Virus record (IMG/VR): IMGVR_UViG_3300042398_001452
DNA from: a virus
Lineage: Duplodnaviria > Heunggongvirae > Uroviricota > Caudoviricetes
DNA length: 64,000 nt
Strand: one strand, 5' to 3'
Both the position numbers and the translations under genes were made by a program. Of the stretch, positions 1 through 64,000 are shown one piece after another; positions within the stretch are counted from its first letter, which is position 1, and every line of letters begins with the position of its first letter. The notes under the pieces are model-generated. The model saw only the letters and a program-made list of their open reading frames with translations, made no database searches and had not been told where the DNA came from.

Positions 1-2
1 GT

Positions 3-278
3 TGCGACGGTAATCCTTTAACTAGTCTTGTGGGAGCGCCACAGGTGGTTAGCGGGTATTTCTCCTGCACAAATACCAAGCTCACAAGTCTAGAGGGAGC
101 TCCGCTGGAATGGAAGGGAAATTATTCCAATTTTTATCGTAACCCAATTTCAGAGGATACAGTGAATCTAGTTTGGAAGACGATGAGAAAAAATAAGATC
201 GATTATCGTACTGCTTTAATTTCTCTTAAGGGTGAGATACCCGCTAAGGATTGGAAGAAGATGTCTAGTGCATTATAA
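3..278 (+). CDS. C-terminal fragment (5' truncated by window edge) of a LTSLxGAP-repeat protein, paralogous to 1508..2350
   Basis: Reading frame is open from position 3 and contains the same about 22-aa repeat (F-C-x-N-x-LTSL-GAP) as 1508..2350. The track ORF 30..278 is its in-frame tail. Confidence 0.5.
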   Translation, partial: CDGNPLTSLVGAPQVVSGYFSCTNTKLTSLEGAPLEWKGNYSNFYRNPISEDTVNLVWKTMRKNKIDYRTALISLKGEIPAKDWKKMSSAL

Positions 279-329
279 GGAGACATTTAAAAAAATTTCG
301 ATCTAGTTTTTTCTACAACAAGATTCATA

Positions 330-372
330 AATCATTTTTTTCTTTAAATAGAATTTTCTACATTAGCTAAAC
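330..372 (+). promoter_or_regulatory. EPM: conserved early-promoter-like motif (consensus AAATCATTTTTTTATTTGTAGAAAATTCTATATATTAGCTATG)
   Basis: Motif copy about 20 nt upstream of the 394 ORF. Confidence 0.55.
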
Positions 373-393
373 AAACCAATTAAATCAAATAAT

Positions 394-591
394 ATGTCTC
401 CTAAAACAAAAGAAGTGGAAGTAACACCACAAGAAGAATTGAACCAAAGGATCGCTACTGCAATAGCAAATTGCGAGGAGCTAATTCACAACCTAAGATT
501 AAGCTACGATCTTCGGGCTAACAAAAGGATATCTGATATCATCGTAGCTCAAGAGTTATCCTTGATGGAACTAAAAGCCCTCTTAAGATAA
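394..591 (+). CDS. hypothetical small protein (65 aa)
   Basis: Track ORF. The early-promoter-like motif (EPM) ends about 20 nt upstream of the ATG. Confidence 0.55.
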   Translation: MSPKTKEVEVTPQEELNQRIATAIANCEELIHNLRLSYDLRANKRISDIIVAQELSLMELKALLR

Positions 592-592
592 G

Positions 593-634
593 CGGGGTCC
601 CTCCCAGGAGGCCGCGCATGTACGTGCGTAGCAG
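593..634. repeat. GC-rich hairpin element (GCH), copy 1 of 6
   Basis: GCGGGGTCCCTCCCAGGAGGCCGCGCATGTACGTGCGTAGC contains two stacked short hairpins (CCTCC/GGAGG and CGCA/TGCG). Lies immediately 5' of an EPM. Confidence 0.55.
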
Positions 635-648
635 TAAATAATACCAGG

Positions 649-691
649 AATCATTTTTTTAATTAGCTAGATTTTTCTACATTAGAATTAA
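649..691 (+). promoter_or_regulatory. EPM copy
   Basis: GAATCATTTTTTTAATTAGCTAGATTTTTCTACATTAGAATTA upstream of the 707 ORF. Confidence 0.55.
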
Positions 692-706
692 CAAACACAT
701 AAACCT

Positions 707-1027
707 ATGAAATATTTTGGAATTGCAGATGCACACGGAATCGAAAGCTTCATTAAAGGTGATCCAAACGAGGAAGAGCACTCACGTCAAGCTATGATCC
801 TAAACCTTAGAGCAGGAGCTAACCGTCACAGACACGCAGTAGTATACGTTGTTGACATCCCTGAAGACACTGCAGAAGAGGTAGACGATCTTATCATTGC
901 TGGTAATTACATAGGTGCTTTAGAACACCTTAAAAGCTCGATAAAGGAGCTTCAACTAACTAGTCTACCCGGCGCAGAAAAGAGCTGGGGACTTATCCCG
1001 AATCCAGATTTGGATCCTTATAATTAG
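707..1027 (+). CDS. hypothetical protein (106 aa)
   Basis: Track ORF with an EPM copy upstream and a terminator hairpin downstream. Confidence 0.6.
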   Translation: MKYFGIADAHGIESFIKGDPNEEEHSRQAMILNLRAGANRHRHAVVYVVDIPEDTAEEVDDLIIAGNYIGALEHLKSSIKELQLTSLPGAEKSWGLIPNPDLDPYN

Positions 1028-1046
1028 GCGGAACCTGTCCGCTGCG

Positions 1047-1074
1047 GCCTGGGTGATTCACCCAGGCTTTTTTG
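1047..1074 (+). terminator. rho-independent terminator
   Basis: GCCTGGGTG-ATTC-ACCCAGGC hairpin plus TTTTTT. Confidence 0.7.
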
Positions 1075-1111
1075 TGAGCTAAGGTTTCCGAATGATTCTT
1101 TGAATCTCCCT

Positions 1112-1126
1112 CTGAGGAACCCCAGG
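1112..1126. repeat. CTGGGGAACCCCAGG-family palindrome (PAL)
   Basis: CTGAGGAACCCCAGG, between a terminator and an EPM. Confidence 0.6.
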
Positions 1127-1140
1127 TGATTTGATCAGGA

Positions 1141-1181
1141 AATCATTTTTTTCTTTGTAGAAAAATCCATATATTAGCTAT
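1141..1181 (+). promoter_or_regulatory. EPM copy
   Basis: AATCATTTTTTTCTTTGTAGAAAAATCCATATATTAGCTAT directly abutting ATG 1182. Confidence 0.6.
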
Positions 1182-1511
1182 ATGAAAGATAAGGATATAT
1201 TACAAAGAATCAAACAACTATCGGTTGAAGATTGGTTTAAGAATGGTGATGATGCACCTGAAGAGATCTACGATGAGCTTTATGAAATAGAAGCTGAGAA
1301 CGATGATCTTGTGTATCTTCTCGAGTTAACTATTACAGGTCCAGGTCTCACCGATGTTTGGCTTTCCCGTGGTGTACTTATTGGTGATGTTTTTGCGTGG
1401 GGAGATGGATTAGAGGAAGGTGAGGAAGTTACTGAGGATGAGATCTACGAAGATAATCAAATGTTCATAGCGGAGAGAAGAGCTAATTTAATAGAGGAGA
1501 TCGTTTTATGA
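1182..1511 (+). CDS. hypothetical acidic protein (109 aa)
   Basis: Track ORF. EPM copy immediately upstream. Stop overlaps the start of the next gene (ATGA). Confidence 0.6.
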   Translation: MKDKDILQRIKQLSVEDWFKNGDDAPEEIYDELYEIEAENDDLVYLLELTITGPGLTDVWLSRGVLIGDVFAWGDGLEEGEEVTEDEIYEDNQMFIAERRANLIEEIVL

Positions 1512-2350
1512 AGTTAACTAATGAACAAATAGAATGGTTAAATAGCTGCCAAGGATGGGCTTACTTAAAAGCTAAATGGACATTTAACGAAGAAACCGGA
1601 CTAGTAGACGTAGATGGAGATTTTAAAACCCCAAATTCCCATAATTCTTGTAAAGCTTTAGGGAGGAACGGAGGTAAAAGATATGGAGGTATTTCTGATT
1701 TTATGGGTATTAAATTCGGTACTGTTACTGGTGATTTTGATTGCTCATATAACAATCTAACAAATCTAGAGGGAGCGCCTATTTACGTGGGAAAGAATTT
1801 TGATTGCTCATATAATGATCTCACAAGCTTAGTGGGAGCACCACAAGAAGTTGGAGGTTCCTTCAGTTGTATAGATAATAATCTCACAAGTCTTATTGGA
1901 TCTCCTCGAAGGGTTAATCGTCACTTCCACTGTGCTTACAACAAACTACCAAATCTAGTAGGAGCTCCTATGTACGTGGGAGAGAATTTCTGGTGCAGTG
2001 ATTTACCCAATGATCGTCATATAGAAAGTCTGCAGGGAGCAGAAGAATGTATAATACGGGGAGATTTCGATTGTCATTACAACAAATTGAAAGATTTAAA
2101 AGGTGCTCCTAGATTAATTTACGGTCAATTTAGGGTCTATGGTAATTATGAAGGAAATTACAAACGGATTAAAAAAGATACATTCGGGATAATAACCAGG
2201 ATAATGGAAGAAAAAAATCTAGGCTATTTTGGCGCTTTGTGCTATCTAAAAGACACCTTGGATAAGAAGGAATGGAACAAGCTAGCAAAAGGATATGATA
2301 TAACAGCCGAAGCTTTAAGAGCATATTCTATTATTTCAAGATATTCATAG
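1508..2350 (+). CDS. LRR-like repeat protein (about 7 tandem 22-23-aa repeats, F-C-x-Y-N-x-LTSL-x-GAP-x-V-G)
   Basis: Internal periodicity is visible in the translation: FDCSYNNLTNLEGAP / FDCSYNDLTSLVGAP / FSCIDNNLTSLIGSP and so on. LxxNxLxxL cores resemble leucine-rich repeats. Confidence 0.7.
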   Translation: MKLTNEQIEWLNSCQGWAYLKAKWTFNEETGLVDVDGDFKTPNSHNSCKALGRNGGKRYGGISDFMGIKFGTVTGDFDCSYNNLTNLEGAPIYVGKNFDCSYNDLTSLVGAPQEVGGSFSCIDNNLTSLIGSPRRVNRHFHCAYNKLPNLVGAPMYVGENFWCSDLPNDRHIESLQGAEECIIRGDFDCHYNKLKDLKGAPRLIYGQFRVYGNYEGNYKRIKKDTFGIITRIMEEKNLGYFGALCYLKDTLDKKEWNKLAKGYDITAEALRAYSIISRYS

Positions 2351-2392
2351 AATCATTTTTTTCTTTAAGTAGAATTTTCTACATTAGCTAAG
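2351..2392 (+). promoter_or_regulatory. EPM copy
   Basis: Upstream of the 2411 ORF. Confidence 0.6.
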
Positions 2393-2410
2393 TAACCAAA
2401 ATAAAAAAAT

Positions 2411-2887
2411 ATGAGAGATCACAGAAACCCACACGGAGCAAACACTCAAGAACTAAAAGAGCAAAAATTAGCGGATAATTTATTGTTCGCTGAATTCCAA
2501 TGGAACGATGCTAAGACATTAGAAGATAAGAAACGAGCTTTAGATCAGGTCAACCTCGCTATGAAAGAGATTGAAAAATTCGAAGCTGGTAGAAAGGACA
2601 ACAAGAAACCGAACCTTTACTTCGATGTGGATCCTTCGCTTATTCCTATGATGATGCAGGAGATGGAAGCTCGTATTATACGTCACGAAAGATTACAAAA
2701 TTGGCAGAACCCCGAATGGATGGACAAGCAATTGGATGAGTTAAGCAACTTGAAAGAGATGGGCTACTCCGAAAGTGAAGCATTGAAATATGTAGGTATC
2801 CTTGGTAATTCCGTTAGAGAGGTAAGAGAGATCCTAGATCTTGGTGTCGAATGGGACAACCAATCATGGGAAGAACAAAGAGGTTAA
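2411..2887 (+). CDS. hypothetical protein (158 aa)
   Basis: Track ORF with EPM upstream. Confidence 0.6.
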   Translation: MRDHRNPHGANTQELKEQKLADNLLFAEFQWNDAKTLEDKKRALDQVNLAMKEIEKFEAGRKDNKKPNLYFDVDPSLIPMMMQEMEARIIRHERLQNWQNPEWMDKQLDELSNLKEMGYSESEALKYVGILGNSVREVREILDLGVEWDNQSWEEQRG

Positions 2888-2894
2888 TTTACAA

Positions 2895-2938
2895 AATCAT
2901 TTTTTTTATTAAATAGAATTTTCTATATTAGCTAAGTA
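2895..2938 (+). promoter_or_regulatory. EPM copy
   Basis: Upstream of the 2959 ORF. Confidence 0.6.
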
Positions 2939-2958
2939 ACTAATTAAAACTAAAACCA

Positions 2959-3330
2959 ATGGCAAAATGTAACAACTGCGGGGACGAAAGAAAAATAGTA
3001 AGAGTCCTTTCATCTTGTGGATTAACAGGAGCGCGTCAATATGTAGAAATGGGAGAATGTGATTGTGACGACATCTCAGGAAGAATGGTAGACTTTGGTG
3101 AGAATCCCCACTACGAAGAGATTGAGGCTAAAAAAAAGTCCTATCCGCCTCATATTCAAAGAAAGATCGATCAGCTTGAAGAGCTAGAAGAAATGAATAT
3201 GGCATTGGGCTTTCACGACAAGATAGCTTCTGTTAGACATTTGATTGCTAAAGAAATAGAAGAAGAGGCAAAGAAAGAAGCGAGGGTTGCTAATAAAAGA
3301 GTAGAATCCGGATGGTTCATGTATACATGA
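2959..3330 (+). CDS. hypothetical protein with N-terminal Cys cluster (123 aa)
   Basis: Track ORF with EPM upstream. Contains CNNCG...C.CDD cysteines. A terminator follows. Confidence 0.6.
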   Translation: MAKCNNCGDERKIVRVLSSCGLTGARQYVEMGECDCDDISGRMVDFGENPHYEEIEAKKKSYPPHIQRKIDQLEELEEMNMALGFHDKIASVRHLIAKEIEEEAKKEARVANKRVESGWFMYT

Positions 3331-3384
3331 ACGTAACTATATAGCCGCTGCAAAACCGAGGGGTTAAGAGATGGCAAAACCAAG

Positions 3385-3410
3385 AGAGGACTTTTAAGTC
3401 CTCTTTTTTT
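3385..3410 (+). terminator. rho-independent terminator
   Basis: AGAGGACTTTTAAGTCCTCT plus T7. Confidence 0.7.
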
Positions 3411-3442
3411 GTGAAGAAAAAAATGAAAGCAATGGAGATACT

Positions 3443-3457
3443 CTGGGGAACCCCAGG
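3443..3457. repeat. PAL copy
   Basis: CTGGGGAACCCCAGG (perfect 6+2+6 palindrome). Confidence 0.65.
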
Positions 3458-3494
3458 AATCCTGATCAGGCTAAACCTATAGGTTGATTTCTGA

Positions 3495-3537
3495 AATCAT
3501 TTTTTTATCTGTAGAAAATTCTCTATATTAGCATTGT
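3495..3537 (+). promoter_or_regulatory. EPM copy
   Basis: Upstream of the 33-aa ORF at 3555. Confidence 0.55.
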
Positions 3538-3554
3538 AACCAAAATAAAATAAT

Positions 3555-3656
3555 ATGATGTTTTTAGTAATGATCGGAGAAGCCATCGCCGCTTCAAAAA
3601 GAAATAAATCAATATCTTCCGAGAGAGTAAGATATTATTCTTGGGGATCGGAGTAA
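3555..3656 (+). CDS. possible 33-aa peptide
   Basis: Short ORF (MMFLVMIGEAIAASKRNKSISSERVRYYSWGSE) placed exactly where the EPM copy at 3495 predicts a start. Terminator at 3688. Confidence 0.3.
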   Translation: MMFLVMIGEAIAASKRNKSISSERVRYYSWGSE

Positions 3657-3687
3657 GGTAAATTCACATATCGTAATTTTATTATAA

Positions 3688-3710
3688 AGAGGCTATACGC
3701 CTCTTTTTTT
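3688..3710 (+). terminator. rho-independent terminator
   Basis: AGAGGC-TATAC-GCCTCT plus T7. Confidence 0.7.
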
Positions 3711-3714
3711 CAGA

Positions 3715-3760
3715 AATCATTTTTTTATTTATGTAGAATTTTCTATATTTGTATTGTAAC
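3715..3760 (+). promoter_or_regulatory. EPM copy
   Basis: Upstream of the 3778 ORF. Confidence 0.6.
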
Positions 3761-3777
3761 CAATTAAAATAATTAAA

Positions 3778-4278
3778 ATGAAAAAGGGGGAACTAGAAAG
3801 AGTCGAAGGCATTATAGGAAGATATGGGGGTGCAAAAGAATGCGAGATTTGGGTCACTGCGGTAGAGCCAGACGGTGACTGGGAAGCTCCAGGACATTGG
3901 CCAATGTACACTCCAACCATTAAACTATCCATAGTATTAATAAAAGAATCTGGAGAGATCGACCTAATTCTAGATAAGCTTAGAAGCGGTGATTTTACAG
4001 TTGACCTTGACGGAGCAGATTTCTGCGATGAATTGACTAACAATGTTTTGGATAAAGATAGTATAATTTACGAAGCTAGTAAAGCTAAGGATCTTGATGA
4101 ATTTATAGAAAATCTCCAGGACGAAGTATACTCTGCTACTTTAGATTGGTATCGTGAAAATTATGAGTTAGATGAGGATGATGAAGATGCGGAGGATGCT
4201 TGGAATGGCGACGGTATTAACGATGATGCTTTATCAGAGATAACATATTCGGGAGGTAAAGGATTTAAAGTCGGATAG
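3778..4278 (+). CDS. hypothetical protein (166 aa), tandem paralog of 4305..4793
   Basis: N-terminus MKKGELERVEGIIGRYG matches MKKKELERVTSIIERYA of the next gene. EPM upstream. Confidence 0.65.
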   Translation: MKKGELERVEGIIGRYGGAKECEIWVTAVEPDGDWEAPGHWPMYTPTIKLSIVLIKESGEIDLILDKLRSGDFTVDLDGADFCDELTNNVLDKDSIIYEASKAKDLDEFIENLQDEVYSATLDWYRENYELDEDDEDAEDAWNGDGINDDALSEITYSGGKGFKVG

Positions 4279-4304
4279 AAATAATTAAATTAAAAAAGAT
4301 TAAA

Positions 4305-4793
4305 ATGAAAAAGAAAGAACTGGAAAGGGTCACATCGATTATAGAAAGATACGCACCAATGATAAATTGTACTATAAATTTAATGGGCATCATAATAACG
4401 GATCCAGAAAGACTCGATTGTGCAGATAGCTTTGACGGATCAATAGATGTTCAAATAATGGACTCTCGAATAGAAGAAATAAACAAAGAAAGAGTTCTTG
4501 AAAAAATAGCTAAAGGCGATTTCAAAGTTACCTGTGAAAGAGGACCAGATGGATTTATACGCCGTTTGGATGCTCTTTTAAATAAAAAGAATATAGCTAG
4601 TAAAGCGAATATGTCTGATAATTTAGAAGAATTTGTTGAAGAATTACAAGATGAGATGAATGATATATCATGTGATTACGCAGATAAGTTATTTGGCGAC
4701 GAATGGCATCCTGATATGTTCTATGAGCAGATAAGTATTTCTTACAAGTACTTCAGTGAAGATGGTGTTATAGTATTTGATAAAGAAAAATAA
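4305..4793 (+). CDS. hypothetical protein (162 aa), tandem paralog of 3778..4278
   Basis: Shared N-terminal and mid-region similarity with the preceding gene. Terminator at 4815. Confidence 0.65.
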   Translation: MKKKELERVTSIIERYAPMINCTINLMGIIITDPERLDCADSFDGSIDVQIMDSRIEEINKERVLEKIAKGDFKVTCERGPDGFIRRLDALLNKKNIASKANMSDNLEEFVEELQDEMNDISCDYADKLFGDEWHPDMFYEQISISYKYFSEDGVIVFDKEK

Positions 4794-4814
4794 TAATATT
4801 AATACTTTAACAAG

Positions 4815-4837
4815 AAGACCCTTCGGGGTCTTTTTTT
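4815..4837 (+). terminator. rho-independent terminator
   Basis: AGACCC-TTCG-GGGTCT plus T7. Confidence 0.75.
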
Positions 4838-4868
4838 GTGGAGAAAAAACTTAGGATGTCTAGATTTA

Positions 4869-4883
4869 CTGGGGAACCCCAGG
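4869..4883. repeat. PAL copy
   Basis: CTGGGGAACCCCAGG. Confidence 0.65.
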
Positions 4884-4898
4884 TGAATTAATTTCAGA

Positions 4899-4940
4899 AA
4901 TCATTTTTTTATTTGTAGAAAATTCCATACATTAGCTAAG
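4899..4940 (+). promoter_or_regulatory. EPM copy
   Basis: Upstream of the 4954 ORF. Confidence 0.6.
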
Positions 4941-4953
4941 TAAATCAATCAGA

Positions 4954-5301
4954 ATGAAATGTCAAAGATGCGGTAACGAAGTTAAGGAACACACGATGTC
5001 TATGTTTAATATCCAAACTATTTGTTTACCTTGTAAGAAGATCGAAAAGAAGCATCCGAAATATGAAGAAGCTTGTAAAACCGATCTCGAATATATTAGG
5101 GCAGGCGACTATAACTTTCCTGGTATCGGTTGGGACGCTTTGACGTATGAGGAAAGAATAGCTTGGTTCGTTAGCAAGTATTACGAGAGTGGTATGGAAT
5201 ACCAGAGCTTACTAGTTACTATGAAGGACGAAGACCTTGACAATTTCAAATGGTACGATGAGGTGATTAAGTTTCCTAAATATAGATGCGAAATTAAATA
5301 A
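4954..5301 (+). CDS. hypothetical zinc-ribbon protein (115 aa)
   Basis: CQRCGNEV...CLPCKK gives two CxxC pairs. EPM upstream. Confidence 0.6.
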   Translation: MKCQRCGNEVKEHTMSMFNIQTICLPCKKIEKKHPKYEEACKTDLEYIRAGDYNFPGIGWDALTYEERIAWFVSKYYESGMEYQSLLVTMKDEDLDNFKWYDEVIKFPKYRCEIK

Positions 5302-5302
5302 C

Positions 5303-5638
5303 ATGGCAGAGAAAATAGACCCACTAAAAATTGCAAGGTCCTCCAGAGACATGGACGTGAAAGGACTCGTAGGATTCTTTTATGCGCACCAAAGTAAATT
5401 CTGGTCGTGGGGACCGCATAATTTTGTAGATGTCAAAGGTAGAGGCTTACGCTTTAATGTTCAAGGACACCACCACACTGGACATGTGTATCTGTTCGTT
5501 AATGGATTGGACTTGTTCGATATTTACCTTACCTCATCTCATGGTACGATAAAAGAAACTATAAACGATGTTTACTTAGACGATTTGTTTGATACTCTTG
5601 ATAAGAAGATCGAATGGATTGATATTTATGAAGATTAA
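5303..5638 (+). CDS. hypothetical protein (111 aa)
   Basis: Track ORF, translationally coupled to the upstream gene. Confidence 0.55.
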   Translation: MAEKIDPLKIARSSRDMDVKGLVGFFYAHQSKFWSWGPHNFVDVKGRGLRFNVQGHHHTGHVYLFVNGLDLFDIYLTSSHGTIKETINDVYLDDLFDTLDKKIEWIDIYED

Positions 5639-5660
5639 AATAATTTCAATTATTTTCAGA

Positions 5661-5705
5661 AATCATTTTTTTCTTTAAGTAGAAATTTCTATATTTGTAA
5701 TGTTA
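5661..5705 (+). promoter_or_regulatory. EPM copy
   Basis: Upstream of the sigma-factor gene at 5725. Confidence 0.6.
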
Positions 5706-5724
5706 ATCAATTAAACAAAAGCAA

Positions 5725-6597
5725 ATGACAAATTTAAAGCACCACGTTTTCCAACAGTCAGTTACAGGACGTAACGAAGTAGTAGACGCTTACCTAAGCG
5801 AAATCAACAAAATCTCTCCGATCACTGCGGAAGAGGAAAAAACATTATGCAGTCGAATTATCAATGGTGGAGACGAAAGAGCTCGTCAAAGATTTGTCGA
5901 GGGTAACTTAAAAATCGTTGTATCAATCGCAAAGCAGTATCAAGGTACGGGTCTAGAATTAATGGACTTGATAAACGAAGGTAATGTCGGTTTGGTTAAG
6001 GCGTCACAGTTCTACGACCCTAGTGTTAAAGAAAAATACACCGACAGTGGTAAAACTGTTCGTTTTGTATCCTTCGCAGTTTGGTGGGTTCGTCAGGCAA
6101 TCTTAGAGGCGGTAAAAGAAAAAGGTCGTATAGTTAAAGTACCACAAAATCAACTAAACGCTCAAAGAAAGATCGCTAAGGAAATGGACCAAATCATGAA
6201 GACCGAAGGATACACCTCAGTCGAAATGGCAGCGGAATCTTTAGGTTTCGAACCGGACAAATACCAAACACAATCATCGGTTTCGCTAAGCACACCAATC
6301 GGAGAAGAAGACTTCACCCTAGGCGATACAATGTCTGACGGAACAGTTTCAGATGCGGGATTAGAAAAACTAAGTTTCATTAAACAAATCTCCGCAGTAC
6401 TAAGCACCTTAGACGAAAGAGAAAACTTCGTTATCTCCAACTGGTTCGGTATCAACGGTCAATCTATAAAAAGAAAAGATGAGATCGCAAAAGAACTCGG
6501 AGTATCTCAAGAACGTATAGAACAAATCTACCACAAAGGAATTCGAAAACTTAAAGCTTCGAGCCGATCACGATTATTAAAGCCTTTCGTTTCATAG
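5725..6597 (+). CDS. sigma-70 family RNA polymerase sigma factor (phage-encoded), 290 aa
   Basis: Region 2 signature (LINEGNVGLVKA...FVSFAVWWVRQAI) and region 4.2 HTH (KDEIAKELGVSQERIEQIYHKGIRKLK). EPM upstream. Confidence 0.8.
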   Translation: MTNLKHHVFQQSVTGRNEVVDAYLSEINKISPITAEEEKTLCSRIINGGDERARQRFVEGNLKIVVSIAKQYQGTGLELMDLINEGNVGLVKASQFYDPSVKEKYTDSGKTVRFVSFAVWWVRQAILEAVKEKGRIVKVPQNQLNAQRKIAKEMDQIMKTEGYTSVEMAAESLGFEPDKYQTQSSVSLSTPIGEEDFTLGDTMSDGTVSDAGLEKLSFIKQISAVLSTLDERENFVISNWFGINGQSIKRKDEIAKELGVSQERIEQIYHKGIRKLKASSRSRLLKPFVS

Positions 6598-6620
6598 GTT
6601 TGATTGATTAACAAAAAAGA

Positions 6621-6646
6621 GAGGAGACTTCGGTCTCCTTTTTTTG
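6621..6646 (+). terminator. rho-independent terminator
   Basis: GAGGAGAC-TTCG-GTCTCC plus T7. Confidence 0.75.
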
Positions 6647-6674
6647 TGTGATATTATTCACTGAATGATAAATT

Positions 6675-6689
6675 CTGAGGTTCCCCAGG
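6675..6689. repeat. PAL copy
   Basis: CTGAGGTTCCCCAGG. Confidence 0.55.
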
Positions 6690-6764
6690 AGATTTAGTCA
6701 GGTTTAAAAAAGAAGAAAATGAAAGATTGTATTTATTATATCCCCACGAGATTAATAAGATCTA

Positions 6765-6800
6765 GGGGTCCCCACCCGGAGGCCGCGCACGCGTAGGAGG
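6765..6800. repeat. GCH copy 2
   Basis: GGGGTCCCCACCCGGAGGCCGCGCACGCGTAGGAGG, 5' of EPM 6819. Confidence 0.55.
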
Positions 6801-6818
6801 TTTTTAGAAAAAACCAGG

Positions 6819-6858
6819 AATCATTTTTTTAATTAAATAAGATTACTTATATTAGCTA
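6819..6858 (+). promoter_or_regulatory. EPM copy
   Basis: Upstream of the 6860 ORF. Confidence 0.55.
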
Positions 6859-6859
6859 T

Positions 6860-7183
6860 ATGGAAACAATCGATAGAAAGGTATTTGAATCCCATGATCT
6901 ATTTGCAGAGATCATGAAGAAGGAATCACACCACGATCATGAGATTGTTGACGAAGGACATGGTTCAAGATGGAAGGAAGATCCAGATGTAGTTAAGCTT
7001 GTTGATGACATGGGAGGTTTAAATAACATTGTAAGACTATTCTTCTCACTTGGTATCACAAAGAATTCTGAAGAATGGAGGAAACTCTACAGAGATATAG
7101 GTTATTCACTCTATGGATATTGGGAGATATTCTATTGGGATATGAATAACGAAGATGCTGCTGATTATCGTTCAGATTGTTAG
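6860..7183 (+). CDS. hypothetical protein (107 aa)
   Basis: Track ORF with EPM upstream and terminator downstream. Confidence 0.55.
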   Translation: METIDRKVFESHDLFAEIMKKESHHDHEIVDEGHGSRWKEDPDVVKLVDDMGGLNNIVRLFFSLGITKNSEEWRKLYRDIGYSLYGYWEIFYWDMNNEDAADYRSDC

Positions 7184-7204
7184 TGGTTTGATTGATTAAC
7201 AAGA

Positions 7205-7231
7205 AAAGGTCGGATTCGCATCCGGCCTTTT
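7205..7231 (+). terminator. rho-independent terminator
   Basis: GGTCGGAT-TCGC-ATCCGGCC plus TTTT. Confidence 0.6.
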
Positions 7232-7271
7232 CCGTGCTCGAAAGTTTCTGGATGTTAGCTGTGGAGATGCA

Positions 7272-7286
7272 CTGGGGAACCGCAGG
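7272..7286. repeat. PAL copy
   Basis: CTGGGGAACCGCAGG. Confidence 0.55.
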
Positions 7287-7309
7287 AACTTTAGGATGTA
7301 CCAATTAAA

Positions 7310-7350
7310 AATCATTTTTTTTATCAATGTTTTATTACTATCTTTGCATC
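7310..7350 (+). promoter_or_regulatory. EPM copy (degenerate 3' half)
   Basis: AATCATTTTTTTTATCAATGTTTTATTACTATCTTTGCATC before ATG 7351. Confidence 0.4.
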
Positions 7351-7902
7351 ATGGGATACACAACAGAATTTGAAGGTCGATTTGACCTGGATAGAGAATT
7401 AAGCGAGGAGATGTTTAATTTTCTAAAATCATTCAACGAGACAAGGAGAATGAAAAGAAAGATTAGTGACGAATTTGGTGTGGAGGGTGAATTTTTCGTA
7501 AAAGGAGGTAGCTATTTTGGTCAAGGTCGTGAGGATAATATAATTGAGTATAATGAACCTCCGAGTACACAACCCGGGCTATGGTGTCAATGGACACCTA
7601 CGGAAGACCGAAAAGGAATTGAATGGGATGGGGGAGAGAAATTTTATGACTATACCGAATGGCTAGTATATCTTGTTAATAAGATACTTGCCCCGAATGG
7701 ATATGTCTTAAACGGAGCCGTTCAATGGGAGGGTGAAGAAAGAGGTGACAGAGGAAAAATTATAGTCGAGAACAATAAAGTCTATACTAAGAAGGGAAGG
7801 TTAAAAGACGAGATAACCCCAGAAAATGCTAGGAAGTACATAGCAGGTGAAGGATGGAAATACGATTTTATGATGGCCGAGACTGTTTTAAAATTGTCTT
7901 AA
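7351..7902 (+). CDS. hypothetical protein (about 183 aa; the track ORF 7327..7902 probably starts at the internal ATG 7351)
   Basis: A degenerate EPM copy ends just before 7351. Terminator at 7921. Confidence 0.55.
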   Translation: MGYTTEFEGRFDLDRELSEEMFNFLKSFNETRRMKRKISDEFGVEGEFFVKGGSYFGQGREDNIIEYNEPPSTQPGLWCQWTPTEDRKGIEWDGGEKFYDYTEWLVYLVNKILAPNGYVLNGAVQWEGEERGDRGKIIVENNKVYTKKGRLKDEITPENARKYIAGEGWKYDFMMAETVLKLS

Positions 7903-7920
7903 TCTATAGTACGATTCTTA

Positions 7921-7946
7921 AAGGCCGATGTAGTTCGGCCTTTTTT
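7921..7946 (+). terminator. rho-independent terminator
   Basis: AGGCCGA-TGTAG-TTCGGCCT plus T6. Confidence 0.7.
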
Positions 7947-7990
7947 GTGTGCCGTAAATTATTTTTAGAAAATTCTACCTTTTTCTCAGA

Positions 7991-8032
7991 AATCATTTTT
8001 TTATTAGTAGAAAAATCCATATATTTGCTATG
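7991..8032 (+). promoter_or_regulatory. EPM copy
   Basis: Upstream of the 8054 ORF. Confidence 0.6.
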
Positions 8033-8053
8033 TAACCAATTAAAAACAACCCC

Positions 8054-8359
8054 ATGAAAAACCAAATGACAGCAGAACAGAAGGCGAAAAAAGCAGCAGC
8101 TAACAAAGCTTACCGTGAGCGTAAAAAAATGAAAGCTCAAAACTGGATGGAGCTCGACAAGTTCGAAATGAGCTTTGAACATAAAATTCGCCTTTTCAAA
8201 AACCTTAAACTGGAAATCACAAACTCCTACTGTGCGAGTCCAGGTACGGTCTTAAAGTTTGAAAGAATATCGAACGAAGACAACTTGATAGTTTTCCGAG
8301 TACGCCGCACCGGACGAAGAACTTTCTTCACCACCTCTGAAGAACTAACCGTTAGTTAG
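8054..8359 (+). CDS. member A of a 4-copy paralogous family of basic about 100-aa proteins (KAKKAAANKAYRERKK...RVRRTGRRTFFTT)
   Basis: Paralogs at 11083, 14929 and 16281 share NWMELDKFEMSFEHKIRLFKNLKLE and RVRRTGRRTFFTT. EPM upstream. Confidence 0.7.
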   Translation: MKNQMTAEQKAKKAAANKAYRERKKMKAQNWMELDKFEMSFEHKIRLFKNLKLEITNSYCASPGTVLKFERISNEDNLIVFRVRRTGRRTFFTTSEELTVS

Positions 8360-8378
8360 TTCTTTGGAAACCCCGCGA

Positions 8379-8400
8379 AGGAGCTTAGGCTCCTTTTTTT
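8379..8400 (+). terminator. rho-independent terminator
   Basis: GGAGC-TTAG-GCTCC plus T7. Confidence 0.7.
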
Positions 8401-8431
8401 GTGAACCAAGGTTTTATGGATGTTGTATTTT

Positions 8432-8446
8432 CTGGGGAACCCCAGG
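8432..8446. repeat. PAL copy
   Basis: CTGGGGAACCCCAGG. Confidence 0.65.
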
Positions 8447-8460
8447 AATCTGGATACCAA

Positions 8461-8502
8461 AATCATTTTTTTATCTCGCTGGAAAATACTATATTTACTA
8501 TA
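8461..8502 (+). promoter_or_regulatory. EPM copy
   Basis: Upstream of the small ORF at 8503. Confidence 0.55.
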
Positions 8503-8609
8503 TGAAAAACAGGGAGTTAAACAAACAAATACTAATTAAGCTAGCACCATATCTTTTCATTGCTACTATATTAGGTGTATCATTTTTATTACTACATTAT
8601 CTTGGCTAA
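8503..8609 (+). CDS. possible 35-aa membrane peptide
   Basis: EPM copy at 8461 ends right before this ATG. The sequence is hydrophobic. Confidence 0.35.
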
Positions 8610-8649
8610 AACAAAAGTAAGATTCAATCTAAGCAGGGGTAAGAACTAC

Positions 8650-8976
8650 ATGAAGTGGAAGATTGCATACCCCGACGGTTCTATCGAATACATAGATCCA
8701 AATAAAAGCGATTTAACGCTTAAAAAATGCAGACTCAAGAATAATCCTAAAGCCGCTAATAAAATCCTGCTAGGAGCAAATAAAACGGTGTGTGCATGGA
8801 TTCTTTGTGACGATGTTATAATCGTTGAAAGAAATCATAAAGATATAGAAGAAGTGCAAAGACTCCGGTACAACCCCCGGGTAGCTGCAAACTGGAACTT
8901 TAGAGATGTCAATGTTGACGGTAAAGATTTCCATCTCATAGAAAGCCGAGGTAGCAAGCTGTATATTATTTACTAG
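8650..8976 (+). CDS. hypothetical protein (about 108 aa, start chosen at MKWK)
   Basis: Track ORF 8575..8976. Internal ATG at 8650 was chosen to avoid overlap with the small upstream ORF. Confidence 0.5.
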   Translation: MKWKIAYPDGSIEYIDPNKSDLTLKKCRLKNNPKAANKILLGANKTVCAWILCDDVIIVERNHKDIEEVQRLRYNPRVAANWNFRDVNVDGKDFHLIESRGSKLYIIY

Positions 8977-9020
8977 AATCATTTTTTTCTTTTCATAGAT
9001 TTTTCTACATTTGTTGTGTA
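8977..9020 (+). promoter_or_regulatory. EPM copy
   Basis: Upstream of the 9030 ORF. Confidence 0.55.
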
Positions 9021-9029
9021 AACAAAAGA

Positions 9030-9500
9030 ATGCCATCGTTATATTATCTTTCAAATGCACCATCAAATCTAAGAGACCTTGTAGCGTATTTGCCTGAGGA
9101 CTCTCGCATTTATTTAGTTGGCCACGGGCAAATGAATGCTTCAAAACTTTTGACTGCCTTTAAGAAATCATTAAAATTAAAAGGCGTATATTTAGGCTGT
9201 GTAGGCACCGGAAATTACCCGGGTGTTCAAGCAGCCAAAACATCATTGCCCCCTGGAGTTTACTATGGACCAATTAAATTTGATACGTATAATACTAAAG
9301 AACACCGGCATCTTAAAATGGTCCCCGCTTTTCTTGATTCTTATCTAGAGAGTATTAAATTAAAAGATCCCACTAGATATTCTTCTGCAATCTACGCTTT
9401 AAAAGAATCGGGTATTTCCCCTGATATTATAAGAAAGCATGAAGAAGAAAATAGACATATAATACGTTCAGGATCAATCCTTAGCAGATTCAGATTCTAA
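9030..9500 (+). CDS. hypothetical protein (156 aa) carrying the shared C-terminal module ...SAIYALKESGISPDIIRKHEE..RSGSILSRFRF
   Basis: C-terminal about 40 aa align with C-termini of 25482..26555, 29417..29989 and 31305..32828. EPM upstream. Confidence 0.65.
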   Translation: MPSLYYLSNAPSNLRDLVAYLPEDSRIYLVGHGQMNASKLLTAFKKSLKLKGVYLGCVGTGNYPGVQAAKTSLPPGVYYGPIKFDTYNTKEHRHLKMVPAFLDSYLESIKLKDPTRYSSAIYALKESGISPDIIRKHEEENRHIIRSGSILSRFRF

Positions 9501-9533
9501 GCATACTGCTGATCCTCCGGGTAAATAATAAGG

Positions 9534-9577
9534 AATCATTTTTTTATCTATGTAGAATTTTCTATATTAGCTATGTA
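9534..9577 (+). promoter_or_regulatory. EPM copy
   Basis: Upstream of the 9594 ORF. Confidence 0.6.
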
Positions 9578-9593
9578 ACCAACCATAATAATC

Positions 9594-9959
9594 ATGGAAG
9601 ACAAAAAGAAAATTACACCAGAGGAGAGGGTAGAGGGAATACTTAAAAGATATTCTCCTATAGACCATGAATACGAGAAAAGATTAGATAGAGCTGTTAG
9701 TAAATACTTTGCGGGGAGAAGATCTAACGATTCAGCTTTTGATGATGTTTTTGAATTCTATTACAATAAAGGAGACCTTTCAGCCGCTGATATAACTATC
9801 GAGGAATACGATGAATTAGATTGGAATCCTAGTGTCAGAATTCAGGCAGAGGTTGTACAATCTGCAGATCTTGACGATGAATTATTTTATTATCTAAGAG
9901 GGATTGTAGATCCTGATTGGTACGATGATGACGATGATGACGATGATGACGAATGGTAG
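9594..9959 (+). CDS. hypothetical acidic protein with poly-Asp tail (121 aa)
   Basis: Track ORF with EPM upstream. Ends in DDDDDDDDDEW. Confidence 0.6.
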   Translation: MEDKKKITPEERVEGILKRYSPIDHEYEKRLDRAVSKYFAGRRSNDSAFDDVFEFYYNKGDLSAADITIEEYDELDWNPSVRIQAEVVQSADLDDELFYYLRGIVDPDWYDDDDDDDDDEW

Positions 9960-9982
9960 AAAAAGAATCAAAAAAGATTTAA

Positions 9983-10023
9983 AATCATTTTTTTATCTGT
10001 AGAAGAATCCATATATTAGCTTA
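9983..10023 (+). promoter_or_regulatory. EPM copy
   Basis: Upstream of the 10047 ORF. Confidence 0.6.
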
Positions 10024-10046
10024 GTTAATCAATTAAACAAAACCAA

Positions 10047-10226
10047 ATGGAAAAGCTAGCAGAAAGAATCAATCTTACAATCGTATCACTTCTTCTTTTA
10101 GTGACAGCGGGAATCTTCTTCATCTCCGTAATAGGAGGGCACGTACTAATGGGAATCATCTCAGGGTGCCTAACTTGGATAGCAACAAGAATCTTAAAAA
10201 TCACATTGGATGAAACCAGAGGATAA
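10047..10226 (+). CDS. possible 59-aa membrane peptide
   Basis: ATG lies just after EPM copy 9983. Two hydrophobic stretches. Below the ORF-track size cut-off. Confidence 0.4.
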   Translation: MEKLAERINLTIVSLLLLVTAGIFFISVIGGHVLMGIISGCLTWIATRILKITLDETRG

Positions 10227-10440
10227 AACACCCGCTACGAAAAAACAATGGTGGGCTTTAGTAAGAAAGGACCTAGATGAATGGAACTCTAAAGCTCACC
10301 CGGAGGATCGGATGGGAATACAAGACTGGATAGGTGAGGTTGGACCTAACATCCACGGATGGATTGCCTTCAGAGATAGGTACGGTGATTGGGATGCTTC
10401 ACTAAGTGGCTTCCCTGATGATGAAGATGACGATTATTAG
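10210..10440 (+). CDS. hypothetical protein (76 aa)
   Basis: Track ORF overlapping the end of the preceding peptide. Confidence 0.5.
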   Translation: MKPEDKTPATKKQWWALVRKDLDEWNSKAHPEDRMGIQDWIGEVGPNIHGWIAFRDRYGDWDASLSGFPDDEDDDY

Positions 10441-10480
10441 TGGGGTCCCCGGCAGGAGGCCGCGTGCCTACGTGCGTACG
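10441..10480. repeat. GCH copy 3
   Basis: TGGGGTCCCCGGCAGGAGGCCGCGTGCCTACGTGCGTACG, 5' of EPM 10507. Confidence 0.55.
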
Positions 10481-10506
10481 AGAGAGATAAATCAGAAAAA
10501 AACTGG

Positions 10507-10547
10507 AATCATTTTTTTAAACAAAGCATTTTAAATACATTTACCTC
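10507..10547 (+). promoter_or_regulatory. EPM copy (degenerate)
   Basis: Abuts ATG 10548. Confidence 0.4.
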
Positions 10548-10811
10548 ATGAACACTTACAAATTTAGAGCAGAATGCCTTATTGATGTGATACAATTCAT
10601 GGGTCATGCACCAGAACTAATACAAAACATAGAGGTAGACAAGGATGAAAGGTTTCCTGATTGCTATGTCACTCTTAAAACCCTCTCAGATATGTCAGAG
10701 GTACTAAATAAAATACTTGAAATGAAAGGAGACGTTCATGTTATGTTTGAAAGCCTTCAACCAGAAGGAGAATACACAGGGCAAAGAATAAGAAGCTTCT
10801 TTCATTCATAA
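10548..10811 (+). CDS. hypothetical protein (87 aa)
   Basis: Track ORF with a degenerate EPM copy upstream. Confidence 0.55.
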   Translation: MNTYKFRAECLIDVIQFMGHAPELIQNIEVDKDERFPDCYVTLKTLSDMSEVLNKILEMKGDVHVMFESLQPEGEYTGQRIRSFFHS

Positions 10812-10882
10812 AAAGACCACTTCATAAAGAAGTAAAAGAAACTATTCTGTGATATGTTTAGTTTGATTAACACCCCTAAAAG

Positions 10883-10912
10883 GGATTCGGCTTCGGCTCG
10901 GATCCTTTTTTT
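10883..10912 (+). terminator. rho-independent terminator
   Basis: GGATTCGGC-TTCG-GCTCGGATCC (imperfect) plus T7. Confidence 0.6.
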
Positions 10913-10948
10913 GCGAGCCGAGGTTTTGACCAGGCCAGCTTGATTCAC

Positions 10949-10963
10949 CTGGGGAACCCCAGG
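10949..10963. repeat. PAL copy within a longer conserved element (GGCCAGCTTGATTCACCTGGGGAACCCCAGG..GATCCAGCC)
   Basis: The extended element recurs at 12371-12425 and 12921-12953. Confidence 0.65.
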
Positions 10964-11016
10964 AATCTTGATCCAGCCCTAGAATTTTTTTTTAGAAATT
11001 TCCACTTTTTTCCAAG

Positions 11017-11060
11017 AATCATTTTTTTATGTAGAATATTCTACTTATATTTGTATTGTT
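11017..11060 (+). promoter_or_regulatory. EPM copy
   Basis: Upstream of the 11083 ORF. Confidence 0.55.
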
Positions 11061-11082
11061 AATCAATTAAACACTTATAATT

Positions 11083-11394
11083 ATGAAAAAGGAAATGACA
11101 GCAGAACAAAAAGCAAAAAAGGCGGAGGCGAACAAGGCGTACAGAGAGCGCAAAAAAATGAAATCCCAAAACTGGATGGAATTGGATAAGTTCGAAATGA
11201 GTTTTGAACATAAAATCCGACTTTTTAAAAATCTTAAACTTGAGGATAGCAATTCCTACTGCGCTTCCCCGAACACGGTTTTGAGATTTGAAAAACTAAC
11301 CAATAACGATAATATAATCGTTTATCGGGTTCGCCGCACAGGTCGTCGAACTTTCTTCACCACATCCAACCACCTAGTCGCACCGGTTCAATAA
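11083..11394 (+). CDS. member B of the 4-copy basic-protein paralog family
   Basis: MKKEMTAEQKAKKAEANKAYRERKK...RVRRTGRRTFFTT. EPM upstream. Confidence 0.7.
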   Translation: MKKEMTAEQKAKKAEANKAYRERKKMKSQNWMELDKFEMSFEHKIRLFKNLKLEDSNSYCASPNTVLRFEKLTNNDNIIVYRVRRTGRRTFFTTSNHLVAPVQ

Positions 11395-11410
11395 CCGGGC
11401 ACTAGCCGAA

Positions 11411-11436
11411 AGGAACCTTAGGGTTCCTTTTTTACA
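11411..11436 (+). terminator. rho-independent terminator
   Basis: AGGAACC-TTAG-GGTTCCT plus T6. Confidence 0.75.
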
Positions 11437-11446
11437 TCCCAACCCA

Positions 11447-11461
11447 CTGCGGTTCCCCAGG
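11447..11461. repeat. PAL copy
   Basis: CTGCGGTTCCCCAGG, preceded by ACATCCCAACCCA as in the copy at 15311. Confidence 0.6.
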
Positions 11462-11486
11462 AGTTTTGATCAGAAATGATTTAAGA

Positions 11487-11527
11487 AATCATTTTTTTAT
11501 TCTAGATAAATCTCTTATATTTACTAT
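11487..11527 (+). promoter_or_regulatory. EPM copy
   Basis: Abuts ATG 11528. Confidence 0.5.
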
Positions 11528-12307
11528 ATGATATACAACCAAATATATGACTTCTGTAAGGTAAGAAATCTAGGAAGTGTTTTTGAAAATACTGATGTGC
11601 CTACACCGAGGGTGGAATTCCTACTAGAGCTTCTTGAGAAAGAAGGAGTCTCTTATGAGATCGATCGGTACAAGAAAACATTTAACTTTCTAGAGGAGCA
11701 AACAGATGTTTGGTGTTACAACATTATACTAAGGGGTGACTCAGATAAGATGCTAGTTGCTCATCATGATGTTGCTAACCATGAAATCGATAATGCTAAT
11801 GACAACTCCGCTTCCGTTATCAACGCAATAGCTTTAAAGAAAATGTTACCTAACATTCACGTTGTGTTATTAGACGGTGAGGAATTCGGAGGCATCGGAG
11901 CACAAAGAGTATCCGAACAAATCAATAAGGGAGACTTCGGTGATATCTCTTTTGTACTTAACCTTGAACTATCAGGTAAGGGAGGTAAACAATTTTTCGT
12001 CGGAGACGTTGGGGAATTCCCGAGTATACTCCATGAAAAAATTAAATCACAATTTCCATGTCCCACTGTTAGCACTCCGTTTAATGACTCGGTGGTGTTC
12101 AGAAGAAATGGTATAGACTCTTGCGTGATAAATCCTTTACCTAGCACGGATAATATTAATCCTCTCTCCCGAGCTATCTTTGAAGGAAGACAACTAGATA
12201 TGTCAATGCTTTACCACTGCCACACCTCGAAGGACACAATCGATACTATCGACCCAAATGATATGAAAGAATTCACCGAAGAGGTTGTTTTTAAAATTCT
12301 TGAATAA
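11528..12307 (+). CDS. hypothetical protein, possibly an M28/M20-like zinc peptidase fold (259 aa)
   Basis: HHDVANHEIDNANDNSASV followed by LLDGEEFGGIGAQ resembles the H-x-D...D-N-x-S-G and E-E-x-G motifs of M28/M20 aminopeptidases. Weak, motif-level only. Confidence 0.45.
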   Translation: MIYNQIYDFCKVRNLGSVFENTDVPTPRVEFLLELLEKEGVSYEIDRYKKTFNFLEEQTDVWCYNIILRGDSDKMLVAHHDVANHEIDNANDNSASVINAIALKKMLPNIHVVLLDGEEFGGIGAQRVSEQINKGDFGDISFVLNLELSGKGGKQFFVGDVGEFPSILHEKIKSQFPCPTVSTPFNDSVVFRRNGIDSCVINPLPSTDNINPLSRAIFEGRQLDMSMLYHCHTSKDTIDTIDPNDMKEFTEEVVFKILE

Positions 12308-12331
12308 GTAATCCTTCCATCCATAGAAGAG

Positions 12332-12358
12332 TCAGCATTTTATATGCTGGCTTTTTTT
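12332..12358 (+). terminator. rho-independent terminator
   Basis: CAGCAT-TTTATAT-GCTGG plus T7. Confidence 0.65.
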
Positions 12359-12392
12359 GTGGTCCAAAAAACTTAGGCCAGCTTGATTCACC

Positions 12393-12407
12393 TGGGGAAC
12401 CACAGCA
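12393..12407. repeat. PAL copy (degenerate)
   Basis: CTGGGGAACCACAGC within the extended GGCCAGCTTGATTCACCTG element. Confidence 0.5.
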
Positions 12408-12440
12408 AACCTGATCCAGCCTGTGCAAACTTTTTTCAGA

Positions 12441-12482
12441 AATCATTTTTATTTCTGTAGAATAATCTATACTTTAGCCTAG
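12441..12482 (+). promoter_or_regulatory. EPM copy
   Basis: Upstream of the 12504 ORF. Confidence 0.55.
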
Positions 12483-12503
12483 TTAATCAATCAAATAAAA
12501 ACA

Positions 12504-12866
12504 ATGACAAAAGAAACTTTAAATGCAGATTTGATAAATCAAATCATCAAGATGGATGGGGAACTTGATAAGGACCCAACGTACAAGAAGTATGAAAAAA
12601 TATTTGCAACTCAAAAAATAAAAGAGAGTATAGCAAAGAACTTCGGTATCGAGGCTGACCTTGTACCACAAGAGATGGTAGATGATCTACTAGTTTTCGC
12701 TGAAGAAAATAGCAGTGGCAACGGGCTAACTCCAGAGCTCGTAGTAAGCAGGAAAGATGAAGTGATGGAACTAGTTGAAGCTATAATCGATGTAGCCAAC
12801 TGGGATGAGGAATATGAACTAAGTCATAAACTTAAAGTGTTCGTAGACCTTCTTAAACAACTATAA
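12504..12866 (+). CDS. hypothetical acidic protein (120 aa)
   Basis: Track ORF with EPM upstream and terminator downstream. Confidence 0.55.
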   Translation: MTKETLNADLINQIIKMDGELDKDPTYKKYEKIFATQKIKESIAKNFGIEADLVPQEMVDDLLVFAEENSSGNGLTPELVVSRKDEVMELVEAIIDVANWDEEYELSHKLKVFVDLLKQL

Positions 12867-12884
12867 GAACTCAACAAAAAACAG

Positions 12885-12908
12885 AAGCCAGCAATGCTGG
12901 CTTTTTTT
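12885..12908 (+). terminator. rho-independent terminator
   Basis: AGCCAGCA-ATGC-TGGCT plus T7. Confidence 0.7.
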
Positions 12909-12938
12909 GTGCAACAAACCTAGGCCAGCATGATTCAC

Positions 12939-12953
12939 CTGAGGCTCCCCAGG
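12939..12953. repeat. PAL copy
   Basis: CTGAGGCTCCCCAGG within the extended element. Confidence 0.55.
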
Positions 12954-12976
12954 CTAGGAATCAAGAAAGATTCAGA

Positions 12977-13018
12977 AATCATTTTTTTGTTTGTGGAAAA
13001 ATCTATATATTAGCTATG
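12977..13018 (+). promoter_or_regulatory. EPM copy
   Basis: Upstream of the 13042 ORF. Confidence 0.6.
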
Positions 13019-13041
13019 TTAATCAATTAAAACACTAGCTT

Positions 13042-13197
13042 ATGTACTCTTTAGATTGTGACTATTACACAAAACAATTTTCATCCATCGATGAACTTCT
13101 AACAGATATTGTATTATCTGGTATGGACCCGAACTATGTAATAACATATAATGGTGTTACTATAGGATATCAAGCTATTGAACTAATACAATTTTAA
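13042..13197 (+). CDS. possible 51-aa protein
   Basis: ATG placed after EPM copy 12977. Next EPM copy follows immediately at 13200. Confidence 0.35.
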   Translation: MYSLDCDYYTKQFSSIDELLTDIVLSGMDPNYVITYNGVTIGYQAIELIQF

Positions 13198-13199
13198 GA

Positions 13200-13240
13200 A
13201 ATCATTTTTTTAATCAAATAGAATTTTCTACATTTACATT
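13200..13240 (+). promoter_or_regulatory. EPM copy
   Basis: Upstream of the 13256 ORF. Confidence 0.55.
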
Positions 13241-13255
13241 ATAAAACAAAATCAC

Positions 13256-13483
13256 ATGATACTCTTTATAACAATTTTCATCTTAGCTCTCCTGGTCCCC
13301 GTAATCACACAGACAGTAGGAATTGACCAATCCACAAATCAATATAAGGAGAGCTACATCGCGGAGGTGGGTGCCACCAGTTACTTTACCCTACCTCGAG
13401 GACAGCCCAAGTCACGGGCTTCTATTATAACAAACAAATCACTCCCACGCAACAAGGGAGAGCCCAAAGAAAACTCAAGTTAA
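13256..13483 (+). CDS. hypothetical protein with N-terminal transmembrane segment (75 aa)
   Basis: Track ORF with EPM upstream. Confidence 0.45.
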   Translation: MILFITIFILALLVPVITQTVGIDQSTNQYKESYIAEVGATSYFTLPRGQPKSRASIITNKSLPRNKGEPKENSS

Positions 13484-13487
13484 AAAA

Positions 13488-13512
13488 AAGACTCCACAAG
13501 GGTCTTTTTTTG
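13488..13512 (+). terminator. rho-independent terminator
   Basis: AGACTC-CACAA-GGGTCT (imperfect) plus T7. Confidence 0.6.
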
Positions 13513-13548
13513 TGGACCAAGTTTTTCAAATAGCATATGCTAGATTCT

Positions 13549-13564
13549 CTGAGGAACCACAGAG
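13549..13564. repeat. PAL copy (degenerate)
   Basis: CTGAGGAACCACAGAG. Confidence 0.45.
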
Positions 13565-13606
13565 AATCATTTTTTTATTTGTGGAAAAATCTTTATATTT
13601 GGATAT
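13565..13606 (+). promoter_or_regulatory. EPM copy
   Basis: Upstream of the 13634 ORF. Confidence 0.55.
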
Positions 13607-13633
13607 ATAAGTATAAATAAATAAAAAATTAAA

Positions 13634-14137
13634 ATGAAACACATTAAATTATTTGAGGGATTCATGAAGAATCCAAATCCTTATAAGGACATAACAGAAA
13701 GAGGTGAGTCTGTTTTCTTATTCCACGAAGAAGATTCTATTTGGTTTGGAATATTTCCAGATAATGTTGCGGAGGATCTTAAATATGCTTCTGAAGATTA
13801 TATGAAACATGCAATATCTAAAGGTTTAGGAGAGGAATATTACGATGTTTTTGTTGACCGAAGAGAAGGACTAGCTTATGTTGAATGGGAAGGTAAAAAT
13901 GGATGGAATGCTTGTACCCCAGGAGAAATTGATGTAAACGATTATAATTATGTTATGATGCCAGATGGAACTGAAATAGAAATTAATCCATCTGCTAAAT
14001 ATTCATCTCTTCCTTTATTTGCTTTAGAAAGAGGAATGATAACACACTATCAAGGAAACCACGGTAATGAACCTATGACTGTTCGAGAATACATGGATCA
14101 TTTAGAAAGTGGAAAATCAGATTGGTATTCTATGTAA
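13634..14137 (+). CDS. leader-family protein (N-terminus MKHIKLFEGF), 167 aa
   Basis: Carries the conserved N-terminal decapeptide shared by 17 proteins in this window. EPM upstream. Confidence 0.65.
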   Translation: MKHIKLFEGFMKNPNPYKDITERGESVFLFHEEDSIWFGIFPDNVAEDLKYASEDYMKHAISKGLGEEYYDVFVDRREGLAYVEWEGKNGWNACTPGEIDVNDYNYVMMPDGTEIEINPSAKYSSLPLFALERGMITHYQGNHGNEPMTVREYMDHLESGKSDWYSM

Positions 14138-14157
14138 GAAATAAAATATATCTAAAA

Positions 14158-14182
14158 AAAGACCCTACAAGGGTCTTTTTTT
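14158..14182 (+). terminator. rho-independent terminator
   Basis: AGACCC-TACAA-GGGTCT plus T8. Confidence 0.75.
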
Positions 14183-14222
14183 ATGCTCCAAGGTTTACAG
14201 TAAACAGTCTACTGTAAACCAA

Positions 14223-14237
14223 CTGAGGAACCTCAGG
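14223..14237. repeat. PAL copy
   Basis: CTGAGGAACCTCAGG, where both arms changed (G to A with C to T) and the palindrome is preserved. Confidence 0.65.
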
Positions 14238-14287
14238 AAAATAGATGTAGAGAAGGATTACATCTATAACTACATCTATAACTATAG

Positions 14288-14333
14288 CGGGCTCCCCCGG
14301 GGGACGCGTGCGTACGTGTGCACGCGTAGGCAC
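14288..14333. repeat. GCH copy 4
   Basis: GGGCTCCCCCGGGGGACGCGTGCGTACGTGTGCACGCGTAGGCAC carries a perfect 8-bp hairpin ACGCGTGC-gtacgtgt-GCACGCGT. 5' of EPM 14345. Confidence 0.6.
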
Positions 14334-14344
14334 TTTTTTTCAGA

Positions 14345-14388
14345 AATCATTTTTTTATTTGTAGAAAATTCCATACATTAGCTATGTT
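14345..14388 (+). promoter_or_regulatory. EPM copy
   Basis: Upstream of the 14409 ORF. Confidence 0.6.
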
Positions 14389-14408
14389 AATCAATTAAAT
14401 ATATACAA

Positions 14409-14543
14409 ATGGAAAGAACAATCAATTTTATCGCTTGGAGCCTTATCACTGTTTTAGCTTCACTTACAATCTATGGTATACTTTACGCAGCTATACAGAT
14501 AGTTATAGGTAATGTACATTCAACAGCAAGCTTTGAATTTTAA
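14409..14543 (+). CDS. possible 44-aa membrane peptide
   Basis: ATG immediately after EPM copy 14345. Hydrophobic. Confidence 0.3.
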   Translation: MERTINFIAWSLITVLASLTIYGILYAAIQIVIGNVHSTASFEF

Positions 14544-14547
14544 AAAA

Positions 14548-14709
14548 AATGAAAACTGTAATAACAAAATCACAACTTCTTAAGATAGAATCCGGGAGAG
14601 TCAGAGAAGACCAGAAAGCCCAAGGTTTCTTCGATGGAAGATTTGTTACAAGAGCTCAAGATTCAAAAAAGAAATACTCCCGCAAGGAGAAGCACAAGGG
14701 CATCAACTA
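14548..14709 (+). CDS. possible 53-aa basic peptide
   Basis: Small ORF between the preceding peptide and the terminator at 14730. Confidence 0.3.
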
Positions 14710-14729
14710 AGAAACAAAACCCTATCTAC

Positions 14730-14757
14730 CCCTTGTCCGTTCGGACAGGGGTTTTTT
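14730..14757 (+). terminator. rho-independent terminator
   Basis: CCTTGTCCG-TTCG-GACAGGGG plus T6. Confidence 0.7.
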
Positions 14758-14786
14758 GTGCGAATCCAAAATCCCTCTTAATCATC

Positions 14787-14802
14787 CTGGGGTTCCGCCG
14801 AG
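14787..14802. repeat. PAL copy (degenerate)
   Basis: CTGGGGTTCCGCCGAG. Confidence 0.4.
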
Positions 14803-14872
14803 TGGATTCAAAGAATCAGACCTCCTGAGATACCCCGAAAACTTTTTTCAAAAAAAATCAGAAATCATTTTT

Positions 14873-14914
14873 TTATTTGTAGAAAATTCTATATTTTAGC
14901 TAAGTTAATCAATT
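14873..14914 (+). promoter_or_regulatory. EPM copy
   Basis: Upstream of the 14929 ORF. Confidence 0.6.
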
Positions 14915-14928
14915 AAACAATATCAATT

Positions 14929-15249
14929 ATGAAAAAGGAAATGACAATGGAACAAAAAGCAAAAAAAGCAGCAGCGAACAAAGCTTACCGTGAGCGTAAG
15001 AAAAACCAAGCGGCAACTCCGAATTGGATGGAATTGGATAAGTTCGAAATGAGTTTCACTCACAAAATTCGACTTTTCAAAAACCTCAAATTGGAAATCA
15101 CAAATTCCTACTGCGCTTCCCCTGGTACAGTTTTGAGATTTGAAAAAATTAAAAACGAAGATAATAAAATTATCTTTCGAGTACGCCGCACCGGTCGTCG
15201 CACCTTCTTCACCACCTCGACTAACCTACACGCACCAGTCGAGGCGTGA
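14929..15249 (+). CDS. member C of the 4-copy basic-protein paralog family
   Basis: MKKEMTMEQKAKKAAANKAYRERKK...RVRRTGRRTFFTT. EPM upstream. Confidence 0.7.
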   Translation: MKKEMTMEQKAKKAAANKAYRERKKNQAATPNWMELDKFEMSFTHKIRLFKNLKLEITNSYCASPGTVLRFEKIKNEDNKIIFRVRRTGRRTFFTTSTNLHAPVEA

Positions 15250-15273
15250 TCGGGGTGGATGTAAAAAACCCAC

Positions 15274-15297
15274 GGGAATCTTCGGATTCCCTTTTTT
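15274..15297 (+). terminator. rho-independent terminator (paralogous hairpin GGGAATC-TTCG-GATTCCC)
   Basis: Hairpin plus T6. Same hairpin family as those at 15576 and 16604. Confidence 0.7.
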
Positions 15298-15310
15298 ACA
15301 TCCAAGCCCA

Positions 15311-15325
15311 CTGCGGTTCCGCAGG
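15311..15325. repeat. PAL copy
   Basis: CTGCGGTTCCGCAGG, where both arms changed (G to C with C to G) and the palindrome is preserved. Confidence 0.65.
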
Positions 15326-15357
15326 GAGACAGAAATTATTTTAAATAAAAATTCGAA

Positions 15358-15401
15358 AATCATTTTTTTATTTGTAGAAAATTCTATATATTAGCTATGT
15401 T
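15358..15401 (+). promoter_or_regulatory. EPM copy (exact consensus)
   Basis: Upstream of the 15422 ORF. Confidence 0.6.
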
Positions 15402-15421
15402 AATCAATCAAATAAAAACAT

Positions 15422-15571
15422 ATGAAATCAGAAACAAAAAAGAAATTAGAATTTCTAAAATCATTAGGATTGTCAGAAAATGAAATTAGTGAATTATTAG
15501 ATTCCCAATTCATCCTCGACCAATCCCAAGAATTTAAAAGGGAGGAAATTGAAGAAGAAGAAGAGTTTTAA
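15422..15571 (+). CDS. possible 49-aa acidic peptide
   Basis: ATG right after EPM copy 15358. Terminator at 15576. Confidence 0.35.
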   Translation: MKSETKKKLEFLKSLGLSENEISELLDSQFILDQSQEFKREEIEEEEEF

Positions 15572-15575
15572 AATT

Positions 15576-15600
15576 GGGGAATCTCCGGATTCCCTTTTTA
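15576..15600 (+). terminator. rho-independent terminator (GGGGAATC-TCCG-GATTCCC)
   Basis: Hairpin plus T5. Confidence 0.65.
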
Positions 15601-15613
15601 ATTTATATACCCT

Positions 15614-15630
15614 CTGCGGAACCCCAGAGG
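15614..15630. repeat. PAL copy
   Basis: CTGCGGAACCCCAGAGG. Confidence 0.55.
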
Positions 15631-15673
15631 GGCTCCATGGGGGACGCGTGCGTACGTGCGCCCGCGTAGAGGG
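15631..15673. repeat. GCH copy 5
   Basis: GGCTCCATGGGGGACGCGTGCGTACGTGCGCCCGCGTAGAGGG, 5' of EPM 15684. Confidence 0.55.
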
Positions 15674-15683
15674 TTTTTTCAGA

Positions 15684-15724
15684 AATCATTTTTTTATCTT
15701 CCCTAGATTTATTATATTTACACT
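15684..15724 (+). promoter_or_regulatory. EPM copy (degenerate)
   Basis: Abuts ATG 15725. Confidence 0.45.
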
Positions 15725-15928
15725 ATGTCACTAACACCACAACAATTAAAAGCTAATGCAGACTTCTTTAATAATGTAGCTGCAATGACCAAGATGTATG
15801 TGTGGCCTGATACTGGCCACATTTATAAAATAGAAGAAGGGATCTTTATCTGTGACTCCCCGGAATCATTTAATGATTTAAAAGATAACACTCCAGAAAC
15901 TTTCCATTATAAAATCAAAATGAAATAA
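15725..15928 (+). CDS. hypothetical protein (67 aa)
   Basis: Track ORF with EPM upstream. Confidence 0.5.
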   Translation: MSLTPQQLKANADFFNNVAAMTKMYVWPDTGHIYKIEEGIFICDSPESFNDLKDNTPETFHYKIKMK

Positions 15929-15981
15929 AATAAATCCTTATATTTGTATTATACATTTAAATTTTATTCCCATAAAATTTG

Positions 15982-16010
15982 AACCCTAGAAGAAATTCTA
16001 GGGTTTTTTT
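15982..16010 (+). terminator. rho-independent terminator
   Basis: AACCCTAGA-AGAAAT-TCTAGGGTT plus T7. Confidence 0.75.
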
Positions 16011-16072
16011 GTGTAATCAAAATACAAGCATATAGTAAGACACCGGAGTTTCCTCGATAGATCTTATACCCC

Positions 16073-16090
16073 ATAGCGGAACCCCAGGGG
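16073..16090. repeat. PAL copy (first of a 3-copy cluster)
   Basis: ATAGCGGAACCCCAGGGG. Confidence 0.55.
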
Positions 16091-16119
16091 ATAAAAAAAA
16101 ATTAAATATATAAAACCCC

Positions 16120-16134
16120 CTGCGGAACCCCCAG
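16120..16134. repeat. PAL copy (cluster)
   Basis: CTGCGGAACCCCCAG. Confidence 0.55.
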
Positions 16135-16156
16135 TTAAAATTTTAAAAAATACCTT

Positions 16157-16176
16157 GGAAGGTTCCGCAGGGAACC
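16157..16176. repeat. PAL-related palindrome in shifted register (cluster)
   Basis: GGAAGGTTCCGCAGGGAACC contains GGTTCC-gcag-GGAACC. Confidence 0.5.
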
Positions 16177-16215
16177 ATTAAAATAAATTTTTAGAAATTT
16201 CCACTTTTTTCCAAG

Positions 16216-16258
16216 AATCATTTTTTTGTTTGTAGAAAAATCCATATATTAGCTATGT
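16216..16258 (+). promoter_or_regulatory. EPM copy
   Basis: Upstream of the 16281 ORF. Confidence 0.6.
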
Positions 16259-16280
16259 TAATCAATTAAACAAAAACAAA

Positions 16281-16583
16281 ATGAAAAAGGAAACAGTAAA
16301 AAAACCAGTTGCTAAAAAATCAGTTAAAAATTCTAACACTCCAGAATGGTTAAATCTGGAAAAGTTTGAAATGAGTTTTGAACATAAAATCAGACTTTTT
16401 AGAAATCTGAAACTTGAAACTACAAACTCCTACTGTGCAACTCCGGGTACTCCTCTTAAATTTGAAAAAATTAAAAATGAGGATAACAAGATTGTTTATC
16501 GAGTTCGCCGCAACGGTCGTAGAACTTTCTTTACAACTTGCGACCATTTGAAAAATCAAGTTGAAACAATACCCGCGGAATAA
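16281..16583 (+). CDS. member D of the 4-copy basic-protein paralog family
   Basis: ...WLNLEKFEMSFEHKIRLFRNLKLE...RVRRNGRRTFFTT. EPM upstream. Confidence 0.7.
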   Translation: MKKETVKKPVAKKSVKNSNTPEWLNLEKFEMSFEHKIRLFRNLKLETTNSYCATPGTPLKFEKIKNEDNKIVYRVRRNGRRTFFTTCDHLKNQVETIPAE

Positions 16584-16603
16584 TCGGGTTTACAAAAAAT
16601 AAA

Positions 16604-16628
16604 GGGGGAATCTCCGGATTCCCTTTTT
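16604..16628 (+). terminator. rho-independent terminator (GGGGGAATC-TCCG-GATTCCC)
   Basis: Hairpin plus T5. Confidence 0.65.
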
Positions 16629-16641
16629 AATAAAAATTTCT

Positions 16642-16656
16642 CTGCGGAACCCCAGG
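16642..16656. repeat. PAL copy
   Basis: CTGCGGAACCCCAGG. Confidence 0.6.
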
Positions 16657-16680
16657 AACACTGATCAGAAAAGATTCAGA

Positions 16681-16722
16681 AATCATTTTTTTTATTTGGA
16701 AAAATCTATTATATTAGCTATG
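16681..16722 (+). promoter_or_regulatory. EPM copy
   Basis: Upstream of the 16741 ORF. Confidence 0.55.
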
Positions 16723-16740
16723 TAATCAAACTAAGAACAA

Positions 16741-16947
16741 ATGGACATTTTAGAAGTTTTCAAATCTATAAAACAAAGTAGAAAAAATCTTAAAGATTTA
16801 GAAGCCCAAGTGATTCTTTTATGGGGAGATCTCTATTGGCTTAATAGTGATTTTCAAAGTAGTAATGAAGCTGCTATGATGGAAAAGATTAGTACAGATA
16901 TTCAATATGATTTACAAAAATATAATTCATTTATTTCATTAAACTAG
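16741..16947 (+). CDS. hypothetical protein (68 aa)
   Basis: Track ORF with EPM upstream. Confidence 0.5.
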   Translation: MDILEVFKSIKQSRKNLKDLEAQVILLWGDLYWLNSDFQSSNEAAMMEKISTDIQYDLQKYNSFISLN

Positions 16948-17003
16948 AAAATAAATTCTTATATTTGTAGTTCATAAAATATTTATTCTTGGAATAAACA
17001 CTA

Positions 17004-17032
17004 AACCCTAGATTGATCATCTAGGGTTTTTT
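17004..17032 (+). terminator. rho-independent terminator
   Basis: AACCCTAGAT-TGATC-ATCTAGGGTT plus T6. Confidence 0.75.
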
Positions 17033-17065
17033 GTGTGTAAAAAAAATCTATACTATATGATTCCC

Positions 17066-17080
17066 CTGCGGCACCCCAAC
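17066..17080. repeat. PAL copy (CTGCGGCACCCC subtype)
   Basis: CTGCGGCACCCCAAC. Confidence 0.5.
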
Positions 17081-17122
17081 GAGATTTTTTATGTATTTAA
17101 TTTTTATATACTATTTTTACAT

Positions 17123-17137
17123 TGGGGGAACCGCAGG
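17123..17137. repeat. PAL copy
   Basis: TGGGGGAACCGCAGG. Confidence 0.5.
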
Positions 17138-17161
17138 AAGACTAATAAGAAAAGATTTAGA

Positions 17162-17205
17162 AATCATTTTTTTATATGTAGAAAAATCCATATATTTATA
17201 TAATC
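17162..17205 (+). promoter_or_regulatory. EPM copy with no ORF downstream (ATG-TAA immediately, then a terminator)
   Basis: The motif is intact. The downstream 17222..17297 region ends in a hairpin plus T-run. Confidence 0.5.
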
Positions 17206-17266
17206 AATAAAACAAAAAGAAATGTAATATTATCATTTAAAAAATAAAATCCCCAATCCCCCAATG

Positions 17267-17296
17267 GAAGAGTTGTATAACTCTTCTTTTTTTTGT
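17267..17296 (+). terminator. rho-independent terminator closing the ORF-less transcript from EPM 17162
   Basis: GAAGAGTT-GTAT-AACTCTTC plus T8. Confidence 0.65.
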
Positions 17297-17323
17297 GGAA
17301 AATTTTAAAACTATTTAAGCTCC

Positions 17324-17337
17324 CTGAGGAACCCCAC
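17324..17337. repeat. PAL copy
   Basis: CTGAGGAACCCCAC. Confidence 0.5.
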
Positions 17338-17417
17338 ATAAAAATTGTAGAGTATAATAGTAAAGTAATAGTAAGAATAGTAAGTAATAGTAGTAAAAAT
17401 GTATTACCATAATTCCT

Positions 17418-17432
17418 CTGCGGCACCCCAGG
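17418..17432. repeat. PAL copy (CTGCGGCACCCCAGG subtype)
   Basis: CTGCGGCACCCCAGG. Confidence 0.6.
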
Positions 17433-17462
17433 GTGGTAAATATATAATTAACTATTTTCAGA

Positions 17463-17505
17463 AATCATTTTTTTATATGTAGTATAATCCATATATTTAC
17501 TTAAT
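17463..17505 (+). promoter_or_regulatory. EPM copy
   Basis: Upstream of the 17519 ORF. Confidence 0.55.
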
Positions 17506-17518
17506 CAATCATTCAAAC

Positions 17519-17755
17519 ATGGCATCATCTAAAACATCTTCAAGCATTAGTATCACAACAGTACTATTTCTGATATTCCTAACTCTTAAACTAACTAACC
17601 TCATAGCATGGTCTTGGTGGTGGGTCACAGCTCCTTTATGGATACCTGTATTACTAGCAATAGCTATTATAGTGATAGCTGCATCAGTAATCATTATTGC
17701 ATTTGCTCTAGGATTCTCCGGAGATGACATTAAAAGAAGAATAAGAAGAAATTAA
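17519..17755 (+). CDS. hypothetical membrane protein (78 aa)
   Basis: Track ORF with EPM upstream. Hydrophobic W-rich core. Confidence 0.5.
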   Translation: MASSKTSSSISITTVLFLIFLTLKLTNLIAWSWWWVTAPLWIPVLLAIAIIVIAASVIIIAFALGFSGDDIKRRIRRN

Positions 17756-17771
17756 CTTAACACACAATATA

Positions 17772-18008
17772 ATGGAAAATCAAACAAAAGTAGATTATCT
17801 AAAAACACTCTTTACTGTAACAGAAGTACAAGATGAAGGATGTAGCTTTGAAGCTCCCGACTGCTATGAAGCATATATCTTATTTGAAGACTTTCAAGTA
17901 GGGGACACCGCGAATGATATATGTAGTGCTTCAGAATACTACTCATGCTGTGGAGACGTATTAGACAAAGACTATATGATGTGTCCAACTTGCTACGAAC
18001 ATTGCTAA
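17772..18008 (+). CDS. hypothetical Cys-rich protein (78 aa)
   Basis: Track ORF. CxxC...CC...CPTC cysteines. Terminator at 18041. Confidence 0.5.
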   Translation: MENQTKVDYLKTLFTVTEVQDEGCSFEAPDCYEAYILFEDFQVGDTANDICSASEYYSCCGDVLDKDYMMCPTCYEHC

Positions 18009-18040
18009 TTTCATAGTTCATAGATTAACAAAAAAAGAGA

Positions 18041-18062
18041 GGAGCTTTATGCTCCTTTTTTT
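18041..18062 (+). terminator. rho-independent terminator
   Basis: GGAGC-TTTAT-GCTCC plus T7. Confidence 0.7.
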
Positions 18063-18081
18063 ATGCACATCTCTTTTCCCT

Positions 18082-18096
18082 CTGCGGCACCCCAGG
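18082..18096. repeat. PAL copy (CTGCGGCACCCCAGG subtype)
   Basis: CTGCGGCACCCCAGG. Confidence 0.6.
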
Positions 18097-18128
18097 GAAT
18101 ACAATTAATATAATTAATTATTTTCAGA

Positions 18129-18172
18129 AATCATTTTTTTATTCGTGGAAAAATCCATATATTTATATAGTT
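18129..18172 (+). promoter_or_regulatory. EPM copy
   Basis: Upstream of the 18193 ORF. Confidence 0.55.
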
Positions 18173-18192
18173 AATCAATTAAACATATAAAC

Positions 18193-18372
18193 ATGAAAAA
18201 ACTAAATCTCTTCATCACACTAACTATCCTAGTATTACCAATAGGAACTATCCTAATGCTAGGAGGTAATCACATAGGAGAATACCTAGTATCAATAGGC
18301 TCTATTATGGGTCTTTATACATGCTACCTTCTAGACCAAGAAGAACAGAAAAAACCCGAAAACCAACCCTAA
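18193..18372 (+). CDS. possible 59-aa membrane peptide
   Basis: ATG after EPM copy 18129. Hydrophobic N-terminal two-thirds. Confidence 0.4.
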   Translation: MKKLNLFITLTILVLPIGTILMLGGNHIGEYLVSIGSIMGLYTCYLLDQEEQKKPENQP

Positions 18373-18415
18373 AAAATAGCCCCCTAAAAAGGGCTATATT
18401 TATATGGTAAAACCC

Positions 18416-18430
18416 CTGCGGCACCCCCTA
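18416..18430. repeat. PAL copy (subtype)
   Basis: CTGCGGCACCCCCTA. Confidence 0.5.
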
Positions 18431-18461
18431 GTGAAAAATGATAAATCTTTCATTTATCACA

Positions 18462-18478
18462 CTGAGGCACCCCCACAT
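18462..18478. repeat. PAL copy (subtype)
   Basis: CTGAGGCACCCCCACAT. Confidence 0.5.
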
Positions 18479-18510
18479 AAATACCTTTAAACTTAAAAAC
18501 TATAGCACAT

Positions 18511-18545
18511 TAAAAAGGCCCTTATTTTAAGGGCCTCTTCTTTTA
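18511..18545 (+). terminator. terminator-like hairpin at the end of the early block
   Basis: AGGCCCTTA-TTTT-AAGGGCCT followed by a T-rich stretch. Confidence 0.5.
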
Positions 18546-18880
18546 GATATGTAACCAACTAAAAGATATATGGAGAATATACAGCTAATATAGATATAAT
18601 TCACTATATAAAAAAATGATTCCAGGCCCCAAATATCACTAAAATAAGGGGCCTAAAATGAGCTTTTTAAAGGGCCCAAAATCTCTTAAAAAAGGCCCTA
18701 AAAACCCCCCATTTTAAGCCTTTTTGGCCCCCTCTAAAAGTGTGCTAATGCCCCGGGGGGTAATTCTAATTTTGGCCCCCGGCTTCGGGCTAGCAAAATT
18801 TTATGAGCCTACCAAAAGGGTCCTTTCTAGGATTTATCCCGGACTATCCAGGAGGTCTAGGTGAGTTACCTTTAAACATT

Positions 18881-18925
18881 CCTATGCGTACGCGCACACG
18901 CGTATAGGGGTGGGCCCAGGCCCTG
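18881..18925. repeat. GCH-related copy 6 inside the gene-free GC-island region
   Basis: CCTATGCGTACGCGCACACGCGTATAGGGGTGGGCCCAGGCCC. Confidence 0.45.
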
Positions 18926-19050
18926 AATATGGTGTGTGTTCTCGAATCAAAATTTTTTTTTATAGGGAAACTATAGCCTCCTAGGGCTCGCCTCGATATA
19001 CTATCTAATAGGGTGGGGTTGGGACCTAAATATGATGTGTGTTCATTTTT
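18903..19050. repeat. about 45-nt imperfect direct repeat, 2 copies (TATAGGGGTGGGCCCAGGCCCTGAATATGGTGTGTGTTC / TAATAGGGTGGGGTTGGGACCTAAATATGATGTGTGTTC)
   Basis: Copies at about 18903-18945 and about 19006-19046, each followed by an A/T tract. Confidence 0.6.
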
Positions 19051-19100
19051 GAAAATTTTACGTGCGGGGTAGAACTTGTGTTTCTAGGGCTTCGTATTAA

Positions 19101-19571
19101 TCAATTACCTGTCCAGATAGGAATTATTTTAGCATCTGAAGGTATTATTCTCTTGTATTTATCTGAAATCTGTAGGATATCATATTTAGATATTAGTCTT
19201 TGAAGTGGTGTAGATTCGCCTGATTTATTTCTTCTAATCACATTAGAGAAAGCTTTCTCTGGATCATTTTCGAAGTACATTATTTCTAGTTCAGCCCCGG
19301 AATCTTTTATTTTTTTTATTGTTGAATATGGAATATCTGTATATAATCTATAATCAAACATTATAGGACCATCTGATATTATCTGATTTTCCATTCCTGA
19401 ATTTTCTAATGCTTTTCTAATCTGATTATCATCATAGATCTTATAATCCATATTAGGGTTTTCCATCTGTATTTTCTTAGCAAGATATGATTTACCAGAT
19501 CCAGGAAGACCTAGTATTAGTATAGTTTTCTTTTTGTTGGTGTATTCTTCAAAAAGTTTAATCCTTCTCAT
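19101..19571 (-). CDS. P-loop NTPase / nucleotide-kinase-like protein with N-terminal leader MRRIKLFEEY (156 aa)
   Basis: Walker A motif ILILGLPGSGKSYLAKK directly follows the leader. Confidence 0.7.
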   Translation of the reverse strand: MRRIKLFEEYTNKKKTILILGLPGSGKSYLAKKIQMENPNMDYKIYDDNQIRKALENSGMENQIISDGPIMFDYRLYTDIPYSTIKKIKDSGAELEIMYFENDPEKAFSNVIRRNKSGESTPLQRLISKYDILQISDKYKRIIPSDAKIIPIWTGN

Positions 19572-19603
19572 CTTATCTATATTTATCTTTGAATATATAT
19601 ATT

Positions 19604-19629
19604 AAGCCAGCTTCTAGCTGGCTTTTTTG
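19604..19629 (+). terminator. rho-independent terminator (plus-strand sense) upstream of the minus-strand kinase gene
   Basis: AAGCCAGC-TTCT-AGCTGGCTT plus T6. Confidence 0.65.
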
Positions 19630-19746
19630 TGACCAATGGTTTGCCCTCCGGGCCTTAGATTTTTCTACAGTTCTTGTATGAGGCCCTGGGGGCCTTTAAT
19701 CTTAGATGGCTTTGGATTCTCTTTGATTTATGTGAATATATAATGT

Positions 19747-20862
19747 ATGAAACACCTTAAGTTATTTGAAGATTTTAATCCTTATGAGTATGAGCTTCCT
19801 AATTTCAGGGTAAGCCTAGTAAGTTCGGGCATGACTAACGGTAAATACCTTTTTAGCCTAGTTGATGGAGACGCCAATTCTTATTGGGGGATTTTCGATT
19901 TGGAAGGTCTTAAAGTCCTAGAGGATGAGATGAACACCATATGTGTCTTAGAAGAATTATTCAATGCTATAGCATACAACAAAAAAAATGATCCTGTTGT
20001 GTGGGCTACGAAAAAATGGACTAAACTTGTTATCAATAAGGTTCCAGAAGATTCTAAGCTTATTGTTCTTCTGAATAAGCTTGTGGTTGATAAAGACATA
20101 ATGGCGGATTGGGGGATTAGAAAAAATCTTAATATCTTAGGTGCTTTTCACGAATACATTGCAGATGTTGTCTCTGACGAGAATGAAATTCCAGAAGTTG
20201 ATTTTGGATTTTCGAAGGACGAGGGCATAATAATCGTTCCCGCTGAGGTGAACACTTTATACCATGAAGGAAACCATCTAGGAAGCTTCGATGACACCAC
20301 AGGGAAAATCATTAAAGACAAGAGAGATGAAAATTACTTTGCCATTGATTATGAAAACCCTTTAATGGTTAAACACGATAATAATTACACAGATCCTAAA
20401 TTCTGGAATGCTCCTCCTGATAACAAAGAATGGATTACTACCCCTATAAATTTTGATGACATAGAGCCTTATATGCCATCCATCATAGAAGGAGGAGCTC
20501 CTAAAGCATTTTTAAAGGTCATAGAAAAGTATAAGGGCATAAGAGACAGAAAGCCAACCATAAGAAAAATACCAACATTCATCGAAGGGGTTGAGAAGGG
20601 ACTTCTTAGGGATTATGGAAATGATTTAGAATTTAAGAAATTCCTAGAAGAGACCGATTACATTCAATTGGTGGACCAGATAGAGAAAGAAGAGACTAAA
20701 TTACGAAGAGAAAGATCACCGGAGAAATTATTGATCCTCAAATCCATATTGGATAAAAAAGAGGTGCTTATTAATTCATGGGAAGATAGACTTCCTATTG
20801 ACTTTATTAAAATGGAGAGAAGCGGTCTGGGTATAACCAGATTTAATTACGGTCTTAAATAG
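19747..20862 (+). CDS. leader-family protein (MKHLKLFEDF), 371 aa
   Basis: Track ORF. Leader decapeptide at N-terminus. C-terminus ..GITRFNYGLK loosely resembles the shared ..RF tail. Confidence 0.7.
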   Translation: MKHLKLFEDFNPYEYELPNFRVSLVSSGMTNGKYLFSLVDGDANSYWGIFDLEGLKVLEDEMNTICVLEELFNAIAYNKKNDPVVWATKKWTKLVINKVPEDSKLIVLLNKLVVDKDIMADWGIRKNLNILGAFHEYIADVVSDENEIPEVDFGFSKDEGIIIVPAEVNTLYHEGNHLGSFDDTTGKIIKDKRDENYFAIDYENPLMVKHDNNYTDPKFWNAPPDNKEWITTPINFDDIEPYMPSIIEGGAPKAFLKVIEKYKGIRDRKPTIRKIPTFIEGVEKGLLRDYGNDLEFKKFLEETDYIQLVDQIEKEETKLRRERSPEKLLILKSILDKKEVLINSWEDRLPIDFIKMERSGLGITRFNYGLK

Positions 20863-20986
20863 ATTATTTTAATGACTATGCTGAAAAGAGTCCCTATGGA
20901 CCTTGAACACTGGATGCTTTGATTCTCTTTAGGATGTGCATATGGTTAGCCTAGATATAATGGATATATAATATAAAACAAAAGAG

Positions 20987-21487
20987 ATGGCATTATTTGA
21001 CACTTTTCAAGGAGGTACAATCGTATATTATCTTCAGCCGGGTGATCCTGGATTCACTGCACCAGATACTAATGGATTAATAGTTTATCCGCAATTATTA
21101 GGAACAGCAGAATGGGGTTGTTATGGTACACAGTTAGATGTTTTCGGTACTGCTTTAGGAACTGGGAGTGCTAACACTGCTAGTATAGTAGCTGGATGTA
21201 CTCAAGCTGGTACAGCTGCAAAGATATGTTCAGATTTAAATGTTGGTGGATATTCAGATTGGTATCTTCCTTCTAAGGATGAATTAAACAAAGTTTATCT
21301 TGTTCAGTCTAGTCTTTCTTTCTTAAACATCACTGCTGGTTATTGGAGTTCTTCTGAGACTGCAGTTGATGTAAACTTTACTGTTCTGAACACTGCTTAT
21401 GCTCAGTTATTTGCTCAGACTTCAAATTCACAGGTTTCCACTAGTAAGTCGAATCCTTATTATGTTATTGCAATGAGATCGTTCTAA
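20987..21487 (+). CDS. hypothetical protein, DUF1566-like (W-x-LP-x-x-x-EL) motif
   Basis: GYSDWYLPSKDELNKVY resembles the conserved core of DUF1566-type domains. Ends ..NPYYVIAMRSF, similar to the tails of 21490 and 47622. Confidence 0.5.
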   Translation: MALFDTFQGGTIVYYLQPGDPGFTAPDTNGLIVYPQLLGTAEWGCYGTQLDVFGTALGTGSANTASIVAGCTQAGTAAKICSDLNVGGYSDWYLPSKDELNKVYLVQSSLSFLNITAGYWSSSETAVDVNFTVLNTAYAQLFAQTSNSQVSTSKSNPYYVIAMRSF

Positions 21488-21489
21488 TA

Positions 21490-21864
21490 ATGAAGAGTTT
21501 CAAGTGTGGGTTTATTGAGGTGATGGATCACGATTACTATAAGAATCAGAGGCAACGTGGAAGTATTCATATGAATTGGAATGATTATATTCATAATGGA
21601 TGGGATCCTTTTTTAAAATCTTTGAAAGAGGACGGATGGAGAGCTCCTTACATACAGGAGATCAAATATCTTTATAGTCTACACCTTATGAACATTGGAG
21701 CTTTTAGTTACGAGCTTCCTCCTTATAGTTATTATATAACAGAGCCTTATAGGAGAACTACTTGGAATGACAAATGTAGTTTTTTCGATTTTCATAATGG
21801 TAGGCTTTCTAATGATGTTGGTGATAAGTCGCTAGGTCATCTCAGATTAGTTAGAAATATATAG
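21490..21864 (+). CDS. hypothetical protein (124 aa), paralog of 47622..47948
   Basis: GWRAPYIQEIKYLY and terminal HLRLVRNI match GWRLPYESEFLTIY and YYVRLVRNI of the 47622 ORF. Confidence 0.55.
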   Translation: MKSFKCGFIEVMDHDYYKNQRQRGSIHMNWNDYIHNGWDPFLKSLKEDGWRAPYIQEIKYLYSLHLMNIGAFSYELPPYSYYITEPYRRTTWNDKCSFFDFHNGRLSNDVGDKSLGHLRLVRNI

Positions 21865-21867
21865 ATA

Positions 21868-22380
21868 ATGACTTACTTTGTTAATCTATTACAAACATCT
21901 TACGGACAGGCTGGAAGATACTACTCATATCGTTTATATTCAGGAGAATCTGTTGAGGATATAAAAATGAATATACTTAATGGTATAAAAGATGAGTGGG
22001 GTGATTATATAGATGGATTTGAAAGAAATCTTGATATTATAAGTGATAAGCCTTTGAAAGATTTAGTTACCAGAATCAATGATTTAATACAGGATTATAT
22101 GGATGAGGACTATGGAGATATAACAGATTATGATTTGATTTTAGATGATCCTTATACAGATCTTGGTAAGTCTTTTGATTTTTATAGTGACTATCTTGAA
22201 TTATTGGAGGGGGATATTGAAGACTACGAAGATGCTAGCTTTTATTTCTATGGAGATTATGCTATAAAAATACAGGATGTATTTCCCATTCTTTCAGATA
22301 TTAGAGATGAGTATAACGTGAGTATTCCTACTGGATATGCTGAGAAGATGTCTAGATATTTATTTGGGGCATATAATTAA
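21868..22380 (+). CDS. hypothetical acidic protein (170 aa), paralog of 26573..27094
   Basis: YSGESVEDIKMNILNGIKDEWGDY and DDPYTDLGKSFDFYSDYLELL match YSGEDIERIKSEIVEDIKDEWENEF and SDEPYTDIRQAIDFYFEYLSI. Confidence 0.6.
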   Translation: MTYFVNLLQTSYGQAGRYYSYRLYSGESVEDIKMNILNGIKDEWGDYIDGFERNLDIISDKPLKDLVTRINDLIQDYMDEDYGDITDYDLILDDPYTDLGKSFDFYSDYLELLEGDIEDYEDASFYFYGDYAIKIQDVFPILSDIRDEYNVSIPTGYAEKMSRYLFGAYN

Positions 22381-22381
22381 G

Positions 22382-22420
22382 AATCATTTTTTTTATCTCT
22401 TTGAATTTTCTATCTTTGGT
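22382..22420 (+). promoter_or_regulatory. EPM copy outside the early block
   Basis: AATCATTTTTTTTATCTCTTTGAATTTTCTATCTTTGG before ATG 22433. Confidence 0.45.
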
Positions 22421-22432
22421 AAAAACAGAGAT

Positions 22433-22780
22433 ATGGCTTTAAATTATGATCTTAATGAGATAAAGGGGTTTAAAAGACTTTACGAGAAATCTATTGAAAC
22501 TAGCGGATTTAAAATCAAAGATATCCCTCAGACTATTATACTTAGCACTATGAGTGTGGGTATGAGGGAAATCACCAAAGACAATTACATTAAATTCTAC
22601 AATCGTCTCAGTCTACTTGAGAATGTTTATGGACCTATCTTCTATGTGAGAAAGAGAGGTAAGATGATTCCTCGCCCTATTAAATTAGAAGAAGTCGAGC
22701 GTATGATTGGGTTGAAGACTAATGCTTCAGAGATTTCAAGAACTAAATTTATGTCGAGAATCGATAAGGATAAATTTTAA
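22433..22780 (+). CDS. hypothetical protein (about 115 aa; track ORF 22337..22780 trimmed to the ATG after the EPM copy)
   Basis: EPM copy 22382 ends just before ATG 22433. Confidence 0.5.
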   Translation: MALNYDLNEIKGFKRLYEKSIETSGFKIKDIPQTIILSTMSVGMREITKDNYIKFYNRLSLLENVYGPIFYVRKRGKMIPRPIKLEEVERMIGLKTNASEISRTKFMSRIDKDKF

Positions 22781-22830
22781 AATCCTTTTTTTAATCAGAA
22801 ATAGGTTTCTAACTTAGCAAAAAAATCAAG

Positions 22831-23172
22831 ATGAAAAATAAACAAGCACGGGTGCTTAACGCAATCCCAGAGAACATGACACTAACTGAATATTTTGACT
22901 CATTAGATGTCTTCGAAAAAAGAGAGTTGATTGACGAGCTAAAATACATGGGGGATGTTTATTCTAAGAATTTCACTAGAAATATCATTCTTGCAGTGGT
23001 ATCTTGGTTGTGTTCATTCTTGTGTTACTTCGGAGTTCAAGAAACTTGGTTCATTTACTACTTAATTTTGATCAATGTGCCTTTAACTATTTTCTTATGG
23101 TTGAATATTCGAAACTACACCAATTATAGTGGGGTTGCTAAGCATTTAGAAAAACGAATGAGAGAACAATAA
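22831..23172 (+). CDS. hypothetical membrane protein (113 aa)
   Basis: Track ORF with two hydrophobic segments. Confidence 0.55.
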   Translation: MKNKQARVLNAIPENMTLTEYFDSLDVFEKRELIDELKYMGDVYSKNFTRNIILAVVSWLCSFLCYFGVQETWFIYYLILINVPLTIFLWLNIRNYTNYSGVAKHLEKRMREQ

Positions 23173-23182
23173 AAATAGCATA

Positions 23183-23401
23183 ATGGTAAAAAGAGGATTA
23201 TCTGGAATTTACTTCCGAGCAAAAAACGAAGAGACTGGAAAATTTGAGAATTTTGTATTTGAGGACTTGTCCGAAGAGAAACAAGATGAAATGATGAATG
23301 GAAGGTCTGAAGAGTGGCTAAAGAGCTTAGCTAAGCAATTAGCAAGCACACTACGGGCTATTGGTGATCAATTTGATATTGCAGTTGGATCAGATGAGTA
23401 A
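23183..23401 (+). CDS. hypothetical protein (72 aa)
   Basis: Track ORF. Confidence 0.5.
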   Translation: MVKRGLSGIYFRAKNEETGKFENFVFEDLSEEKQDEMMNGRSEEWLKSLAKQLASTLRAIGDQFDIAVGSDE

Positions 23402-23445
23402 TTTAACGGAACTTTTGGTTACTTTTGTATATATAATAAAATAAT

Positions 23446-23866
23446 GGGCCCGCTTTGGATTTGACAGGCGGAGGTAGTTCTTTGAAATGATGCAGGCAGG
23501 GTTAGATTGGAAATCCTTAATCACCTATCGAACAATAAACGCAAACGTTTACAACACCGAGGATATCATGAGTATCCCAACTTCTCTTACTCGCGTAGCG
23601 GTAGCAGAGGAGGCTGAGTTGCTAATGGCAGCTTAACCGGCGGGCCGCACCGGCCTAGGAACAGAAAGGTGATGGTGGAGTCTGGTCTTACCTTAAAGAC
23701 CGAAACGGAAATTCGGCTCATACCGAAGAGTACACAGACTGAGCATTAAGTTTGTAATAAAAGAAATGCAAAAAAGTTTGTCCGTGTCGAACAACGGACT
23801 AAGCCTGTGAATGAGTTTCCTGAGCATTCGATCTGGACGAGGGTTCGACTCCCTCCGGGTCCACCA
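23446..23866 (+). ncRNA. ssrA: tmRNA (transfer-messenger RNA), about 421 nt, with encoded CCA
   Basis: 5' end GGGCCCGCUUUGGAUUUGACAGG resembles the canonical tmRNA 5' end GGGGCUGAUUCUGGAUUCGACGGG. The 3' end has T-arm GAGGGUUCGACUCCCUC and acceptor CGGGUCC-ACCA pairing with the 5' GGGCCCG. An internal reading frame ends with TAA at 23634-23636 (..AEEAELLMAA) followed by a GC hairpin, as in tmRNA tag regions. A terminator follows the CCA. Confidence 0.75.
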
Positions 23867-23870
23867 AAAA

Positions 23871-23900
23871 TAAATCCCACTCTTATAGGGTGGGATTTTT
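23871..23900. terminator. bidirectional terminator between tmRNA and the convergent GGCT gene
   Basis: AAATCCCAC-TCTTATAG-GGTGGGATTT with an A-run on the left and a T-run on the right. Confidence 0.7.
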
Positions 23901-24335
23901 ATTGATTATTGATGTCAACATCTTTTGGTAATCTGGTGAAAGTAATGATGATCCTTCTATCAAGAATTTCATGTAATCGTCAGTGGGTTTAAGACCTTCT
24001 ACTATGTAATCGTTCTGAGCTATGTACGTTATACATTCTATTTTATTACCACATGAGCTCACATTAATTTTTTCTCTTCTATAATGTACAGGAGCTCCCT
24101 CGAATTTATCTAGTTTTTCAAGGTGTGACTCTCTTATTTCAAAGATTATTCCTTCTACTGCATCTCCTTCGCTTTCTTCTATGTTTGCAAAAGACCAATC
24201 ACCTTTAGAAGATTTTTTATTGAATTTTAATACATAATTATTAAGAATTCCTTGAGTTCTAGAAAGTGGTGTTACTCCCCTTTTTATCATTCTAGTAACA
24301 CTCATATTAGATCCATATGCAAAATATTTTATCAT
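23883..24335 (-). CDS. gamma-glutamyl cyclotransferase (GGCT/AIG2)-like protein, 150 aa
   Basis: N-terminal YFAYGSNM and downstream GxxxEGxxVxGxxFE..LDxxEG pattern typical of the GGCT/AIG2 fold. Confidence 0.65.
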   Translation of the reverse strand: MIKYFAYGSNMSVTRMIKRGVTPLSRTQGILNNYVLKFNKKSSKGDWSFANIEESEGDAVEGIIFEIRESHLEKLDKFEGAPVHYRREKINVSSCGNKIECITYIAQNDYIVEGLKPTDDYMKFLIEGSSLLSPDYQKMLTSIINKNPTL

Positions 24336-24388
24336 TCTAATTATTAATCTTATAAAATATATATAATAAAGAAAATTAATAGATTAAA

Positions 24389-24898
24389 TTGGAAGATAAG
24401 GTTTATGCTATATTAAAATTAGAGGTAGAGAGTTCGTATCAAATGGTATATCTTTATTTCTATTGTTATGTTGCTAATAGTGAGGAAGATATAGTTAAGA
24501 ATTTCAGAGACGATCTTTATTCCTATTTTGACAGGATACCTAGGGGATTAAGTAAAATATCAGATTTTAAGGAAAAGCTTGGCTCCTATAATTATGATCT
24601 TAATGAAGAGACAGGAGATGTAGAGTTAATTGATTTTAAAATATATTCAGATCCTTTGGAGTTTTACATAGATATGAAGGGGTGCTGGACGATTGAGAAA
24701 AATCCAGAAGAAACAAAAAATGAAAGGGACCTTGAGGATATAAATTTCATCTATAGAGATCTAACAGTTAATGATGATTATAATACAGCTAGAGTTATTA
24801 TGGTTAGGGATTTAGCCGATAATATATTCCAGTATAATATGGATTTTATGACCGAGTATCGTGTATCTTACGATCCTTATAAAATCCCCTCTAAATAG
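24389..24898 (+). CDS. hypothetical protein (169 aa)
   Basis: Track ORF. Confidence 0.55.
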   Translation: MEDKVYAILKLEVESSYQMVYLYFYCYVANSEEDIVKNFRDDLYSYFDRIPRGLSKISDFKEKLGSYNYDLNEETGDVELIDFKIYSDPLEFYIDMKGCWTIEKNPEETKNERDLEDINFIYRDLTVNDDYNTARVIMVRDLADNIFQYNMDFMTEYRVSYDPYKIPSK

Positions 24899-25490
24899 AT
24901 TTCAATCTATCTATTGGAAATTTATCAACAGAATATTTAGTTATAATAGCATTAGAGATATTTAGTCCTAATTCGTTATATATGTCTGTGATGTCTGTGG
25001 TTTTTGTGATAATCATTCCAGATTCTTGTGCTTTCTTCATTATGAAGTGATTGTATATTCTAGATCTTCTATCATCGCCTAGTGATTCTGATTTTGCAAC
25101 CACTATAATAGATATTAAGTTTCCGCCTTTACTTCTCTCTTTAGCCCATTCCTTTACCGCCCACCACACACTGCCCATAACATCTTGCATATTGTTTCTT
25201 CCTGTGAGCGAGTCTGAGTATTCTGTATCGGACGGATCAGCTTTAGACGAGAAATGTATTTCTAGAGTTACTGTGTTGTCTTCCCATCTTCTTACCAGAA
25301 TAAAAACTTTATATGGAGCTCCGTCTATTTCAAATTCATAGGTCATATCTTCATCCCTTGCTGGAATTTTGTTTATAACCTTGATGTCTGGGATTGTGTC
25401 CCACATCTCATTAAGAAACTGGTAGTATTTAAGAATTGATCTCATTCTTTTTATATATCGTTGTTTTTGATATATAGATATATGAAACAT
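24891..25490 (-). CDS. hypothetical protein (199 aa; alternative start at 25445 gives 184 aa)
   Basis: Track ORF on the minus strand, convergent with 24389..24898. Confidence 0.55.
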   Translation of the reverse strand: MFHISIYQKQRYIKRMRSILKYYQFLNEMWDTIPDIKVINKIPARDEDMTYEFEIDGAPYKVFILVRRWEDNTVTLEIHFSSKADPSDTEYSDSLTGRNNMQDVMGSVWWAVKEWAKERSKGGNLISIIVVAKSESLGDDRRSRIYNHFIMKKAQESGMIITKTTDITDIYNELGLNISNAIITKYSVDKFPIDRLKSI

Positions 25491-26555
25491 ATTAAATATT
25501 TCTCTGAGATCAATGAATCTAAAGAAGAATCAACAGAGATATTAGATTTTATAAAATCTTCACCAGAGGGTATTGATCTTTCTAGAATAAACGACAGGGG
25601 TACAGATATAAACAATATGTTTGAATTAGTAAGAACAGGGAGGGTATATTGTATTGGATTTGGCTCTAAAACTTATATAGATAAAAATCACAATGGAAAT
25701 TATTGCTGGCAAAGCCTATCTAACGGTAAGATATTTGCTCAAGAGTGCTATTCCACACTAAAAGAATGTATTAGAGAATTTTTTGTTACTGTGGTAAGTA
25801 GACAAATATCAGGAATGTATGGGGTTAAAAAGGAGGAAATGAGAAACTGGGTTTCTTCTAATATTCCTGTCGGTATGGGATTAACTATGTCTGATATAAT
25901 AGAAAAATATAAGGAATTAGAGGGAAAGAAAAAAGTGGATTTCTTAGAACTTTCTAAGGATAGTAGGGCTTTAAATATTATTGTTAATGCTTTTGGTGGA
26001 ATATTTGAAAAGCAACCTTATGATTATGACAGATATGACGAATACACATTAACTTTTAATATTTTTAAACCATTTGGGTTAGATATATGCGAATATGGTG
26101 ATAGAGCAAGACCTATTAGTGTCGTTATTAGAGCTGGTATGAAGGGAAAAAATAGCATTAAATCAGATTGGCACGGTGAGATTGTAAGTTTAGGAGATCA
26201 TGATACCGCTTTAAAATATTTCGATACTTCCTTACCTAAACTTCTAATTAATAAGTTATCAGGTAATAATAATAATGGGTATGGTTATTATATTCAGGGA
26301 GTAGATAATCTTTGTCCAGAATTATTGGAGTTGGTAAAATATATTTTTAGGGGAGATTATGATGTTAATAATAATCTTTCAGATATACTGGATTCATATC
26401 TTTCTAAAATTAAAACAAAAAATCCTATAATTTTTTCATCAGCAATACAATCATTAGAATCTAGTGGTAAATTCCCGGAATTGGTTGATAAGTATATTAA
26501 AAGCGATAAAGCTACTATCAAAGCAGGATCTATTTTAAAAAGATTTGAGCTTTAA
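25482..26555 (+). CDS. leader-family protein (MKHIKYFSEI) with shared C-terminal module (..SAIQSLESSGKFPELVDKYIK..KAGSILKRFEL), 358 aa
   Basis: Track ORF 25461..26555 trimmed to the ATG that begins the leader. The C-terminal about 40 aa align with 9030, 29417 and 31305 ORFs. Confidence 0.7.
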   Translation: MKHIKYFSEINESKEESTEILDFIKSSPEGIDLSRINDRGTDINNMFELVRTGRVYCIGFGSKTYIDKNHNGNYCWQSLSNGKIFAQECYSTLKECIREFFVTVVSRQISGMYGVKKEEMRNWVSSNIPVGMGLTMSDIIEKYKELEGKKKVDFLELSKDSRALNIIVNAFGGIFEKQPYDYDRYDEYTLTFNIFKPFGLDICEYGDRARPISVVIRAGMKGKNSIKSDWHGEIVSLGDHDTALKYFDTSLPKLLINKLSGNNNNGYGYYIQGVDNLCPELLELVKYIFRGDYDVNNNLSDILDSYLSKIKTKNPIIFSSAIQSLESSGKFPELVDKYIKSDKATIKAGSILKRFEL

Positions 26556-26572
26556 TATAGGATATATAATGA

Positions 26573-27094
26573 ATGATGAATTTTATTAATTTTAATCAGG
26601 AATATACTGTAGGTAACCTAACATATAAAAAATATATTCTATATTCTGGAGAAGATATAGAAAGAATAAAATCTGAAATAGTAGAAGACATAAAAGACGA
26701 GTGGGAGAATGAATTTGATGACATATCTGACATTTACTCAAGTTTTGATTTAGATAGTATTTCTTACGATACCAATGATATTATTAATGAGTATATAAAA
26801 AGCCGTAATACTGAACTTACTAGTTATAGATTACTTTTGAGTGACGAACCTTATACAGATATAAGACAAGCAATAGATTTTTATTTTGAATACCTTTCTA
26901 TAAGGCAGGAGGATTTAAATGATATCATTTATAATACTAAATTCTTTTTTGCTGGTTATTATGAGGATGTTAATCAGCTAATAGGTATAGTAAATAAGAA
27001 TGCTTTAAGCTATCTAATGGGATTTAAGGAAGACTATAAGATTTCATTGTCTAATCATTATATCGATAAGATAACTAAAATCCTAGCATATTAA
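26573..27094 (+). CDS. hypothetical acidic protein (173 aa), paralog of 21868..22380
   Basis: See the paralog alignment described for 21868..22380. Confidence 0.6.
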   Translation: MMNFINFNQEYTVGNLTYKKYILYSGEDIERIKSEIVEDIKDEWENEFDDISDIYSSFDLDSISYDTNDIINEYIKSRNTELTSYRLLLSDEPYTDIRQAIDFYFEYLSIRQEDLNDIIYNTKFFFAGYYEDVNQLIGIVNKNALSYLMGFKEDYKISLSNHYIDKITKILAY

Positions 27095-27100
27095 AAAAAT

Positions 27101-27913
27101 ATGAAATACATTAAACTATTTGAAGCTTTTTTAGCTAGTGATAATAAATCAACTATAATTTTATTTGGACCTCAAGGAGTGGGAAAAAGCACACTGGCTA
27201 AACAGTTAGGGAACGAGTTAAACATGGGAGTTATTGGCTCAGATGATTTTATAGATCAAGGGAATTGGTCAGCAGAGGAAATATGGAGTAAAGGATGGCA
27301 AGTTAGAAAACAAAATGAATATAAAGGAATGGTTAATTATCTTAATGATAATTTAGGTAAGCCTGTTATATTGGATGTTGGCGGTAGTCATGGAGTATGG
27401 GATGGAAAAATGCTAGAAGATATTATTGGTATGCTAGAGTCATATCCTAATAGATTCTTAATAATACCTTCTGAGAACGAAATAGAAAATCAGGAGTTTT
27501 TAAGAGGAAGATTATTAAAAAGGGAATTAGATATGCACCCTTCCAATATTAAATACTGGGAGGCTATTTTGAAGGGGGATACAAGCTTTGCAAAAGATTT
27601 TGATCACGAAAAAAGAAGTGAATTTTTAGAGAGAATAGAATTAGTAAAAAAAGAAGAAAAATATAGAACTATGGCTATGAATATGCTTAAATCTAGCCAG
27701 AATAGATATAACTCTCTAAAGAGAGGGGTTGAATGGATGGTGTATGATGATTCACCTGAACAAAAATTCGATTTTGAAATGAATAAGATGGAAGATTATT
27801 CAAAGTTCTTTATAGACACAATGAAAAATTCAGGGATAGCTAATCATATAATTTACAATAAAGAAAAGTCCTCTGATTTATTAGTTGGTGAAATAACAAA
27901 ATTATTAAAATGA
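27101..27913 (+). CDS. P-loop kinase-like protein with leader MKYIKLFEAF (270 aa)
   Basis: Walker A IILFGPQGVGKSTLAKQ after the leader. First 39 nt of this gene are identical to those of 27915..28637. Confidence 0.7.
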   Translation: MKYIKLFEAFLASDNKSTIILFGPQGVGKSTLAKQLGNELNMGVIGSDDFIDQGNWSAEEIWSKGWQVRKQNEYKGMVNYLNDNLGKPVILDVGGSHGVWDGKMLEDIIGMLESYPNRFLIIPSENEIENQEFLRGRLLKRELDMHPSNIKYWEAILKGDTSFAKDFDHEKRSEFLERIELVKKEEKYRTMAMNMLKSSQNRYNSLKRGVEWMVYDDSPEQKFDFEMNKMEDYSKFFIDTMKNSGIANHIIYNKEKSSDLLVGEITKLLK

Positions 27914-27914
27914 T

Positions 27915-28637
27915 ATGAAATACATTAAACTATTTGAAGCTTTTTTAGCTAAAAAAAATCCAAGGTATAAAAAACCGGAATATGAATTTAAGGAGTTCTA
28001 TAGGGTTTTTAAGGGTTATCCCGAGTTAAGAGCTCTTCTCCCTTCTGATATTGATCAGGATGTATTTTCTATTAAATCAGACGGATTTGGTGGGGAACCT
28101 AAATGGTTAGATAAACACTTAGATCCACCTAGTAAGTCTGACGAGATCACTACTGATGCTCTTTTAAGAATAGCAGAAGAGATGGATCCAAGATTTGTTC
28201 CTCTTATTCTTTGGTGTTGTGATTTATTTGAAAAGGGTGAGATGGAGAAGATGACTTTAGATTATATACGTCCAAGATTAAGATCTGATTTTAAGAATCA
28301 CGATTGGGCGGAGTTAGAAAAAAATCCGGATCTTTTAGACCAATGCGAGAAAGAATACAATAAAGCAATTGATGTAGGATTAGATGATGATATTCTTAAT
28401 AATACAGAAGGACTTGTACAAGAGTATCCTGATATCACTATATGGAAGGCTCAATTCTGGACTTATGTTAAGGGATCAATAGCACATTTTAATCGTGTCG
28501 AAGCCAGCGGAGGTGAATTACCTTGTACTCAGTTTATATTGTATAGAGGTAAATATTACACTGTGGGTGGTAGAAGAAGAATGTTCTGGCACTTCTATAA
28601 TCATGTGGATCCTACTGTATGGATAATGGAATTATAA
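27915..28637 (+). CDS. leader-family protein (MKYIKLFEAF), 240 aa
   Basis: Leader is identical at DNA level to the preceding gene. Rest of the protein is unrelated. Confidence 0.65.
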   Translation: MKYIKLFEAFLAKKNPRYKKPEYEFKEFYRVFKGYPELRALLPSDIDQDVFSIKSDGFGGEPKWLDKHLDPPSKSDEITTDALLRIAEEMDPRFVPLILWCCDLFEKGEMEKMTLDYIRPRLRSDFKNHDWAELEKNPDLLDQCEKEYNKAIDVGLDDDILNNTEGLVQEYPDITIWKAQFWTYVKGSIAHFNRVEASGGELPCTQFILYRGKYYTVGGRRRMFWHFYNHVDPTVWIMEL

Positions 28638-28685
28638 GGAAATACCAATACACTAGAATATATACAACAAATAGAAATTAAATAG

Positions 28686-29414
28686 ATGAAACATCTTAGA
28701 CCATTTAACGAAATAAACGAGCATTTAGGCGGAAAAGATATTAGTAGTATCGATAGAATGAAAAATAAATACCCTAAAGGTATAGAGATTCCTAAAGAAA
28801 TAAAAGCTACAGGATCTGGTAATTTCTCTATTGGCGTTGATTCGTTAGATCCTGAGTCTAAAAAATTCATGGAAATTGTCGAGATTATTAATGATCTATT
28901 ACAAAACTCAAAAGGAGATGTTAAAGTAAAAGTTAGCGCTGGTGCTTCTGCTGTAGGGCAGGGAAGATATGATAATCAGGGTCTTGCTGAAAGAAGAAGA
29001 GATAACACAATAGAGGCTCTTAAAAAATATCCTTTTATAGATCCTAAGAGAATTGTTTTTATACCAGGAAAAGCAACAGTCGGAAAATCAACAGTTAAAG
29101 GATCTAAAGAAGCTGAGGGTGAACAATATGTTATCGTTGAAGTTTCAGGAACTGGTAGTTTAAATGTTCCTATTACCGGTGTTCAGGGTGATAATACTAA
29201 TGTATATAGACCTGAGTTATTTAAATTTGACGGGAAGAAAAATAACAGCGATGACGACGACTTTGATTTTACTAAAACAAAGATAAAAAGAATATGTTTA
29301 CAGCTTCCTGAGCCTTATGTAGATAAATTTATCGAGATGCTAGGAAAATTCAGAAGGGATAATGGATTTGAAAAGATCCCTTATGGAATCTATGATATAG
29401 AGCCTAAGAAATAA
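28686..29414 (+). CDS. leader-family protein (MKHLRPFNEI) with OmpA-like peptidoglycan-binding-type motif, 242 aa
   Basis: VKVSAGASAVGQGRYDNQGLAERRRDNTIEAL resembles the OmpA_C core (G-x-T/A-D..G...YN..LS..RA..V). Confidence 0.55.
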   Translation: MKHLRPFNEINEHLGGKDISSIDRMKNKYPKGIEIPKEIKATGSGNFSIGVDSLDPESKKFMEIVEIINDLLQNSKGDVKVKVSAGASAVGQGRYDNQGLAERRRDNTIEALKKYPFIDPKRIVFIPGKATVGKSTVKGSKEAEGEQYVIVEVSGTGSLNVPITGVQGDNTNVYRPELFKFDGKKNNSDDDDFDFTKTKIKRICLQLPEPYVDKFIEMLGKFRRDNGFEKIPYGIYDIEPKK

Positions 29415-29416
29415 TA

Positions 29417-29989
29417 ATGAAATATATTAAGATTTTTGAATATTTCCCGCCTGATACAAAATTTGAGGTGGTTGAAAAATATCCAATGAATATTGAGAAG
29501 TTTTTTATCGATGCACCTTTTCAGGATTTTATTTCATTTATAAGTAAAAATTACCCAAAGAGTAGTTTTCTACATGCTTTTGTTAATTCTACCTGGGATT
29601 CCTACAATAAGGAAAAAATATTTATTTTATTGAGTCAATCTACACTTTGGTCTAAAAACGGTGTAATAGAATCTGAGCCAGTTGAAAGACTATTAGGTAT
29701 TACTATGTCTTACGATGGTAATATAAAAGCATCCGGATGGGACAATAATAAATTAGCAACAGACGAAGAACTAAATCAGGCTTCATCCGTTATATCTAAT
29801 AGTGGTTTAATGGATGAAAAACTTAAAGAGTATTTAGAAGAAGTAAGATCTAAAGATGCAGTATTATTTTCCCGTACTATTAACAAATTAGATACCAATG
29901 GAATTTTTCAAAATATTTCTAAATATTTTAAAGAGAAATATCCAGCTTTTTTTAAAGCAGGAAGTATACTGTCAAGATTTTCGAACTAA
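29417..29989 (+). CDS. leader-family protein (MKYIKIFEYF) with shared C-terminal module (..RTINKLDTNGIFQNISKYFKEKYPAFFKAGSILSRFSN), 190 aa
   Basis: Conserved at both termini. Overlapping start/stop with the upstream gene. Confidence 0.65.
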   Translation: MKYIKIFEYFPPDTKFEVVEKYPMNIEKFFIDAPFQDFISFISKNYPKSSFLHAFVNSTWDSYNKEKIFILLSQSTLWSKNGVIESEPVERLLGITMSYDGNIKASGWDNNKLATDEELNQASSVISNSGLMDEKLKEYLEEVRSKDAVLFSRTINKLDTNGIFQNISKYFKEKYPAFFKAGSILSRFSN

Positions 29990-30534
29990 TTTTTAAAAAA
30001 TTCTATGGTTGCCCATCTAGAGGGGGATTCTGCTAAAATCATTCTTCTTGATTTCCAATGATTTATATTCCCTAATTTTTTATCAGCAACTCCCCATATG
30101 TAATCATAGTTTAAATTGCTAACCCAATCTTTTAGCATGTTGCCAAATCCCATGTTTCTGTATTCAGGGTATACTGAAAGTGCTATCCCTTGTAATCCTT
30201 TCCCGTATAGATTCTCCATATATATTTTGGTTTCATCTGGCGGAAAATCTTTTATTTCGTCCATTTTTATTTGTTCTATAAAAGTGGTTGCAGATTTTTC
30301 GTTTAATAAATAACAACCCACTATTTTTTCATTTATAGAAAGGTATATCGATAACCCGTTTGAAAGTCTTGGCTGTATTCTTTTTCTTAATGATTCTTTG
30401 CTATCTTCTAAAAATCCAAAGGATGAATATAAAACATCTATAACATCTTCTTCCTTATCTGGTGTAATCACATCTATTAGGACATCATTTTTTGATTCAG
30501 AAATAAATGAATAGAAAGAATTTAGGTATTTCAT
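29986..30534 (-). CDS. GNAT-family acetyltransferase-like protein (about 183 aa from ATG at 30534; track ORF extends to 30645)
   Basis: IVGCYLL...GIALSVYPEYRNMGFGNMLKD resembles GNAT motif A (Q/R-x-x-G-x-G/A). Only minus-strand gene in this plus-strand run. Confidence 0.5.
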   Translation of the reverse strand: MKYLNSFYSFISESKNDVLIDVITPDKEEDVIDVLYSSFGFLEDSKESLRKRIQPRLSNGLSIYLSINEKIVGCYLLNEKSATTFIEQIKMDEIKDFPPDETKIYMENLYGKGLQGIALSVYPEYRNMGFGNMLKDWVSNLNYDYIWGVADKKLGNINHWKSRRMILAESPSRWATIEFFKN

Positions 30535-30573
30535 ATATCTTATATATTCCCAATTATTTAAGATATATAAAGG

Positions 30574-31308
30574 ATGAATCATATTAAGTCTATAGAGGAA
30601 TTCATATTTGAAAAAAAGAATCCTTGTTGGCCGGGATACAAGCAAATAGGAATGAAAAATAAGAACGGTAAAAAAGTTCCTAATTGTGTAAAGGTTAACG
30701 AGCAGCTTTTTTCCGATGCTAGAAAGTTTTCACAAATGTTAGGTGTGGGAAATCAAGATTCTCAGCAAGCCCCGTATGTTAACACTCCTACTGGACCTAT
30801 ACAAACATCAAGAAACGATGAAGCATCCTGTCCTAATAATGATTGTTGGTCACACTTTGGTAAGGAAGCTTTTTGGAATGGCGACAGTAAAATAAATAAT
30901 ATAACAGTACCTAAAATTACAATACAAAAATCACCCACTCTTTTTAAAATAACATACAGTGGACAGGTATCGGGATTTTTATTAAAACATGCTAAAGGAG
31001 GAAAGGGTGATACTATACATCAATTATTAAATGTATTAACTCTAGAATTAAATGAATACCTGAAAGGAGTTTCTGCAAAACCAGATGTAAATAGAATAAA
31101 AATGACAAAATCTGGTAATGTATTGGAGATTGAAGTACCATTGGTTAGTGGGAATGGTAAAAAATATATGATAGCTAGAAGAGGAGGATTAGGTCACGGT
31201 GGTGATTTTACTGGACTTAGAAAATATAAAAAAATGGAGGGTTACGAAGAAGCTGTACATAAAAGCGAGAATCTAACTGAAAAGTTTGTAACTGTGGTTG
31301 TATCATGA
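30574..31308 (+). CDS. leader-family protein (MNHIKSIEEF), 244 aa
   Basis: Track ORF with leader at N-terminus. Confidence 0.65.
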   Translation: MNHIKSIEEFIFEKKNPCWPGYKQIGMKNKNGKKVPNCVKVNEQLFSDARKFSQMLGVGNQDSQQAPYVNTPTGPIQTSRNDEASCPNNDCWSHFGKEAFWNGDSKINNITVPKITIQKSPTLFKITYSGQVSGFLLKHAKGGKGDTIHQLLNVLTLELNEYLKGVSAKPDVNRIKMTKSGNVLEIEVPLVSGNGKKYMIARRGGLGHGGDFTGLRKYKKMEGYEEAVHKSENLTEKFVTVVVS

Positions 31309-32828
31309 GTAGGATAAAAGGATTTAGCAATTTTATGGATGAAGGGATATATTGGGAAACATTAAAAGAATCCTATAGACGTGTTAAAGGTGTAGCTGTT
31401 AAGGTTTTCAATGCTTTTAAGAATGAGGGGAAAGAAACTTCGGAGATGATGAGAGTTTTTAATTACCAGCTGAGAAAGAAATTAAAACTTGATACAAGAG
31501 GAGACAATCCAACACAAGAGGAAATTAATATGGCCTTAGAGCAATTAAAAGATATTCCAAGATTAGCTCCTTATGCAATTATTCTACTTTCATCACCTAT
31601 ACCTTTTTCGAGTGTTATGTATACTGCTTTAGGAGTATATCTAAAGAGGATAAGCGGGGGATATATAAATCTTCTACCAGGATCTTTCAATAATATATTT
31701 AATGATCCTATTAAGGACGAAAAAATAGATGAAAAAAATATGAAATTTTTAAAATACTTCCATTTATTTGAATCGAGTAATTGGAAATTTACTTTTCCTA
31801 AAACAGATTCTGAATTGAACTCTATGCTAGAAGGACCCGCTGGAAAAAGCCTAAGGGAAATAAAGCAATTTCCTGATGAAATGAGATATGGTACTCCTTC
31901 AATTAGTCAAGGAAAAAGTATACAAATTTGGTCAGGAGCGGGTTACAATCTTATAGCTTCACTTCAAGGAAATATAGTATATGGAACAATGAGAGTATAT
32001 CCTTCAGTGATGCCAGTTCACCAAAGCTTAGAGATACTTATTGACTTTCTAACAATTTATCTTTTCTGTATATCTAAAAGAATTACTTATCATTCAGTGG
32101 AGGAATTTGTTTATTTAGGTAAGCCTCTTAGTTTATCAATATACAATAAGTGTATTCCTAGACCTAAACAATTCGAGGTAATAATTGGAATTGCTAAAAA
32201 ATATAACGGGAATTCTAATATTGAATCCATTATATCTAAAATAAAATCTGATTCTGATAGCAATGTACCATTTAGCCAGGAAACCTTAAATAAGAGTAGG
32301 GCCTATAGATTTTTCGATGAGGTATTTAAATTTAGTATAGGAGATGATAATTCAGATTTTTATCAGATAAATGGCGAGTATTTTGTTCCCTTCGGTATAA
32401 AGGGGACAGGTCGCGATTATAACAGGGGTATGGTTATATACATTCCTAAGAATAAATTTAATTATAAAAAGGAAGATAATGCTATAAAATTTATAGATAA
32501 ACAAATAATAGATAAGGTAAGAGAAAATTTAAGATATAACTATCGGACTCTTAATTCAGATGAAAATGGAGAACTTATTAAAAATCTGACCGAAGCTTTA
32601 TTAGAAGTTTATAATAGTGGAACGGAATTATTATATAGTGGTGGTGATTTATATAGTAGAATAAGAGATATATTAGATTCTGTAAGATTAAAAAATCCGG
32701 TATTATTCTCTGAATTTTTACAAGGACTATCCAATATAGCTGAATTTAAAGAACTAGCAGATGAATATATCGAAAAATATCAATCTTCTTTCAGAAGTGG
32801 TAATATATTAAGTAGATTTAGAAAGTAA
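31305..32828 (+). CDS. large leader-family protein (MSRIKGFSNF) with shared C-terminal module (..FRSGNILSRFRK), 507 aa
   Basis: Conserved at both termini. C-terminal ..SEFLQGLSNIAEFKELADEYIEKYQSSFRSGNILSRFRK aligns with the other tails. Confidence 0.7.
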   Translation: MSRIKGFSNFMDEGIYWETLKESYRRVKGVAVKVFNAFKNEGKETSEMMRVFNYQLRKKLKLDTRGDNPTQEEINMALEQLKDIPRLAPYAIILLSSPIPFSSVMYTALGVYLKRISGGYINLLPGSFNNIFNDPIKDEKIDEKNMKFLKYFHLFESSNWKFTFPKTDSELNSMLEGPAGKSLREIKQFPDEMRYGTPSISQGKSIQIWSGAGYNLIASLQGNIVYGTMRVYPSVMPVHQSLEILIDFLTIYLFCISKRITYHSVEEFVYLGKPLSLSIYNKCIPRPKQFEVIIGIAKKYNGNSNIESIISKIKSDSDSNVPFSQETLNKSRAYRFFDEVFKFSIGDDNSDFYQINGEYFVPFGIKGTGRDYNRGMVIYIPKNKFNYKKEDNAIKFIDKQIIDKVRENLRYNYRTLNSDENGELIKNLTEALLEVYNSGTELLYSGGDLYSRIRDILDSVRLKNPVLFSEFLQGLSNIAEFKELADEYIEKYQSSFRSGNILSRFRK

Positions 32829-32837
32829 TTTTAAAAA

Positions 32838-33410
32838 ATGGTAAGATTATTAAAATTTGAATCTTTTCTAAATGAATCATCAAATTCTGTGATAGATCTA
32901 GTTAAGGATTTAGCTATAAGATTACATGGAGATCAGAAGAGAAAATATAGCGGTGATCCTTATTACACACATCTCTTTAGAGTTTCCGATACTGTTAGAG
33001 AATACGGAGGCGATGATTCTATGATTATGGCAGCCTTGTTACACGATGTTATAGAAGATACACCAACAACAGACGAGGAGCTTATCTTAGAATTAGAAAC
33101 AATAGTAGATCCACAAATGGCTAGGGACATTGTTAATTTAGTTGTTGAATTAACTGATGTGTATACGAAGGAAAATTTTCCAGATTTAAACAGAAGAGCT
33201 AGAAAAGAAATGGAAGCCAAAAGACTTGGAGAGATTTCTTCTAGAGCACAAACTATAAAATATGCAGATCTTTTAGATAACGGTGAGGATATAATGAAGA
33301 ATGATCCCTCGTTTGGTAGGGTTTATATCAAGGAGAAAGAAAGAATACTTAATTATATGAACTTTGGCGATAGGACATTATATAATAAGTGCTTGGATTC
33401 AATATATTAG
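32838..33410 (+). CDS. HD-domain (p)ppGpp-hydrolase-like protein (small alarmone hydrolase-like) with leader MVRLLKFESF, 190 aa
   Basis: LHGDQKRKYSGDPYYTHLFRVSDTV...MIMAALLHDVIEDT matches the Rel/SpoT HD hydrolase core (H..Q.R.SG.PY..H...VA......D....AALLHDv.EDT). Confidence 0.75.
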   Translation: MVRLLKFESFLNESSNSVIDLVKDLAIRLHGDQKRKYSGDPYYTHLFRVSDTVREYGGDDSMIMAALLHDVIEDTPTTDEELILELETIVDPQMARDIVNLVVELTDVYTKENFPDLNRRARKEMEAKRLGEISSRAQTIKYADLLDNGEDIMKNDPSFGRVYIKEKERILNYMNFGDRTLYNKCLDSIY

Positions 33411-33416
33411 AAATAT

Positions 33417-33839
33417 ATGAAGAAATTAAATATAGGTTCATTTGAAGTCTTACCTAAAGATAAAGAATATTCAAGTCCCTCGGAATTTCTTAATAATTAC
33501 TCTAGAAAAACACCCAATAGTGAGGGTATAATAATAGCGGATAGTAGATTGGCAAATTATCTAATATCGCAATTTAAACAATTAAAAGTTGGAGATTATC
33601 TTAAAAACTATTACTATACATTCACTACTGAAATAACTATAGTCTATGATCCTTTTGGAACAGGTAATTATAAGGAAGCTATTATAGATGATCCTGAGGA
33701 GGTTATAAATTTTCAAAATGGAGAGCCAGCAATGGGATACGACGAGGATGGGGATAATGAAGAATTTTTCAAAGGTGCTGGTAAGATAGAGGATTGGAGA
33801 GAGGAGAAATCAATATTTTTCTTAGTTAGAGTGATATGA
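33417..33839 (+). CDS. hypothetical protein (140 aa)
   Basis: Track ORF in the same-strand run. Confidence 0.55.
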   Translation: MKKLNIGSFEVLPKDKEYSSPSEFLNNYSRKTPNSEGIIIADSRLANYLISQFKQLKVGDYLKNYYYTFTTEITIVYDPFGTGNYKEAIIDDPEEVINFQNGEPAMGYDEDGDNEEFFKGAGKIEDWREEKSIFFLVRVI

Positions 33840-34267
33840 ATTTAGAGGAGTCGCTATATAAGTGGATAGTAAAAATAGCTTCTAAAGATTTTGGTCCTGC
33901 TTGTCCCTATGCTTTAAAAGCGCTAACCAATAATCAGGTTATTCTTACCGATGATGGGGTTCCTATTCCAGATGTATTACCCCTTAAAGATGGAGTATCT
34001 GTTTGCGTTGTTCCTAGATTAGGTATCGATTATGATGATCTGGTAATGGTTTGCTATTACTACAATAAAATATTTTCTGATTATATATTTTTAGATACAC
34101 ACCCAGATGAGACTCTAAGACTTAATGGAAAAAAGACCGTATGGGAATATCCCGCTATAATTATACAAAATAAAGTGGAGCTATTAGAAGCAAGATCCCA
34201 GCTGAATAAGATCGGATTCTATAAAAACTGGGATAAGGATCTTTTAGACGATTTAGGCATACCATGA
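33836..34267 (+). CDS. hypothetical protein (143 aa)
   Basis: Track ORF with ATGA overlap with the upstream gene. Confidence 0.55.
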   Translation: MNLEESLYKWIVKIASKDFGPACPYALKALTNNQVILTDDGVPIPDVLPLKDGVSVCVVPRLGIDYDDLVMVCYYYNKIFSDYIFLDTHPDETLRLNGKKTVWEYPAIIIQNKVELLEARSQLNKIGFYKNWDKDLLDDLGIP

Positions 34268-34602
34268 AGGATATTGTTATGTTCAAAACAGAATCGGACG
34301 ACTATTCAAAATTCATAGTAAACTTTGGCATCGTCCCAACATTGGTTTTGTTAGAAAAATTTGAAAAATTAGAGCTATATGAGGAATGTCAAAAGATTCT
34401 TAAGGGAATATCAAAATTAAACGCAAAAGCTAACATCTATAAGGAAACAAAGCTCACTGAGGAGCTAATAAATGACGTTATAGACGATTATAAGAAAATG
34501 GGAATGGTAGATATGGACAGGGAGAAATTAATGCAGCGTGCGGAAAGATACGCATCTTCTTTTATAACTAATAATTCCTTCCTAATTTATAGAACCAAAT
34601 AG
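34264..34602 (+). CDS. hypothetical protein (112 aa)
   Basis: Track ORF with ATGA overlap. Confidence 0.55.
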   Translation: MKDIVMFKTESDDYSKFIVNFGIVPTLVLLEKFEKLELYEECQKILKGISKLNAKANIYKETKLTEELINDVIDDYKKMGMVDMDREKLMQRAERYASSFITNNSFLIYRTK

Positions 34603-34621
34603 GATATATATTTAATCCTAC

Positions 34622-34828
34622 GTGAATAAAATTATGGGTTTTAACGAAGATTTTTTTTATCATGTGTATAATGAAGTTCATGAGAAAGATATTTCTAATG
34701 AGTTTTATAAACAGCTGGACAAAATGAAGTATCAGGATAAGCATAAACATAAAACTGTAAAAGAACAATGGGAATATGCTTATTTAAAAATTATCAATAA
34801 TAAAAATGAAGCACATAAAACTATTTGA
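34622..34828 (+). CDS. hypothetical protein (68 aa)
   Basis: Track ORF. End overlaps the start of the next gene. Confidence 0.4.
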   Translation: MNKIMGFNEDFFYHVYNEVHEKDISNEFYKQLDKMKYQDKHKHKTVKEQWEYAYLKIINNKNEAHKTI

Positions 34829-35309
34829 AAACTTTGATTCGATTAACGAGTCAGAATTTATTGCGGGAGACTATAAGATGTCAGCAACAAAGGACGGAGA
34901 AATACAAGTTGTTGACTCTGCTAATAATAAAACTTATATCTACCTTGTTAGCGCAGGTATGGTTGGTATAAAGGTTAAGGATTTCCCCGAAGGAAATTCT
35001 ATATTAGTTACCGCTTTAGGTAAAAGTATAAAAAGCCCTTTGTCTAAGGACGGATCAACTATAAAAGCAATTAAGGATAATATAGGAAAATCAAAAATAA
35101 AATTTGAACTTCCTGCTGCTTCACTTACTTTAAGCTGTAAATCAGGTTGTGATAAAGGAGCAGAGAACGTTGCAAATATTAAAATATCTAAAGAGGAATT
35201 TGATATCGATTTAGATGATATTATAGATACAGCAAAAGATGCAGGTCACAATATTATTAAAGCAGTTGAAGGCGGTGCAGAGAAACTTAAATCGCTCCTT
35301 AAGTGGTAA
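34806..35309 (+). CDS. leader-family protein (MKHIKLFENF), 167 aa
   Basis: Track ORF with leader at N-terminus. Confidence 0.65.
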   Translation: MKHIKLFENFDSINESEFIAGDYKMSATKDGEIQVVDSANNKTYIYLVSAGMVGIKVKDFPEGNSILVTALGKSIKSPLSKDGSTIKAIKDNIGKSKIKFELPAASLTLSCKSGCDKGAENVANIKISKEEFDIDLDDIIDTAKDAGHNIIKAVEGGAEKLKSLLKW

Positions 35310-35361
35310 ATCTTTTTTTTTAATAATTCTTTATTTCTACATTTGTTTTAAATAAAAACAG

Positions 35362-35523
35362 ATGTATATTAAGCAAATCCTAATTTTAATTTTTACCGCT
35401 GGAATAATCCTAGGTATATTATCGATTGTTAATAATCTATCCTATGGGTATGGAATTACTATAACATCGTTTATTTTCTTTATATTAGTAATAATTATAT
35501 TAAACGAAAAAAACAACAAATGA
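35362..35523 (+). CDS. possible 53-aa membrane peptide
   Basis: Hydrophobic small ORF after a T-run motif variant. Overlaps the next small membrane ORF (ATGA). Confidence 0.35.
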   Translation: MYIKQILILIFTAGIILGILSIVNNLSYGYGITITSFIFFILVIIILNEKNNK

Positions 35524-35708
35524 GACTACACTTAATTGCTTTTCTAATTTTTTTGTTAATAACCAGTACTATTTGGTATTTTTTAACAAGCCCAGAAATA
35601 ATTACATGGATTTTGGGTATGGCGATATTATTTTTCACAATTCTTGGAATGATAGAGCTATACAAATTTATTTATAGATCTGTTAAAAATATATTTGGAA
35701 ATGAGTAA
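35520..35708 (+). CDS. small membrane protein (62 aa)
   Basis: Track ORF with two hydrophobic segments. Confidence 0.45.
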   Translation: MRLHLIAFLIFLLITSTIWYFLTSPEIITWILGMAILFFTILGMIELYKFIYRSVKNIFGNE

Positions 35709-35979
35709 AGCTAAAGGAACATGGATTAAATCCAGCGGGAAGGTTATAGAAATGGAGTTTTCTAAAAAAATGATAACTCTAAAAGAACTTCAGGATTGCG
35801 TAGATGGATATATTGAATTTATCTGGCTTAGAGAGGGTAAGATCCTAGTAGTTAATGAGGATGGCAAAATTAACGGGATGGAGACGAATTCTTTTGCAAG
35901 TGCTCTTATACAAAATGAAGGTATAAATGACTATATAGTCGGAAATGCACTTTTAATAGATTCAAAATACGTAGACTAA
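35695..35979 (+). CDS. hypothetical protein (94 aa)
   Basis: Track ORF. Confidence 0.5.
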   Translation: MEMSKAKGTWIKSSGKVIEMEFSKKMITLKELQDCVDGYIEFIWLREGKILVVNEDGKINGMETNSFASALIQNEGINDYIVGNALLIDSKYVD

Positions 35980-35985
35980 ATTAAA

Positions 35986-36153
35986 TGGATAAGAAAGAAA
36001 AACCTAAACAACCTAATTCTTTTTACGCTTACAATTCTTTAAGAAAGAAAGTTATGAAAAATCCTAACCCAGAAGAAAAAGACTGGATAAGATTAAAGTA
36101 TGAAGATAAAATGGATTGGATAAACAAATACGGAAAAATTTTAGAATTTTAAT
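35986..36153 (+). CDS. possible 55-aa basic protein
   Basis: MDKKEKPKQPNSFYAYNSLRKKVMKNPNPEEKDWIRLKYEDKMDWINKYGKILEF. Loose HMG-box-like composition. Low confidence. Confidence 0.3.
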
Positions 36154-36232
36154 AAATCTTTTTTTTATAAAAATTTTAATATCTACCTTTGTTTCTGTAT
36201 AATTAATTTATTAATAATTTAAATTTTAGCTT

Positions 36233-36574
36233 ATGGCTGTTAAAATGACATCATCAGATTTGATGAAAGAGTACTTCAATGGGGTTCTAAGTAGAGCCGA
36301 TCATCACGCACAAGGGGTTCAAGAAATATCTTTAGCTCTAATGGGTGCAGTAATTTGGAAGAGTGAAGGGGATATAGAGGTTAAGTCCGTAAAAGACGGA
36401 GGAATGGGAAACATCTTATGGTTTAATACAGGGAGTGAAAGATACGCAATGTATTACAATCACGAGACCATTAGTATTGAAATGAGAGCTAGAACAATGA
36501 ATGGTGATACACTACACGTGTTTAATAACGAAACACCAATCTCTGAGGTTTTTGAAATCTTTAAAAATCTTTAG
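36233..36574 (+). CDS. hypothetical protein (113 aa)
   Basis: Track ORF. Confidence 0.55.
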   Translation: MAVKMTSSDLMKEYFNGVLSRADHHAQGVQEISLALMGAVIWKSEGDIEVKSVKDGGMGNILWFNTGSERYAMYYNHETISIEMRARTMNGDTLHVFNNETPISEVFEIFKNL

Positions 36575-36596
36575 TCTAGAAAAAAATAAAAAATGT

Positions 36597-36827
36597 ATGA
36601 AGATTCAACTTAGAAATCTTGGACTGTGGACTATTATCGGGATGATAATGGTATACATCCTATCAATGAATTTATTCTTTGAATATGTTATCAATAGAGA
36701 GGTGCCTCAAATTATTCAAGCAGCCGGACTATTGATATCAATGGCTTACACCGTGTTCATGATAAGGATAATCGTTTGGAACGTATCCAGATTAATAAAC
36801 ATAAAAAAAGAAAAACAAAATGATTAG
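36597..36827 (+). CDS. small membrane protein (76 aa; track ORF 36501..36827 trimmed to ATG 36597)
   Basis: MKIQLRNLGLWTIIGMIMVYIL... is hydrophobic. Confidence 0.5.
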   Translation: MKIQLRNLGLWTIIGMIMVYILSMNLFFEYVINREVPQIIQAAGLLISMAYTVFMIRIIVWNVSRLINIKKEKQND

Positions 36828-37722
36828 TTTAGTTATAATAGTAATATCCCTAATAGTAGCAGGGATTAAATTTTTAAATGCTTTTAGAAATGATGATTCA
36901 AAAGGCAAAACTTTTGCAATCGTTATAGCGGTTGTTGGTATTTTAGTAGGATTAGTACAGCCTTTCTCATTCGAAAGAATTGATGCGGGGAACAAGGGAC
37001 TAAAAGTTAATTTAACGGGATCTGAAAGAGGAGTATCTTCATACCAATATAAAACAGGTTGGGTATTTTATAATGTTTGGACAGAGCAGGTAAAAGAATT
37101 CCCTTTATTCCAACAACACATCGAATACGATGCTCAAACTGTAATTACAAAAGGAGGATTTGCAGCTACCATTAAACCCTCGTTTAATTATTCATTACGT
37201 GAAGATGCTATTGGTGAGATGTTTGTCAACTTGAGATTAGACATTAAGGAAGTTGAACAAGGATGGTTAAAGAATGCTATCGTTTCATCTGTTAATGATG
37301 TTGCTAACCGATGGGAAGTTGATGCTATCTTTAATAAAAGGGAAGAGTTTGAATCTGCAATTATTTTAGAATGTAACAAAAGAGTTTCTAAATGGTTTAC
37401 AGTATCTCAGTTAAGAACTAACATTATTCCACCGAAGTCATTACAACAAGCAATTGAAGGTAAAACAAAGGCTGTACAAGAAGCACAAGCTGCACAACAA
37501 AGAACGTTGGTTGCTCAGGCTGAGGCTTTAGAAAAAATGGCAATTGCAAGAGGTGACTCAGCAAAGACTATTATCAACGCAAATGCAGCTGCACTTGCAA
37601 TGAAGATCAAGCAAAAGGAATTAACTCCTTTATATGTAGAGTTTATTAAAGCTTCGGCTTGGGACGGAAAACTTCCTACAACTGTAGCAGGAGGATCCGG
37701 AACATTTTTGAATATTAAATAA
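36820..37722 (+). CDS. SPFH/band-7 (stomatin/HflK-C/prohibitin-like) membrane protein, 300 aa
   Basis: N-terminal TM helix, then a long region with a coiled-coil (QEAQAAQQRTLVAQAEALEKMAIARGDSAKTIINANAAALAM) typical of SPFH proteins. Confidence 0.6.
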   Translation: MISLVIIVISLIVAGIKFLNAFRNDDSKGKTFAIVIAVVGILVGLVQPFSFERIDAGNKGLKVNLTGSERGVSSYQYKTGWVFYNVWTEQVKEFPLFQQHIEYDAQTVITKGGFAATIKPSFNYSLREDAIGEMFVNLRLDIKEVEQGWLKNAIVSSVNDVANRWEVDAIFNKREEFESAIILECNKRVSKWFTVSQLRTNIIPPKSLQQAIEGKTKAVQEAQAAQQRTLVAQAEALEKMAIARGDSAKTIINANAAALAMKIKQKELTPLYVEFIKASAWDGKLPTTVAGGSGTFLNIK

Positions 37723-37805
37723 TATTAAGGTGCCGGTATAATAGGCAAGGCTTAATTGAGATAAGCCCTTCCCATCTCGAAGGATAAAATCTCAGCCTTA
37801 ATTTT

Positions 37806-37946
37806 AGTCAGGTGGCGGAATGATGGTACAAAGAGTAATTGTATGTACTTGATACGGAAGACGCTCATTAGAAGGTTCCTATAAAGCAATGGTTAATATC
37901 GTGGAGCTTTGGTATTAACATACAGGTTCGAATCCTGTCCTGACTA
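37806..37946 (+). tRNA. tRNA-like element: 7-bp acceptor stem (AGTCAGG/CCTGACT) plus canonical T-arm (ACAGG-TTCGAAT-CCTGT), but 141 nt long (about 65 nt more than a tRNA)
   Basis: Perfect acceptor pairing and GGTTCGAATCC T-loop seen directly. No clean D/anticodon arms could be drawn by eye, so it may be an interrupted or insertion-bearing tRNA or another tRNA-like RNA. Confidence 0.3.
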
Positions 37947-37960
37947 CTTAAAAAAATAAG

Positions 37961-38275
37961 ATGCCATACAAGACAGAAAAATTGAAGCTTGATTCGCCAT
38001 TCTTAGATAAGAGAGTAAAGCTATTACCTTGTCAGAAAGAAATGATTTTGTACTGGACTAAAGAAGGATTAAGCCAAAGAAAGATTGCAGCTATGTTTAA
38101 AGTTTCAAGAAGACTTATAACCTTTATACAAGATCCAAAGAAGAAAGAAAGGGATTTGGAAAATAGAGCAGCTCGTGGAGGTAGTATGGCTTATTATAAA
38201 GGCGGCGAAGAATGGAATGAAACTATGAAGAAACATAGAAGAAGAAAGAATGAACTATTAAAACATTTAGTATGA
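37961..38275 (+). CDS. small basic protein with helix-turn-helix (GLSQRKIAAMFKVSRRLI), 104 aa
   Basis: HTH-like segment. Lies directly downstream of the tRNA-like element. Confidence 0.5.
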   Translation: MPYKTEKLKLDSPFLDKRVKLLPCQKEMILYWTKEGLSQRKIAAMFKVSRRLITFIQDPKKKERDLENRAARGGSMAYYKGGEEWNETMKKHRRRKNELLKHLV

Positions 38276-38829
38276 AAGGTAAGCTGTATAAAACTAATAA
38301 TGATACTTATATTCTCGTAGACCCAACCAAAGAAACTTACGATAAAGGACATCTTCTCGGAACATCAAGAGAAAGTGATGTAAATAAACTATTCATTAAA
38401 AACTGTCAAGCAATTGAAAATGGCTATGACTTGGATAATTTGGCTGACAGTTGGGTCTTTGAAAAAAACGGACACAAGTGGTCAAATAACGATGGAACTG
38501 CGGGGGATAACTATGGATCTTTCAAAGCTGGTTTTGAAAGAGCACTTGAGTTGATGGAAGAAAGGTATTACACTAAGGATCAAATGATGATGTTAGCTGG
38601 ATATGTAGCAGGAATGTTATCAAGAAATAAAGAAATCCCTGCCCTTGATATAAAAAAAGAGTCTTTAGATTTTATCGACTCTATGGAACAAAAAGAATGG
38701 GACGTTGAGATTGAGATGGAGCCTTATCACGATGGTGAATTTGTAGATGATGGTAAAACACATATTTTTGAACCAAAATGGAAACCATTATTAGATGAAA
38801 ATGGATGTTTAATTCTTAAAAGATTATGA
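38272..38829 (+). CDS. hypothetical protein (185 aa)
   Basis: Track ORF with ATGA overlap. Confidence 0.55.
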   Translation: MKGKLYKTNNDTYILVDPTKETYDKGHLLGTSRESDVNKLFIKNCQAIENGYDLDNLADSWVFEKNGHKWSNNDGTAGDNYGSFKAGFERALELMEERYYTKDQMMMLAGYVAGMLSRNKEIPALDIKKESLDFIDSMEQKEWDVEIEMEPYHDGEFVDDGKTHIFEPKWKPLLDENGCLILKRL

Positions 38830-39152
38830 AACAAGAGAAATGGGATAAACTCCACAAAGAACTTGATGATGCTTTAGATTCAGAATTTGGAAAAGCTAAA
38901 TTAGCACTTAGAAAATATATTTCCGATAATAAAGAAAAAGTTACTAGCGATTTAGAACAAATGAGGGAACTGTCAAATAGAGATAAACAAGGATCATTAG
39001 AAGAAATTGCAGCTAATCTTGCTGATCCTAATATATGTAAAACTGATAATTGGATAGCAGGCGCTAAATGGATGCAGGAACAGATGGAAAAGTTAAAATA
39101 CTTTGATACTTGGAAAGAATGGAAAAGCAGCGGTATAATTAAATCTGAATAG
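38826..39152 (+). CDS. hypothetical protein (108 aa)
   Basis: Track ORF. Confidence 0.55.
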   Translation: MKQEKWDKLHKELDDALDSEFGKAKLALRKYISDNKEKVTSDLEQMRELSNRDKQGSLEEIAANLADPNICKTDNWIAGAKWMQEQMEKLKYFDTWKEWKSSGIIKSE

Positions 39153-39153
39153 A

Positions 39154-39492
39154 ATGAGAGCAAGAGTCGAATACATTTTTCATAGAGAATTTAAAAATGA
39201 TACATCTTTTACAGAAAAGCCTACATTATTGCAGGCAATGTTCCCTAGGAAATATTCTGATACTGAGATGAGAGAAACATTTCATAGGGGTGCTAGAATT
39301 GGTATTGAAATAGGATTAAACGAATCATCTCCACAGGGACAGAGAATACAATTGGATAGAAATACCGATTCTAAACATAAAGAGTTTCTTGAAAAAATGT
39401 ATGCACTTTGTGACGAATATAAATGCTCAATCGAATATCACCCGGAAGTGGGAATGATTGTTTTAGATAAAATGAATAGTTATGAAAGATAA
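39154..39492 (+). CDS. hypothetical protein (112 aa)
   Basis: Track ORF. Confidence 0.55.
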   Translation: MRARVEYIFHREFKNDTSFTEKPTLLQAMFPRKYSDTEMRETFHRGARIGIEIGLNESSPQGQRIQLDRNTDSKHKEFLEKMYALCDEYKCSIEYHPEVGMIVLDKMNSYER

Positions 39493-39685
39493 TAAACAAA
39501 CACCAGTGGAAAGAATATTTGAACAATTTAATCTGCTATCGGATGCTGAGTTTAAATCGTGGATGCTAAATCAGCATGATAATTTACACGAAGCAGAAAG
39601 AAGAATTCTTATAGAAGAATATACGAAAGGAAAAAGGGAGGGTAAAAGATTAACAACAACAAGCACTTTAGTAAGAGGAAAATGA
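39482..39685 (+). CDS. hypothetical protein (67 aa)
   Basis: Track ORF. Confidence 0.45.
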   Translation: MKDNKQTPVERIFEQFNLLSDAEFKSWMLNQHDNLHEAERRILIEEYTKGKREGKRLTTTSTLVRGK

Positions 39686-39927
39686 ATAGATTAATTTTAA
39701 TTGTAATTTCATCGGTATCGATTTTAACATCTTGCTCTGAGAGAAGAGGAAATAAAGCTCCTGAGTCAAAAAGAATGGAACTAGATTCTACATCACAATA
39801 CTACGATCAAAACTATGAAGTTTATAATCTTGAAGGCTGTGAGTATGTTGTATTTGGGTATGGTAATACTAGATGGGGATCTCACAAAGGAAACTGTAAA
39901 AATCCGATTCATAATGGAAACAAATAG
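39682..39927 (+). CDS. putative lipoprotein (81 aa)
   Basis: MNRLILIVISSVSILTSCSE is a signal peptide plus lipobox-like LTSC. Confidence 0.5.
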   Translation: MNRLILIVISSVSILTSCSERRGNKAPESKRMELDSTSQYYDQNYEVYNLEGCEYVVFGYGNTRWGSHKGNCKNPIHNGNK

Positions 39928-40120
39928 AATAGTAACTTTTAGCTGTAGTAATAAGATACACATCTATGAAAAAGGATGTGGAAAAATACCAAATCCACCT
40001 TATAAAAGACACGAGAATATAGATTCCGCTGTTTTTTATATGTCTCAAATATTAGGTGTTAATGATATAGAAATAGTTCTAGAGGAAAAAATTAAGAAAG
40101 AAGATTATGGAATTAACTAA
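39914..40120 (+). CDS. hypothetical protein (about 68 aa; track ORF 39815..40120 trimmed to avoid a 110-nt overlap)
   Basis: Internal ATG (METNRIV..) gives a coupled start. Confidence 0.4.
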   Translation: METNRIVTFSCSNKIHIYEKGCGKIPNPPYKRHENIDSAVFYMSQILGVNDIEIVLEEKIKKEDYGIN

Positions 40121-40328
40121 AGATCAGAAGGATTTTATTGTAAAAAAATACAAATCCGTAGACATGGAGAATTTTCCATTTGAAGAGAAAGTAGAGATCA
40201 TTGTTGATTATATGCTAGATGATAATATAGAAGACCTCTCTGATGACGAAAATGGTGACGCGCACGAAGATCTATATAATGCAGTTTGGGAATATTTAGA
40301 AGAAAATATGGTAGGGCCTATTAATTAG
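40107..40328 (+). CDS. hypothetical acidic protein (73 aa)
   Basis: Track ORF. Confidence 0.5.
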   Translation: MELTKDQKDFIVKKYKSVDMENFPFEEKVEIIVDYMLDDNIEDLSDDENGDAHEDLYNAVWEYLEENMVGPIN

Positions 40329-40381
40329 AAATAGGTGTTCTCGAAATAAAGAACCTCAAATTTATTGTTGATATCAATCAG

Positions 40382-40420
40382 AATCGTTTTTTATAAAGAT
40401 CTGATATCCCTACATTAGCT
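40382..40420 (+). promoter_or_regulatory. EPM variant
   Basis: AATCGTTTTTTATAAAGATCTGATATCCCTACATTAGCT upstream of the 40435 ORF. Confidence 0.4.
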
Positions 40421-40434
40421 TAAAATAAGAAAAT

Positions 40435-40734
40435 ATGGATCTAAAAAAATATTTAAAAACTCAAGGATATTACGAGATAAAAGAAATATCAGGGAGGGGA
40501 ATATGTGGTCTTAATGATTTCGTTTTTACTACTGGTCTTATAATAGGAATGAATGAGATAGGATACTTTGGAAGATACTGTTATAAAACTAGACAAGAGG
40601 CATTGGATGCTATTAACTCTTGGAACGGGAAAAAAGATCCTCCTGGAAATTGGATAAAGTATAAAGGAGAAGGAGGAGAGAGAGAAAATCCCAATAATAT
40701 TAACGGATGTTTAAATTGTTCTAAAAATGGATAA
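40435..40734 (+). CDS. hypothetical protein (99 aa)
   Basis: Track ORF with an EPM-variant upstream. Confidence 0.55.
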   Translation: MDLKKYLKTQGYYEIKEISGRGICGLNDFVFTTGLIIGMNEIGYFGRYCYKTRQEALDAINSWNGKKDPPGNWIKYKGEGGERENPNNINGCLNCSKNG

Positions 40735-41332
40735 GATTTTTTTACCTGAGAATTTAGTAGGAATGGTTTCAAAAGGAAGAGATTCTTTGTCTCATCTTAT
40801 GATGCTTAGAGAATCAGCTCCTGATATTGTTGAAAGATATGATTCTAGAGAGAAATTCAGAACCGGAGTGTCGTGGCATGTTCCTACACAATCTCTTATA
40901 GACTTATTGAAGACACATTCACCGCTAGTCTCTGTCGGAAGTGGATTTGCTTATACAGAAAGTATTGCTAAAGAACAAGGGGCTGATATAATACCAACTG
41001 ATTTAAAACCTAATTCTAGCAATGGGTGGTGTAGAGATGGCCAATTTTTTTGTGATGTAGAAGAGATAGAATCTGTTGATGCTGTTAAAAAATATAAAGA
41101 CAGGAACGTTTTTATGGCTTGGCCTCCTTATGATACATCTATGGCTTATGATGTAGCTTTAGCTATGACTCCAGGAACACATTTAATATATGTTGGAGAA
41201 GGATGGGGAGGATGTAACGGGGATGATGAATTTTTTCAATGTTTACGAGACCAATTTGAAGAGATTGATGATTTAGAAATACCAAAATGGTTTGGACTGA
41301 ATGATGCTTGTTCGGTTTATCGAAAAAAATAA
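40727..41332 (+). CDS. hypothetical protein (201 aa)
   Basis: Track ORF. Confidence 0.6.
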   Translation: MDKIFLPENLVGMVSKGRDSLSHLMMLRESAPDIVERYDSREKFRTGVSWHVPTQSLIDLLKTHSPLVSVGSGFAYTESIAKEQGADIIPTDLKPNSSNGWCRDGQFFCDVEEIESVDAVKKYKDRNVFMAWPPYDTSMAYDVALAMTPGTHLIYVGEGWGGCNGDDEFFQCLRDQFEEIDDLEIPKWFGLNDACSVYRKK

Positions 41333-41415
41333 AAAAATAAAATAATCCTTTTTTTATAAGGATTTAATAAACTACCTTAGAGGACAATTTTAAAACTAAT
41401 AAGAATTAAGAAAAA

Positions 41416-42279
41416 ATGAGGCAACTTAAAATTACAACATCGATTACAAATAGATCTGATAGATCCCTAGAGAAATATCTTCAAGATATTTCAAAGGAGG
41501 AAATGATTACCGCAGACGAAGAGACAAGATTGACTAGATTAATTAGAGAGGGTGATACACGGGCTCTAGATAAGATGGTTAAAGCAAATCTAAGATTCGT
41601 TGTTTCTGTAGCTAAACAATATCAACACCAAGGACTTACTCTTACAGATCTTATTAACGAGGGTAATCTTGGTCTGATAAAAGCTGCAAAGAAGTTCGAC
41701 GAAACAAGGGGGTTCAAATTTATATCATATGCTGTTTGGTGGATCAGACAAGCTATATTAGAAGCTCTTTCCGATAAAGCAAGAGTTATTCGTATACCAC
41801 TCAATCAAGTAGGTGTTCTTGGAAAAATAAACAAGGCTTATTCTAAATTAGAACAAGATCTTGGGAGAGCTCCTACAACAGAAGAGATATCAGAAGAAAT
41901 TGACATTGCAGATCATAAGATAAAAGAAACCTTAATGACCTCAAGAAATCATGTTTCTTATGATGCTCCTATGGGTGGTGACGATGAAAATTCATCGATG
42001 ATAGATCTATTGACCAATAAGGATTTCCCGTCAACAGATTCAGTTGTAATTGAAGAGTCACTAAGAATTGATATAGAAAGAACATTAGACACTTTAGATC
42101 CTAAATGCCGTGAGATTATAAAATTAAATTATGGTATAGGATATACACACCCAAGGTCTCTTGATGAAATAGGTGAAAAATATTCATTGACTAGAGAAAG
42201 GGTTAGACAAATAAAAGAAAAAGGATTAAAAAAATTAAGAGCACAAGCTCGTACTAAGATATTAAAACAATATCTATAG
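41416..42279 (+). CDS. sigma-70 family sigma factor (RpoD/RpoS-like, with regions 1.2, 2, 3 and 4), 287 aa
   Basis: YLQDISKEEMITADEE (region 1.2), LINEGNLGLIKAAKKFD..FISYAVWWIRQAI (region 2), EIGEKYSLTRERVRQIKEKGLKKLR (region 4.2). Confidence 0.85.
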   Translation: MRQLKITTSITNRSDRSLEKYLQDISKEEMITADEETRLTRLIREGDTRALDKMVKANLRFVVSVAKQYQHQGLTLTDLINEGNLGLIKAAKKFDETRGFKFISYAVWWIRQAILEALSDKARVIRIPLNQVGVLGKINKAYSKLEQDLGRAPTTEEISEEIDIADHKIKETLMTSRNHVSYDAPMGGDDENSSMIDLLTNKDFPSTDSVVIEESLRIDIERTLDTLDPKCREIIKLNYGIGYTHPRSLDEIGEKYSLTRERVRQIKEKGLKKLRAQARTKILKQYL

Positions 42280-42291
42280 GATAAATAATAT

Positions 42292-42492
42292 GTGAAAGAT
42301 TTTTTAAAATACCTTGTTGTTTGGATAAGTGAAAACTTATCCATTCCTTTTTGGATAGTTGGACATATACACCTTACTATGAATATCTACGAGGATCTCT
42401 ATGAGATCCTCGCTTCTTTTTCTATGAACATTATTGTATTTGTTGGTTTTTTTATTTCCTATAAGGAATGGAAAAAGAATAAGGATATATAA
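42292..42492 (+). CDS. small membrane protein (66 aa)
   Basis: Track ORF. Hydrophobic. Confidence 0.4.
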   Translation: MKDFLKYLVVWISENLSIPFWIVGHIHLTMNIYEDLYEILASFSMNIIVFVGFFISYKEWKKNKDI

Positions 42493-42507
42493 GAAGAACA
42501 ATAAAAT

Positions 42508-44184
42508 ATGAATATGAATTACGTTGACTCTTTTTATAACTTTACTCCTAATGACGGATCAATAAATTTTGAGGAGCTATTTACTTTTAACGAGAATAGA
42601 ACATCTGCTAAATATTCTAAAGATGAATTTAAGGATCTTTTTAGAGATTCTTTAATGGAATCTGATGGATATGCAGACGAGGAAATTCTAGAAAATGCAC
42701 ACGCTCATTATGAGCTTGGTATGTTATATGAAGCAAAATCACATTGGTTTGAATCTAACGTAAATTTTAAATATTTAGATTGTGAATCCCATATCATACT
42801 TATTAAAGAGGGTGAGGGCTATATAATAGATAAAAGCACATTTACGAGATCTAAATCTATTAATGAGGGAGAGGGATTTTGGAGTGACCCTATGGGTTCT
42901 ATATCTGCAGGATGGCAAAAAGTAAAAAGTGTTGCTAAGGCGGTGGTTAAAAAAACAGTAAGTACTGTTAAAGACGGATGGGATAAACTAAGTTACGGAG
43001 CTAAAAAAGCTTGGGAATTTGTTAAAACATGTGGTAAAGTAATTGTTGAATTTGTTAAAGGAATGACTATGATAGAATGGGCAGCTTTAACGATGAGTGT
43101 TTTATCAGCAATATTAGGTATATTAGGTGGAATTGCAGCAGGAAGCGTAGCTTTTTCTGTAGCAGCTCCTTTTCTTACTGGTGCTGCTGGAGTATTTCAG
43201 GGAGTTGGTGGAATCTTACATATATACGAGGGATTTATGAAATATAAGCACTCGGTAGAACTTATAAACAAAGCAAATGTAACATTAACACCAATGTCTA
43301 AAGTAGCTACTGTAGCTATTAAAGTCCTACCGGAATTTACTGTTGGAGGATGTATGCTTCTTCTTGGAATAAATGACATAGTTAAAGGTGCTACAACTAC
43401 GATAAATCCTGCGGGTGGAGCAGAGAGTGTTGCTACAAACACAGCAGCAAAATCCGGTGCAAAAAATGCAGTAAAAGAATTTAAACCTGGTGCTGCTATA
43501 GAGCATAAGATAGAAGAAGTTGGAGTGAAGGTTATAAAATCTATGGGAATAGATATAGCCAAAAAAGAGTCTAAAGAAGCTGTTGGTAAGGTTCTTACAA
43601 GTATAGTCACTACCGTATCTTCCGCAATTCTTTCAGGAGTACTTGGATGGGTATGGGAAGGGATTCTTAAAATAGGACAGGGAATAACTAAAGGTATTGA
43701 TTTTATGATAAATATACCTAAAAAAATATCCTCCATGATAGATTCATTTAATAAGAAAGCGGAGGGTACTTTTTTGAAAATGATAGCAAAGGGGTTAAAT
43801 ACATTGGTTAAACCAATGACTGATGCAGCTGCTAAAGTTATATCTAAATATATACAGCCTATTGTAGACTCTGTTAAGAGATTTTTTACAAGGGAGCTTG
43901 AATCTTATAAACAAGCAGATAAATTACTAGGAGCATTAAAAAAAGAATTACATGGACATGGATCTAAACATGCTCCGCCTAAACCGAGTGGAAAAACTGA
44001 AATGCCTAATGCACCTAAACATAAAATAGACCCGGATAAAGTAAAAAAGAGCGACGTAAAGGTTATTAAAAAAGCGGTTGCTAAATCTAAGGGTAAAGAG
44101 GTTGACAAAAAGAAAAAAGTTAAGGAATCTTTAGTATGGGAGAGAAAGCACGTTCAATCTTTTAACGATCTAAATTTTATTTAA
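42508..44184 (+). CDS. large hypothetical protein with Gly/Ala-rich hydrophobic segments and Lys-rich C-terminal tail (558 aa)
   Basis: Track ORF. Segments AAGSVAFSVAAPFLTGAAGVFQGVGGIL and a C-terminal KHAPPKPSGK...KKKKVKE tail. Function not recognisable from sequence. Confidence 0.65.
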   Translation: MNMNYVDSFYNFTPNDGSINFEELFTFNENRTSAKYSKDEFKDLFRDSLMESDGYADEEILENAHAHYELGMLYEAKSHWFESNVNFKYLDCESHIILIKEGEGYIIDKSTFTRSKSINEGEGFWSDPMGSISAGWQKVKSVAKAVVKKTVSTVKDGWDKLSYGAKKAWEFVKTCGKVIVEFVKGMTMIEWAALTMSVLSAILGILGGIAAGSVAFSVAAPFLTGAAGVFQGVGGILHIYEGFMKYKHSVELINKANVTLTPMSKVATVAIKVLPEFTVGGCMLLLGINDIVKGATTTINPAGGAESVATNTAAKSGAKNAVKEFKPGAAIEHKIEEVGVKVIKSMGIDIAKKESKEAVGKVLTSIVTTVSSAILSGVLGWVWEGILKIGQGITKGIDFMINIPKKISSMIDSFNKKAEGTFLKMIAKGLNTLVKPMTDAAAKVISKYIQPIVDSVKRFFTRELESYKQADKLLGALKKELHGHGSKHAPPKPSGKTEMPNAPKHKIDPDKVKKSDVKVIKKAVAKSKGKEVDKKKKVKESLVWERKHVQSFNDLNFI

Positions 44185-44267
44185 TCAAATCTATCTATTA
44201 ACCATATTCCAATCCACATTAGGATAGACAGGAATAATAAAATAGCTAAAGACTCCATATATTATAT

Positions 44268-44474
44268 ATGATATCGTATACAATTATTATTATCTTAACT
44301 ACTTTGATGTTTTCATCAGGTACTTTATTTTGGATAATATCTATGTTTACTGGTAAAATGGAAAGACCCATATTATCACTATTCGGATATTTATTTTGGC
44401 CTGTTAGTATTTTACTAATTATTTTTTATGTTTATTTATTAAATAGATATAATTCTAGAAAATCTATTTTTTAA
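44268..44474 (+). CDS. small membrane protein (68 aa)
   Basis: Track ORF with two hydrophobic helices. Confidence 0.4.
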   Translation: MISYTIIIILTTLMFSSGTLFWIISMFTGKMERPILSLFGYLFWPVSILLIIFYVYLLNRYNSRKSIF

Positions 44475-44516
44475 TTGAATAATATTTTCTACCTTTATAA
44501 AAGAATATATAATAGT

Positions 44517-45179
44517 ATGAGAGCTATTAAGACATTTGAGAATTTTTCTCCTGATAATTATTTATGGAACGATGCTTCTTTTTGGATAGAGGAACTATAT
44601 CCAGAGGAGATATGCTTCCTTTCGATCTATTCAAAATATATAGATGATTTAAAAACAAAAAAAAATAACGAGTCACCTTTATTTAAGGTAAAACTTGAAT
44701 CGCCTTCTGAGGTAGATTTAGAACTGAATCATGATGATGGAGACGAAGCTTCAACTGGTTTTGAAATGTTTTATAGTATTCCTGCTAAAAAAGGCGAGGC
44801 CACTCTATCATTTGAAGTGACAGCTTCTGGTCATTTTACTCCAGTAAGAAGTTATGGATATTATGATCCAGAGGAGGGTGGAGAACCTATATTAGATGAT
44901 ATAAATATAGAATCCATATATTATCTAGATTCGGAAGAGAATTTAGAGATTGATTTTTCTTATACTTATAATTTTAGCTCAGAATTTATAACAGAAAAGA
45001 TGCTAATGGATATCATGGTTTTTGTTGCAGAAGATCGAATGGTATACGAGGAATCAAGGGTACAAGCTGATCTCCCTTCAATTCCACAAGGTCTTTTAGA
45101 TAAATGCGAAAAAATTAGAAAAAAAAATCCTTCTATATCAAAGGGATATGATATAATTAATAGATTTAATCTTAAATAG
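44517..45179 (+). CDS. leader-family protein (MRAIKTFENF), C-terminus ..GYDIINRFNLK, about 220 aa
   Basis: Track ORF 44475..45179 trimmed to the ATG that begins the leader. Confidence 0.6.
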   Translation: MRAIKTFENFSPDNYLWNDASFWIEELYPEEICFLSIYSKYIDDLKTKKNNESPLFKVKLESPSEVDLELNHDDGDEASTGFEMFYSIPAKKGEATLSFEVTASGHFTPVRSYGYYDPEEGGEPILDDINIESIYYLDSEENLEIDFSYTYNFSSEFITEKMLMDIMVFVAEDRMVYEESRVQADLPSIPQGLLDKCEKIRKKNPSISKGYDIINRFNLK

Positions 45180-45225
45180 ATAAGGAACAAAATATATTTT
45201 TTAATCTATAAAAGTTAAAAAAAAT

Positions 45226-45471
45226 ATGAGAATTTTATTTGCTTTTTTTCTATCTTTTCAAATTAGTATAGGATATTCACAGATGGAAAAAGTTTCGGTA
45301 GTATCAACAAATAGAGATACTTTATGGTTAAGAAATAATGATATAGGACTATTAATAGCTAGATCTTGGGAGATGGGAAATTTACCACCGGAGGAAAAAG
45401 TACCAGTAATATTAATAGTAGATGCACTTCCGGATAATACTAGAAATGGAAAAAGAAAATCTGGAGAATAA
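45226..45471 (+). CDS. secreted small protein with signal peptide (81 aa)
   Basis: MRILFAFFLSFQISIGYSQ is signal-peptide-like. Confidence 0.5.
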   Translation: MRILFAFFLSFQISIGYSQMEKVSVVSTNRDTLWLRNNDIGLLIARSWEMGNLPPEEKVPVILIVDALPDNTRNGKRKSGE

Positions 45472-45615
45472 TAATTTTTGTCACTATTGTGGAGAATCCC
45501 ATTGCAGATCAGGATGTAAACCGGTAGGTAGACTATTAGAAACTATAATTTTTATTCTGTCATTGGCTTTATTTTTTTCCGTAGGATTTTTGATATATAT
45601 AGTAAATAGATAATA

Positions 45616-46017
45616 ATGATGAGATATATAAAACTTTTTGAATCGTTTGATCAAGTAAATGAAGCCGAAGGAATTTCGGAAGATTTAATATTCGATTGGC
45701 TACCTTTTGATGATCAGATAAATAATCCAGTAAATTCTAGAGTACCTATTGAAGTTAAATATTCTGAACTTGCTCAAGTTTGTAATGAGATGGGAAAAGA
45801 CTTTAATGGTGTTGGTCTTTATATAGCTCACCAGAAACTAAGTGATGGCGGATTTGTTAGATTCGTAGTAGGAAACCCTTCACCAGTACTTTTTGACGTA
45901 GCAGTATTTGACAGAGAATTTAAGAAGTCTTCAGAACAAAAAGGCATATCAGCTGATAAATTTAATTTCAAATCATATTTAAGAGGAACAGAAATTCTTA
46001 ATAGATTCAAATTTTAA
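45616..46017 (+). CDS. leader-family protein (MMRYIKLFESF), C-terminus ..GTEILNRFKF, 133 aa
   Basis: Leader and an ..NRF tail. Terminator at 46039. Confidence 0.65.
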   Translation: MMRYIKLFESFDQVNEAEGISEDLIFDWLPFDDQINNPVNSRVPIEVKYSELAQVCNEMGKDFNGVGLYIAHQKLSDGGFVRFVVGNPSPVLFDVAVFDREFKKSSEQKGISADKFNFKSYLRGTEILNRFKF

Positions 46018-46038
46018 TAAAACCCGCATTTTTAAAAA

Positions 46039-46070
46039 GTCCGAAAAATATTTCGGACTTTTTTTTTGAT
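46039..46070 (+). terminator. rho-independent terminator
   Basis: AGTCCGAAA-AATA-TTTCGGACT plus T9. Confidence 0.75.
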
Positions 46071-46152
46071 TTTTTTTCCAAAATCGTAAACTTTTTTAAA
46101 ACCCTCGCATATAAACTATGTATAATATAAAAAACAATTAAATTTAAAAATT

Positions 46153-46644
46153 ATGGAAAAACAAGAAACAATGGAGAGAAGAGAAGCTACTATCGAGGCA
46201 GTTTTAGCTTTAAAAAACGACAAATCAGTAAAAGCTTGGATTGGACCAAATCACTTATTATTTGGTAAAAGCTTAGAGAACAGGGATATGTTTTTGACAA
46301 CATATCGTATAAGAAATTCATACGAGGAGCTGTTATTAAAACTTGATGTTAACGAGGAGGTTACTGATGAGAGAGATCTTATTCTAATTAAAAGATTTTT
46401 TGATATGATGTTTTATCCCCCAAGAAAAATGAGTATTAGCGATTGGAAAAATCAGAGAGACCCTATTGTGAAAATAGTTAAAGCTTATAAGGATGTAAGA
46501 TGGAAAGGTAACAGAAGAAGAAAGCACGAAATAACTTTATTGTTAGATGACGGGAAAAAGATCCAGATTAATCCTGGAGATGTATTAAACCGATTTTTTC
46601 ATATATGGGGTAATTTTGATTCCCTTATAAATTCCAAGTTATAA
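46153..46644 (+). CDS. hypothetical protein (163 aa)
   Basis: Track ORF with terminator at 46669. Confidence 0.6.
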   Translation: MEKQETMERREATIEAVLALKNDKSVKAWIGPNHLLFGKSLENRDMFLTTYRIRNSYEELLLKLDVNEEVTDERDLILIKRFFDMMFYPPRKMSISDWKNQRDPIVKIVKAYKDVRWKGNRRRKHEITLLLDDGKKIQINPGDVLNRFFHIWGNFDSLINSKL

Positions 46645-46668
46645 GGCTCCCTTTGTTAATAAATTATT

Positions 46669-46697
46669 AGCCGGCTTTTCCCAAAGCCGGCTTTTTT
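46669..46697 (+). terminator. rho-independent terminator
   Basis: AGCCGGCTTT-TCCC-AAAGCCGGCT plus T6. Confidence 0.75.
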
Positions 46698-46754
46698 GTG
46701 GTTTTTTTTAAGGGAAGGGGGATATATAATCCATAAATAAATAATTAGAAAGAA

Positions 46755-47126
46755 ATGGAAGAATTCGGCCCTCACATCACAATAGATCTAAAAGGATGCC
46801 CTAAAGAAACACTATCGAATTACGATTTACATTTTAATTACTTAAAGTCTCTTCCTGAACTAATTAATATGACCCCGATAACACAACCCTATGTTTTTCC
46901 TTATTCTGGATTAGTACCAGAGGATAAAGGAATAACAGGAATAGTTATAATAGCAGAAAGTCATATATCAATACATTCTTTTGAAGAAAAGGGATATTCT
47001 TTTATTGATATATTTTCTTGTAAGGATATGGACGTTGAAAGAGCTATACAGATAACTCTAGATATGTTTAAGCCTGCTGACTACGAAATAAATATAGTTA
47101 AAAGAGGTAAAGATTTTCCTAGATAA
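46755..47126 (+). CDS. speH: S-adenosylmethionine decarboxylase proenzyme, small class-1 (SpeH-like, pyruvoyl-dependent), 123 aa
   Basis: Full-length resemblance to Bacillus-type SpeH, including HITIDLKGC near the N-terminus and the self-processing site ESHISIHSF followed by GYSFIDIFSC. Confidence 0.75.
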   Translation: MEEFGPHITIDLKGCPKETLSNYDLHFNYLKSLPELINMTPITQPYVFPYSGLVPEDKGITGIVIIAESHISIHSFEEKGYSFIDIFSCKDMDVERAIQITLDMFKPADYEINIVKRGKDFPR

Positions 47127-47600
47127 TTAGTGTTTTATCTTCTTCTTTAAGTTATCTATTTCGTTTATAATATTACCCATATCATTTTTAACTATAATAG
47201 TTGATTGAGTCGGAGGTTCTGGTGAATATAATAAAGAATCACTAACTGATATTACTGGGAAAAATTCCATATTTGTTTGACTTATTATCTTATTGTTATC
47301 TTTTTTAGCTTTATTCTGCAAATAATCTAGCATTGCTACAAACTCTTTTTCCCTTTCTAATATTTGATTTGTACAGCTTTTTTGCTCCGATCTTATCTTA
47401 GTATCTTTTTCGTTTAATTCGCTCTCTAAAGCCTTTATTTTAATAGTTTTAGCATCTATTTCTTCCTTTAATTCGTCGTTGCTTTCTATCATAGAAGGAC
47501 CTATAGTTATTATCACTATGGACAATAAAATTAAAGAAAGAGCTATTACTTTCTGTGGTGTAGAAAATTGTGCTATGATTTCTGAAATATATCTAAACAT
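47127..47600 (-). CDS. membrane-anchored coiled-coil protein (157 aa)
   Basis: Track ORF on the minus strand. N-terminal TM (IALSLILLSIVIITIG), then Glu/Lys-rich helical region. Confidence 0.55.
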   Translation of the reverse strand: MFRYISEIIAQFSTPQKVIALSLILLSIVIITIGPSMIESNDELKEEIDAKTIKIKALESELNEKDTKIRSEQKSCTNQILEREKEFVAMLDYLQNKAKKDNNKIISQTNMEFFPVISVSDSLLYSPEPPTQSTIIVKNDMGNIINEIDNLKKKIKH

Positions 47601-47621
47601 ATTTTATACCTTATTTGGACT

Positions 47622-47948
47622 TTGTTAATATATACTCATATGATCAATATAATCAAAGGAAATTTAGAAATAATGTCCCAGGATTTACCAGGAAAAATGA
47701 CTTGGACTTCTGTTCCTTCGCAGATAGAATCATTTGGTGGATTCGGATGGAGATTACCTTATGAATCCGAATTTCTTACTATTTATGAGCTTTATAATTT
47801 GGGGATAGGGGGATTTAAGCCATCAAGATATTGGTCTTATTCATCCTATATTAATAAAGCTTGGTACTACGATCTTAGTGTTGGGTATTCACCACACATA
47901 GCAGATCAATCTAATCTTTACTATGTCAGACTTGTTAGAAATATCTAA
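47622..47948 (+). CDS. hypothetical protein (108 aa), paralog of 21490..21864 (DUF1566-like WRLPY core; tail YYVRLVRNI)
   Basis: See the paralog alignment described for 21490..21864. Confidence 0.5.
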   Translation: MLIYTHMINIIKGNLEIMSQDLPGKMTWTSVPSQIESFGGFGWRLPYESEFLTIYELYNLGIGGFKPSRYWSYSSYINKAWYYDLSVGYSPHIADQSNLYYVRLVRNI

Positions 47949-48144
47949 TTATCCAGATAAGGATGAGGAGAAAGCAGATATAATTTTTTGTGATCTTGTT
48001 AAAATAAAGAGAGCATTAGATTATTCGATCGAAAGAGAAATGGAACATGAATTTATTTATAGCATGATAAAATTTGCTAGAAATAATCCAGATTCTAAGG
48101 TAGAAGAAATTATAGACCTTGCTTTATCTGATTGGAAATATTAA
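47923..48144 (+). CDS. hypothetical protein (73 aa)
   Basis: Track ORF. Confidence 0.45.
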   Translation: MSDLLEISNYPDKDEEKADIIFCDLVKIKRALDYSIEREMEHEFIYSMIKFARNNPDSKVEEIIDLALSDWKY

Positions 48145-48147
48145 ATT

Positions 48148-49410
48148 CTATTTCTTTTTAAAAAAATCCTTCCAATCAACTTCCACTGGGGAATATCCAG
48201 AAGCTACTAATTTTCTAACTTCCTGTAGAGCTTTATCTGTAGAGCTTCCTTTTTTGTAAAGTCTATCCCAAGATCCGTCTTTTTTCCTACTCTGATTGTT
48301 CATTAGATCTATAGCAGTTACAGCTCCCTGTGCATTTGGATTTTTACCAACTAATTTTTTAATAGATTCCTTTTGCTTCCATAATGTTTCCTGTATAATA
48401 ACCGTCCACTTATTAGCAACAATAGTTTCTGCATTTTTTATAACATATTTAGGATCTTTATATTCTTCAGGTACTGCTATATCAAGTCTGTCGCCTATGT
48501 TCATTATTTTTACTCCGGTTTTTCTTTCTTCGTATCTTCCAGAATAATATGACTTTATTTTTTTAAATCCTAATGTTGGTAATACTCCAGTAATAGCACG
48601 CATATCGAAAAGGGTAGATCTAACCGTATGTTGTGTACAGTTAGAAAAAAGAAGATTGTAACTTTTATTGCTAGCTCCTATTACTGCAGTTGGTACATCC
48701 TTAACCTTTTTTTTCGCCCAATCACCAACTATTTTTTTAAAGTTGTCGTATTCTTTTTTGTTCATTTTTATTACGACTGATTGTTTTTTGAGATGATTTA
48801 ATTCGGAGCATACTTGATTATACATTGTTTGAGAATACTCTGGGTATATCTTTTCCCCTGTTTTAGTATCACCAACACCACCTAAAAGAACTTTATCTAT
48901 ATCAGCTTTCTCGGGCATTGCATTTATTTGATATTTAGGCTCTTTTAAAGACCAAGCTTGTAGGTGACCGAATCCTCCTCCTGCATCTTTTTGGCCCATC
49001 TCGAAGTAATCAACTACTACCGGATACTGGAACTCTTTTTTAGCATACGCCTTAATTTCTTGTTCCATTGGCATATCAGTTTCTGTGTTGTACCAATTAC
49101 CTCCCCAAACAAAATAATTACATCCTTGTTTTTTAGCTGCTAAGAAAGCTTCCTTTCTAGTTTTTTTGGATGACATATTACAAGATTTCCCTTGCTTTAT
49201 TGAATTGTAATAGAAATCTTTTAATATTCCTTTTCCCCAATTAAAAGAATCGTCGCCTTTCTTTTTTAAATTGGAGACGGTTTTTTTCCCTGTATCCAAA
49301 AGCTTATTTGCAAAATCTTTATAATCATCAAAATTCCAATATTCATTTATATCTTCACTAGATGATTCACTGATATTATTCCAATCTTTAAAAGATTTAA
49401 GATGCTTCAT
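48148..49410 (-). CDS. leader-family protein (MKHLKSFKDW), 420 aa
   Basis: Track ORF on the minus strand with leader at N-terminus. Confidence 0.7.
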   Translation of the reverse strand: MKHLKSFKDWNNISESSSEDINEYWNFDDYKDFANKLLDTGKKTVSNLKKKGDDSFNWGKGILKDFYYNSIKQGKSCNMSSKKTRKEAFLAAKKQGCNYFVWGGNWYNTETDMPMEQEIKAYAKKEFQYPVVVDYFEMGQKDAGGGFGHLQAWSLKEPKYQINAMPEKADIDKVLLGGVGDTKTGEKIYPEYSQTMYNQVCSELNHLKKQSVVIKMNKKEYDNFKKIVGDWAKKKVKDVPTAVIGASNKSYNLLFSNCTQHTVRSTLFDMRAITGVLPTLGFKKIKSYYSGRYEERKTGVKIMNIGDRLDIAVPEEYKDPKYVIKNAETIVANKWTVIIQETLWKQKESIKKLVGKNPNAQGAVTAIDLMNNQSRKKDGSWDRLYKKGSSTDKALQEVRKLVASGYSPVEVDWKDFFKKK

Positions 49411-49415
49411 TTATT

Positions 49416-49631
49416 TTAATCATTTCTTCTCATTTTAGCTAGGTTTTTTCTAACAGAAGAATCTAGATCGTCGAATGTTCTTTTTAGGCCCTTATCATAA
49501 ATATTAGATAATGATCTAGCAACACTGTTTTGCTCCAGTATTATTTCCCATTTAGGATCTTTCTCTTTGTTAATAATCTCCTCTGCTATCTCTCTCCCCA
49601 TTTCCTCAATTTTCTTTTCGTATGTTTTCAT
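49416..49631 (-). CDS. hypothetical protein (71 aa)
   Basis: Track ORF. Confidence 0.5.
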   Translation of the reverse strand: MKTYEKKIEEMGREIAEEIINKEKDPKWEIILEQNSVARSLSNIYDKGLKRTFDDLDSSVRKNLAKMRRND

Positions 49632-49656
49632 AATATTTCTATCAATAAAATGCTTT

Positions 49657-49971
49657 TTATTTCATTTGATTATATATTTTTTCCAGTTCATCAAATATTA
49701 ATTCCTCTGGATATCCATCATCTATTGATGTTTCTATAGCATCACTTATAAGGGATATGTATTTATATTCATCGCTTTGTCTATGAAATTTAGATTGATC
49801 AGCCCATCCTTTGTAGTGATTTAATATTTCTTTTATCATATTTTTTATAGCATATGGATCTGCTCCCATAGCTAAAGCATTGTTTATCTTATTAGAAATA
49901 GTAGTATAAGGGTCTTCTGATCCTGGATGAAATTCGTATAATCTCAAGAAATCTGTATATTTTTTTATCAC
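49657..49971 (-). CDS. hypothetical protein (104 aa)
   Basis: Track ORF. Confidence 0.55.
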   Translation of the reverse strand: MIKKYTDFLRLYEFHPGSEDPYTTISNKINNALAMGADPYAIKNMIKEILNHYKGWADQSKFHRQSDEYKYISLISDAIETSIDDGYPEELIFDELEKIYNQMK

Positions 49972-50026
49972 TTCTTATATATCTGGAAATAAATACTGTT
50001 TTATTACTATAATTAATAAAAATAAA

Positions 50027-51007
50027 ATGGTAAAGAAAAAAGGACCCATATGTATGTTTATAGAGAGAAACTATAAACACTTTAATGCAGCTGCCTTAAA
50101 AGATGCAGCTATAGGATACGAAAAACATATAGATAGCGGAGGAAAGATGCTCGTGTCTCTAGCAGGTGCAATGAGTACAGCAGAGCTTGGTATTTCACTT
50201 GCTGAAATGATAAGAGAAGGAAAAATTGATATAATATCTTGTACAGGAGCAAACTTAGAGGAGGATTTAATGAACCTAGTAGCTCACTCTCACTACAAGA
50301 GAATACCTAACTACCGCGATTTAACTCCTCAGCAAGAAAGGGATCTTTTAGATAAGGGACTGAATAGAGTTACAGATACATGTATACCCGAGGAAGAAGC
50401 TTTTAGAAGACTACAGACCCACATATATGATATTTGGAAAGAAGCTGAAGATAAAGGAGAAAGATATTTTCCGCATGAATACATGTACAAATTAATCAAT
50501 AGTGGAATACTAGCTCAATATTATGAGATAGATCCTAAGGATTCTTGGATGATTGAAGCAGCTAAAAGAAATCTACCGATGGTTGTTCCTGGATGGGAGG
50601 ATTCAACAATGGGAAATATATTTGCTTCTTATGTTATTAAAGGTGAACTAAAAGCTGAAACAGTTAAAAGTGGTATAGAGTATATGGTAGATCTTAGCCA
50701 TTGGTACAGAAATAATTGTTCACCGATGGGTGTCGGTTTCTTTCAAATAGGAGGGGGAATTGCTGGGGATTTTCCTATATGTGTTGTTCCTATGATGTAT
50801 CAGGATCTTGAATGGGAGGATGTTCCTTTCTGGTCTTATTTCTGTCAGATCTCTGATTCGACTACATCATACGGTTCTTATTCAGGAGCAGTACCAAACG
50901 AGAAGATTACATGGGGAAAATTGGATGCAGATACACCAAAATTTGTTATTGAGTCCGATGCAACAATAGTTGCTCCTCTAATGTTCGCTTGGATATTAAA
51001 TAAGTGA
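50027..51007 (+). CDS. deoxyhypusine synthase-like / homospermidine synthase-like NAD-dependent aminobutyl transferase, 326 aa
   Basis: KIDIISCTGANLEEDL (cf. DHS V-D-V-L-V-T-T-A-G-G-V-E-E-D-L), FFQIGGGIAGD, and C-terminal GAVPNEKITWGKLDADTPKFVIESDATIVAPLMFAWIL (cf. DHS [35 protein letters not shown]). Confidence 0.75.
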   Translation: MVKKKGPICMFIERNYKHFNAAALKDAAIGYEKHIDSGGKMLVSLAGAMSTAELGISLAEMIREGKIDIISCTGANLEEDLMNLVAHSHYKRIPNYRDLTPQQERDLLDKGLNRVTDTCIPEEEAFRRLQTHIYDIWKEAEDKGERYFPHEYMYKLINSGILAQYYEIDPKDSWMIEAAKRNLPMVVPGWEDSTMGNIFASYVIKGELKAETVKSGIEYMVDLSHWYRNNCSPMGVGFFQIGGGIAGDFPICVVPMMYQDLEWEDVPFWSYFCQISDSTTSYGSYSGAVPNEKITWGKLDADTPKFVIESDATIVAPLMFAWILNK

Positions 51008-51102
51008 TTTAGGATATATAAACAGTGAAATGTATCTTAGTATTATGTGTTGTAACCATATTAACAATACCTATGGGATACATACATCTAAATAAACAAA
51101 AA

Positions 51103-51840
51103 ATGAGGCATCTAAAAAGTATAGAAGAATTTAAAAAAGTAAATGAGCAGTTATTTAAAAGCGAAGGATCTTTTTTTAATAAGATGTTAAATCTAGGAGA
51201 CACAAAGAATGATAATACAGCATCCGCGGGTGGTACAGGTTCTTCTTCAGGTTCTTCTTCAGGTTCTACTGGAACTATAGACAATAAAGTCGATATATCA
51301 GATTATGGAAAATTCAGTGAGGCTAAGGACAAAAAAGCTCCTTTAGTAGTTGTATATGGTGGAATAGATGTTGGTGGTAAGAAAAGTGGCGTATATATGT
51401 ATGACTATTTAAATACCCTAGGAAATTCAGTAAATTTGTTTGTAGCTAAAGATGCTAGTATTAACGGAAAATCTGCATATACATCTTTAAAAAATAAATT
51501 ATCAGATCTATCAATAACACCATCTAAAAAGATATTATATCTTTTCTCCGGAGGATGGAGTCCAGGTAAAGATCTATTGAGCTCTGTTTCTGCATCTGAA
51601 TTTGATACAATATACCTAGTAGATATATGGATGGGTAAAGATGCTTCTTCTAGTTTTTATAAAAAATTAGCAGCAGACAACAGAAGCAAAGTTAAGTATT
51701 TCTACACTAGCTTTGGTGCTAATGATAAATCTGCTAGCGATGCAATTATTAAGACAGTAAACACTTCTAAATTAAATGGAAATAACGATCATATGTCTAC
51801 TAACACAGATGCAGTTTCAGATTTAAAAGGAATAATATAA
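51103..51840 (+). CDS. leader-family protein (MRHLKSIEEFKKVNEQLF) with Gly/Ser linker, about 245 aa
   Basis: Track ORF 51025..51840 trimmed to the leader ATG. Shares EQLF after the leader with the next gene. Confidence 0.6.
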   Translation: MRHLKSIEEFKKVNEQLFKSEGSFFNKMLNLGDTKNDNTASAGGTGSSSGSSSGSTGTIDNKVDISDYGKFSEAKDKKAPLVVVYGGIDVGGKKSGVYMYDYLNTLGNSVNLFVAKDASINGKSAYTSLKNKLSDLSITPSKKILYLFSGGWSPGKDLLSSVSASEFDTIYLVDIWMGKDASSSFYKKLAADNRSKVKYFYTSFGANDKSASDAIIKTVNTSKLNGNNDHMSTNTDAVSDLKGII

Positions 51841-51849
51841 TATAAAAAA

Positions 51850-52626
51850 ATGAAGCATTTAAAAAATATAAAGGAGTTCGGATTGGTTTACGAGCAGCTA
51901 TTTAGTCAAGAGCTTGCAGCATTTAATAAACTTATGGGTATATCTGTTGAAGAAACAGGAATGGCTGAGCCAAATATGATTTCAGCTGAGAACCCTTCCG
52001 GATTAGGAACTGCTCCAGTATCTGTTGTTAAACTGAACACTAATCAATTAGATAATTACGGATCTACTGTTGGGATAACAGAGAAGGGAGACTCTTCCAG
52101 CTTAAACCAGCCATCAAGGGGTCCTTTAGGAAATATAGTAAACTCAGCTTATGCAAATTTAAATGTTTCAACAAGAAGAATCCCTGGAACAATGGGGGGA
52201 AATCTTGGATGTGCAGCTGCTGTTTCTATTATATTTTACAGAGCTACTGGATATGCAATAGCAGGATCAGGAGCTATAACTTTGGGAACTTCAAGTATGT
52301 GGAGCCACATGGATGCAGAAAGCAAAAAATCCGATGGAGTTTGGCAAAAAATAACTAATTGGAAAACAGATTCTCAGCCTGGTGATATAATATTAACATC
52401 TAGAGCAACTAAAGCAGGACACGTGGGAGTTGTAGTAGAGGGAGGAAATATTATATCTAATTCTTCTGGAGGGTTTCAAGGAGACAGAAAAGGTCAAATA
52501 GAATTAAATTATAATCTAAATACTTGGCAAAGCGTAGCAAACAGAAATCCTACACAAACAGCATCTTTTAGATATAGAGGTCCTTACAAATCAACATGGG
52601 GTAAAGAACAAGCTCCGATAGCATAA
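51850..52626 (+). CDS. CHAP-domain (cysteine/histidine amidohydrolase-peptidase) protein with leader MKHLKNIKEF, 258 aa
   Basis: GNLGCAAAVSIIFYRATG (catalytic Cys context) followed by GDIILTSRATKAGHVGVVVEG (catalytic His context), matching the CHAP/NlpC-P60 topology. Confidence 0.7.
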   Translation: MKHLKNIKEFGLVYEQLFSQELAAFNKLMGISVEETGMAEPNMISAENPSGLGTAPVSVVKLNTNQLDNYGSTVGITEKGDSSSLNQPSRGPLGNIVNSAYANLNVSTRRIPGTMGGNLGCAAAVSIIFYRATGYAIAGSGAITLGTSSMWSHMDAESKKSDGVWQKITNWKTDSQPGDIILTSRATKAGHVGVVVEGGNIISNSSGGFQGDRKGQIELNYNLNTWQSVANRNPTQTASFRYRGPYKSTWGKEQAPIA

Positions 52627-52668
52627 ATCGTTTTTTTATCCAAATAATAATATCTAATTTTACACTGT
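52626..52668 (+). promoter_or_regulatory. EPM variant
   Basis: AAATCGTTTTTTTATCCAAATAATAATATCTAATTTTACAC upstream of 52729. Confidence 0.35.
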
Positions 52669-52728
52669 TATGAAAACGTATCTACTAAATAAATCTCTAA
52701 AGCTCTGCTAACTATAAGTTAGTAGTAT

Positions 52729-53433
52729 ATGAAAAAGAGAAACAAAAAGTGGGCTAAGAAAAAAGATTACCTTAGACTCAGAAGAGAACTTGATAAAAAT
52801 CACGATTCTCAAAAAAACCTAGGATGGATCGAACTAGAAGAACCAATATTCATTGGTTGGAAAGCAAAAATAGAACCTCGTAAGGATATACAAAACAGGG
52901 ACGATTCTTGGGTCTTTTGGAAAATTTGTGAAAGTTTTTCAACTGATGTTTTTGCAAAAAGGATCAAAGATTTCGATTGGAATAGAAAAAAACCAATAAA
53001 TAATTGGTGTGTACATCGACCCCCACATGTAAAGTGTATAAATGATTTAGTCTATAATAGTCTTCATCCACAGGTACAAAAATATTTTACAGAAGATCCT
53101 TTTTTATCTAAAGATTACAAATATAGATTTGGTACTTGGTATTCTTGTAACATCCCAGATTTTTTCTGGGATATTGTTTATGTAAAAGAATACAAGAATA
53201 AAGTCAGAGTTCTAGACGAGATTATTTTACAAGAGGAAGATGATATTGAGAAGGAAATATATCAGAATCACTACTGGTCATATAAATGGTTTAAAGGAGC
53301 GCCTAAGCACTTTCGAAACACATTGAATAGAATACAAAGGGCTAGGTCAAAAGAGGACCTTAGAAATCAAATAAATGGGGAAGATCCTTATTGGACGCCT
53401 AATTATAAAAATGCAAAATGGCTTTGGTGGTAG
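52729..53433 (+). CDS. hypothetical basic Trp-rich protein (234 aa)
   Basis: Track ORF with an EPM-variant upstream. Confidence 0.6.
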   Translation: MKKRNKKWAKKKDYLRLRRELDKNHDSQKNLGWIELEEPIFIGWKAKIEPRKDIQNRDDSWVFWKICESFSTDVFAKRIKDFDWNRKKPINNWCVHRPPHVKCINDLVYNSLHPQVQKYFTEDPFLSKDYKYRFGTWYSCNIPDFFWDIVYVKEYKNKVRVLDEIILQEEDDIEKEIYQNHYWSYKWFKGAPKHFRNTLNRIQRARSKEDLRNQINGEDPYWTPNYKNAKWLWW

Positions 53434-53475
53434 AATCATTTTTTTATTGTGAATGTAATCTCTACATTTGAAAAA
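53434..53475 (+). promoter_or_regulatory. EPM copy
   Basis: AATCATTTTTTTATTGTGAATGTAATCTCTACATTTG upstream of 53487. Confidence 0.5.
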
Positions 53476-53486
53476 AATTTTAATTT

Positions 53487-53711
53487 ATGACAGAAAAAGT
53501 AATTAAGGTAAAGGACAATTATCGAACAAATCCTGAAAGCCACATTCCTGGTGGCTCCGTAGTAGAGACCTTTAATGATAAAGGTATAAGACTCGTTTAT
53601 GATAAGATTAAAAATCCGGGGGCTTATATCCGGAGAATAACCAAGGATGAGTCCATAATTAGGGTTTATGTAGATGGTGAGCTTAAATTCGATAGGAATG
53701 GAGAGCAGTAA
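53487..53711 (+). CDS. hypothetical protein (74 aa)
   Basis: Track ORF with a good EPM copy upstream. Confidence 0.5.
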   Translation: MTEKVIKVKDNYRTNPESHIPGGSVVETFNDKGIRLVYDKIKNPGAYIRRITKDESIIRVYVDGELKFDRNGEQ

Positions 53712-54057
53712 ATTTACGGATCTAGTTTATTTTGGCTACGATCATTATGGAGAGGAAGCAGACAATGCCCAAAAAGACGAAAAGGAATTTATAGAAACCC
53801 TCAGTAAAAGGTTTCCTTCCGTAGAGTTTAAGGATGCTTACGATCAAATTAAAGGATTTAGACGAGAGGTTATCCTAGATGGGTCATTACAGGACCAATA
53901 TTATTCTTGGATATTTGCTTTTGGTTGGCACAATTACTCCTTGAGCGTATCTCTAATGATGGCTAGCATAGACGGAAAAGATGATGCTATAAAATATATC
54001 GATTTAGCAAAAACAGAATATCCACAAAATTTTAAAAACGAAGAAAATGGAAAATAA
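53698..54057 (+). CDS. hypothetical protein (about 119 aa; track ORF 53674..54057 trimmed to ATG 53698)
   Basis: Coupled with the upstream stop. Confidence 0.5.
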   Translation: MESSKFTDLVYFGYDHYGEEADNAQKDEKEFIETLSKRFPSVEFKDAYDQIKGFRREVILDGSLQDQYYSWIFAFGWHNYSLSVSLMMASIDGKDDAIKYIDLAKTEYPQNFKNEENGK

Positions 54058-54463
54058 AGAAATTAAAAACGAAAGAAATCCGGAATCAAACTCTTTTTTA
54101 TTGGATATACAAATGCACAATAGCATAGAACCAGAAATTGCAAGCTCTCTTGCAAAAGATATAGCCAAATATGTATCAGATAGAGAAAAAGTAGAATCGT
54201 GCCTTATTAGTTACATGAATCATAAAAAAGGGGAGGTTTCGTTTGTTATATGTAATAACGAAATTAGAAGAATGATAGATTTTAGCTGGGATGATGATAG
54301 GATAACGGAAGGATCCATTCTTTATACCGATGGAGAACATTTTCCATTAAATAAAAAAGATATCTCTAGAATTAATAAGGAAATATATTCAATACCTGGA
54401 TCTTTTATAGAGTCAGCAATGGATACAGTAACATTAAATTTTATTGACCATCTAATAAAATAA
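54047..54463 (+). CDS. hypothetical protein (138 aa)
   Basis: Track ORF. Confidence 0.55.
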   Translation: MENKEIKNERNPESNSFLLDIQMHNSIEPEIASSLAKDIAKYVSDREKVESCLISYMNHKKGEVSFVICNNEIRRMIDFSWDDDRITEGSILYTDGEHFPLNKKDISRINKEIYSIPGSFIESAMDTVTLNFIDHLIK

Positions 54464-54481
54464 TATCTCTAAGAATTTAAA

Positions 54482-55078
54482 ATGAAAGATCCAATAGAGA
54501 TATGGAAAGATGTTAATCATCCAATATTTTGGAAGTATTATCAAGTAAGTAATTTAGGTAGAATAAAGACCAAAGGAAGATATGTAACCAGGGGAGGCCC
54601 AGAGAATGAATACACTTTCTGGTTAGATGAAAGAATAGTTTCTTGTAGAAGATCTAAAGAAAACCCACACCTTTTTTGTTCACTTTACGCTACTAAAGTT
54701 CTTCTTAAGAATAAAACATCATATTTACATAAGTTGGTTGCTGAGGCCTTTATAAAAAAACCAAGCAAAGATCATGTTTATGTTACTCACATAGACGGAG
54801 ATTATGATAATAATATGGCTATAAATCTTAAGTGGATAACTGCATCAGAGAATTCAAAAAGAAATCTAGAAAAATATCCAGAGAACAGAAATAAATTAAA
54901 AGACCACAACGATAAAGTGGGATATTACGAAAAACTAAGACATCCAATATGGGAGGATAAGAATATTAAAAAGGTTGATAAGATGATTTCTTGGGGGGTT
55001 TCGTATAAGGAGATACAAAGGATATATGGATGCTCAGAAGCAACACTTTATAAAGTAATTAAAAAATTAAAAAAATGA
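54482..55078 (+). CDS. HNH homing endonuclease (NUMOD4 + HNH_3 type, with C-terminal HTH), 198 aa
   Basis: IWKDVNHPIFWKYYQVSNLGRIKT (NUMOD4-like) followed by LHKLVAEAFI..P....VTHIDGDYDNNMAINLKWITASEN (HNH_3), then GVSYKEIQRIYGCSEATLYKVIKK (HTH). Confidence 0.8.
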   Translation: MKDPIEIWKDVNHPIFWKYYQVSNLGRIKTKGRYVTRGGPENEYTFWLDERIVSCRRSKENPHLFCSLYATKVLLKNKTSYLHKLVAEAFIKKPSKDHVYVTHIDGDYDNNMAINLKWITASENSKRNLEKYPENRNKLKDHNDKVGYYEKLRHPIWEDKNIKKVDKMISWGVSYKEIQRIYGCSEATLYKVIKKLKK

Positions 55079-55581
55079 AGTATTTAGATTATGAAGTTAC
55101 TAAACTTCCAGACAGTGTAGAAAATTTGTTCTGCAAACCTTTAGACGAAAATGGGGAGATACAAAGGGCTAGCGATGACCAGATGAGAATTATATTATTT
55201 TCTATGACCTCCGGTAGCCAAGAGATAGATGAAATGTATGATAAGCTAAAGAAAGAATATATGATTCTTCCTATATTGGATGATAGGCTTAGATCTTTTG
55301 GGTGTAAATTAGATAAAGCTTCAAGGATACTAATTTCCCTTTCATGTAAAACCCCAGGGGAGGCTGTTATGTATTCTTGTTATCTAGCTTATAAAATGAA
55401 AAAATTAGGGATTGACTTTTTAGATATTGAAAAAATTTGCACAGATATATTTCCCACTGGTTTTTTTACAGAAAAATCCCTTCATGACCACTGGGATATA
55501 CAAAAAGTAAAAACTGAAGGTAATTATGGATCTGATAATTTATTGGATTATAGATCAGCATCAGAAAGTTTAATGAAATAA
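55075..55581 (+). CDS. hypothetical protein (168 aa)
   Basis: Track ORF. Confidence 0.55.
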   Translation: MKYLDYEVTKLPDSVENLFCKPLDENGEIQRASDDQMRIILFSMTSGSQEIDEMYDKLKKEYMILPILDDRLRSFGCKLDKASRILISLSCKTPGEAVMYSCYLAYKMKKLGIDFLDIEKICTDIFPTGFFTEKSLHDHWDIQKVKTEGNYGSDNLLDYRSASESLMK

Positions 55582-55737
55582 ATTTATAATACCTTTCTAT
55601 AATAATTAAAAGAAACATGGAAAGTAATGAATATATCATTAAGGAAATTGTAAATCTTATAAAGGATTATCCTAATGATTACGAACTAGGTAAAAAAGTT
55701 AGAGAAATATTTAGAGACAAAGTAAAGGAGGAGAAAG

Positions 55738-56142
55738 ATGATAATGGGGATTGATTTTGACGGAACTTGTGTATCTCACGAATTTCCACTGGTAGGAAAC
55801 GATATAGGAGCGGTTTCTGTTCTTAAAGATATTGTAGAAAGTGGAAATAGTCTTATTTTATGGACAATGAGATCTGATAATAATAAAGGTCTTTTCTTAG
55901 CTGCCGCTGTAAAATGGTTTTCTGATAATGATATACCACTATGGGGAATACAAAGAAATCCCTTACAAGATAGTTGGACTAGTTCTCCTAAAGCTTATTG
56001 TGAGATGTATATAGATGACGCAGCTTTAGGATGTCCACTAAAAACAGATTTAGTAATATCTTCTAGACCTTTTGTAGATTGGGAAGAAGTTAGAAAAATC
56101 CTAACAAATCAGGGGGTTATTAAAATAAAGGGAGCTCAATGA
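55738..56142 (+). CDS. HAD-superfamily hydrolase-like (nucleotidase-like) protein, 134 aa
   Basis: N-terminal GIDFDGTCV is a DxDGT motif I. Confidence 0.45.
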   Translation: MIMGIDFDGTCVSHEFPLVGNDIGAVSVLKDIVESGNSLILWTMRSDNNKGLFLAAAVKWFSDNDIPLWGIQRNPLQDSWTSSPKAYCEMYIDDAALGCPLKTDLVISSRPFVDWEEVRKILTNQGVIKIKGAQ

Positions 56143-56654
56143 TCAAGTATTATGCTGGTATAGGTTCTAGAGAAACTCCTCCCGGTATAGAACCAATGAT
56201 AGAGGAGATATCCAAGATTCTTAATAAGTTCGGATATGTTCTTAGATCAGGAGGGGCAGATGGATCTGACTATATGTTTGAAAAATATTTTGATGGCGAA
56301 AAAGAAATATATCTTCCTTGGAAAGGATTTAACAAAAATGATTCAGATTTATATCTAGATAATATAGATCTGGATTTAATAGAAAAATCTAAAGAAATAG
56401 CTAAAAAATTCCATCCATCATGGAATTTTTTATCTGATGGGGGTAGAAAGCTTATGATTCGAAACACTTTTCAAATTCTAGGTAAAGATTTAGAGACTCC
56501 TTCTTCTTTCGTTGTCTGTTGGACCCCAGGAGGTAAAATAACAGGAGGGACTGGGCAGGCTTTAAGAATAGCTAAGAGTTTATCTATACCAATATTTAAT
56601 CTCTACGATAAAGATTGCTTACATAAAATAAAATTACACATAACAAATAATTAA
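56139..56654 (+). CDS. DprA/SLOG-superfamily Rossmann-like protein, 171 aa
   Basis: YAGIGSRETPP...GYVLRSGGADGSDYMFEK resembles the GSR...SGGA.G.D core of DprA/Smf-like proteins. Confidence 0.5.
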   Translation: MIKYYAGIGSRETPPGIEPMIEEISKILNKFGYVLRSGGADGSDYMFEKYFDGEKEIYLPWKGFNKNDSDLYLDNIDLDLIEKSKEIAKKFHPSWNFLSDGGRKLMIRNTFQILGKDLETPSSFVVCWTPGGKITGGTGQALRIAKSLSIPIFNLYDKDCLHKIKLHITNN

Positions 56655-56658
56655 AAAA

Positions 56659-57231
56659 ATGGCAGAAACAGTTAATTTACCCAATCCAAAAGACCGGAAT
56701 CTTTTCTTCAATAGACAAGTAAACCAAAGCTCGGTAAATGATCTTTGTAAGAATCTAGTAGATATTTCAGAGCATGACCAGTATATCAAAAAGATATATG
56801 AAGCACATGATCTTATATACGTACCAAAGCCTATTAAAATATATGTAGATTCTTATGGTGGATACGTATATCAATGTCTAGGTCTTATAGGGATAATGGA
56901 AACATGTAAAACCGAGATTCATACAATTGTAACTGGATGTGCTATATCTTGCGGATTTTTAATAGCCATATCAGGACACAAAAGATTCGGATATGATAGA
57001 TCAACTTATTTATATCATCAGGTAGCAGGAGGAGCTTTTGGAAAGGTTAAGGATATAGAAGAGGAACTTTTAGAGATCTTAAGATTACAAGAAACTACAG
57101 AGGATATAACCCTAAGAAAAACTTCAATAAGTAAAAAAATGCTAGAGAAAGTTTATAAAGGCAAAAAAGACTGGTATATGGATAGTAGAGAGGCATTAAA
57201 ATTAGGTGTAATAGACGAAATAATAAAATAA
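56659..57231 (+). CDS. ClpP-family serine protease, 190 aa
   Basis: IYVDSYGGYVYQCLGLIGIME...IVTGCAISCGFLIAISG...YLYHQVAGGAFG follows the ClpP pattern (nSpGG....aIyD.m......T...G.AaSmg..ll..G.....p.s.imiHQp.gg). Confidence 0.75.
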   Translation: MAETVNLPNPKDRNLFFNRQVNQSSVNDLCKNLVDISEHDQYIKKIYEAHDLIYVPKPIKIYVDSYGGYVYQCLGLIGIMETCKTEIHTIVTGCAISCGFLIAISGHKRFGYDRSTYLYHQVAGGAFGKVKDIEEELLEILRLQETTEDITLRKTSISKKMLEKVYKGKKDWYMDSREALKLGVIDEIIK

Positions 57232-58658
57232 TGTCCGAGGATAAAATTATATCTAAGTCTATAGTAGATCTTTCAACTCTAAACGAGGATCAGAGAAAAT
57301 CATTTGATTTAATGAAAGATTTCATTTATGACAGGAATGATGACGATATTTATGTTTTAAAGGGATGGGCAGGTACTGGTAAAACATATTGTGTAAGCAT
57401 ACTTGTTAGATATGTTCTTGATGTAATATATCCAGACAAAAATTGGTACAAAATAGCTGTTACTGGTCCAACGAATAAATCGGTTAGGGTTATTAAAAAA
57501 AGTACAGGTATAAAAAATCCTAGGGTTGTTTTTCAGACTATACATAAAATGTTAGGTCTAACAGAGAGAATAACACAGGACGGGCAACAGGAATTTGTTA
57601 ATCAGGGTGATTTTGTTCCACCTATTGAGAAAACAAAATTGCTTATAATAGATGAGGTTTCTATGCTCAATGATGATCTATTCCACGAGATATTGAGATA
57701 TAGGGATAAGGTTAAAATTATATGTATGGGAGATCCTGCTCAGATCCCACCAGTCGGTAAGCCTGATTGCATACCATTCAGAGATGAATTTTCTGAAATG
57801 TATGGTATAAAAACAATAGAGCTTAAAACTATAATGAGACAGAAGGGAGATAATCCAATTATAAGCACTTCTGTTACTATAAGAAATGATCTAGAAAATC
57901 CTTACGTTGATACAGGAAATGATTCTAGATTAAATGATAGAGGCGAAGGGATAGAAATAATAAATCTAAATTCCAGCGACAAAAGAGTTACCTTCTCTGA
58001 TATATTATCCAGCTATTTTAAAACTGAAGAATTTAAAGAAGATTCAGAATATTCTAAGATTATAGCTTGGAGAAATAAAACGGTTGAAACTATGAATAAT
58101 CTTGTTAGAAAGGTTATTTATGGAGAGGAGAATATAGGATCTAAAATATTGATAGGAGAGAAGCTTATAGCTAATAATCCAATAATGGATATGAATCAAA
58201 TACTTTTTAATACTAACGACGAATTCAGTGTTGAGGAGTTTGAGATAAAAAAAGAAAAGGTTAGAGTTGGAGATGATGAGGGTATACTAAAATATTATGA
58301 AGCAAGGGTCAGTTACTTAAATGATGACGACAAAAAGATTTATTATTATATAGATATACTACACGAGGATAGCGAATCCTATTTTAATGTTCTAGCAGGG
58401 AAACTTAAAAAAATAGCTATAGAGAAAAGAGGAAAAGAAAAATCCTGGATAAAGTACTACGAATTTATTAGAAGATTTGCAGATGTTAGTTATGCTTATG
58501 CAATAACAGCTCATAAATCTCAAGGGAGTACATATAATACAGCTTTTGTTCTCGAAGACGATATAGATGTTAATACTAATATAGTTGAGAGAAATAGAAT
58601 AAAATACACAGCATACACAAGATCAAGTAAAAAATTATATGTACTTAAACGATTTTAA
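57231..58658 (+). CDS. Dda/RecD-like superfamily-1 DNA helicase, 475 aa
   Basis: Walker A GWAGTGKT, Walker B LLIIDEVSM, GDPAQIPPV, and C-terminal AITAHKSQGST motif. Confidence 0.85.
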   Translation: MSEDKIISKSIVDLSTLNEDQRKSFDLMKDFIYDRNDDDIYVLKGWAGTGKTYCVSILVRYVLDVIYPDKNWYKIAVTGPTNKSVRVIKKSTGIKNPRVVFQTIHKMLGLTERITQDGQQEFVNQGDFVPPIEKTKLLIIDEVSMLNDDLFHEILRYRDKVKIICMGDPAQIPPVGKPDCIPFRDEFSEMYGIKTIELKTIMRQKGDNPIISTSVTIRNDLENPYVDTGNDSRLNDRGEGIEIINLNSSDKRVTFSDILSSYFKTEEFKEDSEYSKIIAWRNKTVETMNNLVRKVIYGEENIGSKILIGEKLIANNPIMDMNQILFNTNDEFSVEEFEIKKEKVRVGDDEGILKYYEARVSYLNDDDKKIYYYIDILHEDSESYFNVLAGKLKKIAIEKRGKEKSWIKYYEFIRRFADVSYAYAITAHKSQGSTYNTAFVLEDDIDVNTNIVERNRIKYTAYTRSSKKLYVLKRF

Positions 58659-59013
58659 TCTAAGACACCTATTAGCAATATTTTTTGCTATTGGTATAGC
58701 ACACGAGGCTAATATTTTATTAGGATTATCATTTCCTATTTTGTCCCTAATTTATACAGTTGGGCTACTATTAATAATATTTAATTTTACACAGCTAAAA
58801 AACTATGTTTGGCCTCCTGGATTAGGTATAATTGGTATTTTTTCACTGATCTATTTTATATTTCTTTTAATTGGATATGGTGAGAAATTTTTTAGAGATC
58901 TTTCTTCCGTCATATCCATATTGGTTTGGTTTAAATGTATATCATATCTAACAGATAATAATAGCGAGGAGGATCAAGATGACGGGTGGGAAATAAACGA
59001 AGAAAATGAATAA
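58639..59013 (+). CDS. hypothetical membrane protein (124 aa)
   Basis: Track ORF with three hydrophobic segments and an acidic tail. Confidence 0.5.
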   Translation: MYLNDFNLRHLLAIFFAIGIAHEANILLGLSFPILSLIYTVGLLLIIFNFTQLKNYVWPPGLGIIGIFSLIYFIFLLIGYGEKFFRDLSSVISILVWFKCISYLTDNNSEEDQDDGWEINEENE

Positions 59014-59446
59014 AAAAATGAAGACATCAGAAAAGTATAGACATATAGGATATTCATACCCAGGGGTACCAAATCCATGGAAACCTATAGTTGAAAAAGC
59101 AATAGTAGAGATAGAAAAAGAAATGTGGCCTAGATGGATACCTCTTTTTATAAAAAGATTGATACATTACTTAGCAACTGGAAATAGTGTGGTTAGAGTT
59201 AGAAGTTGGTTCTGGTATAGAATAAGAACAAAATTAACCAAAGGACAAATTATAACCGATATTAAAGATAAGTTTGCTACTCTAAGAATTTATGGGCATT
59301 TTGGAGAGGAGATAGAAAAAATAATAGAGCAAGCTGAAGACGAATGTTACAAAACATGTGAAAGGTGTGGTGGTAAAGAAAAAGTTAGAAGCGTCGGTAA
59401 AGGATGGATATACAATCTATGCAAAACGTGTAGAAAACCAAAATAA
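59006..59446 (+). CDS. hypothetical protein with C-terminal zinc ribbon (146 aa)
   Basis: CERCGG...CKTCRK. Confidence 0.55.
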   Translation: MNKKMKTSEKYRHIGYSYPGVPNPWKPIVEKAIVEIEKEMWPRWIPLFIKRLIHYLATGNSVVRVRSWFWYRIRTKLTKGQIITDIKDKFATLRIYGHFGEEIEKIIEQAEDECYKTCERCGGKEKVRSVGKGWIYNLCKTCRKPK

Positions 59447-59485
59447 TCATTTTTTATATCAATAAAAAATTCCTATCTTTATAAT
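59445..59485 (+). promoter_or_regulatory. EPM variant
   Basis: AATCATTTTTTATATCAATAAAAAATTCCTATCTTTATAAT abutting ATG 59486. Confidence 0.45.
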
Positions 59486-60304
59486 ATGAAAGTACTAACA
59501 TTAGGAGATGTACATGGTCGTGATAGGTGGATGTTTCATACACACGGAAGCCCTTACGAGTTCAATCACTGGATGACATTGGTTGAGAATGGAGTACCTG
59601 CGGACGAAGCCGAATTTTGGAAAGAAATGCCTTATATGCAATACGATAAGATTGTATTCGTTGGCGATTATGTTGATAGCTTCGATATTAGCAATGCCGT
59701 TATATTAGACAATCTTAAAAAAATACTTTTCTTTAAAAAAGCATTACCTGATAAGGTTGTACTTTTACTTGGAAATCATGATATTCAATATTTCGTTCCT
59801 AACGAAGTATGTAGCGGATATAGAGCAGAAATGAAACCAGATCTTTATCAGTTATTTACGGAGAATAAAGAATGTTTTAAAGTGGCTCACTTAGAGAAGG
59901 ATAATACGGGGGTTAAGTATTTATGGACACATGCAGGTGTTACCAATGGATGGCTAAAAGATGTTTGTAAAGATATTAATAATCCAAGATATAGACATTA
60001 CGAAATAGCTAAGGATTTTGATCCAAATGACCTAGATAAATTTATAAACGATCTATTTGAGCTTCGGGTTGACAATATATTTAACGTTGATGCTCACAGT
60101 GGTGGATATAACTTATGGGCAGGACCATTTTGGATTAGACCCACAATATTAAATGATTATCCTCTAGAAGGTGTTAATCAAATAGTAGGACACACACCAC
60201 AAAAAACGGTTAAAGATATCATCTGTGGAAAAGTTACTCATTATTTAGTAGATTGCCTTTTCGATGACTGTGACGAAGTTCTAGTTTTAGATATAGAAAA
60301 ATGA
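59486..60304 (+). CDS. calcineurin-like metallophosphoesterase (Ser/Thr phosphatase-like), 272 aa
   Basis: GDVHG, GDYVD and GNHD motifs in canonical order. EPM-like motif upstream. Confidence 0.8.
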   Translation: MKVLTLGDVHGRDRWMFHTHGSPYEFNHWMTLVENGVPADEAEFWKEMPYMQYDKIVFVGDYVDSFDISNAVILDNLKKILFFKKALPDKVVLLLGNHDIQYFVPNEVCSGYRAEMKPDLYQLFTENKECFKVAHLEKDNTGVKYLWTHAGVTNGWLKDVCKDINNPRYRHYEIAKDFDPNDLDKFINDLFELRVDNIFNVDAHSGGYNLWAGPFWIRPTILNDYPLEGVNQIVGHTPQKTVKDIICGKVTHYLVDCLFDDCDEVLVLDIEK

Positions 60305-60624
60305 CAAGAAAATTTAAATTTTATAAGGAAGATGATAATAGATGGTTTGTAGATCTACCTGAATGGGAAGGTGAAAAAGACGATCTTGAAATGGTTCTAG
60401 GAGCAGATACTCTTTTAGAGATATTATCCGGAGAATCTGACTATTGCTTTGTCACTTTTTCTGATGAACCATTTGAAGATTCTAAGATACTTTCTTATGA
60501 TCATAATGAATCTACACAAGGATATTATAACAATGACGCATGGCACGGACCATCTACAATCTGGCTCTGTTACGTTACAGAATTTGTATTTGGTAAATAT
60601 CCAGAAAAGATCTACTATAAATAG
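60301..60624 (+). CDS. hypothetical protein (107 aa)
   Basis: Track ORF with ATGA overlap. Confidence 0.55.
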   Translation: MTRKFKFYKEDDNRWFVDLPEWEGEKDDLEMVLGADTLLEILSGESDYCFVTFSDEPFEDSKILSYDHNESTQGYYNNDAWHGPSTIWLCYVTEFVFGKYPEKIYYK

Positions 60625-60679
60625 ATAATTCCATATCAATTTTTCATCACAGGGGGATATATAAAAGAAAATATTCTCA

Positions 60680-62305
60680 GTGAAATATAGTTTAAGAATA
60701 AAAATCACACTAGCCATTGCTTCTATCCTAATGATTTGTTATATGTGTGTTAAAATTGCGGTTCTTGCTGAATTACGAGAATCTACAGAAACTACTAGAT
60801 GGATAGAATTTTTTGGCGTTATTTCGTTAATTCCTATATCAATCCTGTTAATCAAAGACTTTATTAATTCTACTAAAGATTCAGTATCTAAAGATTCTGT
60901 GAATAAGATGATTGAACTTGAGAATTTTTTAGATTCATCTGCTATTATTTCTAAAGCTGATAAAAACGGAAAGATAACTTATGTGAATAATAAATTTACG
61001 GAAGTCTCTGGTTATTCATTAGAAGATGTAATTGGTAAAGATCATAATATCGTAAACAGTGGAACACATCCGAAAGAATTCTGGACAGACATGTATCGTA
61101 CTGTTGTTAAAGAAAGAAAGATCTGGAACTCTGTATGTACTAATCGCACAAAAGATGGTTCTTTATACTATGTAGATACATTCATTAAATGTGAGTTTGA
61201 CGAAAAAGGCAATCTTCAGGGGTTTATGTCAATACGTCAAGACGTAACAGAGATAAAAAGAAAAGAGATAGAGATATCTAATAGAATGAATGCTATTAAC
61301 AGATCAAATGCTGTTATTGAATTTGATTTAGAGGGCAATATAAGATTTGCAAACGATTCATTTCTAAATGTATTAGGATATTCGCAGGAAGAAATCGTAG
61401 GGAAGCATCATAGTATATTTATTGAAGATGATGTAAAAGCGACTGATGAATATCATAATTTTTGGAAAACTTTAGGTAAAGGCGAATTCTTCAGTGGTGA
61501 AATCACAAGAAAGAAAAAAGACGGTACGTTAATTTATCTACAAGCAACATATAACCCTATCATAGGACCCGATGGAAAACCATATCGAGTAATGAAAATT
61601 GCTACTGATATTACTGAAAGTTATAATCAACAGAAAGAGATAGAAAAGAAAAATACATATCTTGAGCATGCTGCTAAAATACTTAGACACGATATGCACA
61701 GTGGAATTAACACATATATGCCTAGAGGTCTAAGCTCTTTAGATAGAAGATTATCAGAAGAACAAATAAAGGAACTTAAAATTGAAGCTCCTATTAAAAT
61801 GATTAAGGAAGGCCTTCGACACACACAAAAAGTTTATAAAGGGGTTTATGAGTTTACAAATCTTGTAAAGAAAGACGTAGTTCTCAATAGAGAAAAATGT
61901 AATCTAAAAAATATTCTTGAAGACTACTTATCAGCAACTGCATATAGACCGCAGGTTGATTTAGGAGATTTGGGAGAATTAAGCGTTAATGAGGCTCTTT
62001 TTTGTACTGCATTAGATAATTTAATAAGAAACGGATTAAAATACAATGACAGTAATAATAAGATAGTAAAAATATACAGAATAGATGATATATTATATGT
62101 AGAAGATAACGGTAGAGGATTAAGCTCTGAGGAGTTTAAATTACTTTCCCAACCATATACTCGTAAGGAAGGGCAGAAAGAATCTGGTACTGGATTAGGA
62201 TTAAATATATGTATAGCAATATTAGAGGAACACGGATTTAGTGTCTCATGTGATAGACTTCCTGAAATTGGAAGCCAAATAAAAATAAATTTAAAAAATG
62301 ATTGA
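60680..62305 (+). CDS. sensor histidine kinase with N-terminal TM anchor, two PAS domains, HisKA and HATPase_c, 541 aa
   Basis: Two PAS-like segments (GKITYVNNKFTEVSGYSLEDVIGKDHNIV...; GNIRFANDSFLNVLGYSQEEIVGKHHSIF...), H-box LRHDMHSGIN, and ATPase motifs LIRNGLKYN / VEDNGRGL / GTGLGLNI. Confidence 0.8.
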   Translation: MKYSLRIKITLAIASILMICYMCVKIAVLAELRESTETTRWIEFFGVISLIPISILLIKDFINSTKDSVSKDSVNKMIELENFLDSSAIISKADKNGKITYVNNKFTEVSGYSLEDVIGKDHNIVNSGTHPKEFWTDMYRTVVKERKIWNSVCTNRTKDGSLYYVDTFIKCEFDEKGNLQGFMSIRQDVTEIKRKEIEISNRMNAINRSNAVIEFDLEGNIRFANDSFLNVLGYSQEEIVGKHHSIFIEDDVKATDEYHNFWKTLGKGEFFSGEITRKKKDGTLIYLQATYNPIIGPDGKPYRVMKIATDITESYNQQKEIEKKNTYLEHAAKILRHDMHSGINTYMPRGLSSLDRRLSEEQIKELKIEAPIKMIKEGLRHTQKVYKGVYEFTNLVKKDVVLNREKCNLKNILEDYLSATAYRPQVDLGDLGELSVNEALFCTALDNLIRNGLKYNDSNNKIVKIYRIDDILYVEDNGRGLSSEEFKLLSQPYTRKEGQKESGTGLGLNICIAILEEHGFSVSCDRLPEIGSQIKINLKND

Positions 62306-62729
62306 TTCGATTTTATTAGTGGATGATGAGAGTTTATTTCATCTTGTATTTGAAGACGCTTGTAGTCTTTTAGATATCTCGCTTTCTTTAGAAAGTCTTG
62401 ATAGCTCAGACCAAGCTGCTAAACTTTTTGAGGGGTTTCAAAAAGATCCTGACGGTAAGCCAGAGTGTGTATTCGTAGATCTAAATATAATTGGTTCTTC
62501 TTATGATGGTATTGAATTAATACGTAAGATCAATTTTGAATATGGTAATAATGTTGTAATCGGTATAATATCCTCATCTAATGAACCAGAAGAACAAGCT
62601 AAAGCGGTTAAAGCTGGTGCTCAATTTTGGATTATAAAATCTGATGATATCGAGCCAAGATTGGAGGATTTTAAAAATGATTTTCCAGGATACAAAAATA
62701 GAACAAATCCTTTTAAGATCTATAAATAA
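62298..62729 (+). CDS. stand-alone response-regulator receiver (REC) domain protein, 143 aa
   Basis: LLVDDE, phospho-acceptor context VFVDLNI, and conserved K in AVKAGA. Overlaps the kinase stop and is co-oriented. Confidence 0.65.
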   Translation: MIDSILLVDDESLFHLVFEDACSLLDISLSLESLDSSDQAAKLFEGFQKDPDGKPECVFVDLNIIGSSYDGIELIRKINFEYGNNVVIGIISSSNEPEEQAKAVKAGAQFWIIKSDDIEPRLEDFKNDFPGYKNRTNPFKIYK

Positions 62730-63301
62730 TGAAGATAGAAAAATCAGTTAGGGATTGCTTATTAGAAATTCAAAAAACGAAGAGAATAAGCTTAGAGGGT
62801 AATATACTGAAGATAATTGAGGCTGATGAGGAGGATACTGAATTTAAAAATTATCTCACTAGCTCCATAGAAAAAGATAAAGAAGGTAGAAGGAAAAGAC
62901 TTGAGATAACTAAGCAAGTACAGGAAAGAAATAAAGAATTGCAAGCTTCAGAAGAGGAAAATATAAGAATAAACGAAGAACTAAAGATTGCATTAGAGGA
63001 AGCTGAAATCGCTAAAAATGAAGCACTAGAAGCAAAAGATATTGCATTGAATGATTTAGATGTAATACAAAAAAAATCTCAAACTGAACTTATAGGAACT
63101 ATAGTAAAGGTTGCTCTTCTTGTTATTATCAGTGTTGGTGTTATCACTACTATTATGTATGCAATTGCAATGATGACAGGGAAAGATACTCAGATAATAG
63201 GATCTACGTGGAGTAATATGTTCGGGATACTCCTAACCAACGCATTCTCTATAGTTGGTACTATCATGGGGGTTAAATACGCTAGCGAAAAAAAGGAATG
63301 A
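62729..63301 (+). CDS. coiled-coil protein with C-terminal transmembrane anchor (190 aa)
   Basis: Track ORF with Glu/Lys-rich heptads, then IGTIVKVALLVIISVGVITTIMYAIAMM. Confidence 0.55.
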   Translation: MKIEKSVRDCLLEIQKTKRISLEGNILKIIEADEEDTEFKNYLTSSIEKDKEGRRKRLEITKQVQERNKELQASEEENIRINEELKIALEEAEIAKNEALEAKDIALNDLDVIQKKSQTELIGTIVKVALLVIISVGVITTIMYAIAMMTGKDTQIIGSTWSNMFGILLTNAFSIVGTIMGVKYASEKKE

Positions 63302-63369
63302 CAAAAAAAGAGAGCCAGGATGGTTGCGATTCTCCTGACTCTCGATGATACTTGCGTAACATCACGGTC

Positions 63370-63855
63370 CTAAGCCGTGTAAGATCTTAATTTTCTTTGT
63401 TTCTGTATTCTATTATATCTTAATAATTCATGTAAATGAAACAAACAAAGAATAGTTATTGCAAATATTTCAGCATATAATATACTATGGAATAAAAATA
63501 ATATAGAAGCGGAATAAGGTACTATCGCCCAGTTTATTTTTTTGTTTAATAAAATTGGATAAAAATTAAACAAAAAGAAACCTATAGCAAATATATTATG
63601 TAGGTTTTCGTTGGTATTAAAAGAGAATGCAGTCAAAAGCAATAGCATTACTGCAGGAATTCTCCATCTATTTAGAGAGAATAGAAAATATGATGTTGAA
63701 GCATTTACTATTATAAACATTGGTTGCATAGATGTAATCCAATAAGAAGATATAGATGGAAGTTCTCCTATTGATCCTATGTATATAAAAGGAGCTATAG
63801 CTGCCATTAAAATTACAAGAAACCTTAGAATGAAATCTTTCCGATTATTGAACAT
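63370..63855 (-). CDS. polytopic membrane protein (161 aa)
   Basis: Track ORF on the minus strand with 4-5 hydrophobic helices. Confidence 0.55.
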   Translation of the reverse strand: MFNNRKDFILRFLVILMAAIAPFIYIGSIGELPSISSYWITSMQPMFIIVNASTSYFLFSLNRWRIPAVMLLLLTAFSFNTNENLHNIFAIGFFLFNFYPILLNKKINWAIVPYSASILFLFHSILYAEIFAITILCLFHLHELLRYNRIQKQRKLRSYTA

Positions 63856-63882
63856 ATAATATGTATTCGATATGGCTAGAAA

Positions 63883-64000
63883 AAAAATAGAAATCGTCGG
63901 GGAATATGAGGAAGATATTTCTACTTTAACGGGTAAAAGAAAAATTCTATTTAATAATATGAGAAAACTACACCCTAAAGGAAATGAAAAAGCACAAATG
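63883..64000 (+). CDS. 5' part of an ORF running off the window end (MARKKIEIVGEYEEDIS...)
   Basis: Open frame from ATG 63883 to the window edge. Confidence 0.3.

Follow-up and report, generated by a model that had tools for sequence, protein, structure and literature searches.

Four proteins encoded on the + strand of a viral DNA end in a common C-terminal module of 55–60 aa (~58 residues, aligned without gaps) that is real, previously undescribed, and restricted to one phage group. The corresponding open reading frames (ORFs)—9030–9500, 25482–26555, 29417–29989, and 31305–32828—lie in the window, i.e., the whole stretch of 64,000 nucleotides that was analyzed, and their coordinates and quoted ends were verified. 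According to the original prediction, these C-termini align over about 40 aa; they do, and the similarity is longer than claimed, with 17–25 identities per pair over the final 60 residues and an alignment of the 25482 and 31305 proteins that extends over ~120 aa. The full modules, each recovered by a leave-one-out HMM, are located as follows:

9324–9497, + strand: full module, last 58 aa of ORF 9030–9500 (E 2.9e-15)
26379–26552, + strand: full module of ORF 25482–26555 (E 1.6e-18)
29813–29986, + strand: full module of ORF 29417–29989 (E 2.8e-15)
32652–32825, + strand: full module of ORF 31305–32828 (E 2.6e-14)

In an AT-rich genome (28–39% GC), with its abundance of K, I, N, S, and F, low-complexity segments rich in K, S, I, and L might come to resemble each other by chance. 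This explanation is refuted. In ungapped BLOSUM62 comparisons, the six module pairs score 7.0–10.2 SD above residue shuffles, with 0 of 20,000 shuffles as high, and they remain 4.4–8.3 SD above shuffles when the terminal 12 residues are dropped. Leave-one-out HMMs regain every omitted member from a six-frame translation of the window (E 3e-14 to 2e-18), the best non-module match reaching only E ≥ 0.05. Independent relatives are found in other metagenomes: a search of 1.84 billion protein representatives returned only about 18 real ones, all from related uncultured large phages, so that the motif is not confined to the window. No match was obtained in Pfam (no family at E ≤ 1 for any carrier), PHROGs, NCBIfam, PADLOC, PDB sequences, or 50,697 GenBank phages; the module constitutes a new domain family that has well-marked boundaries, a fold prediction, and a motif by which it can be recognized.

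Within one lineage of uncultured large (about 200–250 kb) phages, the module is fused to at least five unrelated bodies, and two further bodies bear it in cut-down form, as helix 1 plus the terminal helix or as the terminal helix alone. With leader and module removed, most pairs of carrier bodies give hhalign probabilities of 0.2–7%, in agreement with the proposal that the bodies are unrelated. The middles, which had been called hypervariable, are instead separate families, every one of which is conserved across its orthologues. ORF 9030–9500 (156 aa), located in an early-looking promoter array, lacks the N-terminal leader, carries a module of the 'RKHEEENR' subtype, and has a body unrelated to those of the other carriers (hhalign). 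ORF 25482–26555 (357 aa, 16 homologues) starts at the ATG at 25482 (MKHIKYF...), in agreement with the starts of its homologues. The module of ORF 29417–29989 (190 aa, leader MKYIKIFEYF) is retained in the orthologues P0006 and P0007. ORF 31305–32828 (507 aa) is itself composite:

31305–31739, + strand: N-terminal extension of ORF 31305–32828 (sequence and hhalign comparison)

The reading frame of this extension continues into a relic leader inside the protein, MKFLKYFHLFE (residue 146, nt 31740), beyond which the body is of the P0015 type: residues 146–351 match the body of P0015 and P0019 (hhalign 97.9%, E 4e-13), and residues 4–146 share 62.5% identity with the N-terminal part of L009:12150-13163, in which the same type of extension is fused to an HD-domain protein instead.

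AlphaFold predicts four helices in the module of the 25482 protein (residues 299–313, 315–328, 332–341, and 343–354), with a pLDDT of 88–92 over the helices that declines to 75 at the end. Each of these short helices has two to three conserved hydrophobic positions, and the other conserved residues are mostly of the turn or cap type ([DN]P, SG, PE, GGS). Conservation is highest in the last helix, [KR]-G-[GSA]-S-[ILM]-L-x-R-F(-G-h), which is 45–73% identical between window paralogues, as compared to 17–39% for helices 1–3. A self-contained domain that folds and self-associates, dimerizing each protein separately and reused by shuffling without any shared partner or destination, could display this pattern of hydrophobic and turn positions, and module shuffling is documented (see below). 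Similarly, conservation of I-L-x-x-F could simply reflect core packing of a four-helix bundle. Self-association nevertheless seems an improbable sole function: it predicts neither the joint change of the tails of different proteins within a lineage nor the association with the leader, and the terminal helix, with its near-invariant exposed Arg, outlives the loss of the bundle.

This loss is seen in two ORFs whose short tails had been listed alongside the full modules, and two further tails are candidates:

45075–45176, + strand: mini-module of ORF 44517–45179 (220 aa, leader MRAIKTFENF; homologue conservation, AlphaFold)
45976–46014, + strand: terminal motif only (YLRGTEILNRFKF), ORF 45616–46017 (leader MRYIKLFESF; homologue ends)
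20812–20859, + strand: candidate tail (ERSGLGITRFNYGLK), ORF 19747–20862 (leader MKHLKLFEDF; seen in the sequence)
2312–2347, + strand: candidate tail (ALRAYSIISRYS), ORF 1508–2350 (I[IL]xR[FY] six residues from the end)

The mini-module consists of helix 1 (LLDKCEKIRKKNP) and the terminal helix (SISKGYDIINRFNLK), the central hairpin being absent. Within the window, the module HMM gives no significant match to the two short tails (E 0.1–0.9); conservation of the motif in their homologues shows that they are true mini-versions. Across 14 homologues of the 44517 protein, down to 45% identity, there is no or almost no variation at K209, G210, R216, and F217. Distant members end in VKGG[SGN]LLxRFGIFGTK, the same terminal motif that full modules carry in other phages, and the homologues in L019, L020, and L023 match the module HMM (E 1e-5 to 8e-7). 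In the same three phages, homologues of the 45616 protein end in KGSSMLGRFG[IL]F.. and co-vary with the neighboring 44517 family. The I[IL]xR[FY] motif occurs 11 times in the 113 window proteins, seven times at 6–8 residues from the C-terminus (0.55 expected), and this C-terminal excess persists without the four full modules (p = 0.008). As for the candidates, the module HMM does not detect the 19747 tail, and an L009 homologue of the 1508 protein shows no obvious conservation of its end. For the 44517 protein, AlphaFold predicts helices at residues 191–202 and 205–216, with pLDDT dropping to 47–67; a falling pLDDT in the terminal helix is as expected if this segment becomes ordered on binding.

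Most carriers also possess an N-terminal leader:

25482–25517, + strand: example of the leader (MKHIKYFSEINE) of ORF 25482–26555 (regex census)

Leader-type starts were counted in at least 15 of the 113 window genes. They occur in five of the six confirmed carriers versus 11 of the 107 other genes (Fisher p = 1.7e-4), which supports the conclusion that module and leader go together; the leader had been correctly assigned to three of the four full-module ORFs. In the leaders, which are disordered in the AlphaFold models of the 25482 and 44517 proteins, an L-F-E or [LI]-N-E is present and the Glu is invariant (E12 in the 25482 family, where M1, K5, and F7 are invariant as well, and E8 in the 44517 family).

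The 9030 module is 74% identical over helices 1–3 to that of P0005, despite the 25482-type body of the latter, with a breakpoint directly before LDSYLESIK; by this comparison of sequences, the module has moved between genes at least once. Portability is also seen in an independent phage, L006, in which a 70-aa tail (51% identity) with an identical end, ADLASDMGALGF, is found on a pair of proteins whose bodies are unrelated. Such movement could be taken as evidence that the shared ends are recombination cassettes for the swapping of bodies, encoding a peptide devoid of function. Two local similarities point in the same direction: the 5′ leader DNA of two adjacent genes (27089–27137 and 27903–27951) is 96% identical over 49 nt, and the last 36 nt of the two L006 tails are 89% identical with four synonymous differences. 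For the present-day window, however, the cassette explanation, which the original prediction had raised as a resemblance, is largely refuted and retains hardly any probability, since module-coding DNA is only 38–54% identical between copies, with no in-register exact run longer than 9 nt, near-saturated third codon positions, and differing Ser and Leu codons. A DNA repeat search of the window found no repeat family that connects the copies. Replacement sites are constrained and synonymous sites free, the motif is kept in orthologues down to 45% identity, and two L020 proteins encode GRFGIFG with different codons: selection acts on the module peptide rather than on the DNA.

The terminal motif also differs by lineage. 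In the window, the four full copies read G[SN]IL[SK]RF and the two mini tails YDIINRF and TEILNRF; in L019, L020, and L023, the forms are KGG[SN]LLxRFGI[FL]G and KG[SA]SM[LM]xRFG[IL]F; in L006, both copies read DMGALGF. FRSGNILSRF, the end of the 31305 protein, is 45–73% identical to its window paralogues as compared to 36% to P0015 and P0019, which share its body. The motif shifts in step across unrelated proteins of one phage lineage in three cases, corresponding to only about three independent lineage contrasts, and the likeness of the two L006 tails may stem from a recent gene conversion.

The analysis shows that the copies are homologous, portable, predicted to be helical, selected at the level of the peptide, co-varying by lineage, and associated with the leader; that the module binds, what it binds, and where its carriers go are inferences. 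The best reading, which we put forward tentatively and at less than even confidence, is that of a putative portable docking tag for a lineage-specific common partner. Three helices, the middle two of which make a hairpin similar to a TPR or PPR repeat, would form a small pedestal presenting the fourth, terminal amphipathic helix with the conserved motif. This helix would bind one common site, with its own specificity in each phage lineage and provided by a hub protein or by the copies of the module on the other carriers; different proteins would thereby be gathered at the same place. Since most carriers have a leader resembling the T4 capsid targeting sequence (CTS), a phage assembly would be the likeliest destination, e.g., the prohead interior or an ejected protein complex. 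No structural or assembly genes are present in the 64-kb window, and the leaderless 9030 protein, with its early-looking promoters, does not fit well with a late, packaged protein. Many proteins of large uncultured phages lack annotation; a shared, portable end-tag would sort them according to where they go instead of how they fold, and would lead to a common partner that could then be isolated.

The window encodes a ClpP (56659–57231; Pfam E 8e-28) and a tmRNA, so this phage does deal with tagged proteolysis, and ClpX recognizes basic or hydrophobic C-terminal signals. The tails might accordingly be imagined as degradation tags through which an unfoldase feeds the phage-encoded ClpP, imposing a common, timed lifetime on their carriers. 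This is very unlikely given that the extreme C-termini are not conserved: between the motif and the C-terminus there are 0–3 residues in the window and as many as 8 in other phages, and the last 2–8 residues vary freely (RF, EL, SN, RK, or an extension of up to 8 residues that is often acidic). Moreover, the tails do not resemble the end of the phage tmRNA tag (...ELLMAA), and a degron has no need of a folded 45-aa pedestal.

The main rival to docking is that the last helix is a cationic amphipathic membrane-targeting sequence of the MinD/FtsA type, which would make the carriers peripheral inner-membrane proteins. E. coli MinD ends in KKGFLKRLFGG, and the K-G-(G-S)-h-L-x-R-F-G-h pattern of the module resembles this tail (K-G-h-L-K-R-L-F-G). 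Like such sequences, the predicted helix is about 10–12 residues long and lies at or near the extreme C-terminus, and it is preceded by a Gly-rich hinge (KGGS). The six window tails have a net charge of +2 to +4 and a hydrophobic moment (over 11 residues) of 0.49–0.75, at or above the 0.38–0.40 computed for MinD tails. The mini-tail genes lie in a conserved block together with a 558-aa protein rich in hydrophobic Gly/Ala segments and a small signal-peptide protein. Furthermore, the C-terminal amphipathic helix of MinD can be transplanted to unrelated proteins (PMC8155659). Membrane targeting nonetheless seems rather unlikely, for tails elsewhere are acidic (net charge −3 and −4 in L006, −3 in P0025, −2 in P0015, −1 in P0023) or carry acidic extensions (...FGFDDED, ...NIFDDSEDQ, and ...GLGENE in other lineages), which is unfavorable on anionic bacterial membranes. 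It also leaves the lineage-specific co-variation of unrelated proteins unexplained and gives no account of the conserved 45-aa pedestal traveling with the helix, which is absent from the MinD/FtsA type; in the 25482 model, AlphaFold packs the helix in the bundle (pLDDT ~89).

Several known systems share features with the docking tag. Designer PPR proteins have a 35-aa consensus to which the central K[DN]P..FS..I..L..SG.FPE...KY can be aligned, and this resemblance of the hairpin explains a PPR match, P0010, which is false. The module is nevertheless a single hairpin, scoring 6–9 bits per repeat (per-repeat E 7–84), rather than a tandem array of 34–35-aa hairpins, and no Pfam PPR or TPR model matches. 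Dockerins, C-terminal docking modules of ~60–70 aa found on many unrelated cellulosomal bodies, whose partner (cohesin) varies between lineages, follow the same logic; they are Ca-binding duplicated loop-helix motifs without sequence or fold relationship to the module, and no carrier matches a dockerin profile in Pfam at E ≤ 1. C-terminal addresses to the inner face of HK97-fold shells are known from encapsulin cargo-loading peptides and from the C-terminal helix-turn-helix of scaffolds (P22 gp8; 80alpha scaffold and SaPI1 CpmB), and a coat-binding end can be common to unrelated proteins. These provide a parallel for C-terminal addressing, as a lead rather than a demonstrated similarity. The suggestion of a polymorphic effector system can be kept as a tentative analogy. 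The closest parallel is provided by the internal proteins of T4, for which an N-terminal MKTYQEFIAE of ~10 aa serves as the address to the prohead and is then cleaved off (bioRxiv 10.1101/2021.01.19.427310; PMC3012670). Both sets comprise otherwise unrelated, fast-evolving phage proteins with a common short terminal address. In contrast to the T4 peptide, the module is C-terminal, 55–60 aa long, predicted to be folded, without sequence homology to the CTS, and without a conserved [LI]-x-E cleavage context; neither a gp21-type protease nor head genes occur in the 64-kb window. It is the separate leader, MKHIKLFE.F or MKHIK.F..[LI]NE, that resembles MKTYQEFIAE in length and position, in starting with M-K, in its central Phe, and in having a Glu within an [LI]-x-E context. 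A speculative and on balance unlikely idea is that of a two-part sorting code in this huge-phage lineage: a disordered, probably cleavable leader would mark many proteins as one class (at least 15 in the 64-kb window), and a lineage-specific docking helix on its pedestal would sort a subset (at least 6) to one site, for which the inside of the prohead, a complex of ejected proteins, and, after injection, the host membrane are candidates. If the module, together with the leader, were a true packaging or localization signal, it would represent a second natural loading system after the T4 CTS, of use in engineering wherever a protein of choice is to be loaded into phage particles or brought to a given site in the cell; and the two-part code, if true, would constitute a previously unknown form of cargo addressing in tailed phages, analogous to, and independent of, the T4 CTS and encapsulin cargo-loading peptides.

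The C-termini predicted for four open reading frames of the window (9030-9500, 25482-26555, 29417-29989 and 31305-32828, each named here by its first coordinate) were confirmed in translation, and their last 60 residues align without gaps, with 17-25 identities. The shared C-terminal module of the original prediction is real and longer than proposed: about 40 aa had been given, and the ungapped alignment gives ~55-60 aa. Between 25482 and 31305, the similarity extends over ~120 aa. All module pairs score 7-10 SD above residue shuffles, far above shuffled low-complexity sequence; none of 20,000 shuffles scored as high, and without the last 12 residues the pairs still stand 4.4-8.3 SD above shuffles. 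In a six-frame translation of the window, an HMM built from three members retrieved the omitted fourth at E 3e-14 to 2e-18, the best unrelated match being 0.05. The leave-one-out HMM and the shuffle scores rule out a chance or low-complexity origin, to which we assign no weight.

The family alignment comprises, in its first half, helix 1 (L..YL..I[KR].K), a [DN]-P cap, helix 2 (..[FY]S..I..L) and an S-G turn and, in its second half, F-P-E, helix 3 (...K[YF]...), the segment [IL][IL][KR]-G-[GSA]-S and helix 4 ([ILM]-L-x-R-F). Beyond helix 4 come, in most cases, G-[FLI] and then 0-8, often acidic, residues. In an AlphaFold model of 25482 (16 homologues, mean pLDDT 80.7), the module helices span residues 299-313, 315-328, 332-341 and 343-354; the body is alpha/beta and residues 1-12, the N-terminal leader, are disordered. 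The helix 2-3 hairpin scores 6-9 bits per repeat against the PPR consensus without a Pfam match, and the module profile retrieved nothing but a weak PPR-like resemblance from PDB sequences; this likeness was treated as generic to helical hairpins. The Bacteroidota type IX secretion C-terminal domain was ruled out, the module being predicted to be helical rather than a beta-sandwich. A helix-turn-helix DNA-binding motif was likewise rejected, since on inspection the hairpin departs from the usual hydrophobic/Gly pattern and Pfam yielded no profile match.

Looked for outside the window in related phages, the motif was found in uncultured relatives. A profile of the four tails gave 22 matches among 1.84 billion representative proteins; four are repeat-protein artefacts, and the real ones are close counterparts of window proteins, ~355-aa homologues of 25482, orthologues of 29417 and proteins of the P0015/P0019 type, all of them unnamed and free of Pfam domains. 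All carriers, i.e., proteins bearing the module or the terminal motif, lacked significant matches in Pfam, PHROGs, NCBIfam and PADLOC. No match was found for 25482 and the neighboring gene 27915 among 50,697 GenBank phages (tblastn), nor for the four window tails or the 29417 family in IMG/VR, and a BFVD fold search with the 25482 model returned nothing at E <= 0.001. The module alignment alone, probably too short a query for the index, found no match in a word-indexed protein search, a DNA pattern for G..LL.RFGIFG yielded only noise across IMG/VR, and JGI metagenomes contained window-type tails only in the same phage. These sequence searches show a genuine, rare and previously undescribed family that is limited to this phage group.

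The window itself is part of an uncultured large ("huge") phage, since its genes have identical or related counterparts only on metagenomic contigs, including the IMG/VR contigs IMGVR_UViG_3300032307_000764 (248 kb) and IMGVR_UViG_3300036770_006296 (207 kb) with gene order in common; no DNA-level relatives were found among GenBank phages. It is AT-rich (28-39% GC) and densely coding, nearly all on the + strand. The Dda-type helicase is only ~30% identical to its closest phage relatives, two proteins were assigned by eye to the sigma-70 family, and a Pfam domain search identified ClpP, deoxyhypusine synthase, an SPFH protein, an M28 peptidase and a CHAP domain. The 25482 family has no match in GTDB genomes and hence offers no host clue. 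A complete tmRNA gene (23446-23866, + strand) lies inside a 480-nt inter-ORF gap and matches the full Rfam model RF00023 (92.7 bits, gathering score 47, E 8e-35); its ARAGORN-predicted tag, ANVYNTEDIMSIPTSLTRVAVAEEAELLMAA, is unusually long, and the window also encodes the ClpP (56659-57231). S-adenosylmethionine decarboxylase-like (46755-47126) and deoxyhypusine synthase (50027-51007; Pfam DS, E 1.5e-41) genes lie near each other, and AdoMet_dc is annotated on the syntenic genes of the related loci L019 and L020. Because both genes are kept in related phages, polyamine or hypusine-type metabolism may be phage-encoded. Paralogous ~170-aa acidic proteins (..Y.LYSGE..E.IK..I...IKDEW..) are found at 21868-22380 and 26573-27094, at 4973-8773 in the related locus L009, and in several copies per genome of related phages.

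Small genes of the window are accompanied by two repeats. One, of ~60 nt (..AGAAATCATTTTTTTATTTGTAGAAAATTCTATATATTAGCTATGTTAATCAATTAAAC), has ~18 copies between 1137 and 18184 (e.g., 9979-10038, 14859-14918, 16212-16271) and stops 8-14 nt before the start codon in many small genes, an arrangement that resembles a series of (early?) genes, each with its own promoter, sharing one type of 5' untranslated region; ORF 9030 is preceded by a weaker variant. The other, a GC-rich palindrome (..CTGCGGCACCCCAGG..; ~10 copies, 10941-18439, e.g., 17410-17441 and 18074-18105), occupies gaps between small genes, as a rule immediately upstream of the promoter-like repeat, and may represent terminators or processing sites. 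A basic protein of ~100 aa (MKKEMTAEQKAKKAAANKAYRERKK...RVRRTGRRTFFTTS) is present as four paralogues (8054-8359, 11083-11394, 14929-15249, 16281-16583), each following its own promoter-like repeat, and copies exist in the related loci L009 and L011.

The bodies of the carriers were compared profile versus profile (hhalign) after removal of 14 N-terminal and 62 C-terminal residues. Bodies of the 25482, 29417 and 9030 types and one body from L006, a locus of a distant relative, gave mutual probabilities of 0.2-7%. The claim of unrelated bodies therefore holds for these, whereas a distant relationship is possible between the C-terminal halves of the 25482 and 31305/P0015 bodies (hhalign 17%, E 0.0014). 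The 31305 protein is a composite of three parts, with the following features:
Residues 4-146 (nt 31305-31739, + strand): N-terminal extension, whose L009 counterpart (12150-12560) is joined to an HD-domain protein instead.
Residue 146: internal relic leader MKFLKYFHLFE, following the extension.
Residues 146-351: match to the P0015/P0019 body (hhalign 97.9%, E 4e-13).
The ~146-aa extension has a hydrophobic stretch and no stop codon of its own; it reads through into the next leader-bearing gene, a module carrier in the window versus the HD-domain protein in L009, the leader being kept at both junctions. The picture of hypervariable middles fails because every body type is well conserved within its own orthologues; these are different proteins with one common end. 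No structural neighbor was found for the body of 44517. This would suit inhibitors directed at the host, which the T4 internal proteins are, but amounts to a hint at most.

Helices 1-3 of the 9030 module are 74% identical to those of P0005 and P0027, related proteins with 25482-type bodies, as against 17-39% identity between the 9030 module and others of its own genome; the similarity to P0005 begins exactly at LDSYLESIK. In L006, two proteins with unrelated bodies have a common 70-aa tail (51% identity). These two cases indicate that the module was fused to a new body on more than one occasion. The four module-coding DNA segments are 38-54% identical, with third codon positions close to random and a longest in-register exact run of 9 nt. 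The Ser and Leu codons of GS-IL-S-RF differ in every window copy, as do the codons of GRFGIFG between two L020 proteins. Since the DNA has diverged and the same motif is written in different codons, selection acts on the peptide. Recombination-competent cassettes, as originally proposed, are scarcely credible for the present day given this divergence and the lack of any DNA repeat family connecting the module copies in the window. Gene conversion is possible in the L006 tail pair, because its last 36 nt are 89% identical.

The short tails of 44517 (44517-45179) and 45616 (45616-46017) are not significant matches of the module HMM inside the window (E 0.1-0.9). That they are genuine is supported by motif placement, conservation and predicted structure: I[IL]xR[FY] occurs 11 times in 113 window proteins, seven times at 6-8 residues from the C-terminus (p = 0.008 with the four full modules left out). 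Across the 14 sequences of the 44517 family, which reach down to 45% identity, K, G, R and F at the C-terminal end vary little or not at all, distant relatives end in VKGG[SGN]LLxRFGIFGTK, the full-module motif of other phages, and an upstream helix (L..KCE.IRK[KN][NY]P) recalls helix 1. AlphaFold predicts a helical hairpin (191-202, 205-216) for the 44517 tail, with confidence dropping toward the end. As 44517 retains helices 1 and 4 and 45616 helix 4 alone, helix 4 would seem to be the working part of the module. Both genes lie in a conserved block (41416-46017; 7000-11400 in L019 and L020) made up of a sigma-70 family gene, a ~535-558-aa protein whose long hydrophobic segments are rich in Gly/Ala and whose tail is rich in Lys, the 44517 family, a small signal-peptide protein and the 45616 family.

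Among window paralogues, the terminal 11 residues are 45-73% identical, compared with 17-39% for helices 1-3. The end of 31305 (FRSGNILSRF) is nearer to its genome-mates than to the same-body proteins P0015 (VRGGSLLRKF) and P0019 (IKGGSLLRRF). The adjacent, unrelated short-tail proteins change together across loci, the pair being YDIINRFNLK + TEILNRFKF in the window, L021 and L022 (where the first instead reads YDIISRFNTK) and GG[NS]LL[GN]RFGI[FL]G + G[SA]SM[LM][GN]RFG[IL]F in L019, L020 and L023; both L006 tail proteins end in ADLASDMGALGF. Such co-variation, seen in only about three independent contrasts, is the pattern expected if the carriers of one phage fit the same receptor or each other. 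We tentatively read the module as a docking tag, in which helices 1-3 would form a pedestal presenting helix 4 to a lineage-specific site, on a hub protein or on other carriers, so that different bodies would be gathered at one assembly. The main rival, a membrane-targeting helix 4 like that of MinD, draws on the computed cationic and amphipathic character of the window tails and on the resemblance of the motif to the MinD tail KKGFLKRLFGG, but is considered unlikely in view of acidic tail variants, the co-variation and the conserved pedestal. Still less likely is a plain self-association domain, which would account for the fold but neither for the co-variation nor for the survival of helix 4 alone. 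The tail is very unlikely to be a degron for the phage ClpP, as its very end is not conserved.

The leader, M-x-x-[ILVM]-[KR]-x-[FIY]-x-x-[FIYWL], starts at least 15 of the 113 window genes, listed here by start position among others:
13634, 19747, 25482, 27101, 27915, 28686, 29417, 30574, 31305, 34806, 44517, 45616, 51106, 51850: + strand, leader genes.
19101, 48148: - strand, leader genes.
Its forms, MKHIKLFE.F or MKHIK.F..[LI]NE, are conserved in related phages, with an invariant Glu within L-F-E or [LI]-N-E, and are also borne by P-loop kinase-like, HD-domain and CHAP-domain proteins. The leader is present in five of six confirmed carriers versus 11 of 107 other genes (p = 1.7e-4), and it is disordered in both AlphaFold models (25482, 44517). 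No mention of the leader strings was found in the literature. The leader resembles the T4 capsid targeting sequence MKTYQEFIAE, an address by which unrelated internal proteins reach the core of the prohead and which is subsequently removed (bioRxiv 10.1101/2021.01.19.427310; PMC3012670). Because it is retained inside two read-through fusions (31305 and the L009 HD fusion), a processing site fits the leader better than a signal requiring a free N-terminus. At 27089-27137 and 27903-27951, a 49-nt stretch (MKYIKLFEAFLA) covering the first 12 codons and upstream bases is 96% identical between two adjacent genes that otherwise differ, suggesting that duplication or gene conversion has recently taken place at the leader. 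Owing to the leader, the most likely destination of a docking tag would be a precursor of the phage particle or an ejected complex.

The module is a real, new and portable domain family, with a clear functional hot-spot, of an uncultured giant-phage lineage. In concept it stands beside the terminal address and docking modules already known, to none of which it is related.

Follow-up and report, generated by a model that had tools for sequence, protein, structure and literature searches.

Seventeen phage proteins share an N-terminal leader that is a candidate T4-type capsid-targeting signal

Seventeen proteins encoded within 39 kb of the window (the whole 64,000-nucleotide stretch of the Caudoviricetes virus record IMGVR_UViG_3300042398_001452) open with a common short leader, which we judge, at a probability of about 60%, to be a T4-type propeptide for capsid targeting. 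This reading is supported because the window's lineage has an S77 prohead protease and a gp23-family capsid protein, and because the leader occurs within head modules, is detachable and is specific to viruses. If it is correct, virions may carry a large complement of enzymes. The phage is an uncultured jumbo phage whose host is probably among the Bacteroidota.

Results

The leader is specific to protein N-termini

The original prediction was that 17 ORFs of the window share an N-terminal M-(K/R)-(H/Y)-(I/L)-K-x-F-E-x-F, and every start coordinate claimed for them translates accordingly. They are listed here with the promoter-like boxes, GA(T/A)ATATA(A), that precede some of them.

13634..14137, plus strand: 167 aa, MKHIKLFEGF, no known domain; GATATATA box 24 nt upstream
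19101..19571, minus strand: 156 aa, MRRIKLFEEY, P-loop kinase-like (AAA_33/Zeta_toxin, weak matches)
19747..20862, plus strand: 371 aa, MKHLKLFEDF, no known domain; GAATATATAA box 4 nt upstream
25482..26555, plus strand: 357 aa, MKHIKYFSEINE, C-terminal domain common to 29417 and 31305; box 5 nt upstream
27101..27913, plus strand: 270 aa, MKYIKLFEAF, P-loop NTPase/kinase-like
27915..28637, plus strand: 240 aa, MKYIKLFEAF, residues 1-12 same as 27101, no known domain
28686..29414, plus strand: 242 aa, MKHLRPFNEINE
29417..29989, plus strand: 190 aa, MKYIKIFEYF, C-terminal domain common to 25482 and 31305
30574..31308, plus strand: 244 aa, MNHIKSIEEFIFE; box 4 nt upstream
31305..32828, plus strand: 507 aa, MSRIKGFSNFMDE, C-terminal domain common to 25482 and 29417
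32838..33410, plus strand: 190 aa, MVRLLKFESFLNE, HD_4 (p)ppGpp-hydrolase-like
34806..35309, plus strand: 167 aa, MKHIKLFENFDSINE, orthologue in relative locus L080 also with leader
44517..45179, plus strand: 220 aa, MRAIKTFENF; box 5 nt upstream
45616..46017, plus strand: 133 aa, M-MRYIKLFESFDQVNE; box 16 nt upstream
48148..49410, minus strand: 420 aa, MKHLKSFKDWNNISE
51103..51840, plus strand: 245 aa, MRHLKSIEEFKKVNE
51850..52626, plus strand: 258 aa, MKHLKNIKEFGLVYE, CHAP-like peptidoglycan hydrolase (borderline Pfam match)
19735..19742, plus strand: promoter-like box (example)
13602, 25469, 30562, 44504, 45592: other such boxes of the window

A relaxed peptide pattern gave 17 Met-initiated matches in the window and none in 30 Markov shuffles; dropping the Met added only 5 matches against a chance expectation of about 2.8, so the motif is specific to N-termini. 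A degenerate DNA pattern of the leader likewise matched exactly seven times, compared with zero in 100 dinucleotide shuffles. The start at 45616 reads MMRY, with the motif proper beginning at 45619, and the ATGs at 25482, 44517 and 51103, which lie inside longer TTG- or GTG-initiated ORFs, are likely the true starts. A wider scan extended the consensus to MK[HY][IL]K[LT]FExF[IVL]NE, a tag of 10–13 residues with near-invariant aromatic residues at F7 and F10. Further leader genes lie in the flanks of the 39-kb stretch.

Conservation at the peptide level, which had also been proposed, was borne out in 139 independent leaders, where AAA/AAG, TTT/TTC and GAA/GAG ratios were close to the background of the same genes while amino acids were conserved or conservatively swapped (I/L/V, H/Y, F/Y). 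Since synonymous sites vary at background rates, selection on the leader acts on the peptide.

The leader is a detachable tag on diverse proteins

Once the leader is stripped, the proteins are for the most part unrelated, as predicted, the exception being those at 25482, 29417 and 31305, whose C-terminal domains are 32–36% identical. The functions originally assigned fared unevenly. One HD_4 protein, (p)ppGpp-hydrolase-like, is present (32838); the two supposed P-loop kinases are NTPase/kinase-like proteins with weak Pfam matches, sharing only the P-loop after removal of the leader; the CHAP hydrolase (51850) scored 24.2 bits in Pfam, just under the 26-bit cut-off; and no OmpA-like domain was found.

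The closest homologues of the HD protein, which are 60–70% identical, lack the leader and start right at the first HD helix. In the AlphaFold2 model of this protein the domain has pLDDT above 95, and residues 1–17 fall to 49–69, with a short helix at residues 5–11 followed by a linker. The P-loop of the two kinase-like proteins is located at about residue 17–25. Missing from the HD homologues and, at residues 1–17, outside the confident fold, the leader is a modular, unfolded add-on tag. A Sec, Tat or lipoprotein signal peptide (defined by a hydrophobic core of at least 10 residues after a basic N-region, by a twin-arginine motif or by a lipobox) was rejected, because the leader is charged and amphipathic (MKHIKLFExF-NE) and the sequence after it consists of acidic linkers and domains that are soluble.

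The leader is specific to viruses

The leader was found on more than 100 viral contigs, all AT-rich, where it opens at least 158 ORFs, nearly always directly after an in-frame stop. The whole 596-Gb collection of cellular genomes yielded only 101 matches, mostly due to chance; the roughly 20 that look genuine are on AT-rich contigs, mostly binned as Bacteroidota. The leader is thus virus-specific and near-absent from cellular genomes. It was not found in isolate phages, being missing from the head module of Tenacibaculum phage PTm1 and the first 50 kb of pT24. Many carrier contigs encode T4-type core genes, namely an SbcD/gp47-like protein, clamp loader, UvsW-like helicase, primase, PolB and gp23-like capsid protein.

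The leader aligns with the T4 capsid-targeting signal

The T4 signal reads MKTYQEFIAE (PMC8442874), with residues 4 and 7 determining targeting and residues 8 and 10 determining processing (PMC9026906). Our best alignment places T4 K2–E10 over leader K5–E13 (K-T-Y-Q-E-F-I-A-E versus K-[T/L]-F-E-x-F-[ILV]-x-E), so that T4 Y4 and F7, the hydrophobic/aromatic pair three positions apart, fall on F7 and F10, and I8 and E10 fall on [ILV]11 and E13. In one head-module member the stretch is KTFEDFIAE, where T4 has KTYQEFIAE. The likeness spans only about 9–10 residues, too few for a statistical demonstration that leader and T4 signal descend from a common ancestor. Unlike the T4 signal, the leader has three extra N-terminal residues (M-K-H/Y-I).

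Cleavage had been predicted after L-F-E at residue 8. Because T4 residues 2–10 align with leader residues 5–13, the candidate site is instead the [I/L/V]-x-E that follows the aromatic pair, as in T4, and ends at about residue 13–15. [ILVM]-x-E occurs at positions 11–13 in 59 of 140 metagenomic leaders, compared with a frequency of 1.8% per position elsewhere in these proteins, and ends at residue 12–15 in 10 of the 17 window leaders. The other seven have no such site past F10, their sole one being L-F-E at 6–8, within the presumed docking motif. In all, a cleavage-type site is present in only some 40–60% of leader copies, which again is unlike T4.

Leader genes occur within T4-type head modules

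Head proteases of carrier contigs belong to Peptidase_S77, the gp21 family (including those of L111 and L045). The window holds no head genes, and its head machinery was read from a relative, the 248-kb contig L429, whose Dda helicase is 80% identical to that of the window. L429 encodes an S77 prohead protease–scaffold fusion with a long scaffold-like tail (E 9e-10, 38.7 bits, cut-off 27) and a Gp23-family capsid protein (E 7e-39); L111 and L045 give the same picture. To judge from these genes, the window's lineage is predicted to assemble a T4-type prohead from a gp21-family protease, a gp23-family capsid protein and a scaffold core.

We collected 119 head modules by protease motif, independently of the leader. 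In 44 of them the gene immediately upstream of the protease encodes a conserved acidic leader protein of 112–125 aa, which begins MK(I/H/Y)IKTFE(D/E)F(I/V)(S/A)E and ends in a strongly acidic tail. This is the slot, between portal and protease genes, that encodes the T4 prohead core proteins gp67 and gp68, and T4 gp67 has a similarly acidic C-terminal tail; however, the small protein has no detectable similarity to either (HMM E >0.1), and gp67 and gp68 do not start with the T4 targeting sequence. Moreover, in 80 loci collected by capsid protein, leader-like N-termini were found at 104 of 149 ORFs within three genes downstream of the capsid gene, compared with 112 of 807 other ORFs (p 9e-43); in L429 such genes start MKRIKRLEEFESLNE and MRITKIKDFVLEQE. 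Additional leader genes lie within the head modules of L111, L045, L110, L262 and LR756502. Head modules of four huge phages were inspected, and in three of them (LR756500, LR756504 and LR756501) no leader gene was seen.

A promoter-like box precedes a subset of leader genes

In related head modules the GA(T/A)ATATA box stands ahead of 96% of protease and 94% of portal genes. Within the window the box is found ahead of 6 of the 17 leader genes, compared with 6 of 100 others (p 0.002); in 120 leader-sampled loci the association was not significant (26 of 175 against 122 of 1139, p 0.12). A mobile promoter/translation cassette resembling the T4 PeSL was rejected, since synonymous sites vary at background and the upstream sequence is merely A-rich apart from the optional 8-nt box.

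Discussion

Every computational test that we ran left the capsid-targeting reading standing, with the position of cleavage and its restriction to 10 of 17 window leaders as the points that need revising. For the leader proteins we infer binding to the scaffold, cleavage, packaging and injection. The leader would form a short amphipathic helix, on which F7 and F10 would attach the protein to the scaffolding core as the prohead assembles. In many copies, the [I/L/V]-x-E site after the helix could be cut by the gp21-family prohead protease. Leader-bearing proteins would enter the capsid and then reach the next host cell together with the DNA; those of the window would comprise two kinase-like NTPases, an HD enzyme resembling alarmone hydrolases, a CHAP-like wall hydrolase and 13 proteins of unknown function. 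New cargo would be gained simply by fusing a tag of about 13 residues to a gene. Counting against this reading, the 39-kb stretch would encode 17 cargo proteins and its flanks still others, an unusually large load and far more numerous than that of T4, and the proteins (133 to 507 aa, pI 4.4 to 9.5, recognisable enzymes among them) are unlike the small, basic T4 internal proteins. Also against it are the seven window leaders with no site past F10, the non-significant box association in the 120 loci and the three huge-phage head modules that show no leader gene.

An unlikely alternative is that the leader helix docks onto a shared partner other than the prohead core, such as a compartment built by the phage, a chaperone, a complex for secretion or lysis or a hub protein of the host, and that head-module proteins carry it for the same unrelated reason. 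A detached, modular amphipathic helix on functionally diverse enzymes fits this, as do the location of most leader genes in accessory regions outside head modules and the lack of late-promoter enrichment in the broad sample. It leaves unexplained, however, why the leader sits on conserved genes between portal, protease and capsid genes, why a terminal Glu-type site typical of gp21-family proteases is so frequent and why targeting and processing positions of T4 are matched residue by residue.

We consider it improbable that the leader is an N-terminal degradation tag, timing the removal of accessory proteins by Clp-type proteolysis with the phage's own ClpP. Because the window encodes a ClpP (56659–57231, PF00574, E 8e-28) and a genuine tmRNA, the phage does interfere with proteolysis, and a Met-basic-hydrophobic form is found in some of the N-terminal motifs that ClpX recognises. 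However, among the loci examined ClpP grouped with the window's own clade alone and with none of the other leader-bearing contigs, neither an unfoldase gene such as ClpX nor an adaptor gene was seen, the cellular-genome scan indicates that the motif is not in use in host proteomes, and such a tag would be unexpected on conserved head-module proteins.

Least credible is a DNA- or RNA-level expression or recombination cassette with a functionless peptide, which would act either as the translation-initiation region of late mRNAs that are leaderless or nearly so, or as a patch of homology through which genes are shuffled. In its favour, a subset of genes, the small head-module gene among them, have a box ending only 4–5 nt ahead of the ATG, so that their mRNAs would be almost leaderless, and the adjacent genes 27101 and 27915 are identical over their first 30 nucleotides. 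But that spacing holds for only about 20 of 138 leaders, synonymous positions stay at background while amino acids are conserved, the leader is kept at other spacings and in internal cistrons overlapping the stop codon ahead of them (27915, 29417 and 31305), and conserved replication gene clusters in the same loci have no leader-bearing member.

Read as a capsid-targeting propeptide, the leader has its closest counterpart in the T4 signal, likewise a short N-terminal tag on otherwise unrelated proteins of a phage with a gp21-family protease, a gp23-type capsid protein and a scaffold (here from the genes of L429). The predicted cargo is interchangeable and differs between relatives, as for T4 internal proteins (PMC3012670, PMC9026906). 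In contrast to T4, the hosts here are probably Bacteroidota and the genomes are at least 200 kb. The giant phages phiKZ, 201phi2-1 and SPN3US also load many proteins, enzymes included, into the head, and phiKZ-like phages have a prohead protease related to gp21 that cuts after Glu (PMC5694885). Their propeptides, however, are mostly longer than 100 residues and protein-specific, with the cleavage motif (A/S/G)-x-E, and no single short leader spans dozens of unrelated proteins. In SPN3US, gp53 and gp54 have conserved N-termini on diverged paralogues, which have been read as targeting signals (PMC5694885).

Leader reality and detachability

All 17 ORFs predicted to open with the leader, the N-terminal tag of 10–13 residues, translated as claimed, in a window with about 117 callable ORFs. 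A relaxed peptide pattern recovered 17 Met-initiated copies against none in 30 Markov shuffles, and the degenerate DNA form gave seven exact matches against none in 100 dinucleotide shuffles. Only five further copies lacked Met, where ∼2.8 are expected by chance, tying the leader to N-termini.

The domain content originally predicted for these proteins stood in part. One HD_4 hydrolase was confirmed:

32838–33410, leader protein, HD_4 hydrolase

Two proteins (19571 and 27101) are P-loop kinase-like but by weak matches, the P-loop lying at residues 17–25, the CHAP match fell just under the Pfam cut-off, and no OmpA-like domain was found among the window leader proteins. PHROGs and Pfam returned nothing for most of them. 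The proteins are, as proposed, otherwise unrelated for the most part once the leader is removed, except that 25482, 29417 and 31305 have a C-terminal domain in common and the two kinases share their P-loop.

The HD protein has hundreds of homologues; those at 60–70% identity are 176–185 aa long and start straight with the first HD-domain helix, the leader extension of 13–15 residues being confined to its nearest relatives. In an AlphaFold2 model built on the homologue alignment, the domain had pLDDT >95 and residues 1–17 had values of 49–69, the leader being modelled as a short helix (residues 5–11) followed by a linker. The leader is a detachable tag: its inclusion in a shared folded domain, the outcome set against the original prediction, was rejected on the domain scans, the HD homologues that lack it and the AlphaFold2 model. 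A signal peptide was likewise rejected.

Distribution and phage lineage

The same degenerate pattern gave at least 158 matches at no fewer than 120 loci in IMG/VR, nearly all of these matches lying directly 3′ of an in-frame stop. Among the matches listed, contigs were AT-rich (22–46% GC), reached 482 kb and often had several copies each, with 11 in 9 kb at one locus (L100). Residues not forced by the pattern were also conserved (L/T at position 6, I/V/L at 11, N at 12 and E at 13), giving the fuller consensus MK[HY][IL]K[LT]FExF[IVL]NE. A full scan of bacterial and archaeal genomes (596 Gb) returned 101 matches only, the majority short chance ORFs or internal matches; the ∼20 that look genuine lie on AT-rich metagenome-assembled contigs in bins mostly of Bacteroidota. 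So few matches, mostly by chance, in so much cellular DNA indicate that the leader does not belong to host proteomes, and a general host or translation feature was rejected on its near-absence from cellular genomes. On one viral contig (L036, about 7199–9388, minus strand), an ORF of ∼650 aa opens with the leader and carries a second, MKHFKTFESFVNEG, in frame at its end, which could reflect a read-through fusion, a sequencing error or a polyprotein.

A profile of the leaders alone gave 30 uninformative candidates in a collection of 5.8 billion proteins, and a 41-nt leader consensus found only noise in GenBank phages, except for the huge-phage records LR756502 and LR756504. The leader is absent from the head module of PTm1 and the first 50 kb of pT24, the Tenacibaculum phages that are the nearest cultured relatives, and the promoter-like box GA(T/A)ATATA(A) is not present at the PTm1 head genes; published work on these two phages is therefore no guide to the leader. 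Literature searches gave no description of it.

GenBank holds no phage close to the window, and in JGI metagenomes its DNA is present as short contigs only. Matches to the window's Dda helicase at 80–99% identity lie on IMG/VR contigs of 29, 86, 116, 206 and 248 kb, pointing to a jumbo phage of about 200–250 kb. Neighbours of leader genes across the IMG/VR loci include T4-type core genes (SbcD/gp47-like, clamp loader, UvsW-like helicase, primase, PolB and gp23-like capsid), the capsid protein being nearest to huge metagenomic phages (60%), Prevotella Lak phages (40%) and Tenacibaculum phages (33%). The hosts of this lineage of T4-related jumbo and huge phages are probably Bacteroidota.

The head genes were observed in a relative of the window, not inside it. 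A 341-aa gene on a relative showed 66% identity and shared gene order with a contig holding an S77 head module, and the capsid protein of this contig, used as query, retrieved the 248-kb relative L429, contig IMGVR_UViG_3300032307_000764, which encodes a 677-aa Peptidase_S77 protease–scaffold fusion (7953–9983) and a Gp23-family capsid protein. The window's lineage accordingly builds a T4-type prohead. The 341-aa protein (L356, 10001–11023, and 66 more loci, L357–L422; 45–83% identity, at least 67 viral contigs) is followed 3′ by a conserved 355-aa gene and, some genes later, by a gene that appears thymidylate-synthase-like from its N-terminus. It has no assigned function and is a useful marker gene for the lineage.

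Leader genes in head modules

Three leader-sampled loci also hold a capsid gene.

Gene order at leader-sampled loci with a capsid gene
L111: portal, leader gene, protease, capsid
L045: protease, two leader genes, capsid
L110: leader gene, capsid

Capsid homology also led to huge-phage records: in LR756502 a pair of leader-like genes lies immediately 5′ of the portal gene, and the head modules of LR756500, LR756504 and LR756501 have none. No leader opens the portal, protease or capsid genes listed, and none occurs on members of the conserved replication gene clusters.

A sample drawn independently of the leader, by scanning for the protease motif FTYD[LI]VADPGF, yielded 119 head modules (L233–L351). 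In 44 of these the gene immediately 5′ of the S77 protease encodes a small protein of 112–125 aa (for example, L323, 5671–6006; alignment A4) that opens with MK(I/H/Y)IKTFE(D/E)F(I/V/L)(S/A)E(D/E)A and closes with an acidic tail, ...EEDPLAGL. The protein accounts for 447 clusters in the collection of 5.8 billion proteins, and neither Pfam nor PHROGs has a family that matches it; it occupies the slot of T4 gp67/gp68, yet shows no HMM similarity to them. This small leader protein is a new conserved family, previously unnamed. Protein searches of GenBank phages with it and with one leader protein gave no match.

In a second sample of 80 loci gathered by capsid protein, three conserved genes 3′ of the capsid gene open with leader-like sequences (MKRIKRLEEFESLNE and MRITKIKDFVLEQE in the window's relative; MLKHIKKLEEFPLFE and MTLKFKEWDSLNE elsewhere). 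The N-terminal pattern 'aromatic-x-x-aromatic ... [ILVM]-x-E' occurred in 104/149 genes after the capsid against 112/807 other ORFs (P=9e-43, a value that overstates independence since genes after the capsid are homologous families).

Comparison with T4 and proposed function

The internal proteins of T4 are diverse and have in common only a capsid-targeting sequence, through which they enter the scaffolding core (PMC3012670). This sequence, MKTYQEFIAE, receives one cut by gp21 (PMC8442874); residues 4 and 7 are the main determinants of targeting and residues 8 and 10 those of processing, and a change at position 10 blocks cleavage while still allowing targeting (PMC9026906). The best alignment sets T4 K2-T-Y-Q-E-F-I-A-E10 against leader K5-(T/L)-F-E-x-F-(I/V/L)-x-E13, and one head-module protein has KTFEDFIAE. 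The T4 targeting residues Y4 and F7 then fall on the near-invariant F7 and F10 of the leader, and the processing residues I8 and E10 on [ILV]11 and E13. The likeness to the T4 signal that had been proposed spans only about nine residues, and the fit is not position for position, the Glu that matches T4 E10 being E13 rather than the proposed Glu at position 8. Among the matches listed, 42% of leaders carry [ILVM]-x-E at positions 11–13, against 1.8% per position elsewhere. In the window, this site is present in 10/17 leaders, where it ends at residue 12–15, and the other seven have just L-F-E at 6–8; since the T4 position-10 mutant is targeted though uncut, uncleaved leader cargo is conceivable. 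The principle is known from T4, but the leader here is distinct and longer, and the size, charge and number of its cargo proteins set them apart from the internal proteins of T4.

We consider it probable (roughly 0.6) that the leader is a T4-like capsid-targeting tag, for which we infer docking, cleavage, packaging and ejection. The leader would fold as a short amphipathic helix and dock on the prohead scaffold core, itself probably composed of the long C-terminal part of the protease–scaffold fusion and the small acidic leader proteins. Tagged proteins would be enclosed while the gp23-type shell forms, the S77 protease would cleave after the Glu of [ILV]-x-E where the site exists, and the cargo would remain in the head and enter the next host along with the DNA. 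More tentatively, the leader may be an address label for head loading and host injection, sharing ancestry with the T4 signal and borne by dozens of proteins per genome, diverse enzymes and unknowns alike, in jumbo and huge phages of Bacteroidota that are related to T4 and uncultured. Were the leader instead to dock to a partner elsewhere than in the capsid, its modular helix would be accounted for but not the leader genes of head modules or the Glu-type sites, and we regard this reading as unlikely.

What is new here is the leader in these uncultured phages, which include some of the largest known, together with the large size and enzymatic diversity of the tagged repertoire, the head-module family and the associated box. 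If the capsid-targeting tag is indeed a packaging signal, the injected proteome of an entire uncultured phage lineage becomes predictable from sequence and metagenomes alone, with an alarmone hydrolase, kinase-like NTPases, a wall hydrolase and many unknowns as 'first-strike' candidates; by eye, related contigs possibly add methyltransferase- and nucleotidase-like leader proteins, to judge from their N-termini. It would be the largest and most enzyme-rich set of virion-delivered effectors known, would widen T4-style targeting from a few small basic T-even proteins to general cargo recruitment, and would provide a 13-residue tag usable to load foreign proteins into Bacteroidota phages. Common ancestry with the T4 signal, if true, would mean that capsid targeting is ancient in head assembly of the gp21/gp23 type.

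Proteolysis genes

The window encodes a tmRNA and a ClpP homologue:

23446–23866, plus strand, tmRNA (ARAGORN and Rfam RF00023, 92.7 bits, full-length)
56659–57231, plus strand, ClpP homologue (PF00574, E=8e-28)

The predicted tmRNA tag peptide ends ...AEEAELLMAA, and the clpP gene, kept in 5/5 relatives, adjoins the Dda helicase gene, distant from any head genes. The pair suggests that the phage interferes with host proteolysis and would suit a leader acting as a Clp degradation tag; we think such a tag very improbable, however, as in the loci examined ClpP clustered only with the window's own clade.

Selection on the peptide and the promoter-like box

Codon choice in 139 non-redundant leaders was compared with that in the remainder of each gene.

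Synonymous codon ratios in leaders and background
AAA:AAG, leader 82–91 : 9–18, background 77 : 23
TTT:TTC, leader 74–85 : 15–26, background 76 : 24
GAA:GAG, leader 87 : 13, background 81 : 19

Synonymous ratios were those of the background, in agreement with the predicted conservation at the peptide level. Amino-acid replacements within the leader were conservative and the sequence 5′ of leader genes was merely A-rich; taken together, these data point to selection on the peptide. Conservation at the DNA level was rejected, synonymous sites varying as background.

The promoter-like box lies ≤45 nt upstream of 96% of protease, 94% of portal and 59% of small head-module genes, against 30% of other genes; its frequency before protease and portal genes makes it probably the head-gene (late) promoter of these phages. 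Its positions in the window are:

13602, 19735, 20963, 21856, 25469, 26561, 30562, 42484, 44504, 45592, 46721 and elsewhere, plus strand, box

In the window it precedes 6/17 leader genes against 6/100 others (P=0.002), whereas enrichment was weak across the wider set of at least 120 leader-sampled loci (15% against 11%, P=0.12); that leader genes are late genes was consequently rejected as a general rule. Window boxes often stand 4–5 nt or about 16–24 nt before the ATG, the shorter spacing implying nearly leaderless mRNAs. Such proximity is what a DNA or RNA cassette for expression or recombination might show, a very improbable reading, contradicted by free synonymous variation and by the retention of leaders in internal, overlapping cistrons.

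Other genes of the window

Several further genes were identified in the window and just beyond it:

5725–6597 and 41416–42279, plus strand, two full sigma-70-family factors (regions 1.2 to 4)
L355 (a relative, just beyond the window) 7838–8713, minus strand, third sigma-like gene (N-terminal sequence only)
11528–12307, plus strand, M28 peptidase
36820–37722, plus strand, Band_7 (stomatin-like) protein
50027–51007, plus strand, deoxyhypusine synthase family protein (PF01916, E=1.5e-41), between leader genes
54482–55078, plus strand, HNH/NUMOD4 homing endonuclease
60680–62305, plus strand, PAS histidine kinase (two PAS domains and HATPase_c)
62298–62729, plus strand, response-regulator receiver-like ORF (by its N-terminus)

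The sigma factor at 41416 opens with MRQLKIT, as does Bacteroidota RpoD. The histidine kinase and the receiver-like ORF would be a phage-carried two-component system; relatives carry the gene pair in duplicated or rearranged form. The window's left part also holds two repeated families of small paralogous genes:

8054–8359, 11083–11394 and 14929–15249, plus strand, paralogue family with N-termini MKKEMTAEQKAKKAAANKAYRE
3778–4278, 4305–4793 and 9594–9959, plus strand, paralogue family with N-termini MKKGELERVEGII
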